The position numbers and the translations under genes are program-made. Source: an uncultured candidatus Porisulfidus sp. (GTDB taxonomy: Bacteria > Pseudomonadota > Gammaproteobacteria > Poriferisulfidales > Oxydemutatoraceae). From it: 64,000 bases of DNA. The DNA lies in contig OZ244052.1 of the NCBI GenBank assembly GCA_965215125.1, positions 832,713-896,712 on the forward strand. Direction: 5' to 3'. The notes under the pieces are model-generated. The model was not told the DNA's origin and did no database searches. It saw only the letters and a program-made list of their open reading frames with translations. How positions within the stretch are numbered: position 1 is the first letter of the stretch; the number at the start of each line of letters is the position of its first letter. Of this stretch, positions 1 to 64,000 are shown one piece after another.

Positions 1-352
1 AATTGATGGGCAGTTCGTGCACGATACTCTTTAGAATGTAGCTCAAGTTTATCAACGCCATCTATAAATTGATAATCTAAACCGAATGCATCTAATTGCC
101 TTTGCATATTTAGCCTTCTTTCAGGCGTGCGCTTCAAGCTGATGATATAAATAGGAGGTAAAGACATACTCTATAGAAATTTAAATACAAACGATAAAAA
201 AAATTTTTAGTCCTAGGCTGCACAATACCAAACGGTAAACACGGCTAAAATCCTTAATATTTTTCATAAAATGACTTTATGCTCTATTATAGTTTATACT
301 ATAATTCCTCTCGCAAGATATTCCGAACAACTATAACCTTATATGAATAGCT

Positions 353-2695
353 ATGGCTGAGAATCTTTTAATCGTAGAATCCCCCGCTAAGTCCAAGACC
401 ATTAAAAAGTATCTTGGACCCAACTTTGAGGTAATGGCATCGTACGGTCATGTCAGGGATCTGGTATCCCAGGAAGGCGCGGTAGACCCGAGCAATAATT
501 TTGCTATGAACTATCAAGTTATCAAAGATAGTGTCAAACATGTACGTAAAATAGAACAGACCTTAAAGAAATCTAAAAATCTTTATTTGGCAACCGACCC
601 GGATCGTGAAGGCGAGGCAATTTCATGGCATCTTTACGAGATACTGAAAGAGAAAGGAATAATCAAAGACAAGGGGGTGTATCGCGTGGTGTTCCATGAG
701 ATTACACAGCGAGCCGTTTCCGATGCAATTGCAAATCCTCGCCAACTATCGGATGATTTAGTTAATGCACAACAGGCGCGGCGAGCTTTGGATCACCTAG
801 TCGGCTTCAATCTGTCACCGCTTTTATGGCGTAAAGTGCAACAAGGGCTTTCCGCCGGGCGTGTGCAGAGCCCCGCACTTCGCCTATTGGTAGAGCGAGA
901 AGAGGAGATAGAAAAATTTAAGGCGCAAGAATATTGGACCCTGGAGGCACTCTCCGAAAAAGAAAACACGCCTTTTAATGCCAAGTTATTCGAACTGGAA
1001 GGTCAAAAGCTCAAACAATTTGATATCAACAACGAAGAACAGGCAAATAAAATACGCGAAACCATTCTTGAAAAAGCACAAGACCGTTTGAAAGTTACCC
1101 GTTGCGAAAAAAAGCAACGCAAACGATACCCGTCGCCGCCTTTTATTACCTCTACACTACAACAAGAAAGCGTACGCAAATTATATTTTTCGTCGTCGCG
1201 CACGATGCGTATCGCACAGCAGTTATACGAAGGCATTGATTTAGGTTCCGGGCCTGTAGGGTTAATCAGTTATATGCGCACCGATTCGGTAACGCTTGCG
1301 GAGGAGGCGGTTGCCGAGCTGCGTGCCTACATCAAGTCGCAATTCGGTGCAGATAGGCTACCGCCTAAAGCCGTGAAGTACAAAACCAAATCAAAAAATG
1401 CACAGGAAGCGCACGAAGCCATCCGCCCGACTTCGGTAAAACGCACACCCGAACAAGTCAAAGCCTATTTGAATAACGACCAATATAAGTTGTACGACTT
1501 GATCTGGAAAAGGACAGTTGCATGTCAAATGATTCATGCGACTTTAGATACTGTCACCGCCGACTTGTCGTGTCAAGAATACTGCATCTTTAGAGCGACC
1601 GGTTCTACTATCAAAGACCCGGGATTTATGTCCGTCTACACCGAGGACAGCGACAAAAACAACGATGCGAAAAACGGCAAAACAGTTTCTACAACAGAGA
1701 AGAAACTGCCACCGTTGAACGAAGGAGAAGAAGTGCCGTTGAAAGAATTAACCGCATCGCAGCATTTTACCGAACCACCGCCCCGCTACAGTGAAGCATC
1801 GCTGATAAAAACACTGGAGGAATACGGAATAGGACGTCCCTCTACTTACGCAAGTATCATTTCTACGCTACAATATCGGAACTATGCAACTCTGGAAAAA
1901 CGTCGTTTTTATCCTACATCTACGGGACGGATCGTCAGCAAGTTTCTGACCAATCATTTCTCACATTATGTAGATTATGATTTTACGGCAAACTTGGAAA
2001 ATGTTTTGGATGAGATATCACGAGGTGAAAAGACATGGATTCCGGTACTCAAAGAATTTTGGCAACCCTTCAAGCAACTAGTGGACGAAAAAAAAGATAC
2101 GGTAACAAAAGCCGAAGCAGCAAATGAACGTGTTTTGGGGACCGATCCCAAAACCAACAAGCCGGTGAGTGCGCGTTACGGGCGTTATGGTCCCTATGTT
2201 CAAATAGGCACCAAAGACGACGAAGAAAAACCACGTTTTGCATCGCTTAGACAGGGACAAAAAATAGAGACGATTAGTTTTGAAGAAGCGATGGAATTGT
2301 TCAAACTCCCTCGTGATTTGGGTGAAACTCCGGACGGAGAGCCGGTGTCGGCAGGGATCGGGAGATACGGACCGTTTATTAAGTACGGCAAAAAGTATGT
2401 CTCTCTCAAGGAGGACGATCCGCATGAGATTGATCTTGAACGCGCATTGGTCGTCATTACGGAGAAAAAACAAGCCGATACAGAAAAAATTATTGCAGAC
2501 TTTCCCGAACACAATATACAGGTATTAAACGGACGCTATGGACCTTATGTTAGCGACGGTTCTAAAAACGCCAAAATACCCAAAGAACAAGAACCGTCTA
2601 CTTTGACCTTGGAACAATGTTTGGAACTCATAGCTAAAGCACCCGAGAAACGCAAGCGAGCACCGGCAAAGAAAAAATCACAAGCTAAAACATAG
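353..2695 (+). CDS. topA: DNA topoisomerase I
   Basis: 780 aa; the N-terminus LIVESPAKSKTIKKYLG...ASYGHVRDL is the canonical Toprim start of TopA; length fits; followed by the mutY-yggX cluster. Confidence 0.9.
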   Translation: MAENLLIVESPAKSKTIKKYLGPNFEVMASYGHVRDLVSQEGAVDPSNNFAMNYQVIKDSVKHVRKIEQTLKKSKNLYLATDPDREGEAISWHLYEILKEKGIIKDKGVYRVVFHEITQRAVSDAIANPRQLSDDLVNAQQARRALDHLVGFNLSPLLWRKVQQGLSAGRVQSPALRLLVEREEEIEKFKAQEYWTLEALSEKENTPFNAKLFELEGQKLKQFDINNEEQANKIRETILEKAQDRLKVTRCEKKQRKRYPSPPFITSTLQQESVRKLYFSSSRTMRIAQQLYEGIDLGSGPVGLISYMRTDSVTLAEEAVAELRAYIKSQFGADRLPPKAVKYKTKSKNAQEAHEAIRPTSVKRTPEQVKAYLNNDQYKLYDLIWKRTVACQMIHATLDTVTADLSCQEYCIFRATGSTIKDPGFMSVYTEDSDKNNDAKNGKTVSTTEKKLPPLNEGEEVPLKELTASQHFTEPPPRYSEASLIKTLEEYGIGRPSTYASIISTLQYRNYATLEKRRFYPTSTGRIVSKFLTNHFSHYVDYDFTANLENVLDEISRGEKTWIPVLKEFWQPFKQLVDEKKDTVTKAEAANERVLGTDPKTNKPVSARYGRYGPYVQIGTKDDEEKPRFASLRQGQKIETISFEEAMELFKLPRDLGETPDGEPVSAGIGRYGPFIKYGKKYVSLKEDDPHEIDLERALVVITEKKQADTEKIIADFPEHNIQVLNGRYGPYVSDGSKNAKIPKEQEPSTLTLEQCLELIAKAPEKRKRAPAKKKSQAKT

Positions 2696-3736
2696 GTGGT
2701 CATCTCGGATCGTTTATTGAAATGGTATGCCCGTTCCGGGCGAACCGATTTGCCTTGGCAACGCAAGGTGTCGGCTTATCGGGTATGGGTCTCCGAAATC
2801 ATGCTCCAACAAACGCAGGTGCAAACGGTCATACCGTATTATCGTCGCTTCATCGGTCGTTTCCCGAGTCTCAAATCGTTAGCCGATGCGCCTTTGTCCG
2901 AAGTCATCGAACACTGGGCAGGGTTGGGATACTATGCGCGTGCCAGAAATCTACACCGCACGGCGCGCCTGATAAGAAAACATCACGGCGGTCGTTTTCC
3001 GAAAGATAAAAATACTTTGATGGAATTGCCGGGTATCGGTCGTTCTACCGCAGGTGCAATCCTAGCACTTAGTTATAATCAAAGGCATCCCATTTTAGAC
3101 GGCAATGTCAAACGCGTACTCGCCCGTCATGCCGATATTGCAGGCTGGCCGGGAGAGGCATCGGTGAACCGTGCTCTGTGGGAGCAAGCGGAGAAATACT
3201 TGCCGAAGCAAAACATAGCACAATATACTCAAGCACTGATGGATTTGGGGGCCATGATATGCACGAAAACACAACCTCAATGCGCACTTTGCCCAATCTC
3301 GGCGGATTGCCTTGCCAGAAAAGCCGGGTGTATAGCCGAACGCCCTCGGCCACCACCGACAAAAATAAAACCACAACGCCATGTATTTATGCTAATGGCA
3401 ATATACAGAGACCGTCTTTTGCTTGAGCGCAGACCGATGTCGGGGATATGGGGTGGATTATTGAGCTTCCCGGAGATGGGTAGCGAAAAGGAAGCCAAAG
3501 CATGGTGTCAAAGACGGCTCGGACACATTCGGAACGCAAGGTGTCTGCCGTCGTTCAAACATCAATTTACCCATTTCTCGTTGACCATAACGCCTTTAGA
3601 AGCAAGGCTTTCAAAAATTCATTCACAAATAAACGAGGAAAATCATCTTGTTTGGTGTAAACTTTTATCCTCAATCAACGGTGTGCCTGCACCCGTTAAG
3701 AAGCTGATAACACAACTGCAAAAAACTAACATATAG
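2696..3736 (+). CDS. mutY: A/G-specific adenine DNA glycosylase MutY
   Basis: 346 aa; LLKWYARSGRTDLPWQ start and an HhH-GPD region (LPGIGRSTAGAI); four-Cys cluster CxxxxxxC..C..C (CTKTQPQCALCPISADC); conserved mutY-yggX gene pair. Confidence 0.9.
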   Translation: MVISDRLLKWYARSGRTDLPWQRKVSAYRVWVSEIMLQQTQVQTVIPYYRRFIGRFPSLKSLADAPLSEVIEHWAGLGYYARARNLHRTARLIRKHHGGRFPKDKNTLMELPGIGRSTAGAILALSYNQRHPILDGNVKRVLARHADIAGWPGEASVNRALWEQAEKYLPKQNIAQYTQALMDLGAMICTKTQPQCALCPISADCLARKAGCIAERPRPPPTKIKPQRHVFMLMAIYRDRLLLERRPMSGIWGGLLSFPEMGSEKEAKAWCQRRLGHIRNARCLPSFKHQFTHFSLTITPLEARLSKIHSQINEENHLVWCKLLSSINGVPAPVKKLITQLQKTNI

Positions 3737-3739
3737 ACG

Positions 3740-4012
3740 ATGACCCGCAAAGTTCACTGTTTGAAACTCGGAAAAGAAGCCGAAGGCTTGGATTATGTAC
3801 CCTATCCCGGTGAACTCGGACAACGTGTTTATGATAATATCAGCGCGCAAGTATGGCAGCAATGGGTCGACCATCAAACTATGCTGATCAACGAGTACCG
3901 CCTCACCCCGATGGAACCTAAAGCACGCAAATTCCTCGAGGATGAGATGGAGAAATTTCTGTTCGGCGAAGGCTCCGAAAAACCCAAGGAGTTTGTCGAC
4001 CCGAACGAATAG
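3740..4012 (+). CDS. yggX: Fe(2+)-trafficking / oxidative damage protection protein YggX
   Basis: 90 aa; [18 protein letters not shown]...[15 protein letters not shown] is typical of YggX; sits immediately downstream of mutY as in enterobacteria. Confidence 0.8.
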
Positions 4013-4057
4013 TCGTCTCGGACGATGATGCTAAATAATCGGCAACTATAACGGCAC

Positions 4058-4133
<76 letters not shown>

Positions 4134-4200
4134 TCGTTGTGAAACCCGTTTGCGACTATTCGACCCGGTGCATTTATAGACTATAAAATGAAGTAAGGAA

Positions 4201-6897
4201 ATGGCAACAAAACTAGTATTGGTAGACGGCACCGCTTATCTATATCGTGCGTATCACGCACTGCCACCTTTAACCGGGCCTGCAGGACAACCGATCGGGG
4301 CGGTCTTCGGCGTAGGGAAAATGTTAAAAGCACTGATTAGGCAAGAGACGCCCGATTATTTTGCGGTCGTGCTCGATGCGCACGGCAAAACCTTCAGACA
4401 CGAGCTATACCCTCCGTATAAAGCACAAAGGCCACCGGCACCGGAGGATTTGATTGCCCAATCGGACACTTTGAAACACCTTATCAACGAGCAAGGTTAC
4501 CCGCTATTGGAAGTCCCCGGTGTAGAGGCGGACGATGTCATCGGTACGCTGGCTCGCAGTGCCGAGGCGGCAGGTTGGGAGGTGCTGATCTCTACCGGCG
4601 ATAAAGATATGGCTCAGTTGATCTCCGAGCGTATTACGCTAGTTGATACGATGAAGAATCAACGCATCGACTCCGATGCAATACAAAAGAAATTCGGTGT
4701 GCTACCGGAGCAGATGATCGACTACCTAGCCTTGGCAGGAGACAGTGCCGACAATATCCCCGGAGTTGTCGGTGTCGGACCTAAAACCGCGGCGAAGTGG
4801 CTTTGCGAATATCAAAACCTAGACGAAGTTATTGCACACGCAGACTCTATCACCGGCAAGGGCGGCAAAGCCCTACAAGATGCACTGCCCAAGCTACCTC
4901 TTTATAAAGATTTGGTGACCATACGCTGCGATATAACGCTGGACCACACGATTGACCAGTTAAAAATTACCGCACCCGCACCTGAGCGGTTAATCGCTTT
5001 CTATCGTGAATACGGATTTACCCAATGGCTCAAAGAAGAAACCGACGAAGCTGCCGACACGGTCGCCGAGCCAAGCACACCGATCGAACAGCCTAAATAT
5101 CAACTGATTTTGACGCAAGACACATTGGATTATTGGCTGGAAAAACTAAAGTCGGCAGACTGCTTTGCACTCGATATAGAAACGACAAGTCTGGACTATA
5201 TGCAAGCGCAGATCGTGGGATTATCGTTTGCGGTTGCTGCCGGCGAAGCTGCATATCTGCCTGTGGCACACGATTATTGTGGTGCGCCTAAGCAGTTGTC
5301 CATAGATTTGGTCTTAGCGCAGCTGCGTCCTTTATTGGAAGATCGAAAGATCGGCAAATTAGGACACAACCTTAAATACGATATGGAAGTACTGCTGAAC
5401 TACGACATTCGCTTGCAAGGCATCAGACACGATTCTATGTTGGAATCGTACGCCTATAATTCGGTTGCGAGCAGGCATAACCTAAAAGAGCTCGCATACA
5501 AATACCTCAATATTCGGATGCAAACATACGAGGATATTACCGGCAAAGGTGTCAAGCAAAGACCATTTGTTCAGATCGCAGTGAGAACCGCCGCCGAATA
5601 CGCCTCAGCCGATGCCGATTATAGCTTGCAACTACATGAATATTTTCATCCTCGCTTGAAAAAAACCTTACCGTTGCTCAAGGTCTACGAGGAAATAGAA
5701 ATGCCGTTGTTGCCGGTCATCGCCGAGATAGAACGCACCGGCGTGCTGATCGATGCCGACCGTTTGTCCGAACACAGCCGTGAATTGCAAGAAGCAATCT
5801 CTCAAACCGAACAACAAATTTATCAACTGGCAGGACACGATTTTAATATCGCCTCACCCAAACAAATACAAACCGTGCTGTTCGACGAAGCGGAACTGCC
5901 GGTGATTAGCAAAACCCCCAAGGGTCAAGCCTCTACCTCCGAAGACGTGCTACAAGAACTCGCCCACGACCATGAACTCCCGAGATTGATCTTGCACCAT
6001 CGCTCGCTCAGCAAACTAAAATCAACCTACACCGACAAACTACCGCAGCTGATCAATGCCGAGACCGGGCGGGTACACACCTCTTATCACCAAGCGGTTA
6101 CCTCAACCGGACGCTTATCGTCGTCCGACCCCAACCTGCAAAACATTCCTATCAGAACCGCCGAAGGACGGCGCATACGCCAAGCCTTTATCGCCCGCAA
6201 AGGCTATTGCCTCATCGCCGCAGACTACTCGCAGATAGAAATGCGCATCATGGCACATGTATCCCAAGACCCGGGTCTATTGAATGTATTCCAAAAAGGT
6301 ATGGATATGCACCGCGCAACCGCTGCCGAGGTCTTCGGTTGCAAACCGGAGGCAGTCGATGACGAGCAACGACGCATTGCCAAAGCCATAAACTTCGGAC
6401 TGATTTACGGAATGTCGGCATTCGGTCTCGCAAGACAACTCAATATAGATAATAGAGAAGCGGCGGATTATGTGAAAACCTATTTTGAGCGGTTTGCCGG
6501 TGTGCGGACCTATATGGACGACACGCGTGAACAAGCGCGCAAACAAGGTTATGTGGAAACCATCATCGGTCGGCGGTTGTATTTGCCGGAAATCAACGCC
6601 AAGGATGCTCGCCGTAGACGCTACGCCGAGCGCACCGCAATCAATGCGCCGATGCAAGGGTCGGCTGCCGATATTATCAAACGAGCGATGATACGCATTG
6701 CCGAACAATTCAAGGACGACCCGAACGATGCGGTGATGATTATGCAGGTACACGACGAGCTAATTATAGAAGTGGCAGAACCGCATGCCGACGATGTAAT
6801 GAACAAATGCTGTGCCTTGATGGAGTCGGCGGTGGAACTTTCGGTGCCGCTAAAAGTCAACGCGAGTATCGGCAATAATTGGGACGAGGCGCACTGA
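4201..6897 (+). CDS. polA: DNA polymerase I
   Basis: 898 aa; 5-prime nuclease N-terminus (LVLVDGTAYLYRAYHALPPLT); 3-5 exo and polymerase motifs (RRxAKAINFGLIYG, QVHDELI). Confidence 0.95.
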   Translation: MATKLVLVDGTAYLYRAYHALPPLTGPAGQPIGAVFGVGKMLKALIRQETPDYFAVVLDAHGKTFRHELYPPYKAQRPPAPEDLIAQSDTLKHLINEQGYPLLEVPGVEADDVIGTLARSAEAAGWEVLISTGDKDMAQLISERITLVDTMKNQRIDSDAIQKKFGVLPEQMIDYLALAGDSADNIPGVVGVGPKTAAKWLCEYQNLDEVIAHADSITGKGGKALQDALPKLPLYKDLVTIRCDITLDHTIDQLKITAPAPERLIAFYREYGFTQWLKEETDEAADTVAEPSTPIEQPKYQLILTQDTLDYWLEKLKSADCFALDIETTSLDYMQAQIVGLSFAVAAGEAAYLPVAHDYCGAPKQLSIDLVLAQLRPLLEDRKIGKLGHNLKYDMEVLLNYDIRLQGIRHDSMLESYAYNSVASRHNLKELAYKYLNIRMQTYEDITGKGVKQRPFVQIAVRTAAEYASADADYSLQLHEYFHPRLKKTLPLLKVYEEIEMPLLPVIAEIERTGVLIDADRLSEHSRELQEAISQTEQQIYQLAGHDFNIASPKQIQTVLFDEAELPVISKTPKGQASTSEDVLQELAHDHELPRLILHHRSLSKLKSTYTDKLPQLINAETGRVHTSYHQAVTSTGRLSSSDPNLQNIPIRTAEGRRIRQAFIARKGYCLIAADYSQIEMRIMAHVSQDPGLLNVFQKGMDMHRATAAEVFGCKPEAVDDEQRRIAKAINFGLIYGMSAFGLARQLNIDNREAADYVKTYFERFAGVRTYMDDTREQARKQGYVETIIGRRLYLPEINAKDARRRRYAERTAINAPMQGSAADIIKRAMIRIAEQFKDDPNDAVMIMQVHDELIIEVAEPHADDVMNKCCALMESAVELSVPLKVNASIGNNWDEAH

Positions 6898-7029
6898 CGG
6901 CTCTGCACCAGAACATTTTACTCACTGTACAGATGCGACATAAATAAGCAGATATTCTCAGGAAAGTAAATCAAGCAATAGGTATAATAGTCGGTTATTA
7001 AAAGTACTCATACAGAAAAATTCATTTCC

Positions 7030-7806
7030 ATGATAATTTCCCACAAATTGCAAGTCATATTTATAAGACCAGTCAAGACTAGTGGTTCATCATTTGAAAC
7101 AGCACTAAAATATTATTGCGGTAAAGGTGATGTAGTTACAGATGATAAAAATTTTGTAAACTATTATAACGGTCATGATTTTACAAACGGCCACATAAGT
7201 GCTTCTGATATCAAGCGTAAGATACCGAAGAATATTTGGGATAATTACCTTAAAATATCTATTGTCCGCTGTATTTACGATTCTATAATTTCTTTATACT
7301 ATTGGGAACATATTGGGCTTAAAAAACCTCAACCTGTAAACTTTAGAACATATGTTTTACTTTCAGGGAATAGACAAATAGAACGTAATTTTAGAAGGCT
7401 TTGTGATGGTCAAAAATCTATCGTTGATTTTATTATTAGATATGAAAATGCAGACGAGGATATTACGGATTTAGAATGGAAAATAGGCTGTGTCGGCTTA
7501 CTAAACAAATATAAATCTAGGTCTGAAAAAACAAGAATTCGTCCTCACGGACAAGATATCTTCAAAGTTTACTCTAAGTACCCGATAGCGAGAGAACTAG
7601 TAGATACGCACTTCACCGAAGCTATGGAACGAAATGAACTTATTCAAAAATACTACCCGCTGTACAAGGAAAGGTTGAGCCGAAAAATTCCAGAACCGGG
7701 ATATCTTCCCAGAAAAACGGCGAAACTACTATTCTCTTTATATAATTATTATCCGATACGAAGATTGTATTATAAAAAACGATCCCGTTTTGAGACTGTA
7801 ATTTAA
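7030..7806 (+). CDS. sulfotransferase-fold protein (putative, PAPS-dependent)
   Basis: 258 aa in a visibly AT-rich tract; a 5-prime-PSB-like loop IRPVKTSGSSFE (compare the K-x-G-[ST]-[ST] motif of sulfotransferases); a 3-prime-PB-like segment IVRCIYDSIISLYYW (R...D...S.Y); no reliable homolog recall beyond the motifs. Confidence 0.4.
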   Translation: MIISHKLQVIFIRPVKTSGSSFETALKYYCGKGDVVTDDKNFVNYYNGHDFTNGHISASDIKRKIPKNIWDNYLKISIVRCIYDSIISLYYWEHIGLKKPQPVNFRTYVLLSGNRQIERNFRRLCDGQKSIVDFIIRYENADEDITDLEWKIGCVGLLNKYKSRSEKTRIRPHGQDIFKVYSKYPIARELVDTHFTEAMERNELIQKYYPLYKERLSRKIPEPGYLPRKTAKLLFSLYNYYPIRRLYYKKRSRFETVI

Positions 7807-9170
7807 ATTGTGTAAGTTCTAATTAAGATAAACTAGGTGGCAACACCAAACTAATAAAGGAGAACTTATGAAAGATATAAAAAGCATCGGGAAAGAATTA
7901 TCCCGTCATGTAAAGACCCAACAAGAGATGACCGATATCATCGGTCAGTTGATTAAGTCAATGATGGAAGGCATACTCAATGCGGAGCTGGACGACCATC
8001 TCGGCTATGAGAAAAACGACAAAGCATCCAAGCGTAGAAAGAATACCCGCAACGGGCATAGTGCCAAGACCTTAAAGACCAATTATGGGGATATAACGAT
8101 ACAGACACCGCGAGATCGGGAGGCGTCGTTTGAACCGATGATTGTGCCGAAAGGGAAAACCCGTTTAGACGGATTTGAGGATACGATATTGGCACTCTAT
8201 GCGCAAGGGATGACGGTGCGACAGATACAAGAGTCGATTAAAGAGTTGTATCATGGTGCGGAGATTTCTACTGCGGTTATCTCGAATGTCACCGATGCGG
8301 TGATAGACGAGGTGCGGACTTGGCAGAGCCGAGTGTTAGAGTGCCTCTATGTGGTGATGTATCTGGATTGCATCGTCGTCAAAGTGCGAGAGCAAGGCCG
8401 TATCATTAACAAGTCGATCTATGTTGCACTGGGCATAAAGCGCAGTGGACGCAAGGAATTACTCGGGTTGTGGATTGCCGAGACCGAAAGTGCTAAGTTC
8501 TGGTTAGCGATATTAACCGAGCTACAAAATCGGGGTGTGAAAGATATCTTGATCTGTTGCATAGATGGTCTGAAGGGTTTCGCAGAGGCGATTGCCAGCG
8601 TCTATCCGCAGGCAAAAATACAACTGTGTCTAGTCCACATGATGAGAAACTCGCTACGCTATGTTGCGACTAAAGATAAGAAAGCAGTCTCGGCAGCGTT
8701 AAAGAAGATATACAATAGTCCTACGGCGCAGGCTGCCGAGCAGGCGTTAGATGAGTTTGCCGATTGCTGGTCGGCAAAATATCCGAGTGTTGAGCGGTCG
8801 TGGCGCAATAACTGGGACAACCTGATTACGTTATTTGATTACCCGCCGGAGATTAGAAAAATTATCTATACAACGAATGCGATAGAAAGTCTCAATAGCG
8901 TGATTAGAAAATCCATCCGCAACCGGAAGATATTCCCGAGCGACCAATCGGCATTGAAAGTAGTTTATTTGGCAATCAAAAAAGCCTCTGCTCGCTGGAC
9001 GCTGCCGATACGAAATTGGATACCGGCGATGAACCGATTAGCTATTGAATACGAAGGTAGATTTGATATTGAGGAAAACGAAGTTACACAAAATAGTTAA
9101 CAGGCTCCCCGTTTTGGTCCCATTCCTTTTTTAAACAACGAAGATAAGCTAGTCTGATACATTCTTGAAA
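7805..9170 (+). mobile_element. IS256-family insertion sequence (boundaries approximate, terminal inverted repeats not identified)
   Basis: Transposase ORF 7868..9100 with a strong RBS (AAAGGAGAACTTATG); IS256 elements usually extend about 60-100 bp beyond each end of the ORF; I could not see convincing terminal IRs by eye. Confidence 0.45.
7868..9100 (+). CDS. IS256-family (mutator-type) transposase
   Basis: 410 aa; the N-terminal region LDDHLGYEKNDKASKRRKNTRNGHSAKTLKTNYGDITIQTPRDREASFEPMIVPKGKTRLDGFEDTILALYAQGMTVRQIQ is typical of IS256 transposases; DDE region present with the conserved C-terminal W...IE. Confidence 0.9.
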   Translation: MKDIKSIGKELSRHVKTQQEMTDIIGQLIKSMMEGILNAELDDHLGYEKNDKASKRRKNTRNGHSAKTLKTNYGDITIQTPRDREASFEPMIVPKGKTRLDGFEDTILALYAQGMTVRQIQESIKELYHGAEISTAVISNVTDAVIDEVRTWQSRVLECLYVVMYLDCIVVKVREQGRIINKSIYVALGIKRSGRKELLGLWIAETESAKFWLAILTELQNRGVKDILICCIDGLKGFAEAIASVYPQAKIQLCLVHMMRNSLRYVATKDKKAVSAALKKIYNSPTAQAAEQALDEFADCWSAKYPSVERSWRNNWDNLITLFDYPPEIRKIIYTTNAIESLNSVIRKSIRNRKIFPSDQSALKVVYLAIKKASARWTLPIRNWIPAMNRLAIEYEGRFDIEENEVTQNS

Positions 9171-9273
9171 ACCGTTAGCCGGATAACATAGTTACGTTCC
9201 CCCATTTGTCCAATATGTCATGGCATCGTACAGATTATTCTATAAATATGCTAATATACCAACTTGGTAATAC

Positions 9274-9489
9274 TTGAGAGCTAAAATGTCTATTTTAATG
9301 AAAATTAATATCAATGCCGTGCTACAGCACGGCGAGTTTCTGCGTCAAGTGCAGGAGCATCAAACCAAATCTTGGATAAAGGCCGGTATGGCCGGCCGTA
9401 AGCCGTCTCAGACCACTGCGCTGGATGCAATTCTAGAAATCGCCCAAAAGTACAAAAAAGAAGTCTTAGCGGCCTCTGAGAGAAGTTAG
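9274..9489 (+). CDS. hypothetical small protein
   Basis: 71 aa ORF between the IS and argC; no recognisable motif; coding status uncertain. Confidence 0.2.
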   Translation: MRAKMSILMKININAVLQHGEFLRQVQEHQTKSWIKAGMAGRKPSQTTALDAILEIAQKYKKEVLAASERS

Positions 9490-9604
9490 TAGATCGGCAA
9501 AGTTTTTGGATCAGTGCGAATAAGCGTTTTTATGTAAAATCACGATCGCCGAAGTTATGCACCGATTATAATAGTAAGTTACAGACAATAAAAGGAGATT
9601 AAAA

Positions 9605-9811
9605 ATGTCAGAAATCGCACTTTACAATGTACTAACAAAGTTAGGGTTAGACCATGACGAAGCAAAGGAAGCGGTTGCCGATATTGCTAGCACAAAGGAT
9701 ATGGCAACGAAGGTGGATCTAGCAAGCTTGGAGACAAGGCTAACAAATAGAATATATGCCGTCACTGGCATAATAATCGGAGCCGTCGGATTGATGATTA
9801 AGTTTTTATGA
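9605..9811 (+). CDS. DUF1640-like small coiled-coil protein with C-terminal membrane anchor
   Basis: 68 aa; excellent RBS AAAAGGAGATTAAAAATG; architecture MSEIALYNVLTKLGL..EAKEAVADIA...ATKVDLASLETRL....GIIIGAVGLMIKFL matches the bacterial DUF1640 pattern (short helix, charged coiled coil, hydrophobic tail). Confidence 0.45.
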   Translation: MSEIALYNVLTKLGLDHDEAKEAVADIASTKDMATKVDLASLETRLTNRIYAVTGIIIGAVGLMIKFL

Positions 9812-10091
9812 ATAGGATTGCCGGCAAAGAAAACCAAAAATAAACTAATTAGCAATAGTAAAAAGCCTGTTTGCAAAAAGCGCGAGGTTATTGTACTGAA
9901 AAAAAAGATCTTCCCCCAAATAGTAGACATTTTTTTATGCCCGCTTTGTGATAGATTTTTCATAATCTACGGGACACATATAGCCTAGTGCAGAATGCAT
10001 AAGCCACCCCGGCACAGGATGGGGATAAAGCGGTACATATCCGCTATTAGTGATAAAATACGGCACTAAACATTCACAACGAGGTTAAACA

Positions 10092-11111
10092 ATGCATTCC
10101 GTAGCGATCATAGGCGGTACCGGCTACACAGGGTACGAATTGATGCGTCTTTTGGTGCGTCATCCGCATATTAAACTCAGTCAAGTTGTATCTCGTAGCA
10201 AGGCGGGTTGCGCCATAGCAGAAGTATTTCCTAAAATGAAGGGACATACCGATTTGTGCTATACGCAAAGTTTTGCCCCCGACCTCGGTGCCGATTTAGT
10301 ATTTTTCGCAACACCCAACGGAACGGCAATGAAGCAAGCCGAAGCGTTGCTTGATTCGGGAATACGTATCGTGGATTTGGCAGCGGACTTCAGATTGAGC
10401 GAGGCAGACGAATGGAAGCATTGGTACGGAGAGGATCACACCTGCCCGCATTTATTGGAGAAGGCAGTCTACGGTCTAAGCGAAATGAATCGTAACCCTA
10501 TTGCCGATGCGACTTTGGTGGCTAACCCGGGCTGTTATCCGACTTCGGTGATACTCGGCTTAAAGCCTTTGATAGAAGCAGGCTATGCCGATATTTCATG
10601 TTTGATAGTCGATTCAAAATCGGGTGTAAGCGGGGCAGGTCGGCAAGCGAGTGTGGAATTGCTATTCGGAGAGTGTAGCGAAAACTTTAGAGCCTACAAA
10701 GCCTCCGGCCATAGGCATTGGCCGGAAATCAACCAACAATTATGCCGGATTGCCGGTGTCGAAGTCGGATTCGGTTTTACGCCCCACTTGCTACCGATTT
10801 TTCGCGGTCTGCAATCGAGCTTGTATATTAAAACGGCTGCCGAGCTATCGGAACTTCAGTACTGCTTAGAGCAGGCTTATGCAGATGAACCTTTCGTACA
10901 GGTCATGCCGCCCGATAGTCATCCACAAACCCGAGATGTGAGCGGCACCAATGTATGTTTGCTTGCGGTGCATAAACCGCAATACGGTGATATTGCAGTC
11001 GTGTTTTCGGTAATCGATAATCTGATCAAAGGGGCTGCCGGTCAAGCGGTGCAGAATATGAATTTGATGTTCGGCATAGATGAAACGGCAGGGCTTGTTG
11101 ATTTATACTAA
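10092..11111 (+). CDS. argC: N-acetyl-gamma-glutamyl-phosphate reductase
   Basis: 339 aa; VAIIGGTGYTGYELMRLL NAD(P)-binding start, NPGCYPT active-site cysteine region, length typical of ArgC. Confidence 0.9.
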   Translation: MHSVAIIGGTGYTGYELMRLLVRHPHIKLSQVVSRSKAGCAIAEVFPKMKGHTDLCYTQSFAPDLGADLVFFATPNGTAMKQAEALLDSGIRIVDLAADFRLSEADEWKHWYGEDHTCPHLLEKAVYGLSEMNRNPIADATLVANPGCYPTSVILGLKPLIEAGYADISCLIVDSKSGVSGAGRQASVELLFGECSENFRAYKASGHRHWPEINQQLCRIAGVEVGFGFTPHLLPIFRGLQSSLYIKTAAELSELQYCLEQAYADEPFVQVMPPDSHPQTRDVSGTNVCLLAVHKPQYGDIAVVFSVIDNLIKGAAGQAVQNMNLMFGIDETAGLVDLY

Positions 11112-11138
11112 AAGTCTATATCATTCAAAGAGGAATAT

Positions 11139-13412
11139 GTGAAATACCGAACATACGCCAAGAGATCAAAATCTACCGCAAACATTTTGGGACACGACTC
11201 GATGTATCTGCGCAAAGGAAGTGGTTTATTGCTTATCTTCATAGGCTTATATTTTCTGCTCTCAATGTTGAGTTATCAAGCGGACGACCCGTCGTGGGCA
11301 AATAATATCAGCATGGACGAGACGCAAAACTTGGGAGGAATCGTCGGTGCATGGGTTGCCTATACTTTTTATTTTCTTTTCGGGGCACCGTCGCTCGTGC
11401 TGTTGCCGCTGGCTATTTTTACAAGTGCCCGCCGTTTGTTCAATCCTAATTACACACAGCTCTCTATATGGAATAGGCACCTAATTATTTGGTTGGCTGC
11501 GTTGCTGGCGATAATTGCTTGTTGTGGATTGGCAACCTTGCATTTTGTCACACCTGATCTTCCTACCAGTAGCGGTGGTCGTCTGGGTGAATTGGTTATA
11601 CAGAGTTTTTATCCGCTATTCGGTATGATAGGTTCCACCTTGTTATTGCTGGGTTTGATCGTAGGCAGCCTGACGGTGATGATGGATATCGCATGGCTGA
11701 AGATAGCGGATGCGGTCGGTTTGGCGTTGTTCTCGACTGCACAATGGTTCGTGGATACCAAGCAGTGGATACAAAGCCGTCTATTGGTTCACGAACGTTC
11801 CGTAGAACGCGCCCGAGCAGTCTCAAAGCGTAAGAAAAAACTCGTCAACAGAACCCCTCCCAAAATAGGAAATATGCTCAACAGTCTGTCGCCCGGCACG
11901 AAAAGTACGAAAAAACAACAAATCGCATTGCCGATCGAAGGAAAAGAGGAATTACCTTCGTTGAGTCTACTAGATCGAGAAACAGCATCGGTCTCGAGTT
12001 ACTCTAAAGACGAACTGGAAAAACTTGCCAGACAACTGGAAATTAAATTAGAAGATTTCGGCATCGTAGCTCAGGTGACCGAAGCACAACCCGGCCCTGT
12101 GGTCACCCGTTTTGAAGTGATGCCGTCTCCCGGCACCAAAGCGAGCAGTATTAGCAACCTCCAAAAAGACCTTGCGCGATCCTTATTGCTCCCCAGCATC
12201 CGAGTAGTGGAAGTGATCCCGGGGAAATCGTCGGTCGGCATAGAAGTGCCGAATAGAACGCGATCGGTTGTCAAATTCGGTGAACTCTTGCAGTCCGAAG
12301 AATACGAAAAACAGCACTCGCCGTTAACGCTTGCATTAGGCAAGGATGTTGCAGGTCAAGCGATATTCATAGATTTAGAAAAGTTACCCCACCTGCTGGT
12401 TGCCGGCACCACCGGTTCGGGCAAATCGGTTGCAGTACATTCTATGCTGGCGAGCTTGTTATTTCGTAATCTCCCCTCGCAAGTTCGTTTGATTTTGGTA
12501 GACCCTAAAATGCTTGAACTTAAATCGTATGAGAATATCCCTCATTTATTGTTACCTCTGATTACCGATATGCAGGAAGCTGCCGGTGCCTTACGGTGGG
12601 CAGTTGCCGAAATGGAACGGCGCTATCGCTTGATGGCGGCACTCAATGTACGCAACATCACATCGTATAACAATAAAGTTACTAAGGCTAAAAAAAGAAG
12701 GGAACCGATTGCCGACCCGCTCTTTGAGAGTGAAGACGAAGCCGCAATAGCTCCAACACTCGACGAGATACCGTATATCGTCATCGTCATCGATGAATTC
12801 GCCGATATGATTATGATGGTGGGCAAGAAAGTAGAAGAACTGATTATCCGACTGGCTCAAAAAGCACGTGCTGCGGGAATACATTTGGTACTGGCTACAC
12901 AAAGACCTTCGGTTGATATTATTACCGGTCTGGTCAAAGCGAATGTGCCGGCGAGAATCGCATTTCAAGTTTCCTCAAAGGTCGATTCGCGCACCATATT
13001 GGATCAAAACGGTGCCGAACAGCTGCTGGGGCAAGGCGATATGCTGTGTCTGATGCCGAGCTACGCAACGCCGATGCGTGTACACGGTGCTTTCATATCG
13101 GATAGCGAAGTGCAAGCGGTCACCGACTTTTTACGCAAACAAGGCGAGCCGTTTTATATAGAAAACCTGAATACATCGGACAACGGGGAGGTCGGTTTTA
13201 ATGCTGCAGAAACCGAAGACCCGCTCTATAAGCAAGCGGTGGAAATCGTAACCGAATCGGGTAAAGCGTCTATCTCTTATCTACAACGCCGCCTCAAAAT
13301 AGGTTATAACCGAGCGGCACGCATGATAGAAGAAATGGAAAGTGCCAAGATAGTTTCCAGCATACAATCGAGCGGATCCCGCCAAGTATTGGTCTCGTCG
13401 TCTAGAAAGTGA
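11139..13412 (+). CDS. ftsK: DNA translocase FtsK
   Basis: 757 aa; N-terminal membrane segments, a linker, a Walker A (VAGTTGSGKSV) motor domain and a C-terminal gamma winged-helix (SISYLQRRLKIGYNRAARMIEEME); followed by lolA as in many proteobacteria. Confidence 0.9.
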   Translation: MKYRTYAKRSKSTANILGHDSMYLRKGSGLLLIFIGLYFLLSMLSYQADDPSWANNISMDETQNLGGIVGAWVAYTFYFLFGAPSLVLLPLAIFTSARRLFNPNYTQLSIWNRHLIIWLAALLAIIACCGLATLHFVTPDLPTSSGGRLGELVIQSFYPLFGMIGSTLLLLGLIVGSLTVMMDIAWLKIADAVGLALFSTAQWFVDTKQWIQSRLLVHERSVERARAVSKRKKKLVNRTPPKIGNMLNSLSPGTKSTKKQQIALPIEGKEELPSLSLLDRETASVSSYSKDELEKLARQLEIKLEDFGIVAQVTEAQPGPVVTRFEVMPSPGTKASSISNLQKDLARSLLLPSIRVVEVIPGKSSVGIEVPNRTRSVVKFGELLQSEEYEKQHSPLTLALGKDVAGQAIFIDLEKLPHLLVAGTTGSGKSVAVHSMLASLLFRNLPSQVRLILVDPKMLELKSYENIPHLLLPLITDMQEAAGALRWAVAEMERRYRLMAALNVRNITSYNNKVTKAKKRREPIADPLFESEDEAAIAPTLDEIPYIVIVIDEFADMIMMVGKKVEELIIRLAQKARAAGIHLVLATQRPSVDIITGLVKANVPARIAFQVSSKVDSRTILDQNGAEQLLGQGDMLCLMPSYATPMRVHGAFISDSEVQAVTDFLRKQGEPFYIENLNTSDNGEVGFNAAETEDPLYKQAVEIVTESGKASISYLQRRLKIGYNRAARMIEEMESAKIVSSIQSSGSRQVLVSSSRK

Positions 13413-14044
13413 TGAAGCGATATATTAAGGCAGTTTGCCTTGTTTGTTTGTTTGCTATCTTTACACCCGCACATACCGATACATTGACTGCTCTGGATGT
13501 TTTCTTCAAATCCGAGACTTTTCGAGCCAATTTCGATCAAGAGGTTTATAGCTCGGAGGGACAAAAAATCGACGAGTCCAAAGGATTTACCTTGTTTCAT
13601 AGACCCGGCCGCTTTCGTTGGGAATACGTCTCCCCGGAACCTTATTTGATTTTAACCGACGGCTTAAGTCTGCTTATCTACGATGTGCCGTTAAAACAAG
13701 CGTATTTACGCCCTACACTCAATACTCTTGGAAAAGCACCACTGATGCTCCTTTTGGATAAGCGTACTGCGGTTGACGATTTTTATATAGACATCATAGC
13801 CGACAACGCCTACCCGAACATAGAGGGGGTGAGTTGGCTGAGGTTGGTACCAAAAGTAGACGACACCGACTTTGTTTTTTTTGATATAGGGTTTGAGGGA
13901 GAGCGTCTATCGCATTTAATACTCTACGACCACTTCGATCAATACACTCAGATACATTTTTACGATATACAAACAAACCCGGAATTTAAGAAAGACTATT
14001 TCCGTATCGAGCTACCGGAAGATGTAGATGTGATTCGGAATTGA
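13409..14044 (+). CDS. lolA: outer-membrane lipoprotein carrier protein LolA
   Basis: 211 aa; signal peptide and a LolA-like beta-barrel sequence; conserved ftsK-lolA adjacency; 4-bp overlap with ftsK. Confidence 0.8.
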   Translation: MMKRYIKAVCLVCLFAIFTPAHTDTLTALDVFFKSETFRANFDQEVYSSEGQKIDESKGFTLFHRPGRFRWEYVSPEPYLILTDGLSLLIYDVPLKQAYLRPTLNTLGKAPLMLLLDKRTAVDDFYIDIIADNAYPNIEGVSWLRLVPKVDDTDFVFFDIGFEGERLSHLILYDHFDQYTQIHFYDIQTNPEFKKDYFRIELPEDVDVIRN

Positions 14045-14100
14045 AGCCGTGTCGCTATAAAAAATAGAACCGCCACTTGTTGCAGTAGTGCAAGTGGCGT
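14045..14100. repeat. repeat-family copy (hairpin variant: gaaccgccacttgttgcagtagtgcaagtggcgtgac)
   Basis: Palindrome ccacttg-ttgcagtag-tgcaagtgg flanked by gaaccgc..gcgtgac, related to module a of the repeat family; a similar hairpin (gccacttgctccagttgggcaagtggcgtgac) is at 35300-35330. Confidence 0.6.
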
Positions 14101-14128
14101 GACGTTATAAGGTAGGCTTACAGTGTAA

Positions 14129-14941
14129 TTATCCGTATCTGGCAAGATAAAGCTTTATGCCTCGGTATCGCTTAATGGTAAGGAGTTTCTGAAAGGCATT
14201 TTTTCTAGTTATTAAATTTTGCTCGCTTAATTTTTTTTGAAAAAACTTAAGATCACTGGAAGAGTTAAAGCCCCTCCAATCTCTGTTTCCTCCTTGTTGC
14301 GAGAGTTTTTTATAGTAGTTATAGTTTTCTATAAAAGCCTTGTAACGCTCATAGGATCCATTCAGAAAATATCTAATGCGAGATATTTCTCTTTCCGGGT
14401 ATGTTAGTAAATCTTCATAGTATATAACCATTTTGTCTCCCTTAAAACGATCGTAGGCAACTATTAAATCTAAATAATCGAAAGCTGTACCGATAAAATT
14501 TATAACGTTCCTAGGTCTACTAATAAGTTCATGATAATCTCTAATTATCAGCAAAATAGCCGATACAAAAGTCGCTTTATAAGCCCAATGAGATTTATAA
14601 AGAATAAAGGGATTTTTTGGATTTACATGAGCTAAGGGATGTTCTTTGCCAGGGAAAGTATTTAGATAAATAGGAACATCTTTTGCATTACCTATGCCTC
14701 CATAAGTAGGGGAACTGGTGAGATATTCGGCTATAAAACGAACCCAATGATTACCGCTTTGAGGAGACGACCATAGTGCCCTATGATTGAAGGCAAGGTT
14801 ACGGGTAAAATAGCCAAAGTAATCTATCTTATTCGGATTAGTTAGAAATAAATAAAATAATAAGTCTGCGATTCTTTTTGAAAAAAATGAGTTACTATCA
14901 AGTCTATTGAATACAAGTCTATTGAATAATTTGCGATACAT
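14129..14941 (-). CDS. sulfotransferase-family protein (putative)
   Basis: 270 aa in an AT-rich tract; WSSPQSGNHWVRFI resembles the PKSGTTW 5-prime-PSB loop of sulfotransferases; IIRDYHELISRP resembles the RNPKD..VS 3-prime-PB motif. Confidence 0.5.
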   Translation of the reverse strand: MYRKLFNRLVFNRLDSNSFFSKRIADLLFYLFLTNPNKIDYFGYFTRNLAFNHRALWSSPQSGNHWVRFIAEYLTSSPTYGGIGNAKDVPIYLNTFPGKEHPLAHVNPKNPFILYKSHWAYKATFVSAILLIIRDYHELISRPRNVINFIGTAFDYLDLIVAYDRFKGDKMVIYYEDLLTYPEREISRIRYFLNGSYERYKAFIENYNYYKKLSQQGGNRDWRGFNSSSDLKFFQKKLSEQNLITRKNAFQKLLTIKRYRGIKLYLARYG

Positions 14942-15045
14942 GTATCATCCGGTAAATAATATTAAACATTATTTTAGCATTTATAGGGGAAAGCTATGTG
15001 TCATTGTAATGCGCTTAGGTTCTACACAAAGTTACACCGTTTGTG

Positions 15046-15510
15046 TTATCGCATCTTCTGGAGCCTGCGCTTTTCCATATCCCAACTGCGGTTGCGTTCA
15101 GCCATGCGTTTATCGTATTTGTGTTTTCCTTTGCCGATCCCCAGTTGGAGCTTGGCGCGGTTATTTTTCCAGTGCAGATCCAGCGGTATTAGGGAGTAAC
15201 CCTTGCGCGTGAGTTTTCCTTGCAAGCTGCGTAGTTCACGGCGATTGAGTAATAACTTGCGGGTGCGGGTAGGGTTTATCCGCGGATCACTTACGCTCGG
15301 CAACGGACTGATATGCGCATTGATTAACCACGCCTCGTTATCTTTCAGTATCGCATAGCTTTCTTTTAATTGTATGCGATTGGCTCTTAGACTTTTAACT
15401 TCCCAACCGTTGAGTACGATACCCGCTTCTATGCGCTCGTCTATGAAGTAGTCGCGCATCGCTTTAGGATTATGTGCCGTTTTGTTTCTTTTTATTTTGT
15501 TAGTTTTCAT
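15046..15510 (-). CDS. smpB: SsrA-binding protein SmpB
   Basis: 154 aa; NRKARHDYFI-like start (KAMRDYFIDERIEAGIVLNGWEVKSLR) and a basic C-terminal tail; conserved smpB / ratA-rnfH-bamE neighbourhood. Confidence 0.9.
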   Translation of the reverse strand: MKTNKIKRNKTAHNPKAMRDYFIDERIEAGIVLNGWEVKSLRANRIQLKESYAILKDNEAWLINAHISPLPSVSDPRINPTRTRKLLLNRRELRSLQGKLTRKGYSLIPLDLHWKNNRAKLQLGIGKGKHKYDKRMAERNRSWDMEKRRLQKMR

Positions 15511-15541
15511 AGTTCTACTATAATAAGGTTTTACTTTTTAT

Positions 15542-16927
15542 TTGCGGGGGGGCATATTCTATACAATGAAAGAGAACGATAACAATTATACACACAGCCA
15601 GTGGAGTTCTCGCTTCGTATTCATTATGGCAGCAATTGGTTTTGCGGTTGGTCTGGGTAATATATGGCGTTTCCCCTATATCGTCGGAGAGTATGGCGGT
15701 GGTGCTTTCGTATTACTCTATATATTCTTTATAGTACTGATGGGCTTGCCGGCCATGATGAGCGAGATCATGCTAGGTCGTCTGGGCAAGCACAACACCA
15801 TAGATACTTTTACACATTTTCGCTCCGAATACGGAACTAGTTCATTCTGGAAAATAATCGGTTTGATGGGGATTATAACGGGTATCTTGATTCTATCCTT
15901 CTATAGCGTAATTGCCGGGTGGGTCCTGTCTTATATACCCTATTCCGTGCAAGGTGTTTTTGAAAATCAATCGGTCGAAGGTATTGCGAGTATTTTCGAT
16001 GAACTCACCGCAAACCCCGGTCGTATGATTTTGTGGCACACCTTATTTATGATAATCACTGCGATCGTATTTATGCGCAACATCAATGCCGGCGTAGGGA
16101 GAGTAGTCTCTTATTTTATGCCGTTGCTACTACTACTGATAATCGCAATGATGATCTACAGTGCTTATGAAGCCGATATGGGACAAGCCATACACTTCCT
16201 GTTTAGATTCAGTTGGGATGACTTCAGTACCGAGATGGTCATAGTTGCTTTAGGGCAAGCATTTTTTTCATTGGGTATCGGCATGGGTGCGGCAATGATA
16301 TATGGTTCTTATTTACCGAACCGAGTACCGTTATTAAGCACAACCGCTATCATCGCCACAGCCGACACTCTGGTCGCTATTTTTGCCTCCTTGATGATTT
16401 TTCCTATTTTGTTTTCCTTTAATCTAGAGCCGGCAGCAGGGCCAGGCTTAATTTTTAAGACTCTTCCTATTGCTTTCTCACAAATGCCCGGAGGTGATTT
16501 AGTAGGCTTCACATTTTTCATATTACTTTTTATCGCTGCCTGGACCTCGGCTTTCTCGTTGTTGGAACCTTTCGTTGCGTGGTTGGTAGAATATACTCGC
16601 TGGACACGCGGGCAAGCTGCCGCAATCGCCGCCGGTTTGATTTGGTTGTTGGGCTTCGCAACTATCTTTTCTTTTAATATATGGCAAGAAGTCAAACTAG
16701 GAGGAATGACACTGTTTGACTTGGTGGATAAATTCACCGCCAATATCACGCTACCCTTGGGCGGGTTGTTGATTACTCTGTTTGCCGGTTGGTTTTTGCC
16801 TGCGATGGCAAGCAAAAAACAACTTAATTTAGGTTCCGAGTTGCATTATCGGATATGGCGATGGAGCGTACGCTATTTCTGCCCGATCTTGATATTGGCC
16901 ATTATGATTGCCAGTTGGATAGCTTAA
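15542..16927 (+). CDS. sodium-dependent transporter, neurotransmitter:sodium symporter (NSS/SNF) family
   Basis: 461 aa; the hallmark WSSRFVFIMAAIGFAVGLGNIWRFPY motif of NSS transporters; 11-12 predicted TM segments. Confidence 0.85.
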   Translation: MRGGIFYTMKENDNNYTHSQWSSRFVFIMAAIGFAVGLGNIWRFPYIVGEYGGGAFVLLYIFFIVLMGLPAMMSEIMLGRLGKHNTIDTFTHFRSEYGTSSFWKIIGLMGIITGILILSFYSVIAGWVLSYIPYSVQGVFENQSVEGIASIFDELTANPGRMILWHTLFMIITAIVFMRNINAGVGRVVSYFMPLLLLLIIAMMIYSAYEADMGQAIHFLFRFSWDDFSTEMVIVALGQAFFSLGIGMGAAMIYGSYLPNRVPLLSTTAIIATADTLVAIFASLMIFPILFSFNLEPAAGPGLIFKTLPIAFSQMPGGDLVGFTFFILLFIAAWTSAFSLLEPFVAWLVEYTRWTRGQAAAIAAGLIWLLGFATIFSFNIWQEVKLGGMTLFDLVDKFTANITLPLGGLLITLFAGWFLPAMASKKQLNLGSELHYRIWRWSVRYFCPILILAIMIASWIA

Positions 16928-16934
16928 GTAGCCA

Positions 16935-17378
16935 ATGAGTCGTATTGCACGCGAAGCCATAGTGCCTTATACCTGCCGCCAAATGTATAATTTAGTCACC
17001 GATGTGACGAGCTATCCCGAATTTATTTCATGGTGCAACCGCGTTGACACCGAAATCGTAGACCAAAACTCGGTTAAAGTGCGGCTAGGAATACTTTATA
17101 AAAAAAACGTAGACTTGTCTTTTACGACGATCAATACTAATACACCCGGTCGGTCCGTAGAAATGAAATTAGCAGACGGCCCCTTTAGCCGATTGAGCGG
17201 TCATTGGTATTTTAATTCTTTGGGAGAACGCGGTTGTAAAATCATCTTTCAATTGGATTACGAATTTAATAAATCCTTGAAAAATTTACTGGTTAGAAGA
17301 GTCTTTAACGAAGTGTCGACATCTTTGTTGGATTCTTTCCGCACGCGTGCACGGCAAAAATACGGAACACCCGCCTGA
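16935..17378 (+). CDS. ratA: SRPBCC-fold protein RatA/Coq10-like (ribosome association toxin family)
   Basis: 147 aa; similar to YfjG/RatA polyketide-cyclase-like fold (MYNLVTDVTSYPEFISWC); conserved position between smpB and rnfH. Confidence 0.75.
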   Translation: MSRIAREAIVPYTCRQMYNLVTDVTSYPEFISWCNRVDTEIVDQNSVKVRLGILYKKNVDLSFTTINTNTPGRSVEMKLADGPFSRLSGHWYFNSLGERGCKIIFQLDYEFNKSLKNLLVRRVFNEVSTSLLDSFRTRARQKYGTPA

Positions 17379-17652
17379 AGGACGGATAGAGATCGTTTAT
17401 GCCTCGGCGCATAGCCAAAAGGTGGTACACATCGGTTTCAAACCTGCGATGCGCGTCATAGATGCAATTCGTCAATCCGGTTTATTAACAGAGTTTCCGG
17501 AAATCAACACGACAGAACCTGCGGTCGGTATATTCGGTCGCAAAGTGTCTTTAGATACACCGCTTAATGAGGGTGACCGCGTAGAGATTTATCGTCCCTT
17601 GGAATGTTCCCCACAAGATGCCCGTCGTCGTCGCGCCTTCAAGGACAACTAA
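17347..17652 (+). CDS. rnfH: RnfH-family protein (YfjF-like, ubiquitin-fold)
   Basis: IEIVYASAHSQKVVHIGFKPAMRVIDAIRQSGL...GIFGRKVSLDTPLNEGDRVEIYRPL is typical RnfH; the listed ORF start overlaps ratA, so the true start may be downstream. Confidence 0.7.
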   Translation: MHGKNTEHPPEGRIEIVYASAHSQKVVHIGFKPAMRVIDAIRQSGLLTEFPEINTTEPAVGIFGRKVSLDTPLNEGDRVEIYRPLECSPQDARRRRAFKDN

Positions 17653-18059
17653 TTTTTGTCGACTTCTCTAGATCTATTTTCAACAAGATTTTTTGTTTTC
17701 CGCAAACGTTCTATGCGGTTGCCGTCGAAAAATAATGTCAGGCGATGAAGTTCTATCTCTTCATTTGAGACATTACGGTAATAAACATAGTCCCAGCGGT
17801 CGTCGTGAAAAACGGTTGGCAACACCGGTTCCCCCAACAGATAGATCACCTGATTTTTATTCATACCCACTTTTACTTGCGCAACTTTTGATTGCTCCAA
17901 TATATTGCCCTGTGTAATCTCAATTCTATAGAGTCTATAGGTGTCGGGGTTGAATAAGCGAGCAAAAAATCCTGTTGATTCCTCGCCCAGTTGACTGCCA
18001 CAAGAACAAAGCAATATACTTAAATTTGCGATAATTAGCTTGAAATTTGGTTTGCCCAT
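17649..18059 (-). CDS. bamE: outer membrane protein assembly factor BamE (SmpA/OmlA)
   Basis: The track ORF is 17649..18209; I set the start at the internal Met (MGKPNFKLIIANLSILLCSC lipoprotein signal with lipobox); the mature part VKVGMNKNQVIYLLGEP..DRWDYVYY is BamE-like; conserved bamE-rnfH-ratA / smpB cluster. Confidence 0.75.
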   Translation of the reverse strand: MGKPNFKLIIANLSILLCSCGSQLGEESTGFFARLFNPDTYRLYRIEITQGNILEQSKVAQVKVGMNKNQVIYLLGEPVLPTVFHDDRWDYVYYRNVSNEEIELHRLTLFFDGNRIERLRKTKNLVENRSREVDKN

Positions 18060-18087
18060 TACACAATGATAATATAAACGGCTTAAA

Positions 18088-18531
18088 TTGGTAAATAATA
18101 TGAACCAACAAGATATTAAACGGGCAGGACTTAAGGTTACGGTACCGAGAATCAAAATACTAGAAATAATGGAGGGAGCGGACTCTCGCCATGTAACCCC
18201 TGAACACATACACCGAAAGCTAACCTTAAAAGGGGAGAATGTTGGTTTGGCAACTATCTATAATGTGCTTGCCCAATTTGAAGCATCCGGACTGATACTG
18301 CGCCGCTATCTAAAAAAAGGACAAGCCTGTTACGAGATCAACCGAGGCGAACATCACGATCACATGGTCTGCACCCAGTGCGGTAGAATAGTCGAATTCG
18401 TCGATCAAACCATAGAAAAACGTCAAGACGCTATTGCCAAGAAACACGGTTTTAAACTCAACGACCACTCTTTGGTGATGTACGTGGATTGCACCTCAAA
18501 AAATTGTAAATATCTAAATCAATCCGAGTAG
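18088..18531 (+). CDS. fur: ferric uptake regulator Fur
   Basis: 147 aa; AGLKVTVPRIKILEIM DNA-binding helix; HHDHMVC and CxxC metal sites. Confidence 0.9.
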   Translation: MVNNMNQQDIKRAGLKVTVPRIKILEIMEGADSRHVTPEHIHRKLTLKGENVGLATIYNVLAQFEASGLILRRYLKKGQACYEINRGEHHDHMVCTQCGRIVEFVDQTIEKRQDAIAKKHGFKLNDHSLVMYVDCTSKNCKYLNQSE

Positions 18532-18656
18532 AACCACCGATTGAGCCGGTAGGTCAATCGGCGTGACATTGTGCAGAACCTTAACATGGGTGTGTAGGGC
18601 GGACCATTCCCCTCCTGTGGAGGGGTGGCAGGCGAAGCCTGACGGGGTGGTTGTGT
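18529..18656. repeat. composite repeat element (module a + module c)
   Basis: gaaccaccgattgagccggtaggtcaatcggcgtgacattgtgcagaaccttaacatgggtgtgtagggc...attcccctcctgtggaggggtggcaggcgaagcctgacggggtggtt sits directly after the fur stop codon. Confidence 0.8.
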
Positions 18657-18767
18657 CGTATTTGCACTATTTTATACATTCATCCATTTGATCTATGGGA
18701 ACCATTATTTGTTTATGCAGGGTGGTTGGTACTGCGCATAACAGCACTCGAGGGAAATGGTCAGCCC

Positions 18768-20462
18768 CTAACGAGTATGCGCTTCGAGCATCTGTTGGGC
18801 GTGGGCTAACGATTGCTTGCTGATTTTCGTACCTGCTAGCATTCGCGCAAGTTCTTGCAATCTAGGTTGTTTGTCTAGTTTGCTCAGTGATACCGATGTG
18901 GTTTTGTCTTTGGTGTTTTTCTGCACATAAAAGTGATGGTCTGCTTGACTTGCGATTTGAGCTAGATGGGTAATGCAAAATACTTGCGCTTGTGAGGATA
19001 ACTTTCTCAGCAGACGACCGACAATTTCTGCAGTAGCACCGCCGACCCCGCTATCCACCTCATCGAATATCAGCACCGGTATCATGCGCTGATTAGAAAG
19101 CGCAACCTGCAGTGCCAAGCTGATACGGGATCGCTCTCCACCCGATGCAGCTTTTGCTAAGCTCTGCAGTTTTTGTCCGGGATTGGCACACAGCATATAT
19201 TCAATGCGCTCGGTACCGTTCGGTGAAGGGTCGGAGGAATCCAAGGCACTAAAGTTTATTTTGAATTGTGCTTGCGGCATATTCAGTTGTTTTAGCAACT
19301 CCAGTACTTCTTTTTCCAGTATTTGTGCAGATTCCCTTCGGGTGTGGCCCACCTTGCCGGCAATTTTTTTATAATCCTCTTCCAGTGCCGATTTTTTGCT
19401 CCGGAGTTGCTCTATACTTTGTTCGGGATTATCCAATGCCTTTAACTCGGCGCGTGTTTGTTCCAATTTCTCGGGTAATAGATCGGCGCGTGTTTTATAT
19501 TTGCGGGCAAGTTCGGTCAAAGTGGCAAGGCGTCTTTCCAATGCTTCAAAATCGCCTTGCGCCGTATCTATACGGTCTAGATATTGTCTGATTTCGTGTG
19601 CTGCGTTATTGCCATGTTCAAGGGCATTGCCAATCAATCCGGCAATTTCTCGTAAATTAGTATCTATGTCGCCTAAAGACTGAAGCTCCCTATGTGCAAG
19701 ACCTAACAGCCGTATTGCGTTTTGATCGGATTCGGCATCCAAAGCACCGTATGCCGTAGAAAGTGCCTGTTTAATCTTTTCAGTTTGTGAAAGTACACGA
19801 TGTTCTTGCTCTATTTGTTCAAACTCACCCGGCGTAATCTTTGCTTTTTCTAGTTCTTCGCATTGTAGTAGTAACCATTGGTGTTTGATTTCCGTTTCTT
19901 GCGATTGTTGTTGTTTATGATTTAATTGATCGGCAATCGCTTTCCATTGCTGATAGATCGTTTGCATTTCCGCCAACTGCGGTTCATGGTTGCTATAAAG
20001 GTCTAATAAAGCCAAATGTCGCGAACGATCCAATAGCTGTTGCTGATTGTTTTGACCGACCACATCTATCAATAGTGTCGTGAATTCTCTTAGTTGTTCC
20101 AAAGTTGAAAGTACCCCGTTGATGAATGTCTGAGAACGACCGTCAACATTTATAACTCTCCTGATAATGCAGTCGTTACCCTCGCTTTCCATGCTTCGTT
20201 CTTTGAGCCATTGAGTTGCAATCGGCTGTTCGCTGAGCTCCACACCGATACTTACGGAGAGTTTGTCGGCACCGGGGCGCACCAGATGGCTTTGTGCGCG
20301 CCGACCCAAAGCGAGTTCCAACGCGTCTATCAGTATAGACTTGCCGGTGCCGGTTTCGCCGGTCAAAACCGTCATGCCACGTTCAAAATAAACTTCTACC
20401 CGTTCTACGATTAAGAAATTCTCTATCGTTAATGCACTTAGCATCAATCTAAGGTTTGACAC
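18768..20462 (-). CDS. recN: DNA repair protein RecN
   Basis: 564 aa; SMC-like N-terminal Walker A (LTGETGTGKSIL), long coiled coil, C-terminal signature and Walker B region; nadK-recN adjacency as in E. coli. Confidence 0.9.
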   Translation of the reverse strand: MSNLRLMLSALTIENFLIVERVEVYFERGMTVLTGETGTGKSILIDALELALGRRAQSHLVRPGADKLSVSIGVELSEQPIATQWLKERSMESEGNDCIIRRVINVDGRSQTFINGVLSTLEQLREFTTLLIDVVGQNNQQQLLDRSRHLALLDLYSNHEPQLAEMQTIYQQWKAIADQLNHKQQQSQETEIKHQWLLLQCEELEKAKITPGEFEQIEQEHRVLSQTEKIKQALSTAYGALDAESDQNAIRLLGLAHRELQSLGDIDTNLREIAGLIGNALEHGNNAAHEIRQYLDRIDTAQGDFEALERRLATLTELARKYKTRADLLPEKLEQTRAELKALDNPEQSIEQLRSKKSALEEDYKKIAGKVGHTRRESAQILEKEVLELLKQLNMPQAQFKINFSALDSSDPSPNGTERIEYMLCANPGQKLQSLAKAASGGERSRISLALQVALSNQRMIPVLIFDEVDSGVGGATAEIVGRLLRKLSSQAQVFCITHLAQIASQADHHFYVQKNTKDKTTSVSLSKLDKQPRLQELARMLAGTKISKQSLAHAQQMLEAHTR

Positions 20463-21339
20463 TCCACATGAGCTTATTTCTAAGTGTGGTGAAATAGTCG
20501 TGCTCTAATGTTTGTATCAATTTTAGTTTATGGGGAAAGCGTCTGATGGCAATTTTATTACCGGTTTCAAGGTTGCGGGTTATTTGACCGTCTATAGCCA
20601 CGACCGCATCGCTGTGGTATCTTTCGGTTACCGAAACCTCTATAACCTTCCTTGAATCTATGACTAGTGGTCTTTGGCTTAGCGTATGCGGGCAGATAGG
20701 CACCCATAGTATCGCTTCCATAGTCGGTTCCAACAGCGGTCCGCCGTTTGCCAAAGCATAGGCGGTTGAACCTGTAGGTGTAGAAATAATAAGTCCGTCG
20801 CCGTGTATGGTGTTTAGATAAACCCCGTCCACCTGCGTATCTAACTCAAGCATACGCACAGTATTTTTGTTGCGCATTGCAACATCGTTGCATGCGATAA
20901 AGTTCTCGGTACCGCCCTCACTACCGTGCAACATTACTTCGAGCATAATTCTTTCTTCCGTGCGATAGTCTCCTTCAAAGATAGCATCCAGTCGGCTGCG
21001 AAAATCATCCGGCGATATCTCTACGAGAAATCCCAATCTTCCCAAATTGATACCGACGATAGGAATATCGTACTCGCTACATAGGTGGCTCGCTTGTAAT
21101 AAAGTACCGTCGCCACCTATAGAAAAAGCGAGTTCGCACTGTTGCCTGAATTCTTCGGTGGATACAAACCTTATGCCTTCTTTATCGGGCGCGATAGCTT
21201 TATCCTCTTCCCGTACGACGATAGAGTCAAAACGTTGCAACAGATAGTCGCTCAAGCGTTTTGCCACCGCTTGCGTTTTGCTACGCTCGCTATATTTCAG
21301 AATCAAACCGACACATTTAATATCTTTGATGTTTTTCAT
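20449..21339 (-). CDS. nadK: NAD kinase
   Basis: 296 aa; GGDGTLL motif, NxGxLGFL, DGxxxxTxxGSTAY; overlaps the recN start by 14 bp. Confidence 0.9.
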   Translation of the reverse strand: MKNIKDIKCVGLILKYSERSKTQAVAKRLSDYLLQRFDSIVVREEDKAIAPDKEGIRFVSTEEFRQQCELAFSIGGDGTLLQASHLCSEYDIPIVGINLGRLGFLVEISPDDFRSRLDAIFEGDYRTEERIMLEVMLHGSEGGTENFIACNDVAMRNKNTVRMLELDTQVDGVYLNTIHGDGLIISTPTGSTAYALANGGPLLEPTMEAILWVPICPHTLSQRPLVIDSRKVIEVSVTERYHSDAVVAIDGQITRNLETGNKIAIRRFPHKLKLIQTLEHDYFTTLRNKLMWSVKP

Positions 21340-21436
21340 TCGTATACGGAGTAAGATGAATTAATGTTGCTTATTATAAAGGTATATCAACCTAAAGTAG
21401 AGGAGAATAGAACGACACTGTACTTGTGCGGATACG

Positions 21437-21550
21437 CCACAACCACCCCATGGAAAGGTTTTACATTTTGTATATATGCTAGGGTTTTGCACAATGTCAC
21501 GCCGATTGACCTACTGGCTCAATCGGCGGTTCTATTGCGCCTGCCATCCT
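21437..21550. repeat. composite repeat element (module b + module a, inverted orientation)
   Basis: cacaaccaccccatggaaaggttttacattttgtatat...ttgcacaatgtcacgccgattgacctactggctcaatcggcggttctattgcgcctgcca; gives rise to the spurious ORF 21364..21588. Confidence 0.8.
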
Positions 21551-21682
21551 TTCACAAGAGGGTAGTAACTCGCGCCATAGGACATTAAAAGCAACTGGTA
21601 CCACAAAGTAGTATAAAATTGCTTTATTGATTTGTACGCACCACACCGAGAAACCGATACCCGTATTATTTACATAGCATAC

Positions 21683-22543
21683 ATGAATATCAGATTTACA
21701 AAAATGCACGGTTGCGGCAACGATTTTATGTTAATCAACCGTCGCGAATATTCTACCCTGTTTGCTTTGGATGAAGAATCCATTCGCCGATGGGCGGATC
21801 GCCGTACCGGCGTCGGTTTTGACCAACTATTAATAATAGATAATCCTTCGCAATCGGGTGTTGATTTTGATTATCGCGTCTACAATGCCGACGGTAGCGA
21901 ATCGGCTCAATGTGGTAACGGCGCGCGGTGTGTAGCTCGCTTTGTTACCGAAAAGGGGCTGACCGATAAGAAAACGATACGGGTGCGCACGGTAGAGCGC
22001 ATCATAGAGATGGCTGTCCAGGATGATAATAACATCGCAGTTGATATGGGTGCGGTAGTATTTGACCCTGAGCGTATCCCGTTTAATCCTAGCGGGTTGG
22101 TTGCAGTCGGTGAACGGATAGAAGAGAAAATGTACACGGTTAAATCTCCCGCACTGGAAGTTTGCTTCGGAACTGTATCGTTCGGTAATCCCCATGCGGT
22201 CATCAAAGTCGAGAATATAAACACAGTGCCGATCGCCGAGATAGGTGCGGCTTTACAAACACATCGCTGTTTTCCGACTAGCGTCAATGTGTCTTTCGTG
22301 GAAGTACGAGATAATGTTTTGCATGCGCGGGTCTACGAGCGCGGCGCAGGTGAAACTCAATCATGCGGGAGCGGTGCTTGTGCGGTTGCAGTGATCGCTC
22401 GTATCCAAGGATGGATTCCTCAAACTATAGATTCGGTGCCGGTACGATTAACCGGAGGTTTGTTGAACATACGATTTGAGGAGAATAGAATTAAACTAGT
22501 AGGACCGGCGGAAGCGGTCTTTGAAGGTCGTATTAAGATATAG
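21683..22543 (+). CDS. dapF: diaminopimelate epimerase
   Basis: Start moved to the internal Met (MNIRFTKMHGCGNDFMLIN is the canonical DapF N-terminus); second active-site Cys region GNPH..SCGSGACA; followed by DUF484-xerC as in E. coli dapF-yigA-xerC. Confidence 0.9.
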   Translation: MNIRFTKMHGCGNDFMLINRREYSTLFALDEESIRRWADRRTGVGFDQLLIIDNPSQSGVDFDYRVYNADGSESAQCGNGARCVARFVTEKGLTDKKTIRVRTVERIIEMAVQDDNNIAVDMGAVVFDPERIPFNPSGLVAVGERIEEKMYTVKSPALEVCFGTVSFGNPHAVIKVENINTVPIAEIGAALQTHRCFPTSVNVSFVEVRDNVLHARVYERGAGETQSCGSGACAVAVIARIQGWIPQTIDSVPVRLTGGLLNIRFEENRIKLVGPAEAVFEGRIKI

Positions 22544-22546
22544 TTT

Positions 22547-23269
22547 ATGGTAGCAAAGAATAAAACTACAAGTATAGACGAGCAACAGGTCATAGACTTC
22601 CTAACTCGGCATACTAATTTTTTCAACGAGTACCCCGAGTTATTGCTTAAACTATCATTGCCGTACAAAGACGGCAAGGTGTTATCTCTATCTCAAAAGC
22701 AAGCAGAGGTTTTAAGAATGGAAACTGCCTCAATGCGAAAAAAGTATTCCCAACTTGAGCAGGAAATCACGACACAAATAGATATCGTCAAGGAAAACGA
22801 AAGGCTTAGCATTTGTTTGCATCGTTTGTCGCTAAAATTACTCCATAAACGAGAAGTTGAAGCCATCGTCTCCGAGACGATAAAAACATTGAGGGCACAA
22901 TTTCCCTCCAATCAAATTATTATTAGCCTGTTACCGCCATACTCCGATTCATCTAAAACAGCACGTGCGCTCAATGCAAACGATCCGATATTGAGGGCAC
23001 TGCTTGCATCGGTATTTAAGATCAACAAACCGGACTGTGGTCCGTTCAACGGTGCGGTTCAAAAAGCATTATTCGGAAACTTTGCGCAGCGCATACGCTC
23101 GTCTATCGTAATGCCGCTGAGATTCCATAACCAAAAGTTGGGGCTTTTATTGTTCGGCAGTCCTCGCCTGAATGCTTATGTCCCCGGTCAAAGCACAATG
23201 CTATTGGTACAGTACGGTGAATTGATTGCAGCGGCTATCGCAGCTTGTGCAAAAACCCGAAAGGACTGA
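22547..23269 (+). CDS. DUF484-family protein (YigA-like)
   Basis: 240 aa; coiled-coil N-terminus and a GAF-like C-terminus; conserved position between dapF and xerC. Confidence 0.65.
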   Translation: MVAKNKTTSIDEQQVIDFLTRHTNFFNEYPELLLKLSLPYKDGKVLSLSQKQAEVLRMETASMRKKYSQLEQEITTQIDIVKENERLSICLHRLSLKLLHKREVEAIVSETIKTLRAQFPSNQIIISLLPPYSDSSKTARALNANDPILRALLASVFKINKPDCGPFNGAVQKALFGNFAQRIRSSIVMPLRFHNQKLGLLLFGSPRLNAYVPGQSTMLLVQYGELIAAAIAACAKTRKD

Positions 23270-24198
23270 TGGGCCCTATTCAAGCGTGTGATCAGTTTCT
23301 TAACGCATTAAAAGCCGAACGAAACTATTCAAATCATACTATCGATAATTACCGTCGCGACATTCTACGCTTCCTGAAGTACATCTCGGAAATCGGAGCA
23401 GACTGGGGCAAACTGGAGGAAATACAGATATTAAACTATCTATCGTCGCGTCATACTTCCGGTATCAAAGGTAAAACACTCGCTCGAGAGTTATCGTCGC
23501 TGCGACACTTTTTTAGACATTGCATAGCGCAAGGCTACAACTGCAATTATCCGTTTGACGGAATTAAAGCACCCTTAGATCAAAAGAAGCTACCCAACAC
23601 ATTGAGTGTCGACCAAGTCTCGCAATTACTCGACCAAGGTCAAAGCGATTGCTCACCGTTGCTGATTAGAGATATAGCGATTATGGAATTGATTTATTCA
23701 TCGGGCTTGCGCTTGTCCGAACTGGTCTCGGTAGATTTGGGTAGCATTGATATGAGCAACCGGATGATCCGCGTGATGGGAAAAGGTAGTAAGGAGCGCG
23801 AGATACCGGTCGGCGTTCGTGCAATTAAAGCGATTGAAAGATGGCTAAAAATACGTCAAACGATAAGTTGTAGTGGCGAGAAAGCACTATTTTTGAGTCG
23901 CAACGGAAAACGCCTGAGCGCGCGCAACGTGCAGTTGCGCCTCAAGCAATACGCTCAATCTCAAGGCATGCAGCAACATCTGCATCCCCACAAACTTCGC
24001 CATTCTTTCGCAACGCATATTCTTGAATCGTCCGGTGATTTGCGCGCCGTGCAAGAACTATTAGGACACGCCGATATCGGTACGACACAAATATATACGC
24101 ACTTAGATTTTCAGCACCTTGCGAAAATCTACGACCAAGCGCATCCTCGTGCGCGTAAACAACAGCGCAGTAAAGATAAAAAGAGCAAAGAACACTGA
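23245..24198 (+). CDS. xerC: site-specific tyrosine recombinase XerC
   Basis: 317 aa; N-terminal core-binding domain (NTIDNYRRDI) and C-terminal catalytic R..HxxR..Y (HKLRHSFATHILE...IYTHL). Confidence 0.85.
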   Translation: MCKNPKGLMGPIQACDQFLNALKAERNYSNHTIDNYRRDILRFLKYISEIGADWGKLEEIQILNYLSSRHTSGIKGKTLARELSSLRHFFRHCIAQGYNCNYPFDGIKAPLDQKKLPNTLSVDQVSQLLDQGQSDCSPLLIRDIAIMELIYSSGLRLSELVSVDLGSIDMSNRMIRVMGKGSKEREIPVGVRAIKAIERWLKIRQTISCSGEKALFLSRNGKRLSARNVQLRLKQYAQSQGMQQHLHPHKLRHSFATHILESSGDLRAVQELLGHADIGTTQIYTHLDFQHLAKIYDQAHPRARKQQRSKDKKSKEH

Positions 24199-24210
24199 AA
24201 TCAAGTATAT

Positions 24211-24552
24211 CTACTTAGGTCTATAATCGGCGGAGGTTTCATTCACGGACACTCGCCTATGATCAAAAACCACATACTTTTCCTTGATGACTTTCTTAAA
24301 ATCATCCGATATGTTTTGCCAATCTAAAACATCTACTTTGAAAGGAAGATCCGATTCTTCAAAGTCAAATTTAAGTAAGTTCATAACCTGCAAAGGTATT
24401 TTGTTTTGTGAAACGATAGCCAAGTCAAGATCGGAACTATTATTCGCAGTCTGCTTTACGCGCGAACCGAAAACCCAAATCGTTGCATCGGGAACATGCT
24501 TTTTAAGAATACGCCGAACAATTTTCTCGTGACGAGGTCGCAGGCTAATCAT
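24211..24552 (-). CDS. minimal nucleotidyltransferase (MNT), antitoxin-type partner of HEPN
   Basis: 113 aa; pol-beta-type NTase motif GSRVKQTANNSSDLDLAIV (GS...DxD); overlaps the upstream HEPN gene by 8 bp. Confidence 0.7.
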   Translation of the reverse strand: MISLRPRHEKIVRRILKKHVPDATIWVFGSRVKQTANNSSDLDLAIVSQNKIPLQVMNLLKFDFEESDLPFKVDVLDWQNISDDFKKVIKEKYVVFDHRRVSVNETSADYRPK

Positions 24553-24958
24553 TTAATTTCCGTTCCATTTGTTTGAGGACATATTGAACCTCTTGCAGAA
24601 AATCATCGGTTGCGTAAAAAACTTGATCGGCAATGCTTAAATCGTAAGTATGGGAACTATTATCTCTATTATTTTTATAGACGAACCATTTCTCGGCATC
24701 CGATAAAATCCCTACTTTTTGACCGTAACGAAAGATATCCCGAATAGGCATTTGATCGAAGTTTTCGTCGTAATATTCCTTTAAGTAGCGAACCAGCATT
24801 TTGCGCGCCATTTCATAGCTAATAACAAATGCCTGAATAGCCCCTCTTTTTAGTGAGCGCTCGTGTTTTTCGTCCGTCCCCTTATATTTGTTATAGATAG
24901 TCAGAGACTCTTCCAATGCTACGATAGTTTTCTTAAAACTACTTAAATCAAGTGCCAT
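24545..24958 (-). CDS. HEPN-domain protein, HI0074-family nucleotidyltransferase substrate-binding protein (toxin-type)
   Basis: 137 aa; HI0074-like sequence and a C-terminal Rx4H HEPN motif (RDNSSH). Confidence 0.7.
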   Translation of the reverse strand: MALDLSSFKKTIVALEESLTIYNKYKGTDEKHERSLKRGAIQAFVISYEMARKMLVRYLKEYYDENFDQMPIRDIFRYGQKVGILSDAEKWFVYKNNRDNSSHTYDLSIADQVFYATDDFLQEVQYVLKQMERKLND

Positions 24959-25084
24959 AGGTTCCCATTCAATAATTAGAGATTTCGGAAAATATTTTTG
25001 TTAAATAAAACGATTTCCCATATCCCACATATTTTACCATTCCTTTGATTCGTGATAATTCATGGATGTATTCTGTACCGACAT

Positions 25085-25203
25085 AACGCTTTAAGGTTCT
25101 GCACAACGTCACACCAATAGACCTATCGGGCAGACATCATAATTGCCGATTGACCTACTGGTTCAATCGGCGGCTCTATACTGCCCCTACAAACTCAATC
25201 GGT
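25085..25203. repeat. repeat-family copy (module a variant, inverted)
   Basis: ggttctgcacaacgtcacacc...gccgattgacctactggttcaatcggcggctctatactgcccc...caatcggtggttc overlaps the 3-prime end of the glycosyltransferase gene. Confidence 0.7.
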
Positions 25204-26406
25204 GGTTCTCTTTTTTTCAATACCGGCAACCTTGTCATATCTAAGGGATTTTTTCCAGGCCTTATCCACTCTAGCTTTCCGTACAAGATCTTTTTGAGGA
25301 ATAGAAATATAATTTGAAATACTTTTATGATATCTGATTTTTCGGTTGTCCATAGAAACGATTTTTATTGCAGGATTAAAGAATCTAATAGTGTCTATAA
25401 AAAAAGAACCCACAGTGTAAATCATTTTGACTTTTGCTAATGTCAAAATGTCAATCAAAGCATCTTGTCTTTGTTGATGCCCTGCATACGGTTCATGGCG
25501 GTGTAGTGATCGCCTGTCCTTAGACCGTTTTATATCTCTGCTAATTACTCTACCGGAAAATGCTTCGTGTATTGCATCAACGAAATGTGTATTATCCGAA
25601 CATGCATAGATCTGACAATGATCATCTATTACTTGTTTAAGATAATCAATATAGCTATCTATGCTAATTATTCTATTTTCGTCAATAACATCGGTTTGAC
25701 GATAATGTACTCCTATACACTCTTCTTTAATATTTGCATTACTCCATTGATCCGCTTGCTGTTGTATTTCCTGCTTGATAGATAGCTTTGAAATTATTTT
25801 ATATCCGTATTCGCTGGAAATTTTAGACTTAGCGAATTCTTCCCATAGGCTAGGGTATATCTTTTCTCTATAACACAGATCCACCAGCGGTTTCTTTAAT
25901 TTTGTAAAATTCTCCGGATGGTATGTTTTTGCATAATTCAAAACAGGATTTTCAAAGAAATTGCTACCACCGGTGATAAAAGTATCGGGGAAAGTAAACT
26001 TGACATTAATGCCTAGTTTTTCACACAACCAAGCTACTCCAATTATTCTAGGAAAATAACTTCCTAGCGCAGGACAATCTATTTTTACATAAGCATAATC
26101 GGCCAAAGAGGTTTTGCGGTGCGCAGTATATTGTTTGAAGAAATCTTTATATAAAAAATCATATGCTTTTTTGACGGGTTCATAATTATATCTAAATTCA
26201 AACTCTATTTTTTCAGGGAATCCATTATTGAAACAAGCAAAAGGGTGTCGCATCAAAAACAAGGTGTTCCTAATCAATTGCCCATAGAATCTTTTATATC
26301 TAGTATTGGAGCACTGCTCGGAAACACAGAAAAAAACATAGGCAATTATTATTCTAGCTTTAAGTATGTGAAAGTAATTAGTGACTTTAAAAAACATTTT
26401 GTTCAA
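25195..26406 (-). CDS. fucosyltransferase-superfamily glycosyltransferase (FUT8/NodZ/GT11-like motifs)
   Basis: 403 aa, AT-rich; motif I IGVHYRQTDV (compare GVHVRRTDK); motif II IYACSDNTHFVDAIHEAF (compare FLATDDP...EA); motif III DILTLAKVKMIYTVGSFF (compare DIYILSQADFLVCTFSSQ); assignment by motif only. Confidence 0.45.
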   Translation of the reverse strand: MNKMFFKVTNYFHILKARIIIAYVFFCVSEQCSNTRYKRFYGQLIRNTLFLMRHPFACFNNGFPEKIEFEFRYNYEPVKKAYDFLYKDFFKQYTAHRKTSLADYAYVKIDCPALGSYFPRIIGVAWLCEKLGINVKFTFPDTFITGGSNFFENPVLNYAKTYHPENFTKLKKPLVDLCYREKIYPSLWEEFAKSKISSEYGYKIISKLSIKQEIQQQADQWSNANIKEECIGVHYRQTDVIDENRIISIDSYIDYLKQVIDDHCQIYACSDNTHFVDAIHEAFSGRVISRDIKRSKDRRSLHRHEPYAGHQQRQDALIDILTLAKVKMIYTVGSFFIDTIRFFNPAIKIVSMDNRKIRYHKSISNYISIPQKDLVRKARVDKAWKKSLRYDKVAGIEKKRTTD

Positions 26407-26517
26407 TAGACCAATTTTTGATATAGCGTATATTTTACTATCTTAAGGTGAGACAACCAAGTGTGTGCCGATGCATTGCGCCAATACGGACATTGTGTTT
26501 GCCCATTGAGCAGACAT

Positions 26518-27336
26518 TCAACGCTGACAACGCGGACAATAAAAGGTTGAACGTTGTGCGATGCGGATTAGCCTTATGGGTGTTCCACACGATAGACAGG
26601 GTTCATCGGCTCGTTGATAGACATTGAGTGCTTGCTTGAAATAACCAGGTCGTCCGTCTTCGGCAACAAAATTACGCAGTGTGGTGCCGCCTTCTCTGAT
26701 GGCGTTTTTTAATGTGACACGAACTGCCTCAACTATAGATCCATAACGAGTGCGTGAGATTCGCCCGGCAGCACGCACGGGATGTACACAAGCCTTATAA
26801 AGAGCTTCGTTCGCATAGATATTACCGATGCCGACAACAATACGACTATCCATCAAAAAACTTTTAATAGCAAGTTTGCGCCCTTGTGACATCCGATATA
26901 GATACTCACCGTTAAAGTCCGCACTCAACGGTTCGGGACCGAGGTCTCGCAACAACTTATGCTGCATCGGGTTTTTTGATGTCCACAAAATCAAACCGAA
27001 CTTTCTAGGATCGCAAAAGCGTAGTATACGGCTATCATCCATGCCGATATCTACGTGGTCATGCGGACCTGCAGTGCATGTTTTATCAAGTATACGCAGA
27101 CTACCCGACATACCTAAATGGTAAATCAGACAACCGAACTCAAACCTAATTAGCAGATATTTTGCGCGCCGCTCTATCGCCTTAATACAAAGTCCGTTAA
27201 TTCTTTGTTCTAGTCCTTTAGGTACCGGACAACGCAAACGCCTTTGACGTACGACGACCTTGCGTATACATCTGTCTATCAAGTGCAATGACAAGCCACG
27301 CCGAACCGTTTCTACTTCGGGAAGTTCAGGCATCAC
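26518..27336 (-). CDS. mutM: formamidopyrimidine-DNA glycosylase
   Basis: 272 aa; MPELPEVETVRRGL N-terminal catalytic Pro; C-terminal zinc finger CxxC...CxxC (CLSCGTPI...CPRCQ). Confidence 0.9.
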   Translation of the reverse strand: MMPELPEVETVRRGLSLHLIDRCIRKVVVRQRRLRCPVPKGLEQRINGLCIKAIERRAKYLLIRFEFGCLIYHLGMSGSLRILDKTCTAGPHDHVDIGMDDSRILRFCDPRKFGLILWTSKNPMQHKLLRDLGPEPLSADFNGEYLYRMSQGRKLAIKSFLMDSRIVVGIGNIYANEALYKACVHPVRAAGRISRTRYGSIVEAVRVTLKNAIREGGTTLRNFVAEDGRPGYFKQALNVYQRADEPCLSCGTPIRLIRIAQRSTFYCPRCQR

Positions 27337-28298
27337 TCATTTATAGGGTCGGATATAGCCATAGCCTCTATTTCCAGGAGTAGTTCGGTGCGGCACATCT
27401 GTCCTTCGAACACCTGCAATTCAATATCCAAACCTAAATGTCTATCAATCAGTGTAGCGATGTCTGCCGATACGCGCTTGTCTACATACAGTTTGATGTG
27501 TCGCAATCGTTCAATCGGCATTTTGCTATAACGATGTTCTGTTTTGGCTGCTTCGCTCAATAACGAGTTTAGATTATTTACTATCTCGTTTAATTGTGCG
27601 TCTGCATCACCCTCGTGCAAGCTCTCGTGGCCTACGATTGCAGCGGTGCCGGAGATATAAAGATGACTTTTGCCCCCCCATTGTTTTAGCGTTGCACGCG
27701 CAAACATAGGGGCTGGTTCTACATAGTGCTTGGGGTACATATACGGTAAAGTCTGACGAGGATTTTTGACGGCGATACCCGCTTTGCGAGCCGCAACAAA
27801 ATAGACTACGCCGTAGTGTGCCCCCGTTCCGATCACGGTGGCAGCGCAATAAGAATCCTCTTTATGCAAGGAAAAAGCCTGCGCCCTTGCATCGCAAAAC
27901 ACTTGATAATCGGATGGTTCGGCAAGTTGTGGCAAATAGTGCCAAACCCTCAACAACGAATAATGTTCCGAGTTTAATAGTTGCACCATATCTTTGTATG
28001 TTTCTCGCAAATCTTCGGCAATACGCTTTTGATCGAGTTCGGCATGCCCGAATAAAACGGCATCGTTGAAGGCATAAGATAATTTCCCGCGTTCTCCGAG
28101 ATGAACCGGTTGGTCGGCATACCAATTCTCAAAAGGTTGTATTTGACACAAAGGCATCAAGTTTGTTTTTATGACATCTTCGGGTGCGTATGCTTTCAGG
28201 GCAATGCTGGCGAGACGGCATGGATGGTCGGATGACAATGGCTCTTTTTCAAGCCGTATATCAAAAGGCATTTGGGGCTGTTGAAAGTGTATTGGCAT
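27333..28298 (-). CDS. FkbO/Hyg5/XanB2-like chorismatase candidate (N-terminal domain + RidA/YjgF-like C-terminal domain)
   Basis: 321 aa; the C-terminal about 110 aa (LYISGTAAIVGHE...NEIVNNLNSLL...IKLYVDKRVSAD...ELQVFEG...EIEAMA) fits the RidA/YjgF fold; the two-domain size matches the FkbO-family chorismatases; translationally coupled to mutM (4-bp overlap). Confidence 0.35.
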   Translation of the reverse strand: MPIHFQQPQMPFDIRLEKEPLSSDHPCRLASIALKAYAPEDVIKTNLMPLCQIQPFENWYADQPVHLGERGKLSYAFNDAVLFGHAELDQKRIAEDLRETYKDMVQLLNSEHYSLLRVWHYLPQLAEPSDYQVFCDARAQAFSLHKEDSYCAATVIGTGAHYGVVYFVAARKAGIAVKNPRQTLPYMYPKHYVEPAPMFARATLKQWGGKSHLYISGTAAIVGHESLHEGDADAQLNEIVNNLNSLLSEAAKTEHRYSKMPIERLRHIKLYVDKRVSADIATLIDRHLGLDIELQVFEGQMCRTELLLEIEAMAISDPINE

Positions 28299-28299
28299 C

Positions 28300-28630
28300 G
28301 CAAAAATAGAATCGCCGATTAAGCCGGTAGGTCAATCGGCGTGACTTTGTGCAGAACCTCAACATGATTGCTAAATGCATGCATTACAAAATGTAATAGC
28401 TGCTTGCGCCACCCAATTACGCAAACCACCTGCGCCGTATGGTTTTGGTTTCCATAAATCGGGTGGATGTATAAATTGTTCAGATACGACACAACCACCC
28501 CATGGAAAGGCTTTACATATTGTACTATGTACAAAGGTTCTGCACAAAGTGACACCACTTGTGCTACTGCAACAAGCGGTGGTTCTATTGCGCCTGCCAC
28601 CCCTCCACAGGAGGGGAATTGACTCGTGCA
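28300..28630. repeat. large composite repeat block (module a, module b, module a-inverted, module c-inverted)
   Basis: gccgattaagccggtaggtcaatcggcgtgactttgtgcagaacctcaacatg ... acacaaccaccccatggaaaggctttacatattgtactatgtacaaaggttctgcacaaagtgacaccacttgtgctactgcaacaagcggtggttctattgcgcctgccacccctccacaggaggggaatt; produces the overlapping spurious ORFs 28319..28642, 28371..28631 and 28375..28698. Confidence 0.8.
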
Positions 28631-28632
28631 AA

Positions 28633-29667
28633 TCAAGGACAAGGGTTTGGAATTCGGTTATGAGTTTTCTCTATTTCTTCCAGCACATCTTTGGATAACT
28701 CAATGTTTACACTGCTGATATTAGCTTCAAGCTGCTCCATCGTGGTGGCACCGATAATATTGCTAGTCAAAAAAGAGCGTGTGTTGACATACGCAAGTGC
28801 CATTTGTGCCGGATTTAGTCCTGCCTGTTCGGCAATCTTGCAATAATGCTCGGTTGCAACTACACCCAAGTCATTGCTATAGCGGCTGAAGAAATCAAAC
28901 AAAGTTAAACGCGCCTTATCGGGTTTTTTGCCACCCAGATATTTGCCGCTCAACACACCAAAACCCAAAGGCGAATAAGCCAACAAGCCGACTTGTTCGC
29001 GATGTGCGATTTCTGCCAGTCCGACTTCAAAGGTACGATTCAATAGACTGTATGGATTCTGCACGCTGACTATTCTCGGCCGGTTATGTTCCGATGCAAG
29101 GTTCAAATAGCGCATCGTCCCCCACGGTGTCTCGTTGGAGATCCCCACATAGCGTACCTTGCCTGCTTTAACCAAATCATTTAATGCCTCTAAGGTCTCG
29201 GCGATAGGTGTGGAATCATCGTTTTCTTCGTGTGTATAACCCAAATCACCGAAAAAGTTAGTCTTGCGAGACGGCCAGTGCACTTGGTATAAATCAATAT
29301 AGTCGGTTCCGATACGCTGTAGGCTTTGTTCCAATGCCTGGGTGATATGATCCCGCGTCAATTCCGGTCCGCCGCGTATATAACTTTGCATACCCGGCCC
29401 CGAGACTTTGGTGGCAATAATCAGGTTCTCTCTATCGGAGTAATCGGCGAGCCAGCTACCGAAATAATGTTCGGTTAATCCTTGTGTTTCGGCCTTAGGC
29501 GGCACCGGATACATTTCGGCCAAGTCTATAAAGTTAACACCTTGTTCAATGGCAAAATCCAACTGTCGATGCGCTTCTTGTTCGGTGTTTTGTTCCCCCC
29601 ATGTCATCGTGCCTAGACAGATTACACTGACCTTAACGGAGGTGTTCGAGAGCTGGCGATATTCCAT
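28633..29667 (-). CDS. NADP(H)-dependent aldo/keto reductase (Tas/YajO-like)
   Basis: 344 aa; AKR signature (ICLGTMTWG, FIDLAEMYP, catalytic tetrad region). Confidence 0.85.
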   Translation of the reverse strand: MEYRQLSNTSVKVSVICLGTMTWGEQNTEQEAHRQLDFAIEQGVNFIDLAEMYPVPPKAETQGLTEHYFGSWLADYSDRENLIIATKVSGPGMQSYIRGGPELTRDHITQALEQSLQRIGTDYIDLYQVHWPSRKTNFFGDLGYTHEENDDSTPIAETLEALNDLVKAGKVRYVGISNETPWGTMRYLNLASEHNRPRIVSVQNPYSLLNRTFEVGLAEIAHREQVGLLAYSPLGFGVLSGKYLGGKKPDKARLTLFDFFSRYSNDLGVVATEHYCKIAEQAGLNPAQMALAYVNTRSFLTSNIIGATTMEQLEANISSVNIELSKDVLEEIEKTHNRIPNPCP

Positions 29668-29741
29668 TTTTTTAGCTTCAATAAGAAAGTTAGTATGTCT
29701 GCTATGCTAGTATAACCTTTTACGATGACAATATAAACCAT

Positions 29742-31613
29742 ATGCTTGATAATTTACCGATCCTAAAAAGAATAAATAAAGTACTACTCGAACTTTATAA
29801 AAACATAACGCCTTTCCTAGGCTGGGTCGGTGAATTAAAAAACACCGAAATAATCAAAGCCGATGTGCTTGCGGGCACAACGGTAGCACTCGTGTTAGTA
29901 CCCCAATCTATGGCGTATGCACAGCTCGCAGGATTACCACCGTATTACGGTTTGTATGCTTCTTGTCTTCCCGTTGCTATTGCCGCCTTGTTCGGTTCTT
30001 CGCGTCAGCTTGCAACCGGACCGGTTGCCGTAGTATCGTTATTAACCGCATCTGCAATAGAACCGCTCGCAGTAAGCGGTGGCGAAGGTTATTTTATGTA
30101 TGCGGTGATGTTGGCATTTATGGTTGGCATGGTACAACTCATATTAGGTGTAGTACGTCTGGGCATAATGATAGACTTTCTCTCCCATCCGGTGGTCACC
30201 GGATTCACCAACGCTGCGGCGATTATTATTGCAACTTCTCAACTCAACAATATTTTCGGTGTAGAAGTAGATAGAGCGGAATATCACTATCAAGTCGTCT
30301 GGAGTACGCTAAAAGCCGCATGGGATAACCCGCATCTGCCGACTTTATTAATCGCAGTAGGTTCTTTGTTATTGATGATAGCATTAAAGAGATACCTGCC
30401 TAAATTACCTTATGTTTTGATTGCGGTCATTATAGCGACCCTAGTTTCTTGGTTCTTTGATTTTGAGGCAAACGGCGGGCGTGTTGTAGGAAAAATTCCG
30501 CAAGGATTACCGTCTTTTGAATTGCCAATCGTCAGTTGGAAGATGATACAAGAAATGGTAGGGGTTGCGTTGGCGATTGCACTGATAGGTTTTATGGAAG
30601 CGATATCAATCGCCAAAGCAATGGCGGTTCAAACAAGACAACGGCTAAATGCAGATCAGGAACTTATCGGACAAGGTTTATCCAATATAACCTCCAGCAT
30701 GTTTCAAGGTTACGCGGTCTCGGGATCGTTTTCTCGGTCGGCGGTCAATATAAATACCGGTGCGGTTACCGGTTTCTCTTCTATCGTGACCGCAGTAATA
30801 ATCGGCTTTACACTGCTGTTTCTAACACCCTTGCTATACCACTTGCCGCAAGCAACCTTAGCATCGGTCATCATTCTAGCTGTCGCCTCGCTGGTGCGAA
30901 TCAAGGCGTTCAAAAATATATGGCGCATACAGTATCAGGATGGCTTTGTTGCCGTAGTAACTTTTGTGCTTACATTACTTTTTGCGCCTCATCTAGAGAA
31001 CGGTATTTTAATCGGTGTGGTGCTGTCTTTGGGGCTTTATGTATACCGCACGATGCGTCCCGATATTTCTTTACTCGGCAGACACACCGACGGCGGCTTA
31101 AGAGATGCCGCTAAATATATCCTTAAAGTATGTCCTCAAATCGCAATTGTGCGTTTCGGCGGACCTTTATTTTTTGCAAATACGGGTTATTTTCACGACA
31201 AAGTATTGGAGCGAGTTAGCAACCAACCGGAACTTAGATTCATTATTATAGATGCGGTTTCGATGAACGAAATAGATGCAACAGGACAAGAGATGTTGTA
31301 TGAACTGGCGCGCACCTTAGTGGAACAAGACATAGAATTTTTATTCGCCCGCCCACCTATAGAGGTGATGAATACTTTTGAACGCAGCGGTTTCGCTAGC
31401 GAAGAGTGGGCTGATCATTTCTTTAATTCTCGCGATCAAGCCCTGCAATACGCATGGGCAGAATTGGCTAAGCAGAGGCGTAACTGTTCGGTGGAAGGCT
31501 GTACGGCTAAAGATATGTCGGGTTGCATTTTGAGGAGAGAGCGTCGTATACCTAGTCAGCTACTAAGAATTATGGGTGGGGGCTTGCCCAAACCTAGCAC
31601 TTCGGATAATTAG
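29742..31613 (+). CDS. SulP-family anion (sulfate/bicarbonate) permease with C-terminal STAS domain
   Basis: 623 aa; SulP membrane core (VPQSMAYAQLAGLPPYYGLY) and STAS domain (IAIVRFGGPLFFANTGYF). Confidence 0.85.
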   Translation: MLDNLPILKRINKVLLELYKNITPFLGWVGELKNTEIIKADVLAGTTVALVLVPQSMAYAQLAGLPPYYGLYASCLPVAIAALFGSSRQLATGPVAVVSLLTASAIEPLAVSGGEGYFMYAVMLAFMVGMVQLILGVVRLGIMIDFLSHPVVTGFTNAAAIIIATSQLNNIFGVEVDRAEYHYQVVWSTLKAAWDNPHLPTLLIAVGSLLLMIALKRYLPKLPYVLIAVIIATLVSWFFDFEANGGRVVGKIPQGLPSFELPIVSWKMIQEMVGVALAIALIGFMEAISIAKAMAVQTRQRLNADQELIGQGLSNITSSMFQGYAVSGSFSRSAVNINTGAVTGFSSIVTAVIIGFTLLFLTPLLYHLPQATLASVIILAVASLVRIKAFKNIWRIQYQDGFVAVVTFVLTLLFAPHLENGILIGVVLSLGLYVYRTMRPDISLLGRHTDGGLRDAAKYILKVCPQIAIVRFGGPLFFANTGYFHDKVLERVSNQPELRFIIIDAVSMNEIDATGQEMLYELARTLVEQDIEFLFARPPIEVMNTFERSGFASEEWADHFFNSRDQALQYAWAELAKQRRNCSVEGCTAKDMSGCILRRERRIPSQLLRIMGGGLPKPSTSDN

Positions 31614-31846
31614 CGACAATCATTCCCCTCCTTCAAAGGGGTGTCAAGCTCTGCTTGACGGTGACGTTGCAGCGTGTCTGCACAACTATAGTGCCGGTAC
31701 ATTCCCCTCCTTCGGAGGGGTGGCAGGCGCAATAGAACCGCCGATTGAGCCAGTAGGTCAATCGGCGTAACATTGTGCAGAACCTCGATACATAGTACAA
31801 AATGTAAAGCCTTTCCTTGGGGTGGTCGCAGAAGTATCCGTACAAG
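31614..31846. repeat. composite repeat block filling the whole sulP-trmB intergenic region
   Basis: attcccctccttcaaaggggtg...attcccctccttcggaggggtggcaggcgcaatagaaccgccgattgagccagtaggtcaatcggcgtaacattgtgcagaacctcgatac...acaaaatgtaaagcctttccttggggtggtcgc...attcccttcctctggaggggaatg: modules c (twice, variant loops), a and b-inverted. Confidence 0.8.
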
Positions 31847-32542
31847 CTAATTCCCTTCCTCTGGAGGGGAATGTGCCGGTACTCTATATTGCAAATCATG
31901 AATGTGATGCTTCAATGCTTTTCCGCGTCGTTCAAATCCGGTAATCGGACGCAGCGGTGGTGTGTCTATTTTTTGATAGCGCTTACTTTCGGCAATCGCG
32001 GTGTGCATCTCTTCGGCGTAATCATCCCAATCGGTGGCTAGATGTAACACACCGTCCGGACAGAGTTTATCGGCTAACATATCGACAAAGCTCGTTTGTA
32101 TCAGTCTACGCTTATGGTGACGCTTTTTAGGCCACGGGTCCGGAAACAAAACTAAAATTTTGTTCAGGCTGCGGTTCGTAAAACATTGCGGCACCACCGC
32201 CGCCGCATCCGCGCGTATTATCTTTATATTGCTCAGTGCTTTGGTTTTAATTTTATTCAGCAATGCACCTATCCCGGGCGGATATACTTCTATCCCTATA
32301 AAATCGGTATCGGTATCGGTTTCCGCCATAGCCGCCAATACCTCGCCGTTCCCGAACCCGATCTCCAACACCGTCGGAGCTTTGCGCTTGAAAATAGTCT
32401 CTAGATCCAGCAAGCGGTCGCCGACATCTATGCCGTAATCCTTCCAATATGTCTGCAACGCATATCGCTGTGCTTTTGTGGTACGTCCGCTGCGTAGCAC
32501 ATAGCTGCGTATCGGATAGTGCAGCGGTGCAGATTTCAACAT
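31847..32542 (-). CDS. trmB: tRNA (guanine46-N7)-methyltransferase
   Basis: The track ORF 31847..32893 overlaps thiG; the TrmB-like part starts at the internal Met (MLKSAPLHYPIRS...) giving about 232 aa with the SAM-binding LEIGFGNGE and FPDPWPKKRHHKRR motifs. Confidence 0.8.
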   Translation of the reverse strand: MLKSAPLHYPIRSYVLRSGRTTKAQRYALQTYWKDYGIDVGDRLLDLETIFKRKAPTVLEIGFGNGEVLAAMAETDTDTDFIGIEVYPPGIGALLNKIKTKALSNIKIIRADAAAVVPQCFTNRSLNKILVLFPDPWPKKRHHKRRLIQTSFVDMLADKLCPDGVLHLATDWDDYAEEMHTAIAESKRYQKIDTPPLRPITGFERRGKALKHHIHDLQYRVPAHSPPEEGN

Positions 32543-32562
32543 TCGGAGTATCGTCTTAGGGC

Positions 32563-33354
32563 TTAGAAGAATAATTGTTCGGAAGGCGACGATGCCGATG
32601 CAAAACGGCGCTTGGGCATACGCCCGGCGAGCCATGCCATACGCCCAGATTCTACGGCTTTTTTCATCGCCGCCGCCATCAATACGGGGTCTTCGGCTTC
32701 GGCTATCGCAGTATTCATCAATACACCGTCGCAACCTAGTTCCATAGCAATTGCGGCATCGGAGGCGGTGCCTACACCTGCATCTACGATAATCGGTACT
32801 TGCGCATTTTCCACGATACTTAAGATATTGTACGGGTTGCGTATACCCAGACCCGAACCTATGGGTGCCGCCAAAGGCATAACGGCAACACAACCGGCTT
32901 GCTCAAACTGCTTCGCCGCAATCGGGTCGTCGTTGGTATACACCATTACATCAAAGCCTTCTTTGACTAAAACTTCGGTTGCGCGTAAGGTTTGAACGAT
33001 ATGCGGGAACAAGGTCTCGGAGTCACCCAAAACTTCCAACTTCACTAACTGATTACCGTCCAACAACTCGCGTGCAAGTCGGCAAGTACGTATTGCATCC
33101 TCGGCGGTGTAACAGCCTGCGGTGTTCGGCAATATCGTATAGCGATCGGGTGGCACGATATCCAGTAGATTGGGTTGAGCCTTCTCTTGACCGACATTCG
33201 TGCGCCTGATAGCCACCGTCACAATCTCGGTACCCGAGGCTTCTATTGCATCTCGGGTCTCGGAGAAATCTCGATATTTACCGGTGCCGAGTAACAGACG
33301 AGAGTCATAGTCTTTGCCGGCAATATTCAGGGTCTTGTCCGCTCTTTTAGCCAT
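32563..33354 (-). CDS. thiG: thiazole synthase
   Basis: 263 aa; LLLGTGKY start and a conserved TIM-barrel ThiG sequence (VMPY..DP). Confidence 0.9.
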
Positions 33355-33368
33355 CGGCTATCGGTGTA

Positions 33369-33581
33369 TCAGCCGCCGCCGATTGCTTCTATGATCTCAA
33401 CCCGATCCCCGTCGCATAATTCGGTTTGTTCGTGCCGAGATTGCGGCACAATTTGCCGGTTAATTTCAATCGCGATTTTACGCTCGGTTAATGCAAGCAT
33501 TTGTATTAGCGCGGATACGGTCGTGCCTTTTTCTAAGCTACGATCGGTACCGTTGACCTGAATCCGAACTTGTGTGTGCAT
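33369..33581 (-). CDS. thiS: sulfur carrier protein ThiS
   Basis: 70 aa ending in the GG C-terminus (EAIGGG); immediately upstream of thiG. Confidence 0.75.
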   Translation of the reverse strand: MHTQVRIQVNGTDRSLEKGTTVSALIQMLALTERKIAIEINRQIVPQSRHEQTELCDGDRVEIIEAIGGG

Positions 33582-33594
33582 GACGGCACCGCAA

Positions 33595-34062
33595 TTAGAT
33601 ATTTAGGGCGGCTTCCAACACCTCGTTTACGTGATTAATCACTTTAACTTTGCGCCACTCTTGTCTTAAGACACCTTTCTCGTCTATCAGGAAAGTACTA
33701 CGCTCGATGCCGCGCACTTTTTTGCCGAACATACTCTTCTGCTTGATGACATCGAATAGCGTACAGAGTTTTTCGTCGTTGTCGGATAGAAGGTCAAAAG
33801 GAAATTGATACTTGTCCTTGAACTTCTCGTGGGAACTGATGCTGTCGCGCGACACGCCGATGATTTTGATATTATGTTTCGCAAAACTATCCGCCTTGCT
33901 TTTGAAATCTTTGCTTTCCATAGTGCAACCCGGCGTATTATCTCTAGGGTAGAAATAAATCACAAGTTTAGAACCCTTAAAATCCGATAAACCAACTTCA
34001 TTGCCGCCGGTGGCGGACAGCTTGAAATTAGGCACCTTTTTGCCAACTATTACTTTATCCAT
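33595..34062 (-). CDS. bcp: thiol peroxidase, peroxiredoxin Bcp
   Basis: 155 aa; FYPRDNTPGCT peroxidatic Cys motif. Confidence 0.85.
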   Translation of the reverse strand: MDKVIVGKKVPNFKLSATGGNEVGLSDFKGSKLVIYFYPRDNTPGCTMESKDFKSKADSFAKHNIKIIGVSRDSISSHEKFKDKYQFPFDLLSDNDEKLCTLFDVIKQKSMFGKKVRGIERSTFLIDEKGVLRQEWRKVKVINHVNEVLEAALNI

Positions 34063-34106
34063 ATCTCCGTGGAATGTTTATTTAATATCAAAAGGGGTAT
34101 TCTACA

Positions 34107-35228
34107 CTACTCCATAGAAATATCCGGCAAACGATAACTGGTGCTACGTCCGCCGCCCGGATTTTGTATGAAGATGCCACGCCCTTTTAGCCCTTGAATA
34201 TCTCGTAAAGCCGTGTCCGTTGAACATTTTGCCAACTTCGCATACTTGGATGTATTGATATAACCTTGAAAATCATACTCGAGCATACGATTTATAACCA
34301 AACGTTGACGCATATTGACCGGCTGCTGATTGATTTTTTCCCAAAGGCGCGCTTTGAATAACACGACATTCAGTTCATTTTCGGCGTTTGTAATTGCACG
34401 TTTTAGGCAATCCAAAAACCATCGCATCCAGCCGGTAATATCCAGCGAACCGCGCTGTTGATTTTCGAGTTGCTTGTAATATTCTCTGCGCTCCGACTCT
34501 ATTTGAGTAGAAAGACTGTAGAAACGGTCGGGGTTTTTGTCTGCACGAGCCAAAACCATATCGGCGATGGCTCTGGCAATACGACCGTTACCATCTTCGA
34601 AAGGGTGAATGGTCACAAACCAAAAATGAGCTAAGCCTGCTTTGAAAACTGCATCGGTGGTGTCGTCGTGCTTCAGCCATTTCATAAAATCTTGCATGTC
34701 TTGATCGATTCTGTTCGCCGGCGGTGCTTGAAAATGTATTTTTTCATGTCCTATGGCACCGGAGACAACTTGCATCGGCTCCGATTTCTCCGTACGCCAA
34801 GCACCCACTGTGATTTTGTGCATCCCGCTTCGCCCAGTCGGAAACAAAGCAGCGTGCCAGTCAAACAAACGACTTTTGGTTAAAGGTTTAGCGAATTGTC
34901 GGGTAGCATCGAGCATTATTTCTACGATACCCTCAACATCGCGACCGGTAGGAACGAGCCCGGCAATATCGATTCCTAAGCGACGAGCAATAGAGGAACG
35001 TACCTCTTCGGGATTTAAATTTTCTCCTTCAATAGCCGAAGACTTCACAACATCCTTGGTGAGTGTATTAAGATTTGCCTCCAGTCTTAAATCAAAGCCT
35101 AGATTTTTCATTCTACCGAGCAACATCCCCTGACTATGACGTACATCCGCAAGTTTATAAGTCAAAGTGTCGTTATCCCAAGTGAAATTCGGCCAGTTGT
35201 CGTGTTCGTATATCCACATAATAATCAC
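34107..35228 (-). CDS. Fic-family protein (adenylyltransferase/AMPylase fold)
   Basis: 373 aa; Fic core motif HPFEDGNGRIARA; N-terminal inhibitory-helix-like motif SSAIEGE ([ST]xxxE[GN]); C-terminal winged-helix-like region; the start is GTG at 35228, or ATG at 35219. Confidence 0.85.
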   Translation of the reverse strand: MIIMWIYEHDNWPNFTWDNDTLTYKLADVRHSQGMLLGRMKNLGFDLRLEANLNTLTKDVVKSSAIEGENLNPEEVRSSIARRLGIDIAGLVPTGRDVEGIVEIMLDATRQFAKPLTKSRLFDWHAALFPTGRSGMHKITVGAWRTEKSEPMQVVSGAIGHEKIHFQAPPANRIDQDMQDFMKWLKHDDTTDAVFKAGLAHFWFVTIHPFEDGNGRIARAIADMVLARADKNPDRFYSLSTQIESERREYYKQLENQQRGSLDITGWMRWFLDCLKRAITNAENELNVVLFKARLWEKINQQPVNMRQRLVINRMLEYDFQGYINTSKYAKLAKCSTDTALRDIQGLKGRGIFIQNPGGGRSTSYRLPDISME

Positions 35229-35262
35229 CGCAGAATATGCGGTGATTATAGGGTGTAATCAC
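35221..35262. promoter_or_regulatory. palindromic operator-like site overlapping the Fic start
   Basis: ataatcaccgcagaatatgcggtgattata (near-perfect 12-bp arms, aatcaccgc / gcggtgatt) followed 10 bp later by a third half-site taatcaccgc. Confidence 0.35.
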
Positions 35263-35276
35263 CGCAAAAGCAAGGA

Positions 35277-35400
35277 GAATCGCTGATTGAGCCATAGAAT
35301 CGCCACTTGCTCCAGTTGGGCAAGTGGCGTGACTTCGTGCAAAACTAAATACTGCGTCCGTTAGAAACATTACATATATCCAAAGTCAATCGGCGGTTCT
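35277..35400. repeat. repeat-family copy (module a variants split by a hairpin)
   Basis: gaatcgctgattgagccatagaatcgccacttgctccagttgggcaagtggcgtgacttcgtgcaaaac ... caaagtcaatcggcggttctac. Confidence 0.6.
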
Positions 35401-36100
35401 ACTTATCCGGCATCCAGCTTTTTAATGTCAGTGTGGTTTTGATTTTATCGCCGTCCAACTTTACGATCTTTATCGGCAGATAATCATGCTTCGGACTGAG
35501 CCAGTATATTTGATCCGGTTTTTCATTTTTGTATCGCTCTATGCGAATCGTATCAAACTTTTCTGCTGCAACTTCAATTATCTCCTCGCCTCGTTTTACG
35601 AAACGTCTCTCTTTCAATCGTCCATCGGAGATTAGAATATAATTTCGGTCAAAATCGGAGTCCAGCGTGTTGACAACATCGTCTCTTAGTTTGAGCTGAA
35701 AGGTGTTTTCATCTACCGTGCCTTTTTTAATGTCCAGAGTAGATTGTTCGCCTTTATACAGCACTTGGGCTTTATAGTTTTTCCAATCAAAACGGTACAC
35801 TTGTTTTTTGTTTTTGTTCGGAACCTCTTTTTCATAGACCAACGGTAGCCAGTGTTCGCTCTTTTTAATAATTTTGCTGTAGCTATGCGCCCGAATGTTG
35901 AAAATGTGTCCTAATCCCCTAGGCTCTACCGCGCTTTTATACAAGAACTTATGGTCTTCGCGTTTGAGGGCAACAGCCATCTCGGCAACGGTGATGTTAG
36001 GTCTGCCGATTTCGTAGATCGCTTTGAACGATGATAATTCCTGCCCTATACTTTGAACGGCAAGTGCGCCGCACAGAATTAATGCAAAAACATATCTCAT
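35399..36100 (-). CDS. DUF3108-family periplasmic protein
   Basis: Start at the internal Met (MRYVFALILCGALAVQS signal peptide); DUF3108-like beta-rich sequence; 2-bp gap from the upstream nuclease gene. Confidence 0.5.
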   Translation of the reverse strand: MRYVFALILCGALAVQSIGQELSSFKAIYEIGRPNITVAEMAVALKREDHKFLYKSAVEPRGLGHIFNIRAHSYSKIIKKSEHWLPLVYEKEVPNKNKKQVYRFDWKNYKAQVLYKGEQSTLDIKKGTVDENTFQLKLRDDVVNTLDSDFDRNYILISDGRLKERRFVKRGEEIIEVAAEKFDTIRIERYKNEKPDQIYWLSPKHDYLPIKIVKLDGDKIKTTLTLKSWMPDK

Positions 36101-38988
36101 GTCGTCGCCCAATCGTGGTATTCGTCCCATGCGGGACGTCTGCAAAGACCGGCATAATCGCAATATTTGCATACATTCTGCTTATTGCCCCACGCATTCA
36201 GGGGGTGTTCGGAATCGTAGTCGGTTTTAATGCTTAACAGCCTGCCTAGATTTTTATTGCGGTATTCGGCAAGTTCTTCGCCTTGCAGAGTACGTTGCTC
36301 GCCCCTATTTTTAGCACCCAATGCCAAGTAGATTGCGGTGTTGATGTTTTTATCGAGCAATGCATAGCTGGTTAGCTGTATGTGTTCGCCGCTTTTTATG
36401 TCTTTGTTGCTCGCTAAGCCACCGGTTTTATAGTCTACCAACATAGAACCTTTTTCGGTTTGTAAAATCAAGTCTGCGATACCCCGCATAGATAGATTTT
36501 CCGATAGTTCCTCTTCCAGTTTCTGCTCGGTGCTCGTTGACGATACAGCTTGTTCTCGTTGCCGTTCTATCATCCAATCTATGTAGTAGGTCATCGCTTC
36601 GTTCGCATCGGTGAACCAGAAATAATTTACATAATTACTGAATTTCGACTCCTTAAATTTCTCCCGCAGTATCTCGAGCGCAAAGGAGCTTATCTCGAAG
36701 CGTTTTTCGGCAACCCAAATCGGCGGGTCGTAACGCGCGTTGAGTCCGGCATGTAATTCTTGCAAACATCGGTGCAGATAATTGCCATAGTCCATTGCAT
36801 CCCAATAGTCGGATACTTCGCGGCGACTATAGATTTTCAAAATATCGCGAGCGTAGAATCGGTATGGGCAATCTATTATTCGTTGATACCCGCCCACACT
36901 GAGCCGTTGCGGCCATAACCGCTTGGGTGCAGTCGGTGTTGCAATACTTTGCATCTGCGCTTCAAACCCCTGCTCGGTTGCCAAATTGAGCGATGAACAA
37001 CGCTGCGCCATACTTTGCAACTCATAATCGCTCAAATCGTCGTACGCGATTTTATGAAAATCACGAATTGCGGTGAGCCAAGCCGACGGCATCATCTGCC
37101 TGTCTTGGTTGTATTGCTGGCAACTCAGCAATAGATGTCCGGCACTCTCCAGTAAGGTTCTAAATAGCATGAATTGGGTTCCCACGGATTGCTCGTAAGT
37201 CTCAAGCCCTAATTCACGGCGAATGTTCTCGTTGATTAAGCCGCCGGTTTGCGGTGGGTGGGGAAAGTGACTATGATCCAGTGCGACGATAGCCAATGCA
37301 TCAAATTGCATAAGTTCGGCTTGTCCGGGGTTCATTAAAAAGACACCGTGTTCTGGACAATCGGGCATAAAGTTGCTCTGCTCCAAATGATACAAAATCA
37401 AACTCTGCCATACACCGAAGCTCGCTCGCTCGCCCTCTATTTTGACTGCCCTATAGAGCTGTTGTAATTCGGAGATTATCCGCTCCCCGGCGTGGTCTGC
37501 GGATAACTTTTTATACATGCCCAGTTTGTTCATCGCATCAAACAAACATCCAAAATAATCCGTATATGGATGTTCTGCCCCATCTCTTAACCGTGCTATA
37601 GGGATTAACGCTGCGACAATTTTTTCGGCAAGTATGATTGATAGCGGGTTGCCGACAGCGACAGTCTTGATCTGCTCTAAGGCTTTGTCAATAGGACTAT
37701 GCCGTATCCGACGACTGCCAAGCAGGTGTTCTATATAATCTGCCGATGCAATCGCATCGCTATGCTCTACCTCTAAATCACAATACGGAGATCTCATCAG
37801 TTCCAACACCGTTTTGATGTCCGCTACACCCTCCGTATTGCCCAAAACATGCTTCAAAGCCGACGCACTGCTGGTGGTGGAAAGCTCCCAACCGGAATAA
37901 TCTATCAACGGGATATTGTATCTTTCAAAAATCGCTCCGATGCGCCGGCTCAATTTACGGTCCAAACTTATCAGCCCTATTTTTTGATGCTTCAGCTCCA
38001 ACCAACGACGCACCGCAATATAAATACCCCATGCGTGTTCTTCGGTGGTCATCGGAAAAAATAAGCGCACCCTCTCGCTGAAAGGACTTGTGGCAGATGT
38101 TTCGGCAAACCGTTGCGCACGCTCCGCAAAAGGTATGCTTTTCGGGTCGGACGAAACTCGGGCAGAGAATATGCTGTCCAGCAAACGGCTGTAGTCGGTA
38201 TCGCTGGCGGTGAAAGCAGGCGATTCCCCGACTTCCGCAGTGAGTTGCTCGGCGGTGTGTAGTACGGGATTATAAGCAACCGGAATAGCGGCGGTGTTCG
38301 CTTTGCTAATCCATGTTAGACGATTCTGCTTATATAAATTGCATGCCCATTTCTCAAAGCACGGCGATAGGTGATTCATACCGCATAGATAGACATGCTC
38401 GTCGGGTTCGGTGTAGGTGTCCGTATTGAGCATCTTATACCAAGCAAAGGTCGGATAGTTCTTTTCATCGTATAAACTTTTCCATGTCTGCCATAAGGTT
38501 AAAAGTATGCGCGTATCGTCCTGCCATGTTGCAGCGAGCGTCTCGGTATTTTTTTCCAAGCTGTCATCGGCTTGCTCGGTAGCGTAATCGTATTCGCTGA
38601 TTTTGTCGAAGACCGAAATTATCTCGTCGGCTAATTGCCATCTACTTGCATTGGGGAATAGGTTTTTATATCGATGTAGCGCAGTTGCTAAACTTAATCC
38701 GGCACATAAACCCTTCGTTGTTTTAGCGGTCGTTATATAACGTTCCGAGAACAACCGCTTCGGTGTTGCAATCGTCGGCGGGATGAGTGCCTCGTATCCT
38801 CGCCGCCGCGCTTCATCCGATAAGTGTTTGCGCAGTGTTAGGAACTGTATTCTGATACGCGCAGTCGCTTCGGGGACGAGTATAACCGCGTTTGATAAAT
38901 CGGGTAGCTGTTCCGAAAAATCCGCGACTACGGTCTCGGCACAAAATGCCGAGAGGTCGCTACGAAAAGGCAAAATATACGAAGGCAC
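36097..38988 (-). CDS. AddB-like PD-(D/E)XK nuclease-family protein with C-terminal Fe-S cysteine cluster
   Basis: 963 aa; degenerate N-terminal ATPase-like region; C-terminal nuclease region with CPYRF...YGNYLH... and terminal CKYCDYAGLC (C-x2-C-x5-C) typical of AddB/inactivated-helicase nucleases; no AddA/UvrD-type partner in the window. Confidence 0.6.
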   Translation of the reverse strand: MPSYILPFRSDLSAFCAETVVADFSEQLPDLSNAVILVPEATARIRIQFLTLRKHLSDEARRRGYEALIPPTIATPKRLFSERYITTAKTTKGLCAGLSLATALHRYKNLFPNASRWQLADEIISVFDKISEYDYATEQADDSLEKNTETLAATWQDDTRILLTLWQTWKSLYDEKNYPTFAWYKMLNTDTYTEPDEHVYLCGMNHLSPCFEKWACNLYKQNRLTWISKANTAAIPVAYNPVLHTAEQLTAEVGESPAFTASDTDYSRLLDSIFSARVSSDPKSIPFAERAQRFAETSATSPFSERVRLFFPMTTEEHAWGIYIAVRRWLELKHQKIGLISLDRKLSRRIGAIFERYNIPLIDYSGWELSTTSSASALKHVLGNTEGVADIKTVLELMRSPYCDLEVEHSDAIASADYIEHLLGSRRIRHSPIDKALEQIKTVAVGNPLSIILAEKIVAALIPIARLRDGAEHPYTDYFGCLFDAMNKLGMYKKLSADHAGERIISELQQLYRAVKIEGERASFGVWQSLILYHLEQSNFMPDCPEHGVFLMNPGQAELMQFDALAIVALDHSHFPHPPQTGGLINENIRRELGLETYEQSVGTQFMLFRTLLESAGHLLLSCQQYNQDRQMMPSAWLTAIRDFHKIAYDDLSDYELQSMAQRCSSLNLATEQGFEAQMQSIATPTAPKRLWPQRLSVGGYQRIIDCPYRFYARDILKIYSRREVSDYWDAMDYGNYLHRCLQELHAGLNARYDPPIWVAEKRFEISSFALEILREKFKESKFSNYVNYFWFTDANEAMTYYIDWMIERQREQAVSSTSTEQKLEEELSENLSMRGIADLILQTEKGSMLVDYKTGGLASNKDIKSGEHIQLTSYALLDKNINTAIYLALGAKNRGEQRTLQGEELAEYRNKNLGRLLSIKTDYDSEHPLNAWGNKQNVCKYCDYAGLCRRPAWDEYHDWATT

Positions 38989-38990
38989 AT

Positions 38991-39314
38991 TTAGTATTCC
39001 AACAAACCCAACTTGTCAGGTTTATCTTTCCATTCGTCGGCATCGGGGGGAGCATCCTTCTTAACGGTTATCACCGGCCATTGTTGTGAAAGCTCGTCGT
39101 TCAATTTGAGAAACTGCTTCTGCTCTTCCTCTAAATCGTCTTCGGACAAGATAGCATCTATAGGGCACTCCGGTTCGCAAAGAGAACAATCAATACACTC
39201 TTCGGGATCTATCACCAAAAAGTTGGGTCCCTCGTGAAAACAATCTACCGGACACACCTCTACGCAATCCGTATATTTACATTTAATACAATTTTCTGTA
39301 ACCACAAAAGTCAT
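38991..39314 (-). CDS. fdxA: 7Fe ferredoxin (FdxA type)
   Basis: 107 aa; [18 protein letters not shown] and [12 protein letters not shown] cluster motifs. Confidence 0.85.
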
Positions 39315-39377
39315 ACCAAAACCTCATTAGTTGAAAAGCCTATTTTACATGATAACCTACATGCTTAGAGGCGGACT

Positions 39378-39494
39378 ATTCCCCTCCTGTGGAGGGGTGG
39401 CAGGCGCAGCCTGACGGGGTGGTTATTCCCCTCCTGTGGAGGGGTGGCAGGCGCAGCCTGACGGGGTGGTTATTCCCCTCCTGTGGAGGGGAAT
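39378..39494. repeat. head-to-tail tandem array of repeat module c (2.5 x 47 bp)
   Basis: attcccctcctgtggaggggtggcaggcgcagcctgacggggtggtt appears twice exactly and is then followed by attcccctcctgtggaggggaat; lies between fdxA and xthA. Confidence 0.9.
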
Positions 39495-39501
39495 GTTGCT
39501 T

Positions 39502-40293
39502 CTACGGGTGGTTATCAAACTCGGCAATTATCGGGGCATGGTCGGACGGGCGTTCTAGGGTGCGGGGGTGTTTGTCTATGATGCTAGATAAGCAATGTTC
39601 GCAAAGTTCAGTGTTGGCTAGCAACAGGTCTATGCGCAAGCCTGCGTTTTTATCAAAGCTATTGTTGCGATAATCCCACCAGCTAAAAGTATCTTCGGTT
39701 TTATGTTCAAACAGGCGGAAGGTGTCGGCGAGACCTAAGTCAAAGAAGGTCGCAAGCATTTGACGTTCGGGTTCGGTGCAGAGTATATGACCTGCCCACT
39801 TTTTAGGGTCGTGTACATCGGCATCGGCAGGGGCAATATTAAAGTCTCCCAAAACAATAATGTGACGGTGTGTTTGCATCTCGGCGGCGATGAAAGTTCT
39901 GATGTGTTCCAGCCACTTCAGTTTATAGTGATAGCGGTCGGAATCCACTTCGGAGCCGTTGACCACATATAGGTTGACGATACGGACACCGTCTATGGTT
40001 GCGGCTAAAACTCGCTTGTCTTCATCGTCTATATTTGCCACCTCGGTGTTTTCATCGTTCGCTTTGCCGCGATATAACAATGCGACTCCGTTATAACTTT
40101 TCTGCCCACTGAACATGGCTTGATAACCTGCCGCTTTTATTTCCCTTATCGGAAATTGTTCGTCGGTGACTTTGGTTTCCTGCACGGCAAGTACATCGAC
40201 TTGGGTATGTTTGAGCCAATCCAATATATGTTTAAGCCGCGTGCGTATAGAGTTGACATTCCATGATGCCACCGTAAATCTCTGGTTGTGCAC
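39502..40293 (-). CDS. xthA: exodeoxyribonuclease III
   Basis: 263 aa; FTVASWNVNSIRTR start; EEP-fold catalytic motifs (LQETK, GDFN, SDHAP). Confidence 0.9.
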   Translation of the reverse strand: MHNQRFTVASWNVNSIRTRLKHILDWLKHTQVDVLAVQETKVTDEQFPIREIKAAGYQAMFSGQKSYNGVALLYRGKANDENTEVANIDDEDKRVLAATIDGVRIVNLYVVNGSEVDSDRYHYKLKWLEHIRTFIAAEMQTHRHIIVLGDFNIAPADADVHDPKKWAGHILCTEPERQMLATFFDLGLADTFRLFEHKTEDTFSWWDYRNNSFDKNAGLRIDLLLANTELCEHCLSSIIDKHPRTLERPSDHAPIIAEFDNHP

Positions 40294-40312
40294 GGATATA
40301 TGCTCTGAGGTA

Positions 40313-42715
<2,403 letters not shown>

Positions 42716-42862
42716 TCAGGGGTTTAGAGGTTAAAAACATACTTAATAATGAGATTTAATTTAGTTTTTTTCAATCGTTATATTTTAGCACATATGGTAC
42801 CGTAATTTCGGATTTTAAGTGCTTCGGAGGTTGTGGTTTTTAATGTATGTGCCACTTGATAT

Positions 42863-42950
42863 GTTGAGGTTCTGCACAAGTCACGCCATTTGTTGTCGTT
42901 GCAACCACCCCGTCAAGCTCCGCTTGCCACCCCTCCACAGGAGGGGAATG
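42863..42950. repeat. repeat-family copy (module a-inverted + module c-inverted)
   Basis: gttgaggttctgcacaagtcacgcc...caaccaccccgtcaagctccgcttgccacccctccacaggaggggaatg directly upstream of the accC stop. Confidence 0.75.
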
Positions 42951-42953
42951 TTC

Positions 42954-44306
42954 TTACAGGTTGTAATGCGGCAACTTGGTTTCTAGATAGTGTATATCTA
43001 ATTTCCCGTCGGCAAAAGCCGAGTCGTCTAATATCTGTTTATGCAACATGATATTGGTGTCAATACCGTTGATGTATATTTCGTTAAGGGCGATTTGCAT
43101 GCGTTTGATGGCAATATCTCGGTTATCGCCGTATGCGATGAGTTTGCCTATCATCGAGTCATAAAACGGCGGCACGGTATAGCCGCCGTAGATATGCGAG
43201 TCTACGCGTATGCCGGGACCACCGGGTAAATGCAAATGTTCTATTGCACCGGGCGACGGCATAAAATTTTTAGGGTTTTCTGCATTGATTCTACATTCTA
43301 TTGCGTGTCCTTCAAAGCGTACATCCTCTTGTTTTATATTGAGTTTAAGACCGGCGGCGATTTCCAGTTGTTTTCTAACGATGTCTATGCCGGTAATCAT
43401 TTCGGTAACCGGATGTTCAACCTGTACCCGGGTGTTCATCTCTATAAAATAAAATTTGCCGTCTTCGTAAAGGAATTCAAAAGTGCCGGCACCGCGATAG
43501 CCGGTGCGTCGGCAAGCCTCCTTTACGATATGACCTATCTCGGCGCGTTGTTCCTCGCTAATACCGGGGGCAGGTGCTTCCTCTATTACCTTTTGATGCT
43601 TGCGTTGCATCGAGCAGTCTCGCTCTCCCAAGTGGATTACGTTGCCATGGGAGTCGGCTAATACCTGAAATTCAACATGGCGCGGCTTTTGCAGATATTT
43701 CTCCATATAGATTTCGTCGCTGTCAAATGCCGCTTTGGCTTCGGCTCGGGTTAATGCGAGCGCATTCGCCAAGGCACCTTCGGAATGTACCACACGCATA
43801 CCGCGACCACCACCGCCGTCGGTTGCTTTGATTATGACCGGATAGCCGATACCCTTAGCAATCTCAAAACTCTCTTCGGTTCCGCCTTGCAACGGGCTGT
43901 TGACTCCCGGCACACAAGGCACACCGGCTTCCAGCATGGTTTCTTTGGCGGTTATTTTGTTCGCCATCGCTTTGATAGTCGCCGGCTTAGGACCTATAAA
44001 AATAAAGCCGCTCGATTCTATTTGTTCGGCGAAAGACGCACTTTCGGAGAGAAAGCCGTAGCCCGGATGGATTGCCATTGCGTCGGTGACTTCGGCTGCG
44101 CTGATGATTGCCGGAATATTCAGATAGCTTTGCTGTGCCGGCGGCGGTCCTATACACACCGACTCATCCGCCAGCTTGACATGCATCAGGTCTTGGTCGG
44201 CTTTTGAATACACTGCCACCGTCTTGATATTGAGTTCTTGGCACGCGCGTAAAATGCGTAAAGCAATCTCTCCGCGATTGGCAATCAATACTTTATCAAG
44301 CATCAA
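42954..44306 (-). CDS. accC: acetyl-CoA carboxylase, biotin carboxylase subunit
   Basis: 450 aa; [21 protein letters not shown] start, ATP-grasp motifs; downstream of accB. Confidence 0.95.
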
Positions 44307-44419
44307 TTTAAGGTTGTTGAAATATTACAAAATGCAAAACCGCCCCTACGGGTGGTTTGCAGATATTCTCGGCGCATAGCGGTTGCGGTCGTGCCAAACG
44401 GTACTTTAGGGCGGACATG

Positions 44420-44899
44420 TTAGTCCGCCCCTACAGAAGGTTCTATCCGAATAATAGTTTGCCCGAACTCAACGGGTTCTGCGTTTTCCACTAGGATCGC
44501 TTCAACGGTGCCGGAAATCGGGGCTTCAATATGGTTCATCATTTTCATCGCTTCTATAATGCAGAGAGGTTCACCTTTTTTAATCGTAGTTCCAATTTCC
44601 ACAAAGGGAGCGGCATCGGGCGATGAGGATCTATAAAAAGTCCCCACCATCGGAGCTTCAACATCATGTAAACTTGACGACAATGCTTCATGCTCTGCAC
44701 CGGCAGGTTGTTCACTGCTCGCTTGCTGCGTATTTTGCGAAGGTGCCGGTGTTGATATTGTCTGCGTTGTAGCTACCGGTGGTGCGATATTGCTTGCACG
44801 GCTGATTCTTACCGTGTCATCACCTTCTGTTACTTCTATTTCAGAGATGCCCGACTCTTCCAAAAGCTCTATCAGTTTTTTAACCTTACGTATATCCAT
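44420..44899 (-). CDS. accB: acetyl-CoA carboxylase biotin carboxyl carrier protein
   Basis: Start moved to the internal Met ([23 protein letters not shown]); biotinylation motif EAMKMMN; the longer track ORF would overlap aroQ. Confidence 0.85.
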
Positions 44900-44903
44900 T
44901 TGT

Positions 44904-45350
44904 TTAGCTTTGTAGATGCCCGACTGCGGCTTGCAATGCGAGTTCGTAGCCTTGCGCGCCGGCACCCGATATGACTGCGACAGCAATATCCGACAGGAAA
45001 GACTGTCGGCGAAATGTTTCTCGAGCAAACACATTAGATAGGTGTATCTCTATGAATGGTTTAGAAACCGAGAGGAGCGCATCGCGCAGGGCGACGCTGG
45101 TATGTGTCAATGCGCCGGGATTGATAATAATAAAATCGGTTTTATCGTCCATCGTTTGGTGTATACGGTTAATAATCTCTGCCTCGGAGTTTGACTGCAA
45201 ATGGTCTATCTCAATGTTGCGCTCTTTCGCTTTTGAGCGGACTTGCTCAGTAATTTGCGCTAGGGTTTGCGTGCCGTAGATCTCAGGCTCGCGCTTTCCC
45301 AGCAAATTTAGGTTGGGACCATTGATGATAAGTATCTTATTTGTTGTCAT
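44904..45350 (-). CDS. aroQ: type II 3-dehydroquinate dehydratase
   Basis: 148 aa; [21 protein letters not shown] start; conserved aroQ-accB-accC arrangement. Confidence 0.9.
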
Positions 45351-45476
45351 TGTTCATTAAATTAGGTGAAATTCGCCAAACATGTGGCTAGTAGCATAAC
45401 ATAATTATCCAAAATGCTAGAAATATGTTGTGCGGCACTCTGAAGAGTTAGTATCTAAAGGTTGAGGAATGCTTAA

Positions 45477-46829
45477 TTATCGCAGTGAATCTATCAGTTG
45501 GTCTTTCAGCCTGCCAAAATCGCCATTGGACATAATCAGCAAATGGTCTCCCTCTGCTAGCTCTTCAATAATTGCATGTTTTAGCTGTGCTATATCGTTA
45601 TGATACGAATACCGAGTTTTAGTTTTTTCCAATACCACTTCCGCCGACCAATCTAAATCCGGGGGGCTATAAAAGAAAAGACAGTCCGCTTCGTCAAAAG
45701 CGGCACCGAGCACTCGGTTGTGTTTACCTGCTTTCATCGTATTTGAACGTGGTTCAAAAGCAACCAATACGCGAGAGACTTTCCGGGCGCGCAATGCTTC
45801 TATGCTTGCCTTGATTTCAGTCGGATGATGGGCAAAATCATCGTAGACGGTAACTCCCTTATAGGTTCCGCAAACCTCAAGCCGACGGCGTACACCTTCA
45901 AAACTCTCTAGTGCTTGCAATGCGGTTCGGGGTGGCACACCGACATGCGCTGCGGCTGCGATTGCGCCTAAGGCATCGGCAATATTATGATCACCCGATA
46001 GCTTCCAGCGACAACATCCTTGCTGTCTGCCTTTATGAGATAATTCAAAGCCGTCGTTGCGCTTACGCGCCTGCCAGTCGGCAGTTTTATCCCCTGAATC
46101 AAAATACTCGCATTGCGACCAAAGTCCTTGTTCCAGAACATCTTGCAATGCGGTGTCGAAGGCGCGCACTAACACAACGGTATCCGCTGCCAGTGTTTTG
46201 AGTAAGTGATGAAACTGTGTCTTTATGGCATCTAAATCCTTAAAAATATCGGCATGGTCAAATTCTAGGTTGTTGAGCACCAAAACCTGCGGGCGATAGT
46301 GGATAAACTTCGATCTTTTATCAAAAAAAGCGGTATCGTATTCGTCGCCCTCTATAACAAACAAATCGGATTGTCCCAGGCGTGCAGAAACACCGAAGTT
46401 GATCGGCACGCCGCCGATTAGAAACCCCGGCTGCATTCCGGCAAACTCTAATATCCATGCGAGCATAGAAGCGGTCGTCGTTTTACCGTGCGTGCCGGCA
46501 ACGCATAAAACTCGGCGGTATTGCAGAACCTGTTCGTAAAGCCATTGCGGTCCCGAGTAGATAGGCATACGCCGGGCTAGCAAGGCTTCCACCGACTCGT
46601 CGCCTCTACACATTGCGTTGCCGACGATATAAATATCGTAACCGTCTAGCAACGATGCACTACAAGGTTGATCCAAACCGATGTTATGGGATGCCAACTG
46701 CTCGCTCATCGGCGGCCAAGCCGCTTTATCACAGCCTTGAACAAAATAGCCGAGTTCGCGGGCAATACCCGCAAGACCCGCCATAAAAGTGCCGCATATC
46801 CCGAGTAAATAAACTTTGCCTGCAGGCAT
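45477..46829 (-). CDS. mpl: UDP-N-acetylmuramate:L-alanyl-gamma-D-glutamyl-meso-diaminopimelate ligase
   Basis: 450 aa; Mur-ligase family with the Mpl-type N-terminus (LLGICGTFMAGLAGIAR) and GTHGKTTT P-loop. Confidence 0.85.
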   Translation of the reverse strand: MPAGKVYLLGICGTFMAGLAGIARELGYFVQGCDKAAWPPMSEQLASHNIGLDQPCSASLLDGYDIYIVGNAMCRGDESVEALLARRMPIYSGPQWLYEQVLQYRRVLCVAGTHGKTTTASMLAWILEFAGMQPGFLIGGVPINFGVSARLGQSDLFVIEGDEYDTAFFDKRSKFIHYRPQVLVLNNLEFDHADIFKDLDAIKTQFHHLLKTLAADTVVLVRAFDTALQDVLEQGLWSQCEYFDSGDKTADWQARKRNDGFELSHKGRQQGCCRWKLSGDHNIADALGAIAAAAHVGVPPRTALQALESFEGVRRRLEVCGTYKGVTVYDDFAHHPTEIKASIEALRARKVSRVLVAFEPRSNTMKAGKHNRVLGAAFDEADCLFFYSPPDLDWSAEVVLEKTKTRYSYHNDIAQLKHAIIEELAEGDHLLIMSNGDFGRLKDQLIDSLR

Positions 46830-46837
46830 AGTTCAAA

Positions 46838-47401
46838 TCACATAGCCATCAACGATACGAACAAACTACTCATTAAATAGAGCATCGCAATACCAATCGC
46901 AAAAGGCAGGCGTACTTCCAATGCATGAAGAAAAATATGCCCTAAGACTCTTAACATCCATATAAACAATGCCAAATAAACCAATGCGATTACCGCCCCG
47001 GCAGGAGAACTTTGCACCTGCGATTGAGCCTCTACGCCGAAACCGATAAGGTCGGCAGCAAAGAAGTTCAACGGTATAAACAAAACGCTAAACAAAGCGA
47101 TGCTACCGGTAATCGCTATCGCAGTTTGTGTGAAACGCATAGGAAAGCGGAATAACCATAATATTACTTTCAAGAAGGCTAACAAGAAAAACAAATCTAC
47201 GACGGTTTCCAACAAGTTAACTTCGGTCAAGCCTGTTGCAAGGCCCGAGAGAATGCCCATGGCAACCATAAAAGCACAAGACAAAATAAGTAATTTTCTG
47301 TATGCAGGCAGTTGTTGCGGAGTTGCCCGCAGTAGTATCAGATGCCATAGGATAACGATGAAATCCATCAATATCTCCCATAGTATTAATATAGATCTCA
47401 T
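46838..47401 (-). CDS. hypothetical integral membrane protein
   Basis: 187 aa, 5-6 hydrophobic segments; no motif recognised. Confidence 0.4.
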   Translation of the reverse strand: MRSILILWEILMDFIVILWHLILLRATPQQLPAYRKLLILSCAFMVAMGILSGLATGLTEVNLLETVVDLFFLLAFLKVILWLFRFPMRFTQTAIAITGSIALFSVLFIPLNFFAADLIGFGVEAQSQVQSSPAGAVIALVYLALFIWMLRVLGHIFLHALEVRLPFAIGIAMLYLMSSLFVSLMAM

Positions 47402-47448
47402 GATTTATTCAATCCGTCGCACTCGTATCGGTAGTGGGGTTAATACAC

Positions 47449-48213
47449 TCAATCGCGCGTGAAAACCCACTGTGTTTCGTTGGATAGCTTGGTCCGGTAA
47501 CGATAATTTCCTTCGCGAAACCGCTTCAGTAATTCGGGTGTCTTAATACGGTTTTTGATAATGTAGCGCGCCATCATACCTCGGGAGCGTTTGGCGGTGA
47601 AACTAATGACCTTATAGGTTCCGTTCTTTTTCTCCTTGAATATCGGCGTGATGATTTTAGCATCGAGATGATCCGGAACGATAGAATGAAAATACTCGTT
47701 GGATGCCAGGTTGATCAACACCGCATTACGCATCTTCTTAAGTTCGGCATTAATCGCTTCGGTGATGCGAGCACTCCAAAAATCGTAGAGGTCTTTGCCT
47801 TGTTTGTTTTTGAGACGGGTACCCATCTCAAGCCGATAAGGCTGTATCATATCCAACGGTTTTAAGACACCGTACAAGCCCGATAGTATACGCAGATGCT
47901 TTTGCGCAAAATCAAAATCTTTAGCCTCAAAGCTGGTAGCATCCAAACTCGAATACACATCGCCGTCAAAGGCTAAAAGTGCCTGCTTAGCTTTGGGGGT
48001 CGTCGTAGAGTTATCCCATAGCTTAAAACGGTCGGTATTCAAATCGGCAATTTTCGTGCTGACCGACATTAACTCCTGCAGTTGCTCGGTAGATAACTTT
48101 CGCAATCGCGTAACTAAATGGTTTGCATCCTCTAAAAATAGCGGCACGCTCTGTTTGCGTATCCTATTGCTATCAAAATCAAGACGTTTCGCTGGTGAAA
48201 TAATAACAATCAT
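47449..48213 (-). CDS. yaaA: peroxide stress protein YaaA (UPF0246)
   Basis: 254 aa; MIVIISPAKRLDF start characteristic of the YaaA/DUF328 family. Confidence 0.8.
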   Translation of the reverse strand: MIVIISPAKRLDFDSNRIRKQSVPLFLEDANHLVTRLRKLSTEQLQELMSVSTKIADLNTDRFKLWDNSTTTPKAKQALLAFDGDVYSSLDATSFEAKDFDFAQKHLRILSGLYGVLKPLDMIQPYRLEMGTRLKNKQGKDLYDFWSARITEAINAELKKMRNAVLINLASNEYFHSIVPDHLDAKIITPIFKEKKNGTYKVISFTAKRSRGMMARYIIKNRIKTPELLKRFREGNYRYRTKLSNETQWVFTRD

Positions 48214-49589
48214 AATTAATTCGTAATTTTTTTTATGCTCTTATTGTCTGCAACTCCATAACTGGGAATTATGTATTTAACCTGACAAGGTTTTTAGCCT
48301 TGCCATGTTCAACCATTTTTTGACGCTTCACAGACCAACAAATGTTGCAATCTCGACACCCGATAGCGGCACTCCCAGCCGCCATAATGTTTAATGCAGC
48401 ATTGATGTCCGCATTGCCCTCGTGTCCGCAGTACTGACACTTAAATATCGCTTGTGTTTTGCGGTTAGCTTTATTTACGCTTCCACATTTATTACAGGTT
48501 TGACTCGTGTAGTGTGCCGGCACTTTCTCCACATGGGCTTTGTAGCTTAAGCATTGCTCTAGCCTACTCCAGCCACTCTTTAGTATCTCCCTGTTCAAAC
48601 CTGACTTCGCCTTCACATTCTTACTCGGGCTGTCTATCGTCCCCTTCGCCGACTTCGTCATGCCTGCTGTATTCAATCCTTCCATATAAACACTATCGTA
48701 TTTATCTGCTATTAGCTTGTTGGTTTGATGACTCCAATTCGCTCTCACAAATCGCTCCGCTTGATATGCGCTCTGTAGTCTATGCTTCGCTAGCTTTCGT
48801 CTATTGCTCCCCTTGACCCGTCTTGCCACCATTCGTTGATAGTGCCTACGCCTTGCTTCCTTAAGCTTTAGGTCGGGTAGGTGATATATCGTTCCGTCCG
48901 ATAATGCTATCTGTCCCACATTCCTATCCAAACCCACTTCCTTTAGCATGTGCGGTTTGTCCGCTATCTCTACTTCATAAGTGATATAAGCATACCAGTT
49001 TCCGTACTCATGCTTCACTTGACCCGATACAAACTTCTCACCTTTATACCTATCCCCACCGGCAAACTTCATCCAACCAACCTTCTGTATGTAAATATGC
49101 TCGCCCGCTATTCGTGCTGTTTGCTTATCTATTGAAAATGAAGGATTATATGTATATCTGCTGTGAAACTTCGGCAATCCGCCATTACCAGTAAAGAAGT
49201 TTCTATAGCTAGTTTCTATTGGTTTTAATGACATCTTCACTATATAAGCGGAATATCCTTGCAGCCACTTGTCGCAATGCTTCCGCAAAGTCGTAAATTG
49301 CTTGCCTATTGTGAAATAACTAAACCGGCTCTCCCCGTAATACTCGTACTCGTCTCTCAACTTCTCTACAAAGTGATTCCAAACATATCGGCATGCGCCT
49401 GCAGTCCCGTGTAGCTTCTGGTGTTTCTCTTTTGTCGCCGGGTAAAGGCGATAGCGGATTGTTCTGTGGATTTTCATTGGTTTATTTTAACATTTTCTTG
49501 TCAAGTTATATGCATAATTCCGACTCAAGTAAATAGAATATCACCACTTGCTTCAAATGAACCGGCACTATACCCGTGCAGATACGACG
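48214..49589 (-). mobile_element. IS1341-like (tnpA-less IS605-family) element, approximate limits
   Basis: The tnpB ORF with about 55 bp to the yaaA start on one side and about 110 bp before the next repeat-family copy on the other; the ends are not defined by visible hairpins, so the limits are approximate. Confidence 0.4.
48269..49477 (-). CDS. tnpB: RNA-guided endonuclease TnpB (IS200/IS605 family OrfB, IS1341-like solo)
   Basis: 402 aa; N-terminal OrfB_IS605 region; RuvC-I GLDRNVG; RuvC-II YMEGLN; zinc finger CNKCGSVNKANRKTQAIFKCQYCGHEG; RuvC-III NADINAALNI; all three catalytic acidic residues present; no tnpA nearby. Confidence 0.85.
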   Translation of the reverse strand: MKIHRTIRYRLYPATKEKHQKLHGTAGACRYVWNHFVEKLRDEYEYYGESRFSYFTIGKQFTTLRKHCDKWLQGYSAYIVKMSLKPIETSYRNFFTGNGGLPKFHSRYTYNPSFSIDKQTARIAGEHIYIQKVGWMKFAGGDRYKGEKFVSGQVKHEYGNWYAYITYEVEIADKPHMLKEVGLDRNVGQIALSDGTIYHLPDLKLKEARRRHYQRMVARRVKGSNRRKLAKHRLQSAYQAERFVRANWSHQTNKLIADKYDSVYMEGLNTAGMTKSAKGTIDSPSKNVKAKSGLNREILKSGWSRLEQCLSYKAHVEKVPAHYTSQTCNKCGSVNKANRKTQAIFKCQYCGHEGNADINAALNIMAAGSAAIGCRDCNICWSVKRQKMVEHGKAKNLVRLNT

Positions 49590-49700
49590 GGGCTGTTGAA
49601 AAAGTATTCACGAACTGTAGGACGGTACATTCCCCTCCTGTGGAGGGGTGGCAGGCAGAGCCTGACGGGGTGGTTAATTCCCCTCCACAGGAGGGGAATA
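49590..49700. repeat. composite repeat (ggggctgttgaaaaagtatt module + module c + inverted-loop c half)
   Basis: acggggctgttgaaaaagtattcacg...attcccctcctgtggaggggtggcaggcagagcctgacggggtggttaattcccctccacaggaggggaat, between the tnpB upstream end and the tgt stop. Confidence 0.8.
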
Positions 49701-49701
49701 G

Positions 49702-51829
<2,128 letters not shown>

Positions 51830-51900
51830 TATTCTGTCCTTATAAGAATACAAAATAATAACAGTACTAAACTGTGTTAATAAATGATAGTGTGAAAATA

Positions 51901-51937
51901 AAAAAGAGCCGGGGATATTAAATCCCCGGCAAAGGGG
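51901..51937 (-). terminator. rho-independent terminator-like hairpin (minus strand)
   Basis: On the minus strand gccggggatttaatatccccggc is followed by TCTTTTTTATTTT; lies about 350 nt downstream of the dnaX stop and 70 nt upstream of the queA start. Confidence 0.5.
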
Positions 51938-52280
51938 TCGTGGTAATCATTACCACTTTCTAAGGAGGGTTTGACTTCCTGTCGCCGAGTTCAGGGGGGT
52001 CTCAGCAATTGATATAGTTTAGTCTAAATAACCCTTTCTCATGCAAAAAAATACTGTTGACCAAACTAAAACCAACATTAAAAATTCCATTTGTTTAACT
52101 CCTATATCCAAAGTACATTACATCATTTCTGTATATAAGTATATCATAATATACTTATATAGCAATACTATTCCAAGGTTTTTTTGAAAGTATTTTTTAT
52201 TCTATTGATTTTACCCAATTTATAGTTATAAAAAGTGAAAGAATCAAGAAAAACTCAGTTCAATTTTTAAGTCGTATTTG

Positions 52281-53981
52281 TTAATTTCTAGTACGTTCTA
52301 TGGGTTTGGTTGTGTTGGATATCACCTGTGCACCTAATTTTTTTTGCAGTGCCTGTACATTGGGATCCTCCCGAATAGATATTTCGGCATCGTGTTGCTT
52401 TTGCCGATTTATTTTTTCATCTTCGGAAATCGGTGTTGCGTCGGGTGTGGCATATTTGAATGTTAATTCTATATCGGTGCCGTTAAGTTGTTTAAGTTTA
52501 TTCAATATCTCTGTTTTGATATCTTCGGTGCATAAATTTTTAATATCGGGAGGGATTTCCATCGTTGCTTGATTATCGGACTCAATGGCTATCGACGAGT
52601 TAAGACATATTCCGAGAGCCGCACCTTTGAGTCCCGATGCTTCTACATAGTGCCGCCAGTCGTCTATGCTTTTGCAACCCAAAAGACTCTTTTGCCTTAC
52701 CGGTGTGTCATGAGTGGTTAGGGAGTTGTCCGAGTTTTGTGTATTTTTGTTTGTATGAGATACTTCGGCGACGGCATCGGTCGGTGGTTCGGATTTGGGT
52801 GTAGTGGTTTTTTTAGTGCGCGCGCCCGCTTTGGGTGTAGTAGCACCTGTGGTTGCTTGGGTTTGCTTTGGCGTAGGTTGAGAGACTGATTCTGCATGGA
52901 GCGGCACGAAACACACCATTTTCAGCAGGGTCATCTCAAAAGTAGCTTTATAATCCGAGACCACTGCCAGATCACGTTTGGCAGCCAATGCAAACTGATA
53001 ATATAATTGCGTGTCCTCCGGCTTAAGCGCGGTTGCCAGTGCAGCAACATCCGCCTCCTCAAATTGAGGCGTCAATTCGGCTTTGGGCAATGCTTGTCGC
53101 AATGCGACTTGATGTAATAAAGCAATCAACTCTCTGAGCACATCGTTAAAATCCACACCCGCTTGATAAATCTCTTCGCTCGTATCAATCACGCCGGCTA
53201 TATCCTGATCGGCAACGCGCTTGAGCAGGCTTGCAACCTGCGCTCTGGATGCGGTACCCAACATGGTCTTTACTTCTTTATCTTTAAGCGCGCCGTTTCC
53301 GTAAGAGATCGCTTGATCCAATAGGCTTAGTGCATCTCGCACACTACCGTCGGCAGCAACGGCAATTTCGTTCAGTGCATTTTCTTCAAACGCAATTTCT
53401 TCTTTGTTGAGCATTTTGGCAAGATAATCTCTAATGGCAATATAAGTCAGGCGCAATAGATTGAATTGCAAACAACGCGATAAGATCGTCACCGGTATCT
53501 TTTGCGGGTGTGTGGTTGCAAAGAAAAATTTTATATGCTCGGGTGGCTCTTCCAAAGTTTTGAGCAATGCGTTGAAGCTACTGATAGACAACATATGCAC
53601 CTCGTCTATTAGATAGATTTTATAAGTGCCGACATTCGGCGCATAGGGAACATTGTCCAGTAGCTCGCGCATGTTTTCCACACCGGTACGCGATGCCGCA
53701 TCGACCTCGATCAAATCCACATAGCGACCTGCATCGGTTTGCTCGCAGGCGGCACATTGATTACACGGGGTCGCACTGACACCCGCTTCGCAGTTAAAAC
53801 ATTTAGCAAGTATTCTGGCTAAAGTCGTTTTGCCTACGCCGCGCGTGCCACTGAACAAATAGGCGTGATGTAGCCGACCGAGAGATAAAGCATTTTGTAA
53901 TGCTTGAACGATATGCTGTTGCCCCACGACCTCCTCAAAAGTACGCGGCCGCCATTTGCGCGCAAGAACCTGATAACTCAT
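52281..53981 (-). CDS. dnaX: DNA polymerase III subunits gamma and tau
   Basis: 566 aa; the AAA+ clamp-loader start YQVLARKWRPRTFEEVVGQQH, Walker A GTRGVGKTT, zinc module CxxC..C..C, SRC motif. Confidence 0.9.
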   Translation of the reverse strand: MSYQVLARKWRPRTFEEVVGQQHIVQALQNALSLGRLHHAYLFSGTRGVGKTTLARILAKCFNCEAGVSATPCNQCAACEQTDAGRYVDLIEVDAASRTGVENMRELLDNVPYAPNVGTYKIYLIDEVHMLSISSFNALLKTLEEPPEHIKFFFATTHPQKIPVTILSRCLQFNLLRLTYIAIRDYLAKMLNKEEIAFEENALNEIAVAADGSVRDALSLLDQAISYGNGALKDKEVKTMLGTASRAQVASLLKRVADQDIAGVIDTSEEIYQAGVDFNDVLRELIALLHQVALRQALPKAELTPQFEEADVAALATALKPEDTQLYYQFALAAKRDLAVVSDYKATFEMTLLKMVCFVPLHAESVSQPTPKQTQATTGATTPKAGARTKKTTTPKSEPPTDAVAEVSHTNKNTQNSDNSLTTHDTPVRQKSLLGCKSIDDWRHYVEASGLKGAALGICLNSSIAIESDNQATMEIPPDIKNLCTEDIKTEILNKLKQLNGTDIELTFKYATPDATPISEDEKINRQKQHDAEISIREDPNVQALQKKLGAQVISNTTKPIERTRN

Positions 53982-54001
53982 TTATTTGATGATGACAGAA
54001 A

Positions 54002-54110
54002 AGCCTCCCGCGACCGCCGATCTTCGGCACCCAGTTGCATTGCTACCGTTGCTTCCTTCCGAACCTGGCGGGGTTCACAACAAACTGCCGCGAAGGAGCC
54101 GTCGCGAAAG
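54002..54110 (-). ncRNA. ffs: 4.5S RNA / signal recognition particle RNA (ffs)
   Basis: The minus-strand sequence contains CCAGGUUCGGAAGGAAGCAACGG matching the universally conserved SRP RNA domain IV (E. coli AGGUCCGGAAGGAAGCAGCC); the flanking arms can pair (CGCGAC...GUCGCG); position immediately upstream of dnaX matches the common ffs-dnaX linkage; ends approximate. Confidence 0.65.
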
Positions 54111-54212
54111 ACCAGTATATTATACCGTATCTAGACCCACCGCGTCATTAATATTTCCCTCCTGTGGCGAGGAGTTGCGGAAGTGTCTGCACGAGTATAG
54201 TACTGGTTCATT

Positions 54213-55370
54213 TTGGCTCAAAGTGTTAAAATTGTAGGTGAGATGGGTATTTCTGGGGCGGCACAAACACGCTTAAATGCGATGTTAAAAAAATTTCAGA
54301 CACTGGCGCAAAGTCAGGTCGGGTACCCCTGCAATCAGAAATTCGATTATTCGGAACTATCGGTTTTTATACGCTATTGTCTGAACAATGTCGGCGACCC
54401 CTTTCACAAAAGCAATTTTCTCAGCAACACCCACCAAATAGAACGGGAAGTTATCGCCGAGTTCGCCGACTTGATGCACCTGCCACAAGCGCAGGCATGG
54501 GGCTACGTTACGTCCGGCGGCACCGAAGGCAATATGTACGGTTTGTATTTGGGACGCGAGTTATATCCGAAGGGTGTCGTGTATTTTTCGCAAGATACGC
54601 ACTACAGCATACTCAAAATTTTGCATGTGCTCAATGTGCGCAACATCATGATCAAAAGCCAAGATAACGGTGAAATAGATTACGACGACCTTTACGAGAC
54701 CATACGCATACACCGAGATGTCCCGGTAATTTTCATGGCGAATATCGGAACGACGATGAAGGGTGCGGTTGACGACTTGAGCAAGGTGCATAACATATTG
54801 AGCGATTTAACGGTCAACAATTTCTACATACATGCCGACGCTGCGTTAAGCGGCATGATCTTGGCTTTCGTCGACGACCCGCAACCCTACGACTTTGATG
54901 CCGGCATAGACAGCATAGCAATCAGCGGTCATAAATTAATCGGTGCGCCGTTGCCGTGCGGCGTGGTGCTGACCCGCCGCGATTATGTCAACCGTATCGC
55001 CCGTGCGATTGAATATGTCGGTGTTTTAGATACTACTTTGCCGGGGTCGCGCAACGCATTAACGCCCTTGATGTTGTGGTATGCGTTTGAGAAGTACGGT
55101 CGCGCCGGCTTTAAGAGCGTAGTGGCAGACATGCTTGCGGTTGCCGAGTATGCGGTGTTGCGTTTCAACAAATTCGGTGTCAAAGCGTGGCGCAACAAAA
55201 ACTCGGTCACGGTCGTCATTCCTAAACCTTCGGACACATTTCTGCACAACTGGCAAGTTGCCTCGGAAGGAGACATTGCCCATATCATCACCATGCCCCA
55301 TGTGGATCGCACGCTTGTAGACCGACTGGTGGATGAATATGTAAAAGACAGACAGACACAAGCGGCATAG
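54213..55370 (+). CDS. PLP-dependent group II decarboxylase, histidine decarboxylase-like
   Basis: 385 aa; the Gram-negative HDC-like size and motifs WGYVTSGGTEGNMYGLYLGRE and the PLP-lysine region SGHKLIGAPLPCGVVL; an alternative start upstream is possible. Confidence 0.55.
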   Translation: MAQSVKIVGEMGISGAAQTRLNAMLKKFQTLAQSQVGYPCNQKFDYSELSVFIRYCLNNVGDPFHKSNFLSNTHQIEREVIAEFADLMHLPQAQAWGYVTSGGTEGNMYGLYLGRELYPKGVVYFSQDTHYSILKILHVLNVRNIMIKSQDNGEIDYDDLYETIRIHRDVPVIFMANIGTTMKGAVDDLSKVHNILSDLTVNNFYIHADAALSGMILAFVDDPQPYDFDAGIDSIAISGHKLIGAPLPCGVVLTRRDYVNRIARAIEYVGVLDTTLPGSRNALTPLMLWYAFEKYGRAGFKSVVADMLAVAEYAVLRFNKFGVKAWRNKNSVTVVIPKPSDTFLHNWQVASEGDIAHIITMPHVDRTLVDRLVDEYVKDRQTQAA

Positions 55371-55384
55371 GGAGAACTCGTATC

Positions 55385-55777
55385 GTGAAAAGAATTATTA
55401 TCATGGCCGAAAACAGGGTCGGAGTTATCGCCGACATCGGCAAAGTACTAGCCGACGATAAGATCAACATAGAGGCGTTGGATGCCGAAAGTACCGGAGA
55501 CGACGGCATCGTTATATTGATGACCGATGATCCCGACGGTGCTTTACACGCATTGACATACGCCGGGTTTAAGGCAGTGAGCGACGAGGCATTGATCCTC
55601 AAATTGAAGGACGAACCGGGGGCACTCGCTAAAGTTGCCGAGCAATTCAAACAAGCCAATCTCAATATACGCAGTTTTCACATACTCGGTCGCAAAGCGG
55701 GCTATTCTATGGTTGCGTTGACTACCGACGATAGAGCAAAAGCTCAAGCACTCATAGACGACAAATACATCATATAA
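55385..55777 (+). CDS. tandem ACT-domain protein
   Basis: 130 aa; two ACT-like beta-alpha-beta-beta-alpha-beta units (RVGVIADIGKVLADDKINIEALDAES...; EPGALAKVAEQFKQANLNIRSFHILGR); 14 bp after the decarboxylase gene. Confidence 0.55.
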   Translation: MKRIIIMAENRVGVIADIGKVLADDKINIEALDAESTGDDGIVILMTDDPDGALHALTYAGFKAVSDEALILKLKDEPGALAKVAEQFKQANLNIRSFHILGRKAGYSMVALTTDDRAKAQALIDDKYII

Positions 55778-55782
55778 ACACA

Positions 55783-55960
55783 TGGGGCTGTTGAAAAAGT
55801 ATTTCATACATCATAGGGGCGGACTTGCATGTCAGCCCGTAACGCGTTATGCCTGCACGATTTATACATTCATTCATCCAATTTATGGAAACCAAAACCA
55901 TACGGCGCAAACGGTTAAGTTTGTGCAAAACGGTACTTTTTCAACAGCCTCACATCACTA
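55783..55960. repeat. inverted-repeat (MITE-like) element
   Basis: Left arm atggggctgttgaaaaagtatttcat; right arm acggtactttttcaacagcctcacat (16-bp perfect arms ggctgttgaaaaagta); a spacer of about 125 bp; the same arm sequence occurs singly at 49590. Confidence 0.6.
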
Positions 55961-55961
55961 G

Positions 55962-56405
55962 ATGAAAAAAACGCAAGACTCGGTTGACCCGTTTGCCGAA
56001 GTCAACCGCAACCGATCTATCCTTGAAGTGAGTATGCAAATACAAAAAATCGCACAACACTATCGTTTTGATTGGCGCAATGCAAAGGGTGTGATTGCCA
56101 AACTCTACGAGGAACTGGAAGAGATAATTGAAGCGGACACCGACACGCCCGAGCGGGAACAGCGTATTGAGGAGGAACTGGGAGACTTTTTATTTACTGC
56201 GATAAGTCTGGCTCGGCACTATTCCATAGACCCCGAGGTTGCCTTGGACGAGGCTAACCGTAAGTTTGAACGTCGCTTTGAAAAAATGGTAGAGATTATA
56301 AAGGATAACGGTTCAACTATCGGCCGTGCCACCAAAGAACAGATGGAAGATGCCTGGCACAAAGCAAAGGAACAGGAAAAAGAATCGGTTGAGGCGAACC
56401 CATAG
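55962..56405 (+). CDS. MazG-like nucleoside triphosphate pyrophosphohydrolase domain protein
   Basis: 147 aa; the EExxE...ELGD MazG signature (LYEELEEIIEA...EEELGDFLFTAISLARH). Confidence 0.65.
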   Translation: MKKTQDSVDPFAEVNRNRSILEVSMQIQKIAQHYRFDWRNAKGVIAKLYEELEEIIEADTDTPEREQRIEEELGDFLFTAISLARHYSIDPEVALDEANRKFERRFEKMVEIIKDNGSTIGRATKEQMEDAWHKAKEQEKESVEANP

Positions 56406-56458
56406 GTTCGCCTCTGCGCAAGCGATGTTTCTTATGCTTACTTAACGCAAGTCTTGCC

Positions 56459-56980
56459 CTAAAAGGGCAGACCGTGTCCCATACCGCCGCCGATCATGCA
56501 CATCAGCATCGGTATAGAAAGCAAAGTGTTGGTACGAGATGCCATCAGTGCCTTCTTCTTGGCTGTGGCTTTCTCTTCGTCGCTGGCTTGTATGCCGCCG
56601 ATGCCCAATACCTTTTTCTGGTTCGGCCAAATAATGCCCCATACATTGAGCAACATAATAGTACCGAGCCATGCGCCTACGCCGATAACCTCATAGGGCG
56701 CACTAAGCAAAAATACTTTCGTGGTGCTTCCGCCACCGTAGACAATTTCTATTGCGGCAGCACCGGTAAGCCAGGTAAGCAAGGCACCGTAACGAAACCA
56801 TGCAAGTGCTCGCGGCGCAACATATTTGTTGATTGCAGCCGGGCCGGGACCGTCTTTGTCGTTCATCGCTTCGGCAACCGCCGGTACTTGTACGAAATTA
56901 AAATAATAGAGCAAACCTATCCAAATAATTCCGACGAATACGTGTAGCCACACGATTAAAGAACTCATGTTCATATCCAT
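56459..56980 (-). CDS. hypothetical integral membrane protein (possibly HemJ/CopD-like)
   Basis: 173 aa, 4-5 TM helices; the N-terminus LIVWLHVFVGIIWIGLLYYFNF is loosely reminiscent of HemJ-type proteins; weak. Confidence 0.3.
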   Translation of the reverse strand: MDMNMSSLIVWLHVFVGIIWIGLLYYFNFVQVPAVAEAMNDKDGPGPAAINKYVAPRALAWFRYGALLTWLTGAAAIEIVYGGGSTTKVFLLSAPYEVIGVGAWLGTIMLLNVWGIIWPNQKKVLGIGGIQASDEEKATAKKKALMASRTNTLLSIPMLMCMIGGGMGHGLPF

Positions 56981-57278
56981 AATGATATCTCCTTATGTCC
57001 GAGACACTAAAGAATTAAACTAATTATCACCGCCAAAATAAAGCCGGCGATAATTGTTCCGGTGATAGAGTCAAGTGGGTTCATAACACCTCCTCTTTGT
57101 TAAGTGGGTTTAGCCGACGATTATATCACAACACCGTAAATTTAATATTAAGAATGAAATTGTACAAAATGATGCCAATCTACTTTTGAGAAACTAAATT
57201 CTTTATGTCAATTTCAGATATTGAGTTTATTTTTGCTTTACAATATCTAATTATTGTTTTACAGAGGAGGAATTAAAT

Positions 57279-57917
57279 ATGTACCCCAAAAAAATTTTTA
57301 TTGTGCTCATTTTGGTCACGATGTTTGCCACAGGTGTCGCAGAGGCTCGGTTCGGTTCGGCACCCGAAGGTTGGCCGTGTGTACAAGGCTATGTTGCCGA
57401 AGTCTCGGCAGGTGCATTTTGGACCGGTGAATTGCCCGCTAGCGAAGCCGTAGCAAACAACGAAGCATTGATGAGATTGGTGGAGGAAGCGAGTGATAGG
57501 ACTATTTCTTATGAACAAAGCCTCGATAAGATAAAGGCTTTCTTAGATCAACTTGAAGGAAGTAGCCCCGAACATAAGCAGGAACAAGCCGCCTTACTAA
57601 TAGTCGCATTGACCGACTCAATCAACGGCAAACGTGTAAAAGTATTAAAAGGAATAGACCGCTTCAGTAAACGCCAACAAATGATGATTACCCGCATAGA
57701 AGACCAAGATAACAAGATAAGGGCTATTAAAAACGGCGAAACTTCGGAGAACGGTTCGGCACTTGCAGATTTAGAGGATCGTCAAATGTGGGACATTCGT
57801 GTTTTTGAGGAGCGCGAGTTCCAGAAAAATTATCTTTGTGAACAAGCGGTTTTACTCGAACAAAGATTTTTCTTTTTAGGGCGCGATATTGTTGCTTGGC
57901 TTGAAGACAGCGAGTAA
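57279..57917 (+). CDS. secreted hypothetical protein
   Basis: 212 aa; RBS GGAGGAATTAAATATG; N-terminal signal peptide (KKIFIVLILVTMFATGVAEA); charged coiled-coil-rich mature part. Confidence 0.4.
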   Translation: MYPKKIFIVLILVTMFATGVAEARFGSAPEGWPCVQGYVAEVSAGAFWTGELPASEAVANNEALMRLVEEASDRTISYEQSLDKIKAFLDQLEGSSPEHKQEQAALLIVALTDSINGKRVKVLKGIDRFSKRQQMMITRIEDQDNKIRAIKNGETSENGSALADLEDRQMWDIRVFEEREFQKNYLCEQAVLLEQRFFFLGRDIVAWLEDSE

Positions 57918-57959
57918 TTTCCGGCGTATAAAATTTATAAGCGTGTGATACCAACAGGT

Positions 57960-58448
57960 TTATTGATTGGATAGCTTGTTGGGTGGTGGGTCATCGTTTG
58001 TAACCGGAGGGCACTTTATGCTTTCAAAGCCTACTAAAGCGATATTAAATGTCGGGGTTCTTATCGGCACACGATTATCGTAAAGCCAGTTATATTGTAT
58101 GTTGTAGGCTTGCACTTCTCTTGCCTTCCAAGTCAGGCAGTCGTTTTCCAGAGACGGTATGTTGTGTTTATACTGCACATAATGAACTAATTCGTGTAGC
58201 AAGATACCACGCGCTTGCATGTTGTTTTGAACATCCAGCGTATTTTTAAGATATACAGTCTCGTCTTCGTTGGAAAACCAGCCTAGTACATTTCCGCACG
58301 ACTCACCGTCGCAGGCCTTGGCTTCAATTTGCGTTTGCGGTACAAACCGAACTTCCGGAGCGGCGATTTGCGAATCGGTGATATACATGGCAGTATTGAT
58401 ATATACCATCAATGCACTGACGATTGCTTGTAGTGAAGTTAACTCCAT
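57960..58448 (-). CDS. small secreted HExxH zinc-metallopeptidase-like protein
   Basis: 162 aa; hydrophobic N-terminus; LHELVHYVQ contains HExxH. Confidence 0.4.
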   Translation of the reverse strand: MELTSLQAIVSALMVYINTAMYITDSQIAAPEVRFVPQTQIEAKACDGESCGNVLGWFSNEDETVYLKNTLDVQNNMQARGILLHELVHYVQYKHNIPSLENDCLTWKAREVQAYNIQYNWLYDNRVPIRTPTFNIALVGFESIKCPPVTNDDPPPNKLSNQ

Positions 58449-58461
58449 TATTCCGATTCCT

Positions 58462-59271
58462 TTATGCAGCGATTACAGGCCATTGCGATTCGTATATTTT
58501 TTTTCTCGAATCTATCGCTTTGGCAAATAATACGTCATCGCTTTCGGTAGCTAGATAAGAAAAATCAAAGCTTGGATTCTCGCTGAAAGAGATATCACCT
58601 TCAACTGCAAACACGACTTCGTCAAGGCGATTTTTAATCTCCACCTTTTCAATATAGTGCGGAGGAATAAAAAGAAGTGTTTGCTGGTCTTTTTGTAGAC
58701 CCGAGTAATTAGGATGTGTGATGACAAGATGAAGATCGCGCATTTTTGGATTGTTGGTCGCCTCGTCTTGTATCAGTTGCATTTTCCCCATAGTCAGTTT
58801 AGACATAGGGTCAACTTCCATCGGTGGCGCAGAACACCCGCCGGAAGCTTTAACAAAAGTCTTATTCATATAAAGTTTGCCGTCGTTGGTTTCCGAGACT
58901 ACGCGGACATTACTATAAGTATTGACACGGATACGAGTTGATATATCTGCCGTACCGTTTTTCGGCGATAAAGAAAATTTGGCTGCGACCGGAGACGGGT
59001 TCTCGTCGACTATCAAATGGTGGTTTTTAATAAATTTGTCTGTTTCTTGCGGAAAGCGCGAGGCAATCGTTATCGGCACATCACCGCCGTTAGGAGGACG
59101 CTCGGGTGCTATAACCGAAATCCATTGACTTCCGTCATCCACAGGACGGTCCTGAAACAGAAAATTGCGAATATCCGTCCATGCTTGTTCTTGTTCTGCC
59201 CAGACATTTCCGAACTTAGCGGCGATACCCGTTGCAGCACTATACATTAAAAATTTGCGTCTGCTAATCAT
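58462..59271 (-). CDS. Tat-exported SoxY-SoxZ-like fusion protein (putative covalent sulfur carrier)
   Basis: 269 aa; twin-arginine signal SRRKFLMYSAATGIAA; mid-protein GGC motif (KTFVKASGGCSAPP) like the SoxY C-terminal GGCGG swinging arm, followed by a second beta-rich domain of about 110 aa. Confidence 0.35.
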   Translation of the reverse strand: MISRRKFLMYSAATGIAAKFGNVWAEQEQAWTDIRNFLFQDRPVDDGSQWISVIAPERPPNGGDVPITIASRFPQETDKFIKNHHLIVDENPSPVAAKFSLSPKNGTADISTRIRVNTYSNVRVVSETNDGKLYMNKTFVKASGGCSAPPMEVDPMSKLTMGKMQLIQDEATNNPKMRDLHLVITHPNYSGLQKDQQTLLFIPPHYIEKVEIKNRLDEVVFAVEGDISFSENPSFDFSYLATESDDVLFAKAIDSRKKIYESQWPVIAA

Positions 59272-59333
59272 GTCGTTCTCCCTAATTATGTAAAGTGAAT
59301 AAAAGCCTTTTCAAGTATACCACAAATAAATAA

Positions 59334-59470
59334 AACCGCCGATTGAGCCAGTAGGTCAATCGGCGTAACTTTTTACAAAACCTGAATATTGTGTCCATTA
59401 GGAATGTTACATATATCAAAATCAATCGGCGCGACCTCGTGCAGAACCTTAACATGGGTGTGTAGGGCCG
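59334..59470. repeat. repeat-family copy (two module a copies)
   Basis: aaaccgccgattgagccagtaggtcaatcggcgtaactttttacaaaacc ... caatcggcgcgacctcgtgcagaaccttaacatgggtgtgtagggc. Confidence 0.75.
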
Positions 59471-59620
59471 GATATATCAAACAAAGCTATCGCATTCTAA
59501 TAGTTTGCTACAATAACTACTCGGACCCCTCTTTTGAGTCTCGCATCCGGTAGACTTAAATAATTAATAGGGGTTTCGTGAAAATATATTTACTTTATCT
59601 TGATTAGAGGAGGAAAGATC

Positions 59621-60031
59621 ATGTTGAATAAATACTATAAAGTTTTTATAACCCTAGTTTGTGCTTCTTTGTTATCGGTTGCCTGCATGCATTCCGACAA
59701 CGAGACTATCCCGAATTTGGCCGGGGAGTGGAAAGGAGTCAATCACACTATATCCGACGCCAAAGGATATTCAGAATGGGAGAAAACAGTGACGATTAGC
59801 GAGCAGCGGGATCGTCGGTTCAAAGGCTACTTTGAATATAGCGAAGGCACTATAAACTTCTCGGGTGTGATTTTCGGTGATAACACATCTTTTGCGTGGA
59901 CATCCGAAAATAGCCAAGGCTACAATGTAGGAAGAGTACTCGGAGATAATAAAATCAGTGCGTGTTATGTAGAGTCCGGAGAGCAAGCGACCGCAGGCTG
60001 TGCCGAAATGACTCGCGCCTCCATGCCTTAA
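59621..60031 (+). CDS. hypothetical lipoprotein
   Basis: Lipoprotein signal MLNKYYKVFITLVCASLLSVAC (lipobox LSVAC); RBS GGAGGAAAG; start chosen at the second Met of track ORF 59600..60031. Confidence 0.4.
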   Translation: MLNKYYKVFITLVCASLLSVACMHSDNETIPNLAGEWKGVNHTISDAKGYSEWEKTVTISEQRDRRFKGYFEYSEGTINFSGVIFGDNTSFAWTSENSQGYNVGRVLGDNKISACYVESGEQATAGCAEMTRASMP

Positions 60032-60180
60032 CGCAACAACCGAATCCGTGTGGGGCTATTGTGCAAGGGAGGGTGTTAACCCTCCCCTACACGCATCGGG
60101 TAACGCATATTAGCAATGTCGGATTTGTAATAACTGCCTTGCATAGAATACGGTTGATATTCAAAGTGCAATGATAGGGC

Positions 60181-61170
60181 ATGAAGCGTAGAACATTTTT
60201 GAGTGTCGGGGCGAGCCTAATAATGTTGTCTATGATCGACCTAAAGCGTGGTTTTGGTTCGCCTCGACCCAAAGTCGGCATGGTCTACGATCCGTTATTT
60301 TCCGAAGATTGGCGCGTACACGACCATCCGGAATCGCCTATGCGCTACCGGTCAATAATCGACGGTTTCGAGCAAAACGACATATTGAGGCAAACTTCAA
60401 AAATAGAATTATTAGACGAAATTGAGCCTTCATTGCTGACGGTACATAATAAAAAACATATTGATACGATTAGAAAATTTTATGTTTATGCGCACGATGT
60501 TGCGTCGGCAGCGGTTGGTGCCGGATTGGCTGCTGTCGACGCAGTTTGTAGCGGTACGCACAATAGCGTTTTTTGTGCCGTACGCCCGCCGGGTCATCAC
60601 GCCTTAAATACCGGCCGGGAGGAAGGCTTTTGTTTTTATAACAATGTTGCCGTCGCCGCGCGTTATGCACAAAACAAATATAAGCGTAAGAAAGTCTTAA
60701 TCGTAGACTGGGATTACCATCACGGCAACGGTACGGAGGCAGTATTTTACGAGGATCCGTCGGTGCTTTTTTTCTCCACACACGATTATCGCGCTTATCC
60801 GGGAACCGGAAATCCGACCAGAGTCGGTGCCGATAAAGGCAAAGGATACAATATCAATGTGCATTTGGATTGTGGCGCAAACGATGAGGATATTATCAAT
60901 GCATTCAACGACATATTGATTCCTGCTGCGCACCGCTTCAAACCCGACTTGATATTGATATCGGCAGGATTTGATAGTCGCAAAGACGATTTATTGGGTT
61001 GCTTCGACATTAGCGACGAGGGTTTTGCTCGGTTGACGCATATCGTGCGTAATCTTGCAGACGAATACTGCGACGGATGTATGGTATCATTACTGGAAGG
61101 GGGGTATAGTTTATCGGGACTGGCAAATGCCACGGTCGCACACCTGAAAGCGATGCTCGATATGTCCTGA
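60181..61170 (+). CDS. histone deacetylase-family amidohydrolase (AcuC/Aph-like)
   Basis: 329 aa; the HDAC signature VDWDYHHGNGTE, FSTHD, and ISAGFD. Confidence 0.8.
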   Translation: MKRRTFLSVGASLIMLSMIDLKRGFGSPRPKVGMVYDPLFSEDWRVHDHPESPMRYRSIIDGFEQNDILRQTSKIELLDEIEPSLLTVHNKKHIDTIRKFYVYAHDVASAAVGAGLAAVDAVCSGTHNSVFCAVRPPGHHALNTGREEGFCFYNNVAVAARYAQNKYKRKKVLIVDWDYHHGNGTEAVFYEDPSVLFFSTHDYRAYPGTGNPTRVGADKGKGYNINVHLDCGANDEDIINAFNDILIPAAHRFKPDLILISAGFDSRKDDLLGCFDISDEGFARLTHIVRNLADEYCDGCMVSLLEGGYSLSGLANATVAHLKAMLDMS

Positions 61171-61271
61171 CTAACTGTGCTCGGTGCCCTTTTCATTGAT
61201 ATATCCGACTGCCAAACACAGCTACAATGAGGAAATAGTACCGACTTTATAACACTGATAAAGGAGTAAAG

Positions 61272-62969
61272 ATGAGTAGTTTTTTTTCAAAGGAGCGGAT
61301 TGTAGCCGAGGAAGGGTTTAATCGCTGGCGCGTGCCACCGGCATCGATTGCGATACACCTTTGCATCGGTTCGGTCTATGCGTGGAGTATTTACAATCCT
61401 GCATTGACGAAAGTCGTCGGTGTCGTCGCCAGTTCCGCCGACGATTGGACCTTAACCGAAGTCGTCTGGATTTTCACCGTTGCTATTCTGGTTTTGGGGC
61501 TTGCTGCGGCGTTTGCCGGCAAATGGCTCGAGGAAGTCGGGCCGCGCACGGTCGGTATTGTCGCCGCCTTTTGCTGGGGCGGCGGTTATGTAGTAGGCAG
61601 TCTGGGCATCTATCTGAATCAAGTATGGTTACTTTATCTCGGCTATGGCGTGATCGGGGGATGCGGTTTAGGTTTGGGTTATGTATCGCCGGTTAGTACT
61701 TTGATCCGCTGGTTTCCCGACCGGCGCGGTATGGCAACCGGAATGGCAATTATGGGTTTCGGCGGCGGCGCAATGCTGGGAACGCCCTTGAAAGAATATT
61801 TCCTTCAAAAATTTTACCGTGCACCCGAATATTTAGGCTCAATCGATAGTTTGGATTTGATTACCGAAGCCGGTAGACGTTTCGTGCAGATAGGCGGCGA
61901 ATTAAAAGAAGTGGTGGTGGTCGGTGCAAACGAAGTTTCCGGCATGATCGTTCCGGGAGATCCCGGTGTCTATCTACTCGGCACAGGTTCGGTCGGTGCA
62001 TGGCAGACATTTTTATTTATCGGTTTAATTTATTTTATTGTGATGCTGATCGCAGCGTTGAGCTATCGTATTCCGCGCGAGGGTTGGACTCCCGAAGGTT
62101 GGACACCACCGAGTAAATCCGTTTCCGATAAGAAAATGATAACGCAAGGCAATGTGGACATAGACCAGGCATTGAAGACACCACAATTCTATCAACTATG
62201 GATCGTCTTATGTTTCAATGTCACCGCCGGTATCGGTGTTATCGGCGTTGCCAAGACGATGATTACCGACATCTTCGGTTCCGCTTTGCCGGGCATAGTA
62301 GACGGTGCTTTTGCCGCAACCTATGTCTTGATGATCAGCGTGTTTAATATGATCGGCAGAGTATTGTGGGCAGGTTCGTCCGATTTTATCGGACGCAAGA
62401 ATACCTATTGGATATTTTTTGTCGGAGGTATATTACTTTATTTGTCTATCCCGTTTGCCGCACAACAAGTGAGTGTTCATCCTACGGTATTTTGGTTGGT
62501 ATTTTTCTATGCGGCAACGATGATTATATTCACCTTCTACGGCGGTGGTTTCGCAACCATTCCCGCCTACTTGGCGGATATTTTCGGCACCCATCATGTC
62601 GGTGGCATCCACGGTAGACTACTAACCTCATGGAGCACCGCCGGCGTATTAGGGCCGCTTGCTATTACCACTTTGCGGCAAAACTCACTCAGCAATTCAA
62701 TTCACGAGTTGGCTGCCAAAGTGGATCCGGCAAAATTTGCCGAAACCTTCGGGGCAGGAATTGATAAACTGGACTTATTGATTGAAAAAAAGACCGTAAC
62801 GCTCGCCAAGTTGCTCGAAATCTCGCCGCCGGGAACCGTGGACCCCACACCCAGCCTATATAATACGACGATGTATTTGATGGCGTTTCTGCTACTTCTA
62901 GCATTGATATCAAATGCGCTTATGAAGCCGGTGCATCCCAAGCATCACATCAATGACGGGAAAACATAG
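61272..62969 (+). CDS. MFS transporter, oxalate:formate antiporter (OFA) family
   Basis: 565 aa; the OFA-family N-terminus RWRVPPASIAIHLCIGSVYAWSIYNPAL; 12 TM helices with a long central loop. Confidence 0.75.
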   Translation: MSSFFSKERIVAEEGFNRWRVPPASIAIHLCIGSVYAWSIYNPALTKVVGVVASSADDWTLTEVVWIFTVAILVLGLAAAFAGKWLEEVGPRTVGIVAAFCWGGGYVVGSLGIYLNQVWLLYLGYGVIGGCGLGLGYVSPVSTLIRWFPDRRGMATGMAIMGFGGGAMLGTPLKEYFLQKFYRAPEYLGSIDSLDLITEAGRRFVQIGGELKEVVVVGANEVSGMIVPGDPGVYLLGTGSVGAWQTFLFIGLIYFIVMLIAALSYRIPREGWTPEGWTPPSKSVSDKKMITQGNVDIDQALKTPQFYQLWIVLCFNVTAGIGVIGVAKTMITDIFGSALPGIVDGAFAATYVLMISVFNMIGRVLWAGSSDFIGRKNTYWIFFVGGILLYLSIPFAAQQVSVHPTVFWLVFFYAATMIIFTFYGGGFATIPAYLADIFGTHHVGGIHGRLLTSWSTAGVLGPLAITTLRQNSLSNSIHELAAKVDPAKFAETFGAGIDKLDLLIEKKTVTLAKLLEISPPGTVDPTPSLYNTTMYLMAFLLLLALISNALMKPVHPKHHINDGKT

Positions 62970-63029
62970 GGTATACTAATGAGTTTGTTTTGGTTCAATA
63001 CACGATAATTTACGAGGAGAAAAAACGAT

Positions 63030-63542
63030 ATGATGTTTATCAATAGCAAAGAACAACTTAAAAATATCTGCCGTTGCTTGATAGCGAACCGCGGATTACT
63101 CATCGCAATATTTGCAGCCGGCGTACTGAGTTCACCGGCGGTTTCCGATGACCTTGCAAAAGGCGAAAAAACTTTTATCAAGTGCAAAGTATGTCACGCG
63201 GTGGAGAAGGATGTAAGCAAAATAGGTCCTAGCTTGCATGGTGTCTTCGGACGCAAAGCGGGAAGTTTGGAAAGTTTTCCGAACTATTCCGATGCAATCA
63301 AATCGACCGATATAGTTTGGGGAGATGAGACCATACGCGAATTCGTAAAGGCACCGCGCACTTATATCGCCGGTACAAAAATGATTTTTATAGGTATCAA
63401 AGACGATAAGGTGATAGATGACTTATTGGCTTATCTAAAATCGGTCACAGGTGCCGAAACCGGTTCCGAGACTTCCGATACCGAGACCTCGGATGCCGGC
63501 TCCGCCGCCGAGATGTCTCCGACCGAAGCGACTGTAGAATAG
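63030..63542 (+). CDS. class I c-type cytochrome (c2/c550-like) with acidic Ser/Thr-rich C-terminal tail
   Basis: 170 aa; signal peptide; CKVCH heme site; GPSLHGVFGRKAG; Met ligand GTKMIF; C-terminal ETGSETSDTETSDAGSAAE extension. Confidence 0.8.
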   Translation: MMFINSKEQLKNICRCLIANRGLLIAIFAAGVLSSPAVSDDLAKGEKTFIKCKVCHAVEKDVSKIGPSLHGVFGRKAGSLESFPNYSDAIKSTDIVWGDETIREFVKAPRTYIAGTKMIFIGIKDDKVIDDLLAYLKSVTGAETGSETSDTETSDAGSAAEMSPTEATVE

Positions 63543-63561
63543 TTTTTTATTACTTAAAGTT

Positions 63562-63895
63562 AATTCCCCTCCTGTGGAGGGGTGGCAGGCGCAATAGAAC
63601 CGCCGTTTGTTGCAAATAATCGTTCCTTGTTGCAGTAGCACAAGGAACATCACCTTATACAAGATTCAGCTATTTATGGCTGTTAGAAATAATACGAATA
63701 GCAAAGACAAACGGCGTGACATTGTGCAGAACCATAGCATATATACAAAATGTATGCCTTTTCATGGGGTGGTTGCTAAGGGTCTGTACAAGGTGCAGTG
63801 TCGGTACATTCCCCTCCTTCGGAGGGGTGGCAGGCGTAGCCTGACGGGGTGGTTGTGTGGTATCTGTACCAGTTAATTCCCTCCCTGATTTTTTC
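63562..63895. repeat. composite repeat block (module c, hairpin, module a-like, module b-inverted, module c)
   Basis: attcccctcctgtggaggggtggcaggcgcaatagaaccgccgtttgttgcaaataatcgttccttgttgcagtagcacaaggaa...aaacggcgtgacattgtgcagaacc...aaatgtatgccttttcatggggtggttgc...attcccctccttcggaggggtggcaggcgtagcctgacggggtggtt. Confidence 0.8.
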
Positions 63896-64000
63896 ATTAA
63901 CAACCCTCCATGTATTCGTTTTTAAGAGACACATAAATCTCTGCCGAATAAACAAGAAACTCTCTGTCCATTGCGCTGAGTTTACGGATTTTCTTTATCG

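Follow-up and report, generated by a model that had tools for sequence, protein, structure and literature searches.

Two unrelated things are probably superimposed at positions 7030..9170 of the window (the whole 64-kb stretch of DNA that was analysed): a resident, glycan-directed sulfotransferase (ST) enzyme, encoded in the slot between polA and argC, and a recent insertion of an IS256-family element. The insertion sequence (IS) clips the ST gene at its C-terminal end and does not form an islet with it. The features of the segment are listed below.

7030..7806, plus strand: sulfotransferase-fold gene in its present reading, 258 aa; the native part, 7030..7791, has 254 codons.
7784..7791 (left) and 9108..9115 (right): 8-bp target-site duplication CCCGTTTT, a direct repeat.
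7792..9107, plus strand: complete IS256-family insertion sequence, 1316 bp.
7792..7819, plus strand: left terminal inverted repeat, GAGACTGTAATTTAAATTGTGTAAGTTC.
7868..9100, plus strand: transposase of the DDE Mutator/IS256 type, 410 aa, with a good Shine-Dalgarno sequence (AAGGAG) upstream.
9080..9107, minus strand: right terminal inverted repeat, reverse complement GAGCCTGTTAACTATTTTGTGTAACTTC.
9116..9157, plus strand: stranded native 3' end of the ST gene, 13 codons GPIPFLNNEDKLV and a stop.

An IS256-type transposase had been recognised at 7868..9100 in an earlier, sequence-only reading of this DNA, and was confirmed by matches to NF033543 (429 bits, model positions 1-336 of 338) and PF00872 (400 bits, positions 13-376 of 379). 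The same reading had found no terminal inverted repeats and had taken the element for possibly truncated or divergent. Imperfect inverted repeats of 28 nt (21 of 28 positions matching) and the 8-bp duplication are present; the element is complete and not unusually divergent. A search with the left repeat returned two matches only in the window and none in 100 shuffles. Three further copies of the IS (L082, L083 and L084) are 100% identical over exactly 1316 bp, differ in their flanks and are bordered by 8-bp duplications of their own (TTAACCAG, GAATAATG and TCGGAATC, respectively). In L001 the target site is empty and uninterrupted, and is present once. The IS is a complete, recently active element. 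It resembles the prototype IS256 of Staphylococcus aureus in its single DDE Mutator-type transposase, its length (about 1.3 kb), its inverted repeats (about 26-28 nt) and its 8-bp duplication, and is simply a new element of the IS256 family; nothing unusual was found in the comparison.

The transposase had been described as merely following the ST gene. The left end of the IS lies 15 bp within the annotated ST ORF, and the last four codons and stop of that ORF (E-T-V-I-stop) are IS-derived. Joining 7030..7791 to 9116 onwards in silico yielded a 267-aa ORF ending in ...KLV, similar to the ends of the slot alleles of relatives (KVKLV, KIKLV and DRTLV). In a very recent transposition the 1316-bp IS entered the final 13 codons of the ST gene with duplication of 8 bp, and the flexible C-terminal tail (...GPIPFLNNEDKLV) was exchanged for ETVI, with loss of the conserved ...KLV end. 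In an intact homologue (P0007), the last 16 residues were predicted with a pLDDT below 50. The clipped enzyme may still work, since the folded catalytic domain is untouched and the lost segment is predicted to be disordered; conservation of ...KLV, on the other hand, hints at a role for the tail that was lost.

The ST gene and the transposase had been read together as one recently acquired AT-rich islet among several piecemeal horizontal acquisitions. The ST ORF is strongly atypical in composition (33.3% GC, GC3 0.27, versus 50.5% GC in polA and 48.9% in argC, GC3 0.49-0.55), as are all ST paralogues in the relatives, which are equally AT-rich, and a mobile element does adjoin it. AT-richness was upheld for the ST gene but not for the IS, which is core-like (45.3% GC, GC3 0.53; window mean 45.4%). 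This composition, the 8-bp duplication of its own inside the ORF and the uninterrupted site in L001 separate the IS from the ST islet, and the other copies of the same IS have no ST gene alongside. Joint acquisition of the two is already contradicted: the IS entered the ST gene independently and at a later time.

Residence of the ST gene was assessed by comparison of the slot across genomes. An ST gene is held between polA and argC in three of the three other species-level genomes compared (OZ244779.1, OZ241323.1 and CBDAVG010000002.1), that is, in four of four with the window. These belong to Ca. Porisulfidus and Ca. Oxydemutatoraceae, which are sponge-symbiont Gammaproteobacteria. The same gene order in distant relatives had been named as a finding that would speak against recent acquisition; the shared slot was found, in relatives that are not distant (polA 94-96% identical at the protein level). 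The dS of the ST gene was 0.53-0.62 for the window versus L002 and L005, and 0.29 for L002 versus L005; the corresponding values for polA and argC were 0.43-0.51 and 0.27-0.31. Flank estimates were available for four genome pairs, and in three of these ST dS was core-like. Slot occupancy in the relatives and dS values like those of the flanking core genes indicate, on sequence comparison, that the ST gene is a long-standing resident of the slot rather than a recent piecemeal acquisition. It combines the atypical composition of an islet (GC 33% versus 45-50%) with presence at the same site in the relatives.

Two observations remain in favour of acquisition as an islet. For the window versus L001, ST dS (0.51) exceeded core dS (0.19), and the Sulfotransfer_1/3-like gene of a second islet (described below) gave the reverse pattern (0.087 versus 0.25-0.45), which together point to exchange of islet alleles between lineages. 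The closest ST allele (about 70% aa identity; 72% by BLASTP, 68-71% in global alignment) lies in a different slot, in L003. Weighed with the placement, composition and independent distribution of the IS and with the shared slot, a single recently acquired islet is extremely improbable.

The ST protein has changed about tenfold faster than core proteins (dN 0.10-0.34 versus 0.02-0.05), with dN/dS of 0.36-0.86 versus 0.06-0.12 in the neighbours (NG86; estimates are rough on AT-biased genes). Relaxed constraint would give such values, and the gene could accordingly be a decaying remnant that no longer has a function and is on its way to becoming a pseudogene. Removal of the conserved C-terminal ...KLV by the IS would fit with decay, as would the lack of a recognisable Shine-Dalgarno sequence ahead of the ATG and the existence of fragmented family members (L010 has pieces of NodZ-like genes, and one copy in L003 is split). 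The ST gene apparently has its own TATAAT box. We regard decay as distinctly unlikely: ORFs are intact in four of four slot genomes despite a dN of about 0.3, the putative catalytic and PAPS-binding residues do not vary (see below), the truncation takes only the segment predicted to be disordered, and the ST family is expanded, not shrinking.

Assignment of the 7030..7806 protein to the sulfotransferases had been based on PAPS-binding-like motifs, which were confirmed (VKTSGSS, residues 15-21; RCIYDSIISLY, residues 80-90), and the absence of any sulfotransferase hit in a profile search had been named as its refutation. Taken literally, that outcome occurred: hmmscan of the 258-aa protein against Pfam and NCBIfam gave no sulfotransferase family at E≤1. 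The assignment was recovered through homologues and a family profile. Of 67 homologues found, 53 were aligned, and PF03567 was matched by 49 of these (best 1.5e-14) and PF00685 by 16. Two paralogues from the same genome, P0054 and P0057, scored above the Pfam cut-off (37 bits versus 22). A profile of the family searched against the PDB gave 28 matches, 26 of which, including all significant ones, were sulfotransferases (best E 8.5e-5); the remaining two were weak matches to cat allergen. The sulfotransferase fold was found in the ST protein, with weak E-values in a Foldseek search against the PDB (best 6.7e-3, TM 0.48). The sulfotransferase-fold call holds at the level of family and fold only.

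Residues K16 (in KTSGSS), S21, H55, R80 and S88 are invariant in the 53 sequences, at identities down to 28%. In the structure model, the 5'-phosphosulfate loop VKTSGSS comes after strand E9-12. HMMER aligned R80...S88 with RNxKDxxVS, the motif by which cytosolic SULTs bind the 3'-phosphate (RNAKDVAVS, RNPKDCLVS), and placed H55, at the edge of the local alignment, four residues away from where the catalytic His of the SULTs falls. The clade is related to Pfam Sulfotransfer_2, and its close members (≥34% identity) were found only in Ca. Porisulfidus and Ca. Oxydemutatoraceae-type genomes and in metagenome contigs; beyond the symbiont clade, the nearest relatives reach no more than 30% identity. 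The fold, the loop lysine (K16) and the Arg-x7-Ser 3'-phosphate motif (R80, S88) are common to the ST protein and PF03567 (Sulfotransfer_2), the members of which are carbohydrate sulfotransferases (HS2ST, CHST family); its bacterial representatives lie in polysaccharide clusters. Unlike these, the window protein itself falls under any reportable score, the symbiont ST genes stand alone, AT-rich, multicopy and scattered among housekeeping genes, and proteins of the slot subgroup are extended at the C-terminus by a tail of about 40 aa, with KLV as its last residues.

As a glycan-directed enzyme, the ST protein would most probably use PAPS to sulfate a sugar hydroxyl of a glycan precursor, acting on the cytoplasmic side. 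It is cytoplasmic, with neither signal peptide nor membrane segment. A PAPS-dependent sulfotransferase could instead be directed to small molecules (sterols of host or symbiont, phenolics, lipids or secondary metabolites) and not to glycans. The best structural and profile matches are to cytosolic small-molecule SULTs (SULT7A1, SULT1B1, SULT3A1, StaL), the protein is soluble and stand-alone, and sulfated metabolites, sterols among them, abound in sponges. A small-molecule substrate is nonetheless unlikely, as the homologues match the carbohydrate family Sulfotransfer_2, the distant homologues are embedded in polysaccharide clusters, and ST genes alternate tightly with NodZ-like fucosyltransferase genes. 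The commonest neighbour families of 28 distant ST homologues in other phyla were GT1 and GT2 glycosyltransferases, Wzx-type flippases, RmlD, capsule synthesis proteins, GDP-mannose dehydratase and other sulfotransferases. ST paralogues in the symbiont genomes sit among housekeeping genes, outside polysaccharide clusters, so the case for a glycan substrate draws on the distant relatives and on linkage to NodZ-like genes. No PAPS-synthesis genes (cysC, cysDN, sat) were present among about 45 ORFs scanned in the 64-kb window, where only SoxYZ and a SulP sulfate permease (29742..31613) turned up.

A further two AT-rich islets of one gene each had been reported in the window as encoding carbohydrate-modification enzymes. 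Both exist, and the description holds at the family level.

14129..14941, minus strand: second AT-rich islet, located between lolA and smpB; a Sulfotransfer_1/3-like gene for a protein of 270 aa, 33.5% GC.
25195..26406, minus strand: third AT-rich islet, NodZ-like (GT23-type) fucosyltransferase-family gene, 33.7% GC.
25096..25190, minus strand: structured dispersed repeat with hairpin core GCCGATTGA-N9-TCAATCGGC, just downstream of the NodZ-like gene.

The 14129 protein had a Pfam match of its own only at E 0.14; among its homologues, 24 of 37 matched PF00685 and 7 matched PF13469, and its family profile matched only sulfotransferases in the PDB (best E 7.9e-6). The 25195 protein itself had no Pfam match. 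Thirteen of its 38 homologues matched PF05830 (NodZ) at E≤0.01 (best 3.5e-6), and the best PDB match of the family profile was NodZ (2hhc, E 1.4e-5). As the deposited protein has 352 aa, this gene probably has its true start downstream of 26406. All three families are multicopy and have expanded together, with at least 3 ST copies in the genome of the window and at least 7-11 in relatives, alongside several of each of the other two families per genome (genomes of about 2.2-2.9 Mb). ST and NodZ-like genes alternate in arrays in the relatives L010, L012, L013 and L080, which strengthened the earlier idea of a sulfation and fucosylation toolkit.

Sulfotransferase and NodZ-like families likewise co-occur in rhizobia, also host-associated bacteria; in the symbionts they alternate in places. 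NodH is the Nod-factor sulfotransferase and NodZ an alpha-1,6-fucosyltransferase, both of which decorate the rhizobial Nod factor. The symbionts differ in that the sequence examined showed no genes of the nodABC type for making chitin oligomers, the resemblance to NodZ is distant (only 13 of 38 members at E≤0.01) and copy numbers are far higher. With O-antigen and capsule loci and with the fucosyltransferases of Helicobacter pylori, which serve mimicry of host Lewis antigens, the symbiont genes share a GC content low for the genome, rapidly evolving proteins, a conserved place on the chromosome where lineages exchange alleles, and a host-associated lifestyle. In contrast to such loci, they are dispersed singly and not gathered in one cluster, and phase-variable repeat tracts were not noticed by eye.

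In the most likely reading, the diversified ST paralogues would, along with the fucosyltransferases, produce a variable sulfated, fucosylated surface polysaccharide. The self-recognition epitope of the glycan of the sponge aggregation factor is beta-GlcNAc3S-(1->3)-alpha-Fuc (PMC8271808, PMC7828597). It is conceivable, if very unlikely, that the AT-rich, recombining repertoire of ST2-like, ST1/3-like and NodZ-like genes is a glycan-diversification system for such a surface glycan, which may imitate or engage the sponge GlcNAc3S-Fuc epitope. If so, the symbiont glycan would act as a molecular password that lets the bacterium be tolerated and escape being eaten, and allele turnover at fixed slots would be driven by selection from the host or from phage.

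Taken singly, the locus is ordinary: a divergent sulfotransferase struck by an active IS256-family element. No publication was found describing a sulfation or fucosylation gene repertoire in Porisulfidus or Oxydemutator, or sulfotransferases of sponge symbionts. The pattern for which no published description was found comprises symbiont ST-like and NodZ-like families of foreign-looking composition, held in fixed slots, with roughly 10-fold faster protein evolution and allele swaps. Since sponge cells themselves recognise one another by sulfated glycans that contain fucose, the islet genes are candidates for how the sponge host recognises its symbiont.

The segment was also scanned for other signals. 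Rfam gave nothing beyond tRNA-Phe at 4058, and promoters showed no excess over shuffled expectation. Eight terminators were found versus 2.7 expected, all on the minus strand, and hence none is usable for the plus-strand ST and IS genes. The dispersed repeat has a fold z-score of -3.4 and lies inside MITE-like units with GGGGCTGTTGAMAAAGT ends. It also adjoins ST genes in relatives: it occurs within about 300 bp of the 3' end at 7 of 13 ST loci (about four independent slots), and on both sides of the ST gene in L002. An integron-cassette or attC-like role was considered for it and rejected: only about four slots are involved, the repeat is common in intergenic DNA at large (34 copies in 391 kb) and no integrase is associated. 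It is treated for the same reasons as an association and not as a mechanism of mobilisation. Two small ORFs follow the stranded ST end.

9286..9489, plus strand: small ORF, 67 aa from ATG, common to L001 and frameshifted there.
9605..9811, plus strand: small ORF, 68 aa, hydrophobic at its C-terminus and also conserved in L001; its sole family match is a weak one to XhlA (E 0.017).

Five features define the polA-argC interval (the slot):

4201..6897, polA, left flank, 50.5% GC
7030..7806 (+), sulfotransferase-fold ORF (ST), 258 aa, between polA and argC
7868..9100 (+), transposase ORF, 410 aa, between polA and argC
9116..9157, displaced 3' codons of ST (n = 13)
10092..11111, argC, right flank, 48.9% GC

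The sequence-only reading treated ST and the transposase as one AT-rich islet. GC content was 33.3% in the ST ORF (GC3 0.27) and 45.3% in the transposase segment (GC3 0.53), against a window mean of 45.4%. As the transposase segment is not AT-rich, only the first gene is an islet. Two small ORFs between the insertion sequence (IS) and argC (9286..9489 and 9605..9811) were shared with L001 (OZ244779.1, Ca. Oxydemutatoraceae) only and were missing in the relatives' loci L002 and L005. L001 carries a frameshift in the first; the second (68 aa) is conserved, its C-terminus is hydrophobic, and it gave a weak XhlA-like match. A tRNA-Phe (GAA) gene (4058..4133, +) lies closely 5' of polA and is overlapped by a spurious minus-strand ORF (3918..4232). 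A small SRP RNA gene (54008..54104, -) adjoins dnaX.

The 410-aa protein was identified as a full-length IS256-family transposase (NF033543, 429 bits, model 1-336/338; PF00872, 400 bits), as originally called, and the element belongs to this already known family. Terminal inverted repeats, which the sequence-only reading could not find, leading it to suggest a truncated or divergent element, were located by repeat search. Their 28-nt arms (7792..7819 and 9080..9107) match at 21/28 positions (GAGaCTGT... / GAGcCTGT...), with the direct repeat CCCGTTTT on either side (7784..7791 and 9108..9115). The inverted-repeat pattern occurred at two places in the window, both IS ends, and at none in shuffles. 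Alignment to L001 yielded the uninterrupted site: window 6501..7791 corresponds to L001 7405..8723 and window 9109..10279 to L001 8717..9881, the two alignments overlapping by the duplicated bases. Three more copies (L082, L083 and L084), on other contigs from a single metagenome sample, showed 100% identity along precisely the 1316 bp of window 7792..9107, diverged directly outside, and carried their own 8-bp duplications (TTAACCAG, GAATAATG and TCGGAATC, respectively). The IS is thus complete, has defined ends and was active recently.

The left boundary of the IS falls 15 bp 5' of the annotated ST stop, so the final four codons and stop (E-T-V-I-*) are IS sequence. Removing 7792..9115 in silico restored a 267-aa ORF ending ...RSRFGPIPFLNNEDKLV*, and the same type of ending was found in the relatives' slot alleles (KVKLV, KIKLV, DRTLV). 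In the model of P0007, an intact ST homologue from L001, pLDDT was below 50 in the final 16 residues and the fold was confident to approximately residue 259. Going by this model and the shared ending, what the IS cut off is a flexible tail whose end is conserved; the predicted catalytic domain is left intact. Because the IS sits within ST and is not part of the islet, the anatomy of the locus needs correction.

The closest genomes were metagenome-assembled: Candidatus Oxydemutatoraceae (OZ244779.1) and Candidatus Porisulfidus (OZ241323.1, CBDAVG010000002.1). Porisulfidus is named among known sponge symbionts in a genome note (PMC12988363). An ST homologue was present between polA and argC in all three, with only 55-61% identity to the window, compared with 89-96% for flanking proteins.

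Nei-Gojobori estimates of dN and dS for ST and flanking core genes
Window vs L002 / L005: ST dS 0.53-0.62; polA / argC dS 0.43-0.51; ST dN 0.31-0.34; core dN 0.03-0.05
L002 vs L005: ST dS 0.29; polA / argC dS 0.27 / 0.31; ST dN 0.10; core dN 0.02-0.04

The dN/dS ratio was 0.36-0.6 for ST and about 0.06-0.1 for core genes. Slot conservation and the comparison of ST with core dS indicate that ST already occupied the slot when these species diverged. Recent joint acquisition of ST with the IS, as proposed earlier, is refuted by this residence, the dS comparison and the uninterrupted L001 site.

Between window and L001, ST dS was 0.51 and core dS 0.19, decoupling the history of ST from its flanks. 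The Sulfotransfer_1/3-like islet at 14129..14941 (ST1-like) deviated in the opposite direction (dS 0.087, flanks 0.25-0.45). These decoupled values indicate exchange of islet alleles between lineages. In L001 (9591..11270), the second ST copy, P0007, is flanked on both sides by 291-bp direct repeats, duplicated from the 5' part of argC and the sequence upstream of it (equivalent to window 9989..10279); the duplication left a 94-aa argC fragment. Campbell-type integration of a circular DNA with an allele from another strain would be expected to leave this footprint. The closest relative of the window ST allele (about 70% aa; BLASTP 72%, global alignments 68-71%; 79% nt) was found in a different slot, in relative L003, 3' of xerC and a nucleotidyltransferase toxin-antitoxin pair. 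These data therefore support long residence with turnover. The L003 slot (9970..13734) is the same as window 21575..26418, following dapF-DUF484-xerC and the toxin-antitoxin pair; in L003 the ST gene is accompanied there by a methyltransferase and by a NodZ-like copy that is both split and inverted, and in the window the slot holds a NodZ-like gene only.

The sulfotransferase call held at the level of family and fold, but not in the protein's own search, which gave no sulfotransferase match at E<=1 (Pfam, NCBIfam). Sixty-seven homologues were found; PF03567 (Sulfotransfer_2) was matched by 49/53 of those aligned (best 1.5e-14) and PF00685 by 16, and two same-genome paralogues passed the Pfam cut-off. 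Sulfotransferases made up 26/28 matches of the family profile to the PDB (best E 8.5e-5), in which R80...S88 aligned with the RNxKDxxVS 3'-phosphate motif of cytosolic SULTs. K16 (in KTSGSS), S21, H55, R80, S88 and E139 were invariant down to 28% identity, and the AlphaFold model was confident (pLDDT 91.7, pTM 0.88). A sulfotransferase fold with a predicted PAPS site is accepted; we only infer a catalytic role for H55. ST is a predicted divergent Sulfotransfer_2-like enzyme, a new member of a known family.

The call of the two other islets as carbohydrate-modification-type genes was supported at family level. A PQSGNHW loop and YYEDLL are found in the product of ORF 14129..14941 (-), whose own top Pfam match was only E 0.14; of its homologues, 24/37 matched Sulfotransfer_1 and 7 Sulfotransfer_3, and in the PDB its family profile matched sulfotransferases in nearly all cases, including every significant one. 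The phosphosulfate-loop Lys is not conserved (PxSGNHW for the usual PKSGTTW; Q in the window protein), so members of this family may use a different donor chemistry or lack activity. ORF 25195..26406 (HYRQTD motif, no Pfam match of its own) had NodZ matches in 13/38 homologues, and the best PDB match of its family profile was the NodZ fucosyltransferase 2hhc (E 1.4e-5). The mechanical ORF (-) has a TTG start and 403 aa, the deposited protein (P0152) 352 aa, and translation probably begins at an internal site. A rhodanese domain (PF00581) is added in some homologues. GC3 of 0.27-0.30 is common to all three islet genes.

At the loci examined, relatives carried at least 7, 11 and 7 Sulfotransfer_2-like genes. 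Some form arrays of alternating ST and NodZ-like genes (L010/L080, L012, L013); others are lone genes amid housekeeping genes, e.g. pyrD|ST|hda. In the arrays, including L080 2437..12935 (OZ241323.1, tyrS-grpE interval), at least five Sulfotransfer_2-like genes are interspersed with whole or fragmentary NodZ-like genes and two rve-type IS transposases; the arrays look like a nursery, or graveyard, of these cassettes. The commonest neighbour families of 28 distant homologues in other phyla were glycosyltransferases, Wzx-type flippases, RmlD, GDP-mannose dehydratase, capsule synthesis proteins and additional sulfotransferases. These neighbours and the arrays suggest, rather than demonstrate, a glycan substrate and a functional sulfation-fucosylation link. 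The proposed piecemeal sulfation/fucosylation toolkit has family and array support, but recent acquisition of ST is contradicted by the slot shared with relatives; overall, the earlier observation was largely confirmed and its interpretation partly supported.

No PAPS-synthesis genes were found within the 64-kb window. A SulP-family sulfate permease with a STAS domain (29742..31613, +) and a fused SoxY-SoxZ protein (58462..59271, -) fit a sulfur-oxidising lifestyle with sulfate readily accessible. A literature search for such families in the symbionts returned nothing relevant. Sponge self-recognition glycans bear a sulfated GlcNAc-fucose epitope (PMC8271808, PMC7828597), which makes a role in mimicry or recognition attractive, if speculative. 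The sponge-symbiont context at family level is moderately interesting.

Short dispersed intergenic repeats of at least three families, MITE- or REP-like, had TIR-like ends (GGGGCTGTTGAMAAAGT) and a hairpin core (GCCGATTGA-N9-TCAATCGGC; fold z-score -3.4). Copies in the window were at 18527..18660, 21483..21534, 25096..25190, 28270..28362, 31733..31784, 39378..39470, 42904..42949, 44332..44389, 49576..49674, 55780..55949, 59329..59383 and 63808..63853; two in L002 (9581..9868, 10869..11026) bracket the ST gene in direct orientation. The hairpin lay near the 3' end in 7/13 non-independent ST loci, a suggestive association. Other mobile or defence genes in the window encode TnpB (IS605 OrfB / Cas12f-like; 48269..49477, -), a Fic/DOC-domain protein with DUF4172 (34107..35228, -) and the substrate-binding subunit of a nucleotidyltransferase toxin-antitoxin pair (24545..24958, -).

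Follow-up and report, generated by a model that had tools for sequence, protein, structure and literature searches.

The stretch of DNA analysed here (the window, 64,000 nucleotides) carries palindromic repeats between its genes, and we asked what these repeats are and how they came to be shuffled into one another. An earlier note had described at least 12 intergenic sites built from three modules, a, b and c. At up to three mismatches these modules recur at 3, 3 and 6 places, respectively, against 0.00 expected from shuffled sequences, and each of the 12 sites contains at least one of the elements described below, confirming that the repeats are real and clustered. Further sites had escaped notice, namely a partial element A (15017-15052, minus strand), element E at 44325-44434 and 60065-60090 (both minus strand), element D at 55784-55951 (strand not assigned) and a degenerate hairpin at 9998-10026, giving a total of about 16 sites in 50 kb. 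The repeats extend beyond the window, since A, c, D and E are present at dozens of loci on three related MAG chromosomes. The host, which oxidises sulfur, is a gammaproteobacterium closely related to 'Ca. Porisulfidus' MAGs and not a Neisseria; genes of the window are 80-90% identical to those of one such MAG. Pfam identified the neighbouring genes as fur, aldo-keto reductase (tas), sulP, accC, tgt, cytochrome c and DUF3108, exactly as they had been named from sequence, and many copies lie 2-13 nt past stop codons.

With a probability of roughly 70%, we interpret these sites as BIME/NIME-like clusters in which at least four selfish, non-coding repeat families have landed in each other's hairpin loops. 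The notion of a dense mosaic MITE/REP-like system is thus supported, while its reduction to three shuffled modules proved too simple, given that four or more families are nested in loops. Module a corresponds to element A, whereas module b is not an independent unit and consists of the 3' part of A together with the right-hand half of a c copy that A has split (GCCTTTCCATGGGGTGGT). Likewise, the supposed linker GCAATAGAACCGCC is the junction of the left half of c (ending in GGCAGGCGCA) with the 5' end of A (ATAGAACCGCC), and the apparently flipped loop (TGTGG versus ACAGG) is one palindromic hairpin read in opposite orientations.

Elements A and E are classical REPs, in which (G/A)TAG is followed by a hairpin with a covarying stem. 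For E, GTAG is found at the stem base in 55/55 intact hairpins from the window and related loci, and the stems covary (GGGCGGA, GGGAGGG, GGGCAGA). ATAG or GTAG precedes 36 of 51 copies of A, the stems of which covary as well (GATTGA/TCAATC, CACTTG/CAAGTG, GTTTG/CAAAC) and which folds as DNA with z = -5.3; that its tetranucleotide is mostly ATAG rather than GTAG counts against the REP reading. The nhmmer profile of A matched 13 times in the window, 64 times in the related loci and not at all in other phyla, showing that the element is lineage-restricted. Plus-strand copies of A lie at 14063..14115 (ATAG and an AACCGCC hairpin; nhmmer 50 bits, sequence), directly past the stop codon of lolA (LolA by Pfam) and with the stem variant CACTTG/CAAGTG, at 18528..18582 (GTAG and an AACCACC hairpin), overlapping the fur stop, and at 28305..28360 (64 bits), and a partial minus-strand copy at 42866..42902 adjoins c. 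The copy at 14063 and the partial A at 15017, which is inverted relative to it, flank an AT-rich ORFan (14129-14941). The proposal that repeats border the AT-rich islets is weakly supported; it held for this islet, in part for 24211-26406 and not for 7030-7806. Element E is represented by one intact REP (GTAG and GGGGCGGAC/GTCCGCCC) plus one partial copy at 44325, by the variant GTAG and GGGAGGG/CCCTCCC at 60065, and by truncated plus-strand copies broken by c at 18592..18604 (GTAGGGCGGAC) and 39364..39376 (TTAGAGGCGGAC); the cluster at 59329..59472 (plus strand) comprises a copy of A, the right-hand half of another A and a truncated copy of E.

None of the window genes encodes a RAYT, a Y1 TnpA or a DUF559 protein. 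The search for a RAYT recommended by the earlier note was successful in related MAG loci. Positions 6487-6975 of locus L069 match Pfam Y1_Tnp with 29.4 bits (cut-off 23), the encoded protein aligns with E. coli RayT over the HUH and Y motifs, and E repeats in inverted orientation flank the gene on both sides; a second copy of this RAYT-like gene is present in L030. We compared this arrangement with REP/BIME and RAYT systems (TnpA-REP, 'REPtrons') of E. coli, Pseudomonas and Stenotrophomonas, using the REP/RAYT definition of PMC8266576. A and E are likewise short, GTAG- or ATAG-led palindromes that are high-copy, intergenic and form mosaics with other motifs, and the Y1 transposase gene between inverted E copies in a related genome resembles a REPtron. 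Unlike REP/BIME, the window elements nest in hairpin loops to an extreme degree, up to three levels deep, A has its GTAG-like motif twice, once 5' of the stem and once in the loop, and the mosaics include c and a MITE with inverted repeats. We infer that E and A were spread by a RAYT-type Y1 transposase acting on single-stranded DNA. Insertion would then favour the GTAG exposed in the A loop (CAGTAGG), which would account for nests of A in A, E in A and A in E.

Such nests are found both in the window and in its relatives. At 25093..25214 (minus strand), three levels are stacked, with A, E (GTAGGGGCAG..GTCTGCCC) and A each in the loop of the preceding element, A resides in the loop of an A with different stems at 35277..35400 (plus strand; sequence, nhmmer, fold), and A in A recurs at 63596. 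Locus L102 contains two cases of E inside an A loop, and a nest of E>D>(c+A) lies beside the RAYT gene. Composites of c and A occur at 21442..21566 (minus strand), where A occupies the loop of the second hairpin of c and the first hairpin is degenerate, at 28494..28619 (minus strand), ending 13 nt from the aldo-keto reductase stop, at 31701..31826 (plus strand; profile matches, fold) and at 63563..63774 (plus strand; sequence, covariance model, nhmmer), where A sits in the second-hairpin loop of c and itself carries another A-type element in its loop. All four window composites have identical junctions, and the nests could in part represent one ancestral event that was amplified afterwards. 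The proposal that the repeats are insertion hot spots is borne out upstream of a ferredoxin gene, where repeat content differs completely among contigs encoding an identical ferredoxin, and a 450-bp cluster in L011 corresponds to 58 bp in the window. The presence/absence differences observed concern whole clusters, with no transposition event resolved to a single copy of A, E or c.

Element D, a MITE, has terminal inverted repeats at its ends and shows target-site duplications. Its inverted repeats gave 108 matches, every one within the host lineage, and form 31 pairs spanning 141-497 bp, with CACAT, CCCAT, GTCGT and ACGAC as duplications. The complete copy at 55784 has inverted repeats of 17-18 nt (GGGGCTGTTGAAAAAGTA), shows (C)ACAT as its target-site duplication and encloses a decayed E, and inverted repeats of D also lie on the plus strand at 28274..28290 (solo) and 49589..49605 (directly 5' of c). 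The target-site duplications that the note had proposed to look for were thus found for D and not observed for A, E or c. D was also detected in the E loop, between GCTAACAT and ACATGCCC, which is reminiscent of insertion sequences directed at the loops of REPs (IS1397/ISKpn1, ISPpu9/ISPpu10, IS621): D likewise lies in the E loop (CTAACATG) and is accompanied by a short duplication of its target site, and PMC8450116 places ISPpu9 in REPs. Unlike these, the window inserts are non-autonomous, 50-500 bp long and include other REPs. Searches for an autonomous element bearing the D inverted repeats found none, and no cognate transposase was identified. D, which is often located within the E loop and has target-site duplications of 4-6 bp, would have been mobilised in trans by a DDE transposase. 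Heterocystous cyanobacteria reportedly also have very small dispersed repeats that are mutually nested, the sequences of which we take to be unrelated to the window elements.

Many elements lie 2-13 nt past stop codons and the hairpins fold stably, as would be predicted if they were host regulatory RNA, i.e. intrinsic terminators, mRNA 3'-end stabilisers or small RNAs under selection at gene ends. E. coli REPs are credited with comparable terminator- or mRNA-stabiliser-type roles in PMC8266576, and terminator-like scores were obtained for two first hairpins of c in terminal position. However, both score on the strand opposite the adjacent genes, the transcribed strand lacks a T tract after the hairpins, c occurs in either orientation relative to flanking genes, the cluster at 21442-21566 sits between divergent genes, Rfam returned no match to the repeat elements, and strains that share an identical neighbouring gene differ completely in the content of the cluster beside it. 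The terminator role suggested earlier was not upheld, and we regard regulatory RNA as quite an improbable explanation for the repeats.

Element c differs from the REPs in lacking GTAG and in not being lineage-specific. It is a 46-nt double hairpin in which ATT is followed by the first stem (CCCCTCC/GGAGGGG), a second stem of variable sequence and the tail GGGGTGGT, and it is near-invariant across more than 113 stretches from at least 12 phyla; these copies were gathered by an exact 22-nt pattern, an ascertainment caveat, and the 22 nt beyond this pattern are near-invariant as well. In the second hairpin, which the pattern left free, five of seven stem pairs covary (observed score reached by 0/500 shuffles), and 85% of the 75 distinct sequences form a hairpin, compared with 13.5% of shuffles. 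The covariance model (filters off) detected seven full copies in the window, three copies split by A together with a degenerate fourth, and three solo first hairpins. Full copies on the plus strand lie at 18606..18651 (model R1, 76.2 bits) and 63808..63853 (76.1 bits), a variant with the altered second stem GTCAAGC/GCTTGAC at 31622..31667 (plus strand, 49.8 bits), two copies of c in tandem with a solo first hairpin (47-nt period) at 39378..39494 (plus strand), and a copy of c with an inverted solo first hairpin at 49629..49699 (plus strand), 2 nt from the tgt stop. An open reading frame (31847-32893) reads through the solo hairpin at 31850..31872 (strand not assigned) and stops after it. The minus-strand copy at 42904..42949, 4 nt from the accC stop, has the compensatory second stem CAAGC/GCTTG where its ortholog in L106 has CAGGC/GCCTG. 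Among 47 copies in related loci, 25 are immediately preceded by an inverted repeat of D, and 25 are joined to A.

The first hairpin of c has the form ATTCCC..GGGAAT, and this had suggested kinship with the dRS3/NIME or Correia repeats of Neisseria. NIMEs are said to be RS units between dRS3, 20-23-nt hairpins with ATTCCC/GGGAAT ends, and to be dense and intergenic. The c arrays are alike in form, with similar hairpins and short units in between (39378-39494; L115). However, the spacer of c is 11 nt instead of 8, the window contains no canonical dRS3 (ATTCCC-N8-GGGAAT), Correia inverted repeat or DUS, and the host is gammaproteobacterial. Membership of the Neisseria family is thereby refuted, and even a direct relationship is hardly credible.

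In other phyla, c arrays flank DUF559 genes, which encode putative nucleases (Vsr fold, EDxHD). In unbiased checks, the Balneatrix alpica gene lies amid ten copies of c, with none in the rest of the 8.4-kb locus, and 99 of the 120 nearest homologues have HPAL.GTPP.EGN, the hairpin in translation, at their C-terminus. A divergent DUF559 gene is paired with a hairpin that is likewise divergent in sequence but alike in architecture, indicating co-divergence, and this hairpin is also found as a gene-less pair. The c-flanked genes, often within type I restriction-modification operons, match structure 3hrl (E = 1e-17), a DUF559 structure from N. gonorrhoeae that might again hint at Neisseria; yet in N. 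meningitidis, N. sicca and Kingella the DUF559 genes, located in the carA-carB spacer, adjoin a different polypurine hairpin and not dRS3. DUF559-containing genes belong to the EDxHD family (PMC9403480), and the c-flanked ones retain the E-x-D-x3-H-D motif shared with Vsr, 3hrl and homing endonucleases such as I-Bth0305I. Unlike the latter they are free-standing, not intron- or intein-borne, and embedded in hairpin arrays. We found no description of this partnership in Rfam or the searchable literature.

The window copies of c are orphans without a DUF559 gene, and none was seen in about 290 kb of related loci either. Together with the overlap of the right-hand c copy with the DUF559 C-terminus, this could mean that c is only a cis-acting part of the nuclease gene (expression signal or coding 3' end), with inert, enzyme-free relics in the window that owe their spread to recombination and hitch-hiking alone. 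Array length does change when direct copies recombine unequally, and window copies are carried in composites. We consider this joint claim unlikely, since orphan copies retain the full 46 nt (72-76 bits), the second stem changed in a compensatory manner within an orthologous pair, c was amplified separately in several lineages (Pseudanabaena, L054, L038), and variable residues of the encoded C-terminus fall on both loops, which points to a constraint on the nucleic acid. In the preferred reading of selfish families landing in each other's loops, the window c elements would be orphan copies of a pan-bacterial double hairpin that increased in the host lineage mainly as passengers in D/A composites and by tandem duplication. 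Any consequences of the repeats for the host, for instance protection of mRNA 3' ends or recombination hot spots, would be secondary. That c is so extremely conserved could be due to a host-level function instead of selfish spread.

Exact-string matching, a repeat scan and profile searches recovered the intergenic repeats at all 12 sites listed in the earlier note, and Pfam upheld the gene names that it had given. With up to three mismatches, its module a, b and c strings occur at 3, 3 and 6 places in the window, where shuffles expect 0.00, and the 25 direct-repeat families found by the repeat scan are concentrated at the 12 listed sites. Further sites were found at 15017, 44325-44434, 55784-55951 and 60065-60090. 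Three modules proved too few, and we now recognise four elements: A (formerly module a) and the overlooked E are REP-like hairpins, D is MITE-like, and c (formerly module c) is a 46-nt double hairpin. What had been taken for a module b of its own joins the 3' portion of A (…TACAAAATGTAA) to the right half of c (AGCCTTTCCATGGGGTGGT), and the supposedly separate linker is the c/A junction. Using nhmmer, we found 13 matches to A in the 64-kb window and 64 in related loci, while a covariance model of c (R1, filters off) detected seven full copies, three copies split by A, a further split copy that is degenerate (21442-21566) and three solo first hairpins in the window. A degenerate c-like hairpin, CCACCCCGGCACAGGATGGGGAT, also lies upstream of an asd-like gene at 9998-10026, beyond the range covered by the earlier note.

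The window has a GC content of 45.4% and contains a SoxYZ gene. The MAG chromosome OZ241323.1 ('uncultured candidatus Porisulfidus') matches it at 80-90% identity in coding regions. The repeat family extends beyond the window: the same repeats are carried by OZ241323.1, CBDAVG010000002.1 and OZ244779.1 ('Ca. Oxydemutatoraceae'). Metagenome contigs with an identical ferredoxin have names starting with ROBB21 and SHAF22 and presumably derive from sponge-microbiome studies. The suggested kinship with Neisseria-type repeats did not hold. The window contains 0 matches to canonical dRS3 (ATTCCC-N8-GGGAAT), which rejects dRS3/NIME membership, 0 matches at up to three mismatches to the 26-bp Correia inverted repeat TATAGTGGATTAACAAAAATCAGGAC, and 0 matches to DUS, whose absence had been reported correctly; the host is therefore not a Neisseria. 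The longer spacer that had been remarked on is real, as the first hairpin of c reads ATTCCC-N11-GGGAAT.

Element A consists of (A/G)TAG, AACCGCC, a 6-9-bp stem with the loop (G)CCAGTAGG, and GGCGTGACATTGTGCAGAACC. Its stems vary among copies through compensatory changes, it folds at -13.5 kcal/mol (z = -5.3), and 36 of 51 copies have the 5' tetranucleotide (27 ATAG and 9 GTAG). In element E, GTAG is followed by one arm (GGGGCGGA, GGGGAGGG or GGGGCAGA), a loop of 8 nt and the complementary arm. It folds at -10.1 kcal/mol (z = -5.1), its stems covary, and GTAG stands at the stem base in 55/55 intact hairpins from the window plus 28 related loci. All copies of A and E lie between ORFs. Like REP/BIME elements, both are palindromes of 20-50 nt that form a stem-loop, carry a conserved tetranucleotide at the 5' side (GTAG in E, ATAG or GTAG in A) and are present in high, mostly intergenic copy number. 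The layout of E is the classical one of REPs set out in PMC8266576, in which a tetranucleotide, usually GTAG, stands 5' of a palindrome. Element c is without the GTAG tetranucleotide. In the window, an ORF lies between two A copies in inverse orientation (14063 and 15017), and regular REP/iREP doublets were not seen.

The earlier note had proposed looking for a REP-associated Y1 transposase (RAYT). Scanning every non-nested ORF of at least 100 aa revealed none in the window, and a tblastn search with E. coli RayT led to one in the related MAG locus L069 (6487-6975). The encoded 162-aa protein scores 29.4 bits against Pfam Y1_Tnp (cut-off 23) and aligns with RayT across the HUH and tyrosine motifs; E repeats lie upstream and downstream of the gene in inverted orientation, and a fragment 87% identical to it is found in another locus, L030. 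We therefore conclude that the lineage has a REPtron-like locus. Two other candidate drivers were rejected. A solo TnpB (OrfB_IS605 / Cas12f-like TNB domain; 48269-49477, minus strand), which adjoins the repeat site at 49589 and has a 72%-identical homologue in the Porisulfidus locus L008, has ends with nothing in common with A, c, D or E. The AT-rich ORFans, considered as hidden transposases, gave no Pfam or NCBIfam match; the AT-rich ORFs at 14129-14941, 25195-26406 and 7030-7806 have 33-34% GC compared with 45% for the window, and the first of them, which lies between inverted A copies, is represented in L039 by two tandem paralogues.

Element D ends in terminal inverted repeats of 17-18 nt, GGGGCTGTTGAAAAAGT on both sides, of which we found 31 pairs spanning 141-497 bp; a complete copy lies at 55784-55951. 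Target-site duplications of 4-6 bp accompany several copies, not all ((C)ACAT in the window, CCCAT and GTCGT in L071, ACGAC in L003), and both features are those of a MITE. A search for an autonomous element found only that long pairs of D inverted repeats enclose ordinary genes. The window does contain a complete IS256-family insertion sequence (7792-9107; Transposase_mut ORF 7868-9100) with 28-nt imperfect inverted repeats and the 8-bp target-site duplication CCCGTTTT. It has only about 10 of 12 terminal bases in common with D and was rejected as its master copy, the resemblance of the ends being loose and the duplication 8 bp versus 4-6.

The elements are inserted into one another. In four window copies of c, A sits inside the loop of the second hairpin, which reads GGCAGGC-GCA-GCCTGAC when uninterrupted and GGCAGGCGCA | ATAGAACC…TGTAA | AGCCTT… when interrupted; this c loop also holds A in the Porisulfidus MAG, there in the opposite orientation. 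Nests of A in an A loop occur at 35277-35400, at 63596 and in L041, E is found inside an A loop twice in L102, and at 25093-25214 the nesting reaches three levels, with an outer A containing E, which in turn contains A. D occurs repeatedly in the E loop with the flanks GCTAACAT|…|ACATGCCC, and beside the RAYT-like gene of L069, c and A lie in a D that is itself enclosed by an E. The A loop carries GTAG, and the inserted E hairpin starts directly after it. From this, and from the chemistry of IS200/IS605 and RAYT as an analogy, we infer that REPs would insert into single-stranded DNA on the 3' side of an exposed GTAG. The mobilisation steps of all the repeat families are likewise proposals.

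Repeat clusters differ wholly in content between strains with an identical neighbouring gene. A role as terminators, raised in the earlier note, was rejected on strand and tail: the repeats have mixed orientation to the neighbouring genes, terminator-like scores occur only on the wrong strand, and the transcribed strand has no T tract after the hairpins. Given this orientation, the strand of the scores and the turnover of the clusters, we interpret the clusters as selfish DNA, whose effects on the host would at most be secondary. Among their neighbours, a TrmB-like methyltransferase ORF (31847-32893, minus strand) runs through the solo hairpin at 31850-31872 and stops right after it, so that its final codons and stop codon may come from the repeat. 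A nucleotidyltransferase and substrate-binding (MNT/HEPN-like) pair (24211-24958) and a Fic/DOC gene (34107-35228) each adjoin a repeat cluster.

Element c differs from the other elements in its distribution, which is pan-bacterial. It consists of ATT, CCCCTCC-N3-GGAGGGG, a second hairpin and GGGGTGGT. With a model that draws mostly on sequences from other phyla, six copies in the window score 72-76 bits and a seventh 50 bits. A 22-base pattern, by which the collection of copies was ascertained, matched at least 113 stretches; among the matches listed are Cyanobacteria, Chlorobiota, Elusimicrobiota, Firmicutes, Planctomycetes, Nitrospinota, Chloroflexi, Fibrobacteres, Calditrichota, NC10, Desulfobacterota and Proteobacteria, including the isolates Vibrio fujianensis and Nitrosomonas mobilis. 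Bases outside the search pattern (5' ATT, GNAGCCTGACGGGGTGGT) are near-invariant. Model searches revealed a second class, c2, of 40-42 nt, with the first stem and tail of c and diverse second stems (GCCC/GGGC, GCCCC/GGGGC, CGCC/GGCG, GCCGC/GCGGC, GGTC/GACC and others). Across 110 distinct sequences, 95% of cells in the second stem pair and five of seven pairs show both-sided changes; the covariation score was reached by 0/500 shuffles, and pairing collapses in slid registers. When interiors were left unconstrained, 85% of 75 distinct ones formed a stem of at least 4 bp, compared with 13.5% of shuffles. At gathering score over the window, Rfam reported only tRNA and SRP RNA, and at E <= 10 two repeat sites gave nothing below E = 1; no Rfam family matched the repeats. 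The c pattern had 0 matches in viral contigs, blastn found no c doublet in PLSDB plasmids or E. coli genomes (the low-complexity filter may contribute), and our literature search found no description of the hairpin. Elsewhere, 16 c copies lie within 8 kb of MAG OZ255827.1 (L054, 3496-6952) in tandem arrays with a 73-nt period. Pseudanabaena sp. ELA607 carries a composite of a hairpin, a 16-nt spacer, c and a conserved 50-nt tail on L001, L007, L009, L017 and more than 15 further contigs, which is an independent amplification.

In other lineages, c stands directly 5' of an ORF for DUF559, a Vsr-fold EDxHD nuclease family (Pfam E = 1e-29), in 12-15 of about 83 loci. In the commonest arrangement, seen in 44/83 loci, c2 and c1 stand head to head as a doublet, 16-25 nt apart, and around the gene the elements usually run c2(reverse) – spacer – c1 – gene – c2(reverse) – spacer – c1. 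Two checks were free of pattern bias. Searching with the DUF559 core domain only yielded 2,424 clusters at E ≤ 1e-10 from this subfamily alone, and 99 of the best 120 end in …HPAL.GTPP.EGN, which is the translation of a reverse c2 with the variable residues falling on the hairpin's two loops; GTPPxEGN-type motifs at annotated DUF559 termini are therefore due to the hairpin. In an 8.4-kb locus of Balneatrix alpica, a DUF559 gene lies amid 10 c copies and the remainder has none; a further homologue, between hsdM and hsdR, lies amid six. Such cassettes are often located within type I restriction-modification operons (L076, L085, L113, L115-L122, L079, L092), where they directly follow conserved HsdS motifs (..YYRDRLLTFP, ..KKGLMQQLFP) or sit between hsdM and hsdR.

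L044 encodes a DUF559 with only 37-39% identity, and on either side of it lie inverted copies of a hairpin that is divergent in sequence but has kept the architecture; the same pair occurs without the gene in L052. Neisseria and Kingella DUF559 genes carry a polypurine hairpin of yet another sequence, after which the 3' arm is repeated, as in CTCTCTCCC-GTG-GGGAGAGAG-TTA-GAGAGAGGGC from the carA-carB spacer of L132-L136 (N. meningitidis, N. sicca and Kingella kingae). Their surroundings are without dRS3, a further reason for rejecting the Neisseria link. The hairpins seen beside DUF559 genes include CCCCTCC/GGAGGGG, CCTCCTTT/AAAGGAGG, CTCTCTCCC/GGGAGAGAG in Neisseria and CCCTCTCC/GGAGAGGG in Kingella. 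E-x-D-x3-H-D is conserved in the proteins encoded by the c-flanked genes, which also match PDB 3hrl, and c array length varies via unequal recombination between direct copies. PMC9881135 reports DUF559 domain-containing proteins as 14-fold enriched among predicted targets of 'programmed inversion', which inverted c flanks would explain.

We tentatively propose, at a probability of roughly one in three, that a second partnership of the REP/RAYT kind links DUF559 nucleases to the polypurine double hairpins beside their genes, in which a single-copy gene would sit in arrays of the cognate hairpin that it recognises, with clade-specific hairpins and, unlike REP/RAYT, horizontal mobility across phyla; the window copies of c would be its dispersed, orphaned progeny. 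Neither tblastn nor Pfam found a DUF559 gene in the window, whose c copies are orphans. Their second stem still changes in a compensatory manner (CAAGC/GCTTG in the copy at 42904-42949 versus CAGGC/GCCTG in its L106 orthologue). Of the 47 c copies in related MAGs, 25 come right after an inverted repeat of D and 25 are joined to A, and hitch-hiking together with tandem duplication, as at 39378-39494, is therefore sufficient for the spread of c in this lineage. The latter site consists of 47-nt units identical throughout; it was rejected as a CRISPR array because it has no unique spacers.

Short contigs with the window's ferredoxin gene (L123-L131) start or end inside repeats, several of them within the first hairpin of c, and short-read assemblies of this symbiont lineage fragment at the repeat clusters. 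The window is a clear case of REPs, a MITE and a foreign hairpin nested in each other's loops, and it suggests that a loop-exposed GTAG serves as landing site, a reading that bears on the question of how REPs disseminate. To our knowledge, DUF559 is a very common nuclease family to which no function has been assigned. The proposed partnership offers it a testable role, with a 46-nt double hairpin as putative substrate, in which the first stem and tail are invariant and the second stem would need only to pair.

What the first reader, a model, noticed from the sequence alone, without database searches (positions are those of the whole stretch)
14129..14941. Second, unrelated sulfotransferase-like gene in an AT-rich single-gene islet between lolA and smpB
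The protein has a PKSGTTW-like loop (PQSGNHW) and an RNPKD-like motif (IIRDYHELISRP), typical of cytosolic-type (Sulfotransfer_1) enzymes. This is different from the 7030 protein. It is bounded by repeat-family hairpins at 14045 and about 15017. In E. coli the lolA neighbourhood continues rarA-serS, so this is an insertion into a conserved neighbourhood. Together with the NodZ/FUT8-like glycosyltransferase at 25195, this recalls rhizobial Nod-factor decoration enzymes (NodH/NoeE sulfotransferases, NodZ fucosyltransferase). That would be unexpected here and could indicate sulfated-fucosylated glycan or small-molecule synthesis.
Basis: partly seen in the sequence, partly recalled or inferred. 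Interest (0 to 1): 0.5.

Follow-up and report, generated by a model that had tools for sequence, protein, structure and literature searches.

The report
Accessory sulfotransferase in sponge-symbiont genome hotspot
This is a real, fast-evolving sulfotransferase gene sitting alone in a variable spot of a sulfur-oxidising sponge symbiont's chromosome; it belongs to an unnamed family that has multiplied in these symbionts alongside fucosyl- and other glycosyltransferases, most likely to decorate the bacterial surface sugar coat.

Summary
The ORF at 14129-14941(-) is real: 270 aa, GC 0.335 against about 0.45 in the flanks. It lies between convergent lolA and smpB.

**Location.** Relatives have the same junction empty, or filled with an orphan, a GT25 plus a sulfatase, or a restriction-modification pair. 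It is therefore a hotspot with variable cargo.

**Best reading.** A PAPS-dependent sulfotransferase that decorates surface glycan. The Nod-factor parallel is analogy only. Open points are a Gln at the usually basic PSB-loop position and the untested PAPS supply.

The parts
14129..14941 (-). Sulfotransferase-family gene, 270 aa. It is a member of an unnamed family that is expanded in sponge symbionts.
14777..14941 (-). N-terminal extension of about 55 residues, specific to the symbiont clade. It is predicted helical at low confidence and is absent from the short bacterial and viral family members.
   Evidence: Alignment A1. pLDDT 51-68 for residues 1-50. 21 of 56 aligned members carry an extension.
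14899..14928 (-). Perfect in-frame 15-nt tandem duplication (FNRLV/FNRLD) inside the N-terminal extension.
   Evidence: the repeat finder family D3. The same duplication is in the L001 ortholog protein.
14744..14770 (-). 5'-phosphosulfate-binding loop, S58-S-P-Q61-S62-G63-N64-H65-W66. Gln61 replaces the Arg found in most of the family.
   Evidence: Aligns to YPKSGTHW of SULT7A1. Position 61 is R in 44/56 and Q in 2/56; S62 is invariant.
14588..14596 (-). K116-S-H118, the candidate catalytic Lys/His pair at the end of a beta strand.
   Evidence: K116 is invariant and H118 is present in 55/56. Strand E115-117 in the model. Equivalence to SULT K106/H108 is inferred and was not superposed.
14513..14548 (-). 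3'-phosphate-binding motif IIRDYHELISRP, with invariant R134.
   Evidence: Aligns to IVRNPKD of SULT7A1. R134 is invariant.
14408..14422 (-). Y174-Y-E-D-L178 motif, the best-conserved block and the only part that Pfam PF00685 detects in the single protein.
   Evidence: Pfam stretch 167-206. Y175, E176 and D177 are each conserved in at least 90% of members. Aligns to FYEEM of SULT7A1.
14064..14110 (-). REP-like intergenic repeat copy with a 9-bp-stem hairpin at 14071-14099, followed on the minus strand by a T-run. It is a possible terminator for the sulfotransferase gene.
   Evidence: Terminator-like site on the minus strand, 14086-14069 (1 found against 0.8 expected, so weak).
15018..15046 (+). 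Left-half copy of the same repeat family. Its 7-bp hairpin, 15024-15046, overlaps the smpB stop codon.
13409..14044 (+). lolA, the left border of the hotspot.
   Evidence: PF03548 E=2.5e-32. Junction comparison.
15046..15510 (-). smpB, the right border of the hotspot.
   Evidence: PF01668 E=4.4e-50. Directly adjacent to lolA in L017.
25195..26406 (-). NodZ/FUT8-like (GT23-type) fucosyltransferase in a second AT-rich islet. Its family is physically clustered with the sulfotransferase family in other genomes.

Best explanation
The gene encodes a cytoplasmic, PAPS-dependent sulfotransferase of a divergent and so far unnamed subfamily of the Sulfotransfer_1/3 superfamily. It is an accessory gene. 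It occupies a recombination or insertion hotspot between lolA and smpB in the chromosome of a sulfur-oxidising sponge symbiont (Ca. Oxydemutatoraceae, Gammaproteobacteria). The subfamily has expanded in these symbionts together with NodZ-like fucosyltransferases and GT25 glycosyltransferases. Most likely the enzyme transfers sulfate from PAPS to a sugar hydroxyl of a lipid-linked LPS/LOS-core or other surface-glycan intermediate on the cytoplasmic face of the inner membrane. The paralogs would then provide variable sulfation patterns on a fucosylated surface glycan. Shown here: the fold, the motifs, the accessory status, the family expansion, and the co-location of paralogs with LPS-core and fucosyltransferase genes. 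Inferred: the PAPS donor, the glycan acceptor, and activity of this particular copy. The confidence given is for the whole statement; the sulfotransferase fold and the accessory status alone would rate above 0.9.
For: Fold and family:
- The profile of 56 members hits SULT7A1, SULT1A3 and SULT1C3 at E=3e-10 to 7e-10, with the PSB loop, 3'PB motif and YYEDL block aligned.
- 37/56 members hit PF00685 and 23/56 hit PF13469.
- The AF2 model has pLDDT 88.5.
- The Foldseek top 50 hits are all sulfotransferases.
- S62, R68, E72, K116 and R134 are invariant, and H118 is present in 55/56.

Accessory status and hotspot:
- The gene is syntenic only in the closest MAG, L001.
- The junction is empty in L017.
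- In other relatives it holds an 81-aa orphan (L018/19), a GT25 plus a sulfatase (L016), or a methylase plus ResIII pair (L014/15).

Expansion:
- There are 1-5 copies per chromosome-scale contig.
- Tandem arrays of 2-3 copies occur.
- All symbiont copies form one clade in an NJ tree, with paralog lineages shared across genomes.

Glycan context:
- One paralog lineage sits at a conserved site next to lptFG. Beside it are 5-6 GT25 genes, or a GT9, a polysaccharide pyruvyltransferase and a GT2.
- Another array sits beside three NodZ-like genes and a methyltransferase.

PAPS link: in Omnitrophica locus L008 a family member is clustered with a CysN/CysC fusion, a Stf0-like sulfotransferase and a GT2.

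Selection: dN/dS is 0.41-0.62 in the family. It is significantly below 1 for three pairs (p=0.026, 0.0099 and 1e-4, the last for the 70%-identical pair). Core neighbours give 0.07-0.15.

Sulfate uptake: a SulP sulfate permease is encoded in the window.
Against: - The window protein alone is below every curated threshold.
- Its PSB-loop basic residue is Gln61, where 44/56 family members have Arg. From established sulfotransferase enzymology, the equivalent Lys or Arg is catalytically important in characterised enzymes, so this copy may be weakly active or inactive.
- For the window/L001 ortholog pair alone, dN/dS of 0.58 is not significantly below 1 (p=0.11).
- This copy, and those in L020-L022, are lone genes among housekeeping genes with no glycan neighbours. 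The glycan acceptor is therefore extrapolated from paralogs.
- The closest structural matches are small-molecule and peptide sulfotransferases, not carbohydrate ones.
- No APS kinase or ATP sulfurylase signature is present in the window, and the rest of the genome could not be searched.
Confidence: 0.55

Rival explanations
1. It is a small-molecule sulfotransferase that sulfates host- or symbiont-derived metabolites such as sterols, phenolics or alkaloids, for detoxification, solubilisation or natural-product tailoring. The paralogs would cover different acceptors.
For: The best sequence-profile and structure matches are cytosolic SULT1/2/7 enzymes and the antibiotic-tailoring Teg12, Teg14 and StaL. 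Many copies are lone genes with no glycan context. The fast evolution and multiple paralogs fit diversification of an acceptor pocket. Six of the 28 substitutions against the ortholog cluster at residues 143-152, just after the 3'PB motif.
Against: No biosynthetic gene cluster (PKS, NRPS or terpene) was seen next to any copy. Where there is context, it is LPS-core glycosyltransferases, lptFG, NodZ-like fucosyltransferases, or CysNC plus GT2. Structural similarity to SULTs is at 11-15% identity and reflects the shared PAPS-binding core.
Confidence: 0.2
2. This particular copy is catalytically impaired or decaying. It would be a relic of a turnover-prone gene family, kept intact only by chance or recruited for a non-catalytic binding role.
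For: Gln61 sits at the position that is Arg in 44/56 family members, and in the symbiont clade 8 of 21 members lack Arg there. dN/dS against the ortholog is 0.58, not significantly below 1 (p=0.11). The hotspot shows rapid gain and loss of cargo. No promoter-like site lies upstream of the start, and the number of such sites in the region is at chance level.
Against: The ORF is intact and full-length in two genomes that differ at 5.5% of its nucleotides, and both keep Gln61. Every other invariant family residue is retained. The N-terminus is conserved among paralogs. Family-wide dN/dS is significantly below 1 over longer divergence.
Confidence: 0.15
3. It is a protein or peptide tyrosine sulfotransferase, in the manner of RaxST or TPST, that modifies a secreted peptide or effector involved in signalling to the host.
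Against: No precursor peptide, type I secretion genes or RaxABC-like genes were seen beside any copy. TPST matches score below the SULT matches.
Confidence: 0.05
4. It is part of a Nod-factor-like lipochitooligosaccharide decoration system, a NodH/NoeE analogue working with a NodZ analogue.
For: The 25195 family is closest to NodZ and co-locates with the sulfotransferase family elsewhere. The CysN/CysC fusion next to a distant member has the same domain architecture as NodQ (this comparison is from my own knowledge).
Against: tblastn of the sulfotransferase against 72,556 plasmids, at E up to 1, found no rhizobial hit. No chitin-synthase-like, deacetylase or acyltransferase (nodABC-type) genes were seen in any context. 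The contexts are LPS-core and lptFG.
Confidence: 0.02

Closest known systems
Cytosolic sulfotransferases (Pfam PF00685 Sulfotransfer_1; for example mouse SULT7A1 5x2b, human SULT1B1 2z5f)
   Different: Only 11-15% identity. The window protein fails the Pfam cut-off. Gln replaces Lys in the PSB loop. The Ser 8 residues after the 3'PB Arg is not conserved. The C-terminal RKGxxGDWK motif is replaced by a loose RxW..G..S block. The core is shorter, about 215 aa, and the symbiont clade adds a 55-aa N-terminal extension.
Bacterial tailoring sulfotransferases Teg12, Teg14 and StaL (glycopeptide antibiotics)
   Same: Among the top Foldseek hits (E about 1e-6, 14-19% identity) and hit by the family profile at E about 2e-6. 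They are bacterial, cytoplasmic and PAPS-dependent.
   Different: Those enzymes sit in antibiotic gene clusters. No such cluster was seen beside any family member here.
Rhizobial NodH/NoeE with NodZ and NodQ (Nod-factor sulfation and fucosylation)
   Same: The same combination of enzyme activities turns up across this family's loci, though no single locus has all three. A sulfotransferase sits with a NodZ-like fucosyltransferase. Elsewhere a sulfotransferase sits with a CysN/CysC fusion.
   Different: No detectable sequence similarity to rhizobial plasmid genes. There is no nodABC context. The contexts are LPS-core loci. The resemblance is in function only.
LOS/LPS outer-core diversification loci of mucosal pathogens (GT25 enzymes such as Lic2A and LgtB; comparison from my own knowledge)
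   Same: Arrays of GT25 genes lie next to LPS export genes, with variable gene content between close strains. This fits a variable surface-glycan toolkit.
   Different: Sulfation is not a typical feature of those LOS systems. No phase-variation repeats were demonstrated here.

Membership tests
Sulfotransferase superfamily (PF00685 Sulfotransfer_1 / PF13469 Sulfotransfer_3) | The protein itself scores above the Pfam gathering threshold. | tested here: not met
   PF00685 gives 11.9 bits against a cut-off of 22, E=0.14, over residues 167-206 only. NCBIfam gives no hit.
Sulfotransferase superfamily (PF00685 Sulfotransfer_1 / PF13469 Sulfotransfer_3) | Family-level homology: a profile of its relatives matches known sulfotransferases. 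| tested here: met
   37/56 relatives hit PF00685, best E=1.5e-11. The profile against PDB has 52 sulfotransferase-family sequences (including retinol dehydratase) as its best 52 hits, the best at E=3e-10.
Sulfotransferase superfamily (PF00685 Sulfotransfer_1 / PF13469 Sulfotransfer_3) | Sulfotransferase fold. | tested here: met
Sulfotransferase superfamily (PF00685 Sulfotransfer_1 / PF13469 Sulfotransfer_3) | 5'-phosphosulfate-binding loop with a basic residue (P-K/R-S-G-T-T-type). | tested here: inconclusive
   The loop S-x-P-x-S-G-N-H-W is present and aligned. The basic residue, however, is Gln61 in this protein and in its L001 ortholog, against Arg in 44/56 of the family.
Sulfotransferase superfamily (PF00685 Sulfotransfer_1 / PF13469 Sulfotransfer_3) | 3'-phosphate-binding Arg motif (RNPKD-like). 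| tested here: met
   R134 is invariant and the motif aligns to IVRNPKD of SULT7A1. The downstream Ser is not conserved.
Sulfotransferase superfamily (PF00685 Sulfotransfer_1 / PF13469 Sulfotransfer_3) | Catalytic base (His in cytosolic SULTs). | tested here: inconclusive
   K116 is invariant and H118 is present in 55/56, after strand 115-117. The HMM alignment places the SULT7A1 His three positions away, and I could not superpose coordinates.
Sulfotransferase superfamily (PF00685 Sulfotransfer_1 / PF13469 Sulfotransfer_3) | PAPS-dependent sulfuryl transfer, with a PAPS supply in the cell. | not testable with these tools
   There is no APS-kinase or sulfurylase signature in the window. The only support is indirect: CysN/CysC beside a distant member and a SulP permease in the window.
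NodH/NoeE Nod-factor sulfotransferases | Sequence relatedness to the rhizobial enzymes. | tested here: not met
   tblastn against 72,556 plasmids at E up to 1 returned only three Dinoroseobacter plasmids at E=0.4, and no rhizobial hit. I did not check that nodH-bearing plasmids are in the collection.
NodH/NoeE Nod-factor sulfotransferases | Genomic association with nodABC-type lipochitooligosaccharide synthesis genes. | tested here: not met
   None was seen in the window or in 12 paralog and homolog contexts.
Genomic islet / accessory gene in an integration hotspot | Deviant composition, and absence from the same site in relatives whose flanks are conserved. | tested here: met
   GC3 is 0.28 against 0.45-0.53. 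The lolA|smpB junction is empty or carries other cargo in L014-L019.
Genomic islet / accessory gene in an integration hotspot | Mobility signatures: integrase or transposase, or target-site duplication. | tested here: not met
   There is no mobility gene in the islet. No direct repeat in the two intergenic flanks brackets the gene. The flanking repeats are members of a genome-wide family in opposite orientation. An IS605 TnpB adjoins one distant copy only.
GT23-type fucosyltransferases (NodZ/FUT8), for the linked 25195 protein | Fold and the three conserved motifs of GDP-fucose transferases. | tested here: met

The most novel reading that the evidence does not exclude
The co-expanded, AT-rich and fast-evolving sulfotransferase, NodZ-like fucosyltransferase, GT25 and pyruvyltransferase genes form a host-glycan mimicry toolkit. 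The symbionts would build sulfated and possibly pyruvylated fucose-containing surface oligosaccharides. These would resemble the sulfated and pyruvylated fucose-bearing epitopes of sponge aggregation-factor glycans (known from Microciona prolifera; recalled from my own knowledge). The bacteria would then be recognised as self and escape phagocytosis by sponge cells. Paralog turnover at hotspots would track host-specific glycan codes.
Probability: 0.15. Interest if true: 0.75.

Novelty: new member of a known kind. Interest (0 to 1): 0.4.

Why it matters
How sponge cells tell resident symbionts from food bacteria is an open question. Surface-glycan composition is a leading candidate answer. This gene marks a family that no annotation pipeline currently names (no Pfam, NCBIfam or source name for the symbiont members). 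That family has multiplied in chromosome-complete genomes of a widespread sulfur-oxidising sponge-symbiont lineage. It has done so together with fucosyltransferases and LPS-core glycosyltransferases. The result is a concrete, testable set of genes for sulfated and fucosylated surface glycans in symbionts. Taken alone, the gene is an ordinary accessory enzyme of a well-known superfamily.

Tried and rejected
- **Single-sequence searches.** Pfam, NCBIfam and PDB phmmer on the protein alone gave nothing above threshold.
- **Second paralog.** An exact look-up to locate the window genome's second paralog, P0026, failed.
- **RNA families.** An Rfam scan of 13000-16000 returned only chance-level hits.
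- **Promoters and terminators.** Counts in the region are at chance level.
- **Target-site duplications.** No direct repeat lies in both intergenic flanks so as to bracket the gene. I considered that the two flanking repeat copies are halves of one element split by the insertion. I rejected this because they lie in opposite orientation.
- **PAPS pathway.** A six-frame motif scan of the window for APS kinase, ATP sulfurylase, CysD, CysH and CysQ found nothing. Two papers on related symbionts say nothing about PAPS or assimilatory sulfate reduction.
- **Rhizobial homology.** tblastn against plasmids gave no NodH/NoeE-like hit.
- **The 7030 protein.** Pfam (E up to 0.5), NCBIfam and PDB gave no sulfotransferase match. 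Its identity remains open.
- **Recent viral origin.** Viral homologs exist, but they fall outside the symbiont clade at 22-40% identity. I rejected a recent viral origin for the islet.
- **Literature.** Searches found no report of sulfotransferase expansion in sponge symbionts.
Full report
**Observation.** The ORF at 14129-14941 on the minus strand is present, starts with ATG and encodes 270 aa. The gene is clearly AT-rich. Its GC is 0.335 and GC3 is 0.28. The neighbours ftsK, lolA, smpB and an SNF-family transporter have GC3 of 0.45-0.53, and the window averages 0.454. Pfam confirms the flanks as LolA (E=2.5e-32) and SmpB (E=4.4e-50), which converge on the islet.

**The hairpins.** There is a perfect 9-bp-stem hairpin at 14071-14099 and a 7-bp one at 15024-15046. 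Both belong to a REP-like family of intergenic repeats spread across the window. The left-end motif GGTTCTRCACAAAGTKACRCC occurs 9 times against 0 expected. The right-end motif CAAGYGGYGGTTCTAT occurs 14 times against 1.5 expected. The copy near 15018 is only a left half and overlaps the smpB stop. The two copies lie in opposite orientation. The hairpins are therefore ordinary intergenic furniture of this genome and do not mark the islet's boundaries. No direct repeat brackets the gene.

**What the protein is.** Taken alone, the protein fails every curated test:
- Pfam PF00685 scores 11.9 bits against a cut-off of 22, over residues 167-206 only.
- NCBIfam gives no hit.
- PDB phmmer gives no hit.

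Its relatives settle the question.
- There are 66 relatives in the 5.8-billion-protein set, none of them named. An exhaustive phmmer search found 630 cluster representatives at E<=1e-3.
- Of 56 aligned members, 37 hit PF00685 and 23 hit PF13469 on their own.
- The family profile hits crystallised cytosolic sulfotransferases at E=3e-10 to 1e-6 (SULT7A1, 1A3, 1C3, 1B1, 1A1). It also hits StaL, Teg12/14, CurM-ST and the TPSTs. The PSB loop aligns to YPKSGTHW, the 3'PB motif to IVRNPKD, and YYEDL to FYEEM.
- An AlphaFold2 model built on this alignment is confident (pLDDT 88.5, pTM 0.84). Only the first 50 or so residues are weak.
- The Foldseek top 50 PDB hits are all sulfotransferases.
- S62, R68, E72, K116 and R134 are invariant across the family, and H118 is present in 55 of 56.

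Two peculiarities deserve note.
- The basic residue of the PSB loop is Arg in 44 of 56 members. It is Gln61 here and in the ortholog. Within the symbiont clade, 8 of 21 members lack Arg at this position.
- The symbiont clade carries a roughly 55-residue N-terminal extension that short-form bacterial and viral members lack. The extension contains a perfect in-frame 15-nt tandem duplication.

**Organism.** The closest loci come from chromosome-scale MAGs labelled Ca. Oxydemutatoraceae and Ca. Porisulfidus. Porisulfidus is described as a known sponge symbiont (PMC12988363). Oxydemutator is listed among the dominant sponge symbionts of Stylissa (PMC11685487). The window itself is housekeeping chromosome: topA, polA, argC, ftsK, recN, dapF, xerC, fpg, gyrB, accC, tgt, queA and dnaX. 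It also holds a SoxYZ fusion, a SulP sulfate permease and two IS elements.

**Insertion or core gene.** In the closest MAG (L001) the gene is syntenic between lolA and smpB. It is 90% identical at protein level, while the flanking proteins are 93-95% identical. The junction in more distant relatives, which share the argC-ftsK-lolA ... smpB-SNF-ratA backbone, looks like this:

| Locus | Identity of its lolA to the window's | Content between lolA and smpB |
|---|---|---|
| L017 | 53% | nothing; the two genes are about 120 bp apart |
| L018/L019 | 72% | an 81-aa orphan |
| L016 | 78% | a GT25 glycosyltransferase and a sulfatase/laminin-G protein |
| L014/L015 | 85% | an N6/N4 methylase and a ResIII helicase; the backbone is rearranged |

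The right reference is the lineage's own lolA|smpB adjacency, not the E. coli rarA-serS arrangement. The site is a hotspot with changing cargo.

**The family in these symbionts.**
The window's genome carries two, P0001 and P0026.
- Tandem arrays of two or three copies occur.
- Every symbiont copy has GC 0.33-0.36 in genomes of 0.40-0.46.
- A neighbour-joining tree puts all symbiont copies in one clade. That clade holds several paralog lineages, each shared across genomes. Short bacterial and viral forms fall outside it. The low GC is therefore an old and persistent property of the family, not a sign of recent import. I cannot explain this.
- dN/dS is 0.58 for the window/L001 pair, which is not significantly below 1 (p=0.11). 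Five other pairs give 0.41-0.62. The value is significantly below 1 for three pairs (p=0.026, 0.0099 and 1e-4, the last for the 70%-identical pair). Neighbouring core genes give 0.07-0.15.

The family is thus functional but evolves quickly.

**Clues to the substrate.** The window copy has no informative neighbours. The same is true of copies in a second symbiont lineage, which sit alone after a pstS-like gene, once next to an IS605 TnpB. Other paralogs are more informative.
- One paralog lineage contains the window genome's second copy, P0026. It occupies a conserved site between an abhydrolase-dtd pair and RDD-lptG-lptF in three genomes. Beside it is a variable block. That block is five or six GT25 genes, or a GT9 heptosyltransferase-family gene with a polysaccharide pyruvyltransferase and a GT2. 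This is an LPS/LOS core glycosylation region.
- In Porisulfidus, three tandem sulfotransferases are followed by a methyltransferase and three homologs (50-63% identity) of the window's 25195 protein. A second Porisulfidus genome repeats the pattern.
- In an Omnitrophica contig, a 34%-identical short-form member lies in a cluster of CysN/CysC fusion, Stf0-like sulfotransferase, GT2, family member and DUF707. This ties the family to PAPS synthesis and glycosyl transfer.

**Mechanism proposed.** The enzyme is cytoplasmic. It has no signal peptide or transmembrane segment by inspection, and PAPS is a cytoplasmic donor. It would transfer sulfate from PAPS to a hydroxyl of a sugar on a lipid-linked LPS/LOS-core or other surface-glycan intermediate. 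That intermediate would be built by the GT25, GT9 and NodZ-like enzymes before Lpt-dependent export. The paralogs would supply different acceptor specificities. Their high turnover and elevated dN/dS fit a variable surface exposed to host recognition. The fold, motifs, accessory status, expansion and co-location are shown. The donor, the acceptor and the activity of this Gln61 copy are inferred.

**Rival explanations.**
- Small-molecule acceptors. This is supported by the nearest structures being SULTs and by the lone-gene contexts. Where a context exists, it argues against this reading.
- An impaired or decaying copy. This is supported by Gln61 and a dN/dS close to neutral. Against it, the ORF is intact in two genomes and every other invariant residue is retained.
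- Tyrosine sulfation of peptides. TPSTs appear among the fold hits, but no precursor or secretion genes were found.
- Nod-factor-like chemistry. There is no homology to rhizobial plasmid genes and no nodABC context.

**Comparison with what is known, and novelty.** The protein is a member of the sulfotransferase superfamily by homology and fold. It belongs to a subfamily that curated libraries neither capture nor name. It resembles cytosolic SULTs in its PAPS-binding core. It differs from them in the PSB-loop residue, the C-terminal motif and the N-terminal extension. I found no paper reporting expansion of sulfotransferases in sponge symbionts. One paper mentions PF13469 sulfotransferase auxiliary genes on sponge-associated viral contigs (PMC12426252). 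I also found 18 IMG/VR contigs carrying short-form family members, among them a giant-virus MAG. I rate the gene itself a new member of a known kind and of moderate interest. The more interesting and unproven reading is that the co-expanded sulfotransferase, fucosyltransferase, GT25 and pyruvyltransferase genes build host-like sulfated, fucosylated glycans.

**Limits.**
- The rest of the genome could not be searched, so the PAPS supply is untested beyond the window.
- Model coordinates could not be superposed on ligand complexes.
- The tree is a quick neighbour-joining tree.

Noticed in passing
window 18528-18580, 21483-21535, 25095-25211, 28306-28358, 28536-28588, 31732-31784, 35294-35402, 59330-59382, 63594-63733 (plus 14064-14110 and 15018-15046): A REP-like family of intergenic hairpin repeats. 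Its conserved ends are GGTTCTRCACAAAGTKACRCC and CAAGYGGYGGTTCTAT, found 9 and 14 times against 0 and 1.5 expected by chance. Stem changes between copies are compensatory (for example 28553 against 14071).
   Followed up: partly
window 7030-7806 (+), with an IS256/Mutator-family transposase at 7868-9100 (+): A third AT-rich single-gene islet (GC 0.332, GC3 0.27), directly upstream of an IS256-type transposase. Its counterpart in the close relative L001 is only 60% identical, while flanking genes are about 94% identical. In L001 it lies beside a duplicated argC fragment.
   Followed up: partly
window 24545-26406: The AT-rich stretch holding the NodZ-like gene also contains a gene for a nucleotidyltransferase substrate-binding (HEPN-like) protein at 24545-24958 (PF08780, E=7.5e-25). 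REP-like repeat copies lie at 25095-25211, reaching into the 3' end of the 25195 ORF as I called it.
   Followed up: no
window 29742-31613 (+) and 58462-59271 (-): A SulP-family sulfate permease with a STAS domain, and a SoxY-SoxZ fusion protein. Both fit a sulfur-oxidising lifestyle and sulfate transport. No APS kinase or ATP sulfurylase was found in the window.
   Followed up: partly
L016 5822-9437 (relative's lolA|smpB junction): In a 2.96 Mb relative, the same hotspot carries a GT25 glycosyltransferase and an 839-aa sulfatase with a laminin-G domain. One genome therefore has a sulfate-adding gene, and another a sulfate-removing gene, at the identical site.
   Followed up: no
L023-L040 (IMG/VR contigs; for example L024 on a 246 kb contig, L027 on a 409 kb contig, L025 on a GVMAG contig): Short-form members of this sulfotransferase family (22-40% identity) occur on 18 viral contigs, including a giant-virus MAG and several contigs of 190-409 kb. 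The ten viral loci I checked have GC 0.24-0.42 (seven of them 0.24-0.33). In a quick tree they fall outside the symbiont clade.
   Followed up: partly
All symbiont-clade copies (window 14129-14941; L001-L006, L011, L013): The sulfotransferase, NodZ-like and 7030-type genes all keep a GC of about 0.33-0.36 in genomes of 0.40-0.46. This holds even though the sulfotransferase paralog lineages are old (55-65% identity) and shared across genomes. The composition has not drifted toward that of the host genome, and I have no explanation.
   Followed up: partly
window 48269-49477 (-) and 34107-35228 (-): An IS605 OrfB/TnpB (Cas12f-like TNB domain) gene and a Fic/DOC-family protein with DUF4172 lie among the housekeeping genes. 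A TnpB also adjoins a sulfotransferase-family islet in another symbiont (L020).
   Followed up: no
window 51701-52700: A further AT-rich stretch (minimum GC 0.32 in 600-bp windows). It covers the intergenic region between queA (50801-51853) and dnaX (52281-53981), plus the 3' end of dnaX. No separate ORF of at least 120 aa lies there.
   Followed up: no

What the first reader, a model, noticed from the sequence alone, without database searches (positions are those of the whole stretch)
48214..49589. Solitary, catalytically intact TnpB (OMEGA RNA-guided nuclease) inserted between yaaA and tgt
The 402-aa TnpB retains all RuvC acidic residues (GLDRNVG, YMEGLN, NADINAALNI) and the CxxC...CxxC zinc finger. 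There is no tnpA in the window. The 3-prime flank (about 48150-48330, minus strand) should encode the omega RNA scaffold plus guide. The 5-prime side is directly abutted by a repeat-family copy (49590) that shares its ggggctgttgaaaaagtatt module with the MITE-like IR at 55783. This hints that the repeat family and the IS605-type element may be mechanistically related, for example repeats mobilised in trans by an IS200/IS605 or RAYT transposase.
Basis: partly seen in the sequence, partly recalled or inferred. Interest (0 to 1): 0.5.

Follow-up and report, generated by a model that had tools for sequence, protein, structure and literature searches.

The report
TnpB element with inverted-repeat ends
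The gene is a real, intact RNA-guided nuclease (TnpB), but its 1.26-kb mobile element has inverted-repeat ends and family-wide 8-bp target duplications like a cut/copy-and-paste transposon, not IS605-type ends, and it is unrelated to the neighbouring repeats.

Summary
A 402-aa TnpB (48269..49477, minus strand) has intact RuvC D/E/D residues and zinc finger, and it is under purifying selection. The IS605-type reading does not hold.

- **Ends:** alignment with 19 related loci from sponge-associated gammaproteobacteria defines a 1,259-bp tnpB-only element (48264..49522) with ~25-nt terminal inverted repeats. The stop codon lies inside the right repeat.
- **Target duplications:** 12 of 20 family copies have an 8-bp duplication, against 0.26% of mismatched controls. 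Neither IS200/IS605 nor IS607 elements make these.
- **Empty site:** yaaA orthologues without tnpB show a precise insertion that splits a conserved yaaA promoter. The window copy has only a 3-bp duplication.
- **Omega RNA:** the last ~175 nt fold into a conserved, covarying structure ending at the right terminus. The presumed guide is 48244..48263.
- **Repeat module:** the module at 49589 lies 66 nt outside the element and is already present at the empty site, so it is unrelated.
- **Transposase:** no Y1 or serine tnpA was found among the window ORFs examined. An IS256-family DDE element at 7792..9107 has unlike ends, so the mobilising transposase is unidentified.

The closest precedent is the DDE-associated and solo TnpBs with inverted terminal repeats (Altae-Tran 2023). 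Verdict: a new variant of a known, rare kind, of moderate interest.

The parts
48264..49522 (-). Whole tnpB-only insertion element, 1,259 bp
   Evidence: Similarity among 20 loci starts and stops at these termini. The empty site in L094 places the window's flanks 49608..49523 and 48263..46128 contiguously.
49497..49522 (-). Left terminal inverted repeat, CGGAATTATGCATATAACTTGACAAG
   Evidence: About 22 of 26 positions match the reverse complement of the right end, by my reading of the alignment printed (tallies 9/10 outer and 12/15 inner). The outer GGGAATTAT is conserved family-wide and the inner 15 nt co-vary with the right end.
48264..48289 (-). Right terminal inverted repeat (+ strand GGGAATTATGTATTTAACCTGACAAG). 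It contains the tnpB stop codon (48269-48271), and its inner part is the 3' arm of the terminal hairpin.
48269..49477 (-). tnpB, 402 aa, RuvC D/E/D and CxxC..CxxC intact
   Evidence: dN/dS is 0.09-0.17 over codons 1-340.
48264..48440 (-). Omega-RNA (reRNA)-like scaffold inside the 3' end of the CDS, running to the right terminus
   Evidence: RNAalifold gives 32 pairs, 11 with compensatory changes. 98.7% of cells are paired against 27-42% when partners are slid, and 0 of 500 shuffles reach the observed covariation score. Each copy folds a terminal hairpin. dS is 2-4-fold lower here. Transcription was not tested.
48244..48263 (-). Presumed guide segment (AGUUAUGGAGUUGCAGACAA), which is flanking DNA overlapping the -10 region of the split yaaA promoter
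   Evidence: Inferred from the position immediately 3' of the right terminus, by analogy with TnpB/Fanzor reRNAs (PMC10711439). Its 20 nt are identical to the empty site in L094.
48261..48263 (.). Right copy of the 3-bp duplication (AGT on the minus strand)
   Evidence: The L094 homologies 3039-3123 and 3121-5250 overlap by 3 nt.
49523..49525 (.). Left copy of the 3-bp duplication (AGT on the minus strand)
49528..49533 (-). Displaced -35-like hexamer (TTTACT; TTGACT in relatives) of the ancestral yaaA promoter
   Evidence: TTGACT-N17-GACAAT is conserved upstream of yaaA in L092-L094. The hexamers were read from that alignment.
48243..48248 (-). -10-like hexamer (GACAAT) of the ancestral yaaA promoter, now 1.26 kb from its -35

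Best explanation
**Anatomy (shown).** Window 48264..49522 is a 1,259-bp non-autonomous insertion element. It carries only tnpB and, inside the last ~175 nt of that gene, the scaffold of its guide (omega/re) RNA. It is bounded by ~25-nt terminal inverted repeats. It belongs to a clade of TnpB elements (at least 52% identity) found in sponge-associated gammaproteobacteria. Family members are typically flanked by 8-bp target-site duplications. The element inserted precisely into the spacer of the yaaA promoter. TnpB is under purifying selection and has an intact catalytic site.

**Mobility (inferred).** Members move by staggered-cut integration of the DDE-transposase type. They are mobilised in trans by a transposase that recognises the conserved outer terminus GGGAATTAT. 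They are not moved by a Y1 (IS605) or serine (IS607) TnpA.

**Nuclease function (inferred).** Transcripts running through the right end are processed into an omega RNA. Its 3' guide is the flanking sequence AGUUAUGGAGUUGCAGACAA. This would programme TnpB to cut alleles that lack the element.

**State of the window copy (inferred).** It is old and probably poorly mobile. Its TIR is decayed (about 22/26), its left terminal G has changed to C, and it has a 3-bp rather than 8-bp duplication.
For: - Termini: common to 20 loci, with unrelated flanks.
- TSD: 12 of 20 loci match at 7/8 or better, 7 of them perfectly, against 0.26% of mismatched-pair controls.
- TIR co-variation: within an element 13.1/15 inner positions match, against 7.0/15 between subfamilies. 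The outer 10 nt are conserved at 8.3-9.0/10.
- Clade specificity: TIRs are absent in relatives at 45% identity or less, where the IR score equals the control.
- Empty site and split promoter.
- Target preference: a roughly symmetric R-N8-Y, not an asymmetric TAM (the 3' pyrimidine was tallied by eye in about 9 of 12 loci).
- RNA structure with covariation and controls.
- Selection: dS is depressed and dN/dS raised only in the RNA-overlapping codons.
- Protein: catalytic residues align. Only the generic TnpB NCBIfam model passes.
- Copy number: at least 2 in the window's genome and 5 in one Porisulfidus genome.
- Precedent: inverted terminal repeats around DDE-associated TnpBs, and solo TnpBs presumed to be mobilised in trans (PMC10691335). 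TIR and TSD are incorporated into Fanzor reRNAs (PMC10711439).
Against: - No partner transposase with matching ends was found in the window or in roughly 220 kb of related flanks (my estimate of the total).
- The only DDE element in the window (IS256 family, 8-bp TSD) has unrelated TIRs.
- At least seven subfamilies have different inner TIRs. Each would seem to need its own partner, unless only the outer 10 nt are recognised.
- The window copy itself has only a 3-bp duplication.
- No TAM could be inferred.
- No promoter was predicted on the tnpB strand, and no expression data exist.
- Single-sequence folding is not significant (z = -1.06).
Confidence: 0.6

Rival explanations
1. This is an IS200/IS605-family (IS1341-group) element that moves as single-stranded DNA through a Y1 HUH TnpA supplied in trans. 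It would have subterminal LE/RE hairpins and a TAM 5' of the left end.
For: - Pfam domains carry IS605 names.
- The IS200_TnpB NCBIfam model is the second-best hit.
- The right end does contain a hairpin.
- Most solo TnpBs are of this type (PMC10691335).
Against: - True terminal inverted repeats reach the last base, and the family shows 8-bp duplications of arbitrary sequence.
- There is no conserved 4-5-nt motif 5' of the insertion.
- The IS200_TnpB score of 164 is far below its cut-off of 425.
- No Y1 transposase was found among the window ORFs examined.
- IS200/IS605 elements have no TIRs and make no TSDs (PMC13565253, PMC7290912, PMC3119063).
Confidence: 0.04
2. No separate transposase exists. 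TnpB (an RNase-H-fold RuvC enzyme), perhaps together with its RNA, itself takes part in moving the element. Alternatively the ends are regenerated by copying one from the other. Either would explain why the inner TIR tracks the omega RNA stem in every subfamily.
For: - All 20 copies are tnpB-only, and no partner was seen in roughly 220 kb of flanks.
- The inner TIR co-varies with the tnpB subfamily and doubles as the terminal RNA stem.
- Several subfamilies coexist in one sponge metagenome.
Against: - There is no precedent. TnpB is dispensable for transposition in IS608, ISDra2 and IS607 (PMC13565253, PMC6188088).
- Genome sampling here is small, and the collection scans were exhausted.
- MITE-like elements routinely lack a nearby partner.
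Confidence: 0.07
3. The window copy is no longer a mobile element in practice. It is an old, fixed insertion kept because the host or the locus now depends on it. For example, yaaA may be transcribed by read-through from tgt/tnpB after its own promoter was split. The nuclease could also serve another role.
For: - The terminus is decayed: the left G has changed to C, the TIR matches at about 22/26, and the duplication is 3 bp rather than 8 bp.
- The closest relative is only 82% identical, yet the ORF is intact with dN/dS about 0.13-0.16.
- The insertion separates the -35 and -10 of a conserved yaaA promoter, and no hybrid promoter is evident.
- tgt, tnpB and yaaA are co-oriented.
Against: - Purifying selection is measured along the whole lineage, not on this copy alone.
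- The catalytic residues are intact, unlike the domesticated nuclease-dead TldR-type TnpBs.
- There are no expression data.
- This rival is not exclusive of the main explanation.
Confidence: 0.2
4. An IS607-type element moved by a serine-recombinase TnpA.
For: Some TnpB lineages switch between Y1 and serine partners (PMC10691335).
Against: - IS607 elements have no TIRs and no TSDs (PMC6188088).
- The IS607_TnpB NCBIfam score of 69 is far below its cut-off of 350.
- No resolvase-type gene was seen among the window ORFs examined.
Confidence: 0.02

Closest known systems
DDE-transposase-associated TnpB branches (DDE-1 to DDE-6) and their solo derivatives (Altae-Tran et al. 2023, PNAS, PMC10691335)
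   Same: - TnpB lies inside symmetric, inverted terminal repeats rather than IS605/IS607 ends.
- The tnpB 3' end lies within 250 bp of the transposon end.
- Solo tnpB copies carrying such ends are presumed to be mobilised in trans.
   Different: - No transposase gene is linked in any of the 20 copies examined.
- The DDE families named for those branches are IS630, ISL2 and IS1031 (PMC13565253). From my own knowledge of ISfinder, these make 2-3-bp duplications, not 8 bp.
- Whether this clade falls inside one of the six branches could not be tested, because their tree and supplementary files were not compared.
Fanzor1 / Fanzor2* elements of eukaryotes and their viruses (Yoon et al. 2023, NAR, PMC10711439; Bao & Jurka 2013, PMC3627910)
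   Same: - A TnpB-family nuclease is carried by TIR/TSD cut-and-paste-type elements, often non-autonomous.
- The TIR forms part of the reRNA scaffold, and the guide lies beyond it.
   Different: - This element is bacterial, and the protein is a compact 402-aa TnpB.
- There is no evidence on whether the TSD is part of the scaffold.
- The stop codon lies inside the TIR.
IS200/IS605 family, IS1341 group (tnpB-only elements)
   Same: - The element holds one gene, tnpB, with the omega RNA overlapping its 3' end and a guide taken from the right flank.
- Multiple diverged copies occur per genome.
   Different: IS1341-type elements have subterminal palindromes, no TIRs, no TSDs and a 4-5-nt target motif (PMC3119063, PMC13565253). 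This element has TIRs and TSDs and lacks such a motif.
MITEs / mobile insertion cassettes (non-autonomous TIR elements)
   Same: TIRs plus TSDs, no transposase gene, and dependence on a transposase elsewhere.
   Different: At 1.26 kb it carries a functional passenger (an RNA-guided nuclease and its RNA) that overlaps one TIR.

Membership tests
TnpB / OMEGA RNA-guided nucleases | HTH/WED-REC N-terminus, split RuvC with D-E-D, and a C4 zinc finger (TNB domain) | tested here: met
   Pfam PF12323, PF01385 and PF07282 all exceed their cut-offs. NCBIfam guided_TnpB scores 187 against 100. The catalytic residues and cysteines align with the ISDra2-like structure 9yyg, and ISDra2 TnpB entries match over residues 7-376.
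TnpB / OMEGA RNA-guided nucleases | A structured omega/reRNA overlaps the 3' end of tnpB and ends at the right transposon end, followed by a flank-derived guide | tested here: inconclusive
   Conserved structure with covariation and controls supports a functional RNA. There are no transcript data, and no Rfam family matches even at E of 10 or less. The guide is inferred from position only.
TnpB / OMEGA RNA-guided nucleases | RNA-guided, TAM-dependent DNA cleavage | not testable with these tools
   This needs a biochemical or TAM-depletion assay. No TAM-like motif was found 5' of the targets.
IS200/IS605 family (including the IS1341 group) | No terminal inverted repeats; asymmetric ends with subterminal hairpins | tested here: not met
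   Terminal inverted repeats of ~25 nt reach the last base in the window copy and in 19 related loci.
IS200/IS605 family (including the IS1341 group) | No target-site duplication; insertion 3' of a fixed 4-5-nt motif | tested here: not met
   An 8-bp TSD is present in 12 of 20 loci, against 0.26% of controls. Only a purine preference is seen at position -1.
IS200/IS605 family (including the IS1341 group) | TnpB matches the family-specific NCBIfam model | tested here: not met
   NF038281 scores 163.8 bits against a cut-off of 425.
IS607 family | Serine-recombinase TnpA; no TIRs, no TSD (0-2 bp); family-specific TnpB model | tested here: not met
   TIRs and 8-bp TSDs are present. NF038280 scores 69 against 350. 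No resolvase gene lies in the element.
TIR-flanked (DDE-type) TnpB elements sensu Altae-Tran 2023 | Inverted terminal repeats around tnpB, with the tnpB 3' end within 250 bp of the end | tested here: met
   The stop codon lies 5 nt from the terminus.
TIR-flanked (DDE-type) TnpB elements sensu Altae-Tran 2023 | A DDE transposase sits within the same ends in at least some members, or identical ends occur on an autonomous element | tested here: inconclusive
   None was found in 20 loci, the window or roughly 220 kb of flanks.
TIR-flanked (DDE-type) TnpB elements sensu Altae-Tran 2023 | Phylogenetic placement within branches DDE-1 to DDE-6 | not tested
   The published tree and supplementary files were not compared.
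IS256 family (as candidate mobiliser) | Ends resemble those of the resident IS256-family element (7792..9107) | tested here: not met
   The TSD length is the same (8 bp), but TIR similarity is at chance level.
TldR-type domesticated, nuclease-dead TnpB | Loss of RuvC catalytic residues and loss of transposon ends | tested here: not met
   D/E/D are intact and both ends are present.

The most novel reading that the evidence does not exclude
This is a bacterial TnpB lineage that abandoned IS605/IS607-type ends. It now spreads only as solo elements with TIRs and 8-bp TSDs, in which the right TIR is at the same time the terminal stem of the guide RNA. Every subfamily keeps its two ends matched to that stem. 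No conventional transposase partner exists, and TnpB, its RNA, or an end-copying mechanism takes part in mobility.
Probability: 0.07. Interest if true: 0.9.

Novelty: new variant of a known kind. Interest (0 to 1): 0.45.

Why it matters
TnpB's accepted role is to restore IS605/IS607 elements after scarless excision, using a TAM that equals the transposase's target motif. A clade that moves with TIRs and 8-bp duplications and shows no evident TAM at its insertion sites is a natural test of what the nuclease does for a different kind of transposon. It would also be a bacterial parallel to the step that produced eukaryotic Fanzors. In addition, it gives a compact 402-aa nuclease with a scaffold defined by covariation, and an exactly defined empty-site target. 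For annotation, it shows that a 'solo TnpB' should not be filed under IS200/IS605 without checking its ends.

Tried and rejected
- **Exact-sequence look-ups.** Look-ups of the window TnpB and its paralogue returned no record, so the paralogue's ends could not be read.
- **Rfam.** No TnpB-associated RNA family was found at gathering threshold or at E of 10 or less.
- **Single-sequence folding.** The 3' region is not significant on its own (z = -1.06). Only the comparative data carry weight.
- **Promoter scan.** No sigma-70-like promoter was found on the tnpB strand.
- **IS256-family element as partner.** It has the same 8-bp TSD but TIR similarity at chance level, and no homologue lies in the related loci.
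- **L009 insertion.** It is an IS3-family element (HTH and integrase-like ORFs, identified by reading) that disrupts tnpB. It is not a partner.
- **Plasmid collection.** Relatives reach only 36% identity or less, which is uninformative.
- **Viral-contig scans with subfamily TIRs.** One terminal remnant and no autonomous element were found.
- **TAM search.** Only a purine at position -1 emerged.
- **Similarity between the hairpin repeat (ATTCCCC...GGGGAAT) and the TIR tip (GGGAAT).** The overlap is 6-7 nt and the flanks are inconsistent, so I judged it to be chance.
- **Recombinant copy at a synteny breakpoint.** I first suspected this would explain the missing 8-bp TSD. I rejected it because both flanks are contiguous at the empty site. 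The synteny break lies further upstream.
Full report
**1. The observation**

The region holds a 402-aa ORF at 48269..49477 on the minus strand.

- Pfam finds HTH_OrfB_IS605, OrfB_IS605 and the Cas12f1-like TNB zinc-ribbon domain, all above their cut-offs.
- The NCBIfam generic 'RNA-guided endonuclease TnpB' model passes at 187 bits against 100.
- A PDB search aligns GLDRNVG, YMEGLN and NADINAALNI with the RuvC D, E and D, and CNKC...CQYC with the zinc finger, of an ISDra2-like nuclease (9yyg). ISDra2 TnpB entries match over residues 7-376.
- The best-scoring solved relative for the RuvC half is RdCas12n (9J09, PMC12216341).
- The neighbours are YaaA and Tgt.

**2. Where the element really ends**

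A scan of species-representative genomes returned nine related loci from sponge-associated gammaproteobacterial MAGs (Ca. Oxydemutatoraceae, Ca. Porisulfidus, a Thiotrichales). Five copies lie in one Porisulfidus chromosome. Exact look-ups and a metagenome scan added further loci at 52-77% identity.

- Alignments of both ends show that similarity in every locus begins at GGGAATTATATAC, about 45 nt upstream of the ATG. It stops at the exact inverse, GTATATAATTCCC, which contains the stop codon. The flanks are unrelated.
- The inverted repeat extends to about 25 nt. In the window the left end is CGGAATTATGCATATAACTTGACAAG. The reverse complement of the right end is GGGAATTATGTATTTAACCTGACAAG.
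- The outer 10 nt are conserved family-wide. The inner 15 nt match within an element (13.1/15) but differ between subfamilies (7.0/15).
- More distant relatives (45% identity or less) show no inverted repeats beyond a same-strand control. The architecture is therefore a derived trait of this clade.

**3. Target-site duplications**

With boundaries fixed at the termini, 12 of 20 loci have 7/8 or more identical bases between the 8 nt left and right of the element. Seven are perfect. Only 0.26% of mismatched left/right pairs reach that level.

The 5' neighbour of the duplicated octamer is always a purine. The 3' neighbour is mostly a pyrimidine, by my own tally of the flanks in about 9 of 12 loci. 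This is a weak, roughly symmetric integration preference. No 4-5-nt motif of the TAM type is present.

IS200/IS605 (including IS1341-type) and IS607 elements have neither TIRs nor TSDs (PMC13565253, PMC6188088, PMC7290912, PMC3119063). The family-specific NCBIfam TnpB models are both missed by a wide margin: 164 against 425, and 69 against 350.

**4. The window copy is a precise insertion**

YaaA orthologues at 85-89% identity were located on three contigs that lack tnpB.

- Their yaaA upstream regions read ...TATTCTATTGACTTGAGT^TATGGAGTTGCAGACAAT... continuously.
- In L094, the homologue of the window's left flank (49608..49523) and that of its right flank (48263..46128) overlap by 3 nt.
- The element is therefore 48264..49522 (1,259 bp) and is flanked by a 3-bp duplication (AGT) rather than 8 bp.
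- Its left terminal base is C instead of G, and its TIR matches at about 22/26. I read it as an old copy. A 5-bp loss at one junction is possible but not shown.
- The insertion separates the -35 (TTGACT) from the -10 (GACAAT) of a conserved sigma-70-like yaaA promoter.
- No replacement promoter is evident. Since tgt, tnpB and yaaA are co-oriented, yaaA may now depend on read-through. This last step is inference.

**5. Omega RNA**

A 19-sequence alignment of the last 230 nt up to the right terminus gives a consensus of 32 base pairs, 11 of them with compensatory double changes. It includes a closure between an upstream GGA and the terminal UCC.

- 98.7% of cells are paired, against 27-42% when partners are slid by 1-3 columns.
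- The covariation score is 0.338, against 0.10 or less when slid.
- None of 500 shuffles reaches the observed score.
- Compensatory changes alter amino acids, for example GCGGC/GCCGC to GCCTT/GGGGC. One subfamily carries an 18-nt insertion that extends a hairpin.
- Every copy folds a long terminal hairpin whose 3' arm is the inner right TIR.
- dN/dS is 0.09-0.17 over codons 1-340. In the last ~60 codons dS falls 2-4-fold and dN/dS rises to about 0.3-1.2 in most pairs, as expected for an overlapping RNA constraint.
- Rfam has no matching family.

In the window the scaffold occupies about 48264-48440. By position, the guide would be 48244-48263 (AGUUAUGGAGUUGCAGACAA), which is identical to the empty site in L094. 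Transcription, processing and cleavage are inferred, not shown.

**6. Transposases**

Among the window ORFs examined, none is a Y1 or serine transposase (and my reading). That was a partial scan rather than a full Pfam pass: the printout was cut, and several short or overlapping ORFs were neither scanned nor read.

There is an IS256-family element at 7792..9107, with Transposase_mut at E = 1e-119, 28-nt TIRs and a perfect 8-bp TSD, CCCGTTTT. Its TIRs resemble the tnpB TIRs no better than chance, and no homologue lies in the related loci.

Outside tnpB elements, the outer terminus motif occurs only as remnants or neighbouring copies. The mobilising enzyme is unidentified.

**7. The repeat hypothesis**

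- The module GGGGCTGTTGAAAAAGTATT (49589-49608) is real, but it lies 66 nt outside the element.
- It forms the terminal inverted repeat of a separate 168-bp MITE-like element at 55784..55951.
- It occurs in related genomes away from tnpB.
- It is present upstream of yaaA in L094, which has no tnpB. It therefore predates the insertion.
- The hairpin repeats (ATTCCCCTCC...GGAGGGGAAT) share only 6-7 nt with the TIR tip.

There is no support for a mechanistic link.

**8. Comparison with what is known**

Altae-Tran et al. (PMC10691335) report six DDE-transposase-associated TnpB branches. All have inverted terminal repeats, and solo TnpBs carry the same ends and are presumed to be mobilised in trans. 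The DDE families named are IS630, ISL2 and IS1031 (PMC13565253). From my own knowledge of ISfinder, these make 2-3-bp duplications.

In eukaryotes, Fanzors ride TIR/TSD transposons, and the TIR and TSD enter the reRNA scaffold (PMC10711439).

The present clade works like these. It differs in three ways: it is bacterial, it is solo in every copy seen, and it has 8-bp TSDs with a TIR that doubles as the terminal RNA stem. Membership of a specific DDE branch was not tested.

**9. Verdict**

The gene call is right, and the IS605-type and repeat-related interpretation is not. The best explanation is a non-autonomous tnpB-omega RNA element of TIR/TSD type, mobilised in trans by an unidentified DDE-type transposase. 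Confidence in the anatomy is about 0.9, and in the mechanism about 0.6.

Three points remain unexplained:
- the subfamily-specific co-variation of both ends with the RNA stem;
- the absence of a TAM;
- the 3-bp duplication of this copy.

This is a new variant of a known, rare kind, of moderate interest.

Noticed in passing
window 7792..9107: An IS256-family insertion sequence. The Transposase_mut ORF is at 7868..9100. It has 28-nt imperfect TIRs, a perfect 8-bp TSD CCCGTTTT, and a stop codon inside the right TIR.
   Followed up: yes
window 55784..55951 (also 49589-49608, 28274-28293): A 168-bp MITE-like element bounded by GGGGCTGTTGAAAAAGTA inverted repeats. Single arms of the same module sit in other intergenic regions and in related genomes (L001, L003, L092-L094).
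   Followed up: partly
window 18600, 31616, 39372-39494, 42903, 49623-49701, 63802; L093 6250-7765: A modular hairpin repeat family (ATTCCCCTCCTGTGGAGGGG..GGCAGGC..CCTGACGGGGTGGTT) fills many intergenic regions. It is shared across genera of sponge symbionts. In L093 it forms tandem arrays with a period of about 156 nt.
   Followed up: partly
window 48243-48248 and 49528-49533; L092-L094 upstream of yaaA: The tnpB element splits a conserved sigma-70-like yaaA promoter (TTGACT-N17-GACAAT) between its -35 and -10. yaaA may now be read through from tgt/tnpB.
   Followed up: partly
L092, L093, L094 versus window 49600-49700: The gene upstream of yaaA differs in every relative (groES/EL, an unknown ORF, a Na/Ala symporter; tgt in the window), while the downstream order yaaA, a 176/180-aa ORF, mpl is conserved. 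This is a rearrangement hot spot at the repeat cluster.
   Followed up: partly
L010 1420-1460: A solo right-end remnant of a different tnpB subfamily (..TGCGGATTTGGGTATATAATTCCC) lies 4 nt upstream of the left end of an intact element. This is an insertion next to an older end.
   Followed up: partly
L095 (IMG/VR UViG_3300033112_000219) 5489-5600: A phage-classified contig carries a right terminus plus about 130 nt of the omega-RNA-like region without a tnpB ORF behind it. An ORF with a TnpB-like N-terminus lies about 1 kb away at 3769-4569.
   Followed up: partly
L009 2690-4460; L007 4001-5202: Decayed family members. L009 is interrupted by an IS3-family element (HTH and integrase-like ORFs, identified by reading). 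L007 is a frameshifted copy at the same site as the intact L004.
   Followed up: partly
window tnpB residues 208-366: The RuvC/TNB half, including the insertion GMTKSAKGT..KNV..KSGLNR, matches the type V-N effector RdCas12n (9J09, E = 2e-27) better than ISDra2 TnpB.
   Followed up: partly
window 24211..24958: Two small adjacent ORFs that read like a nucleotidyltransferase/HEPN toxin-antitoxin pair. This was judged by eye from the translations and not scanned.
   Followed up: no
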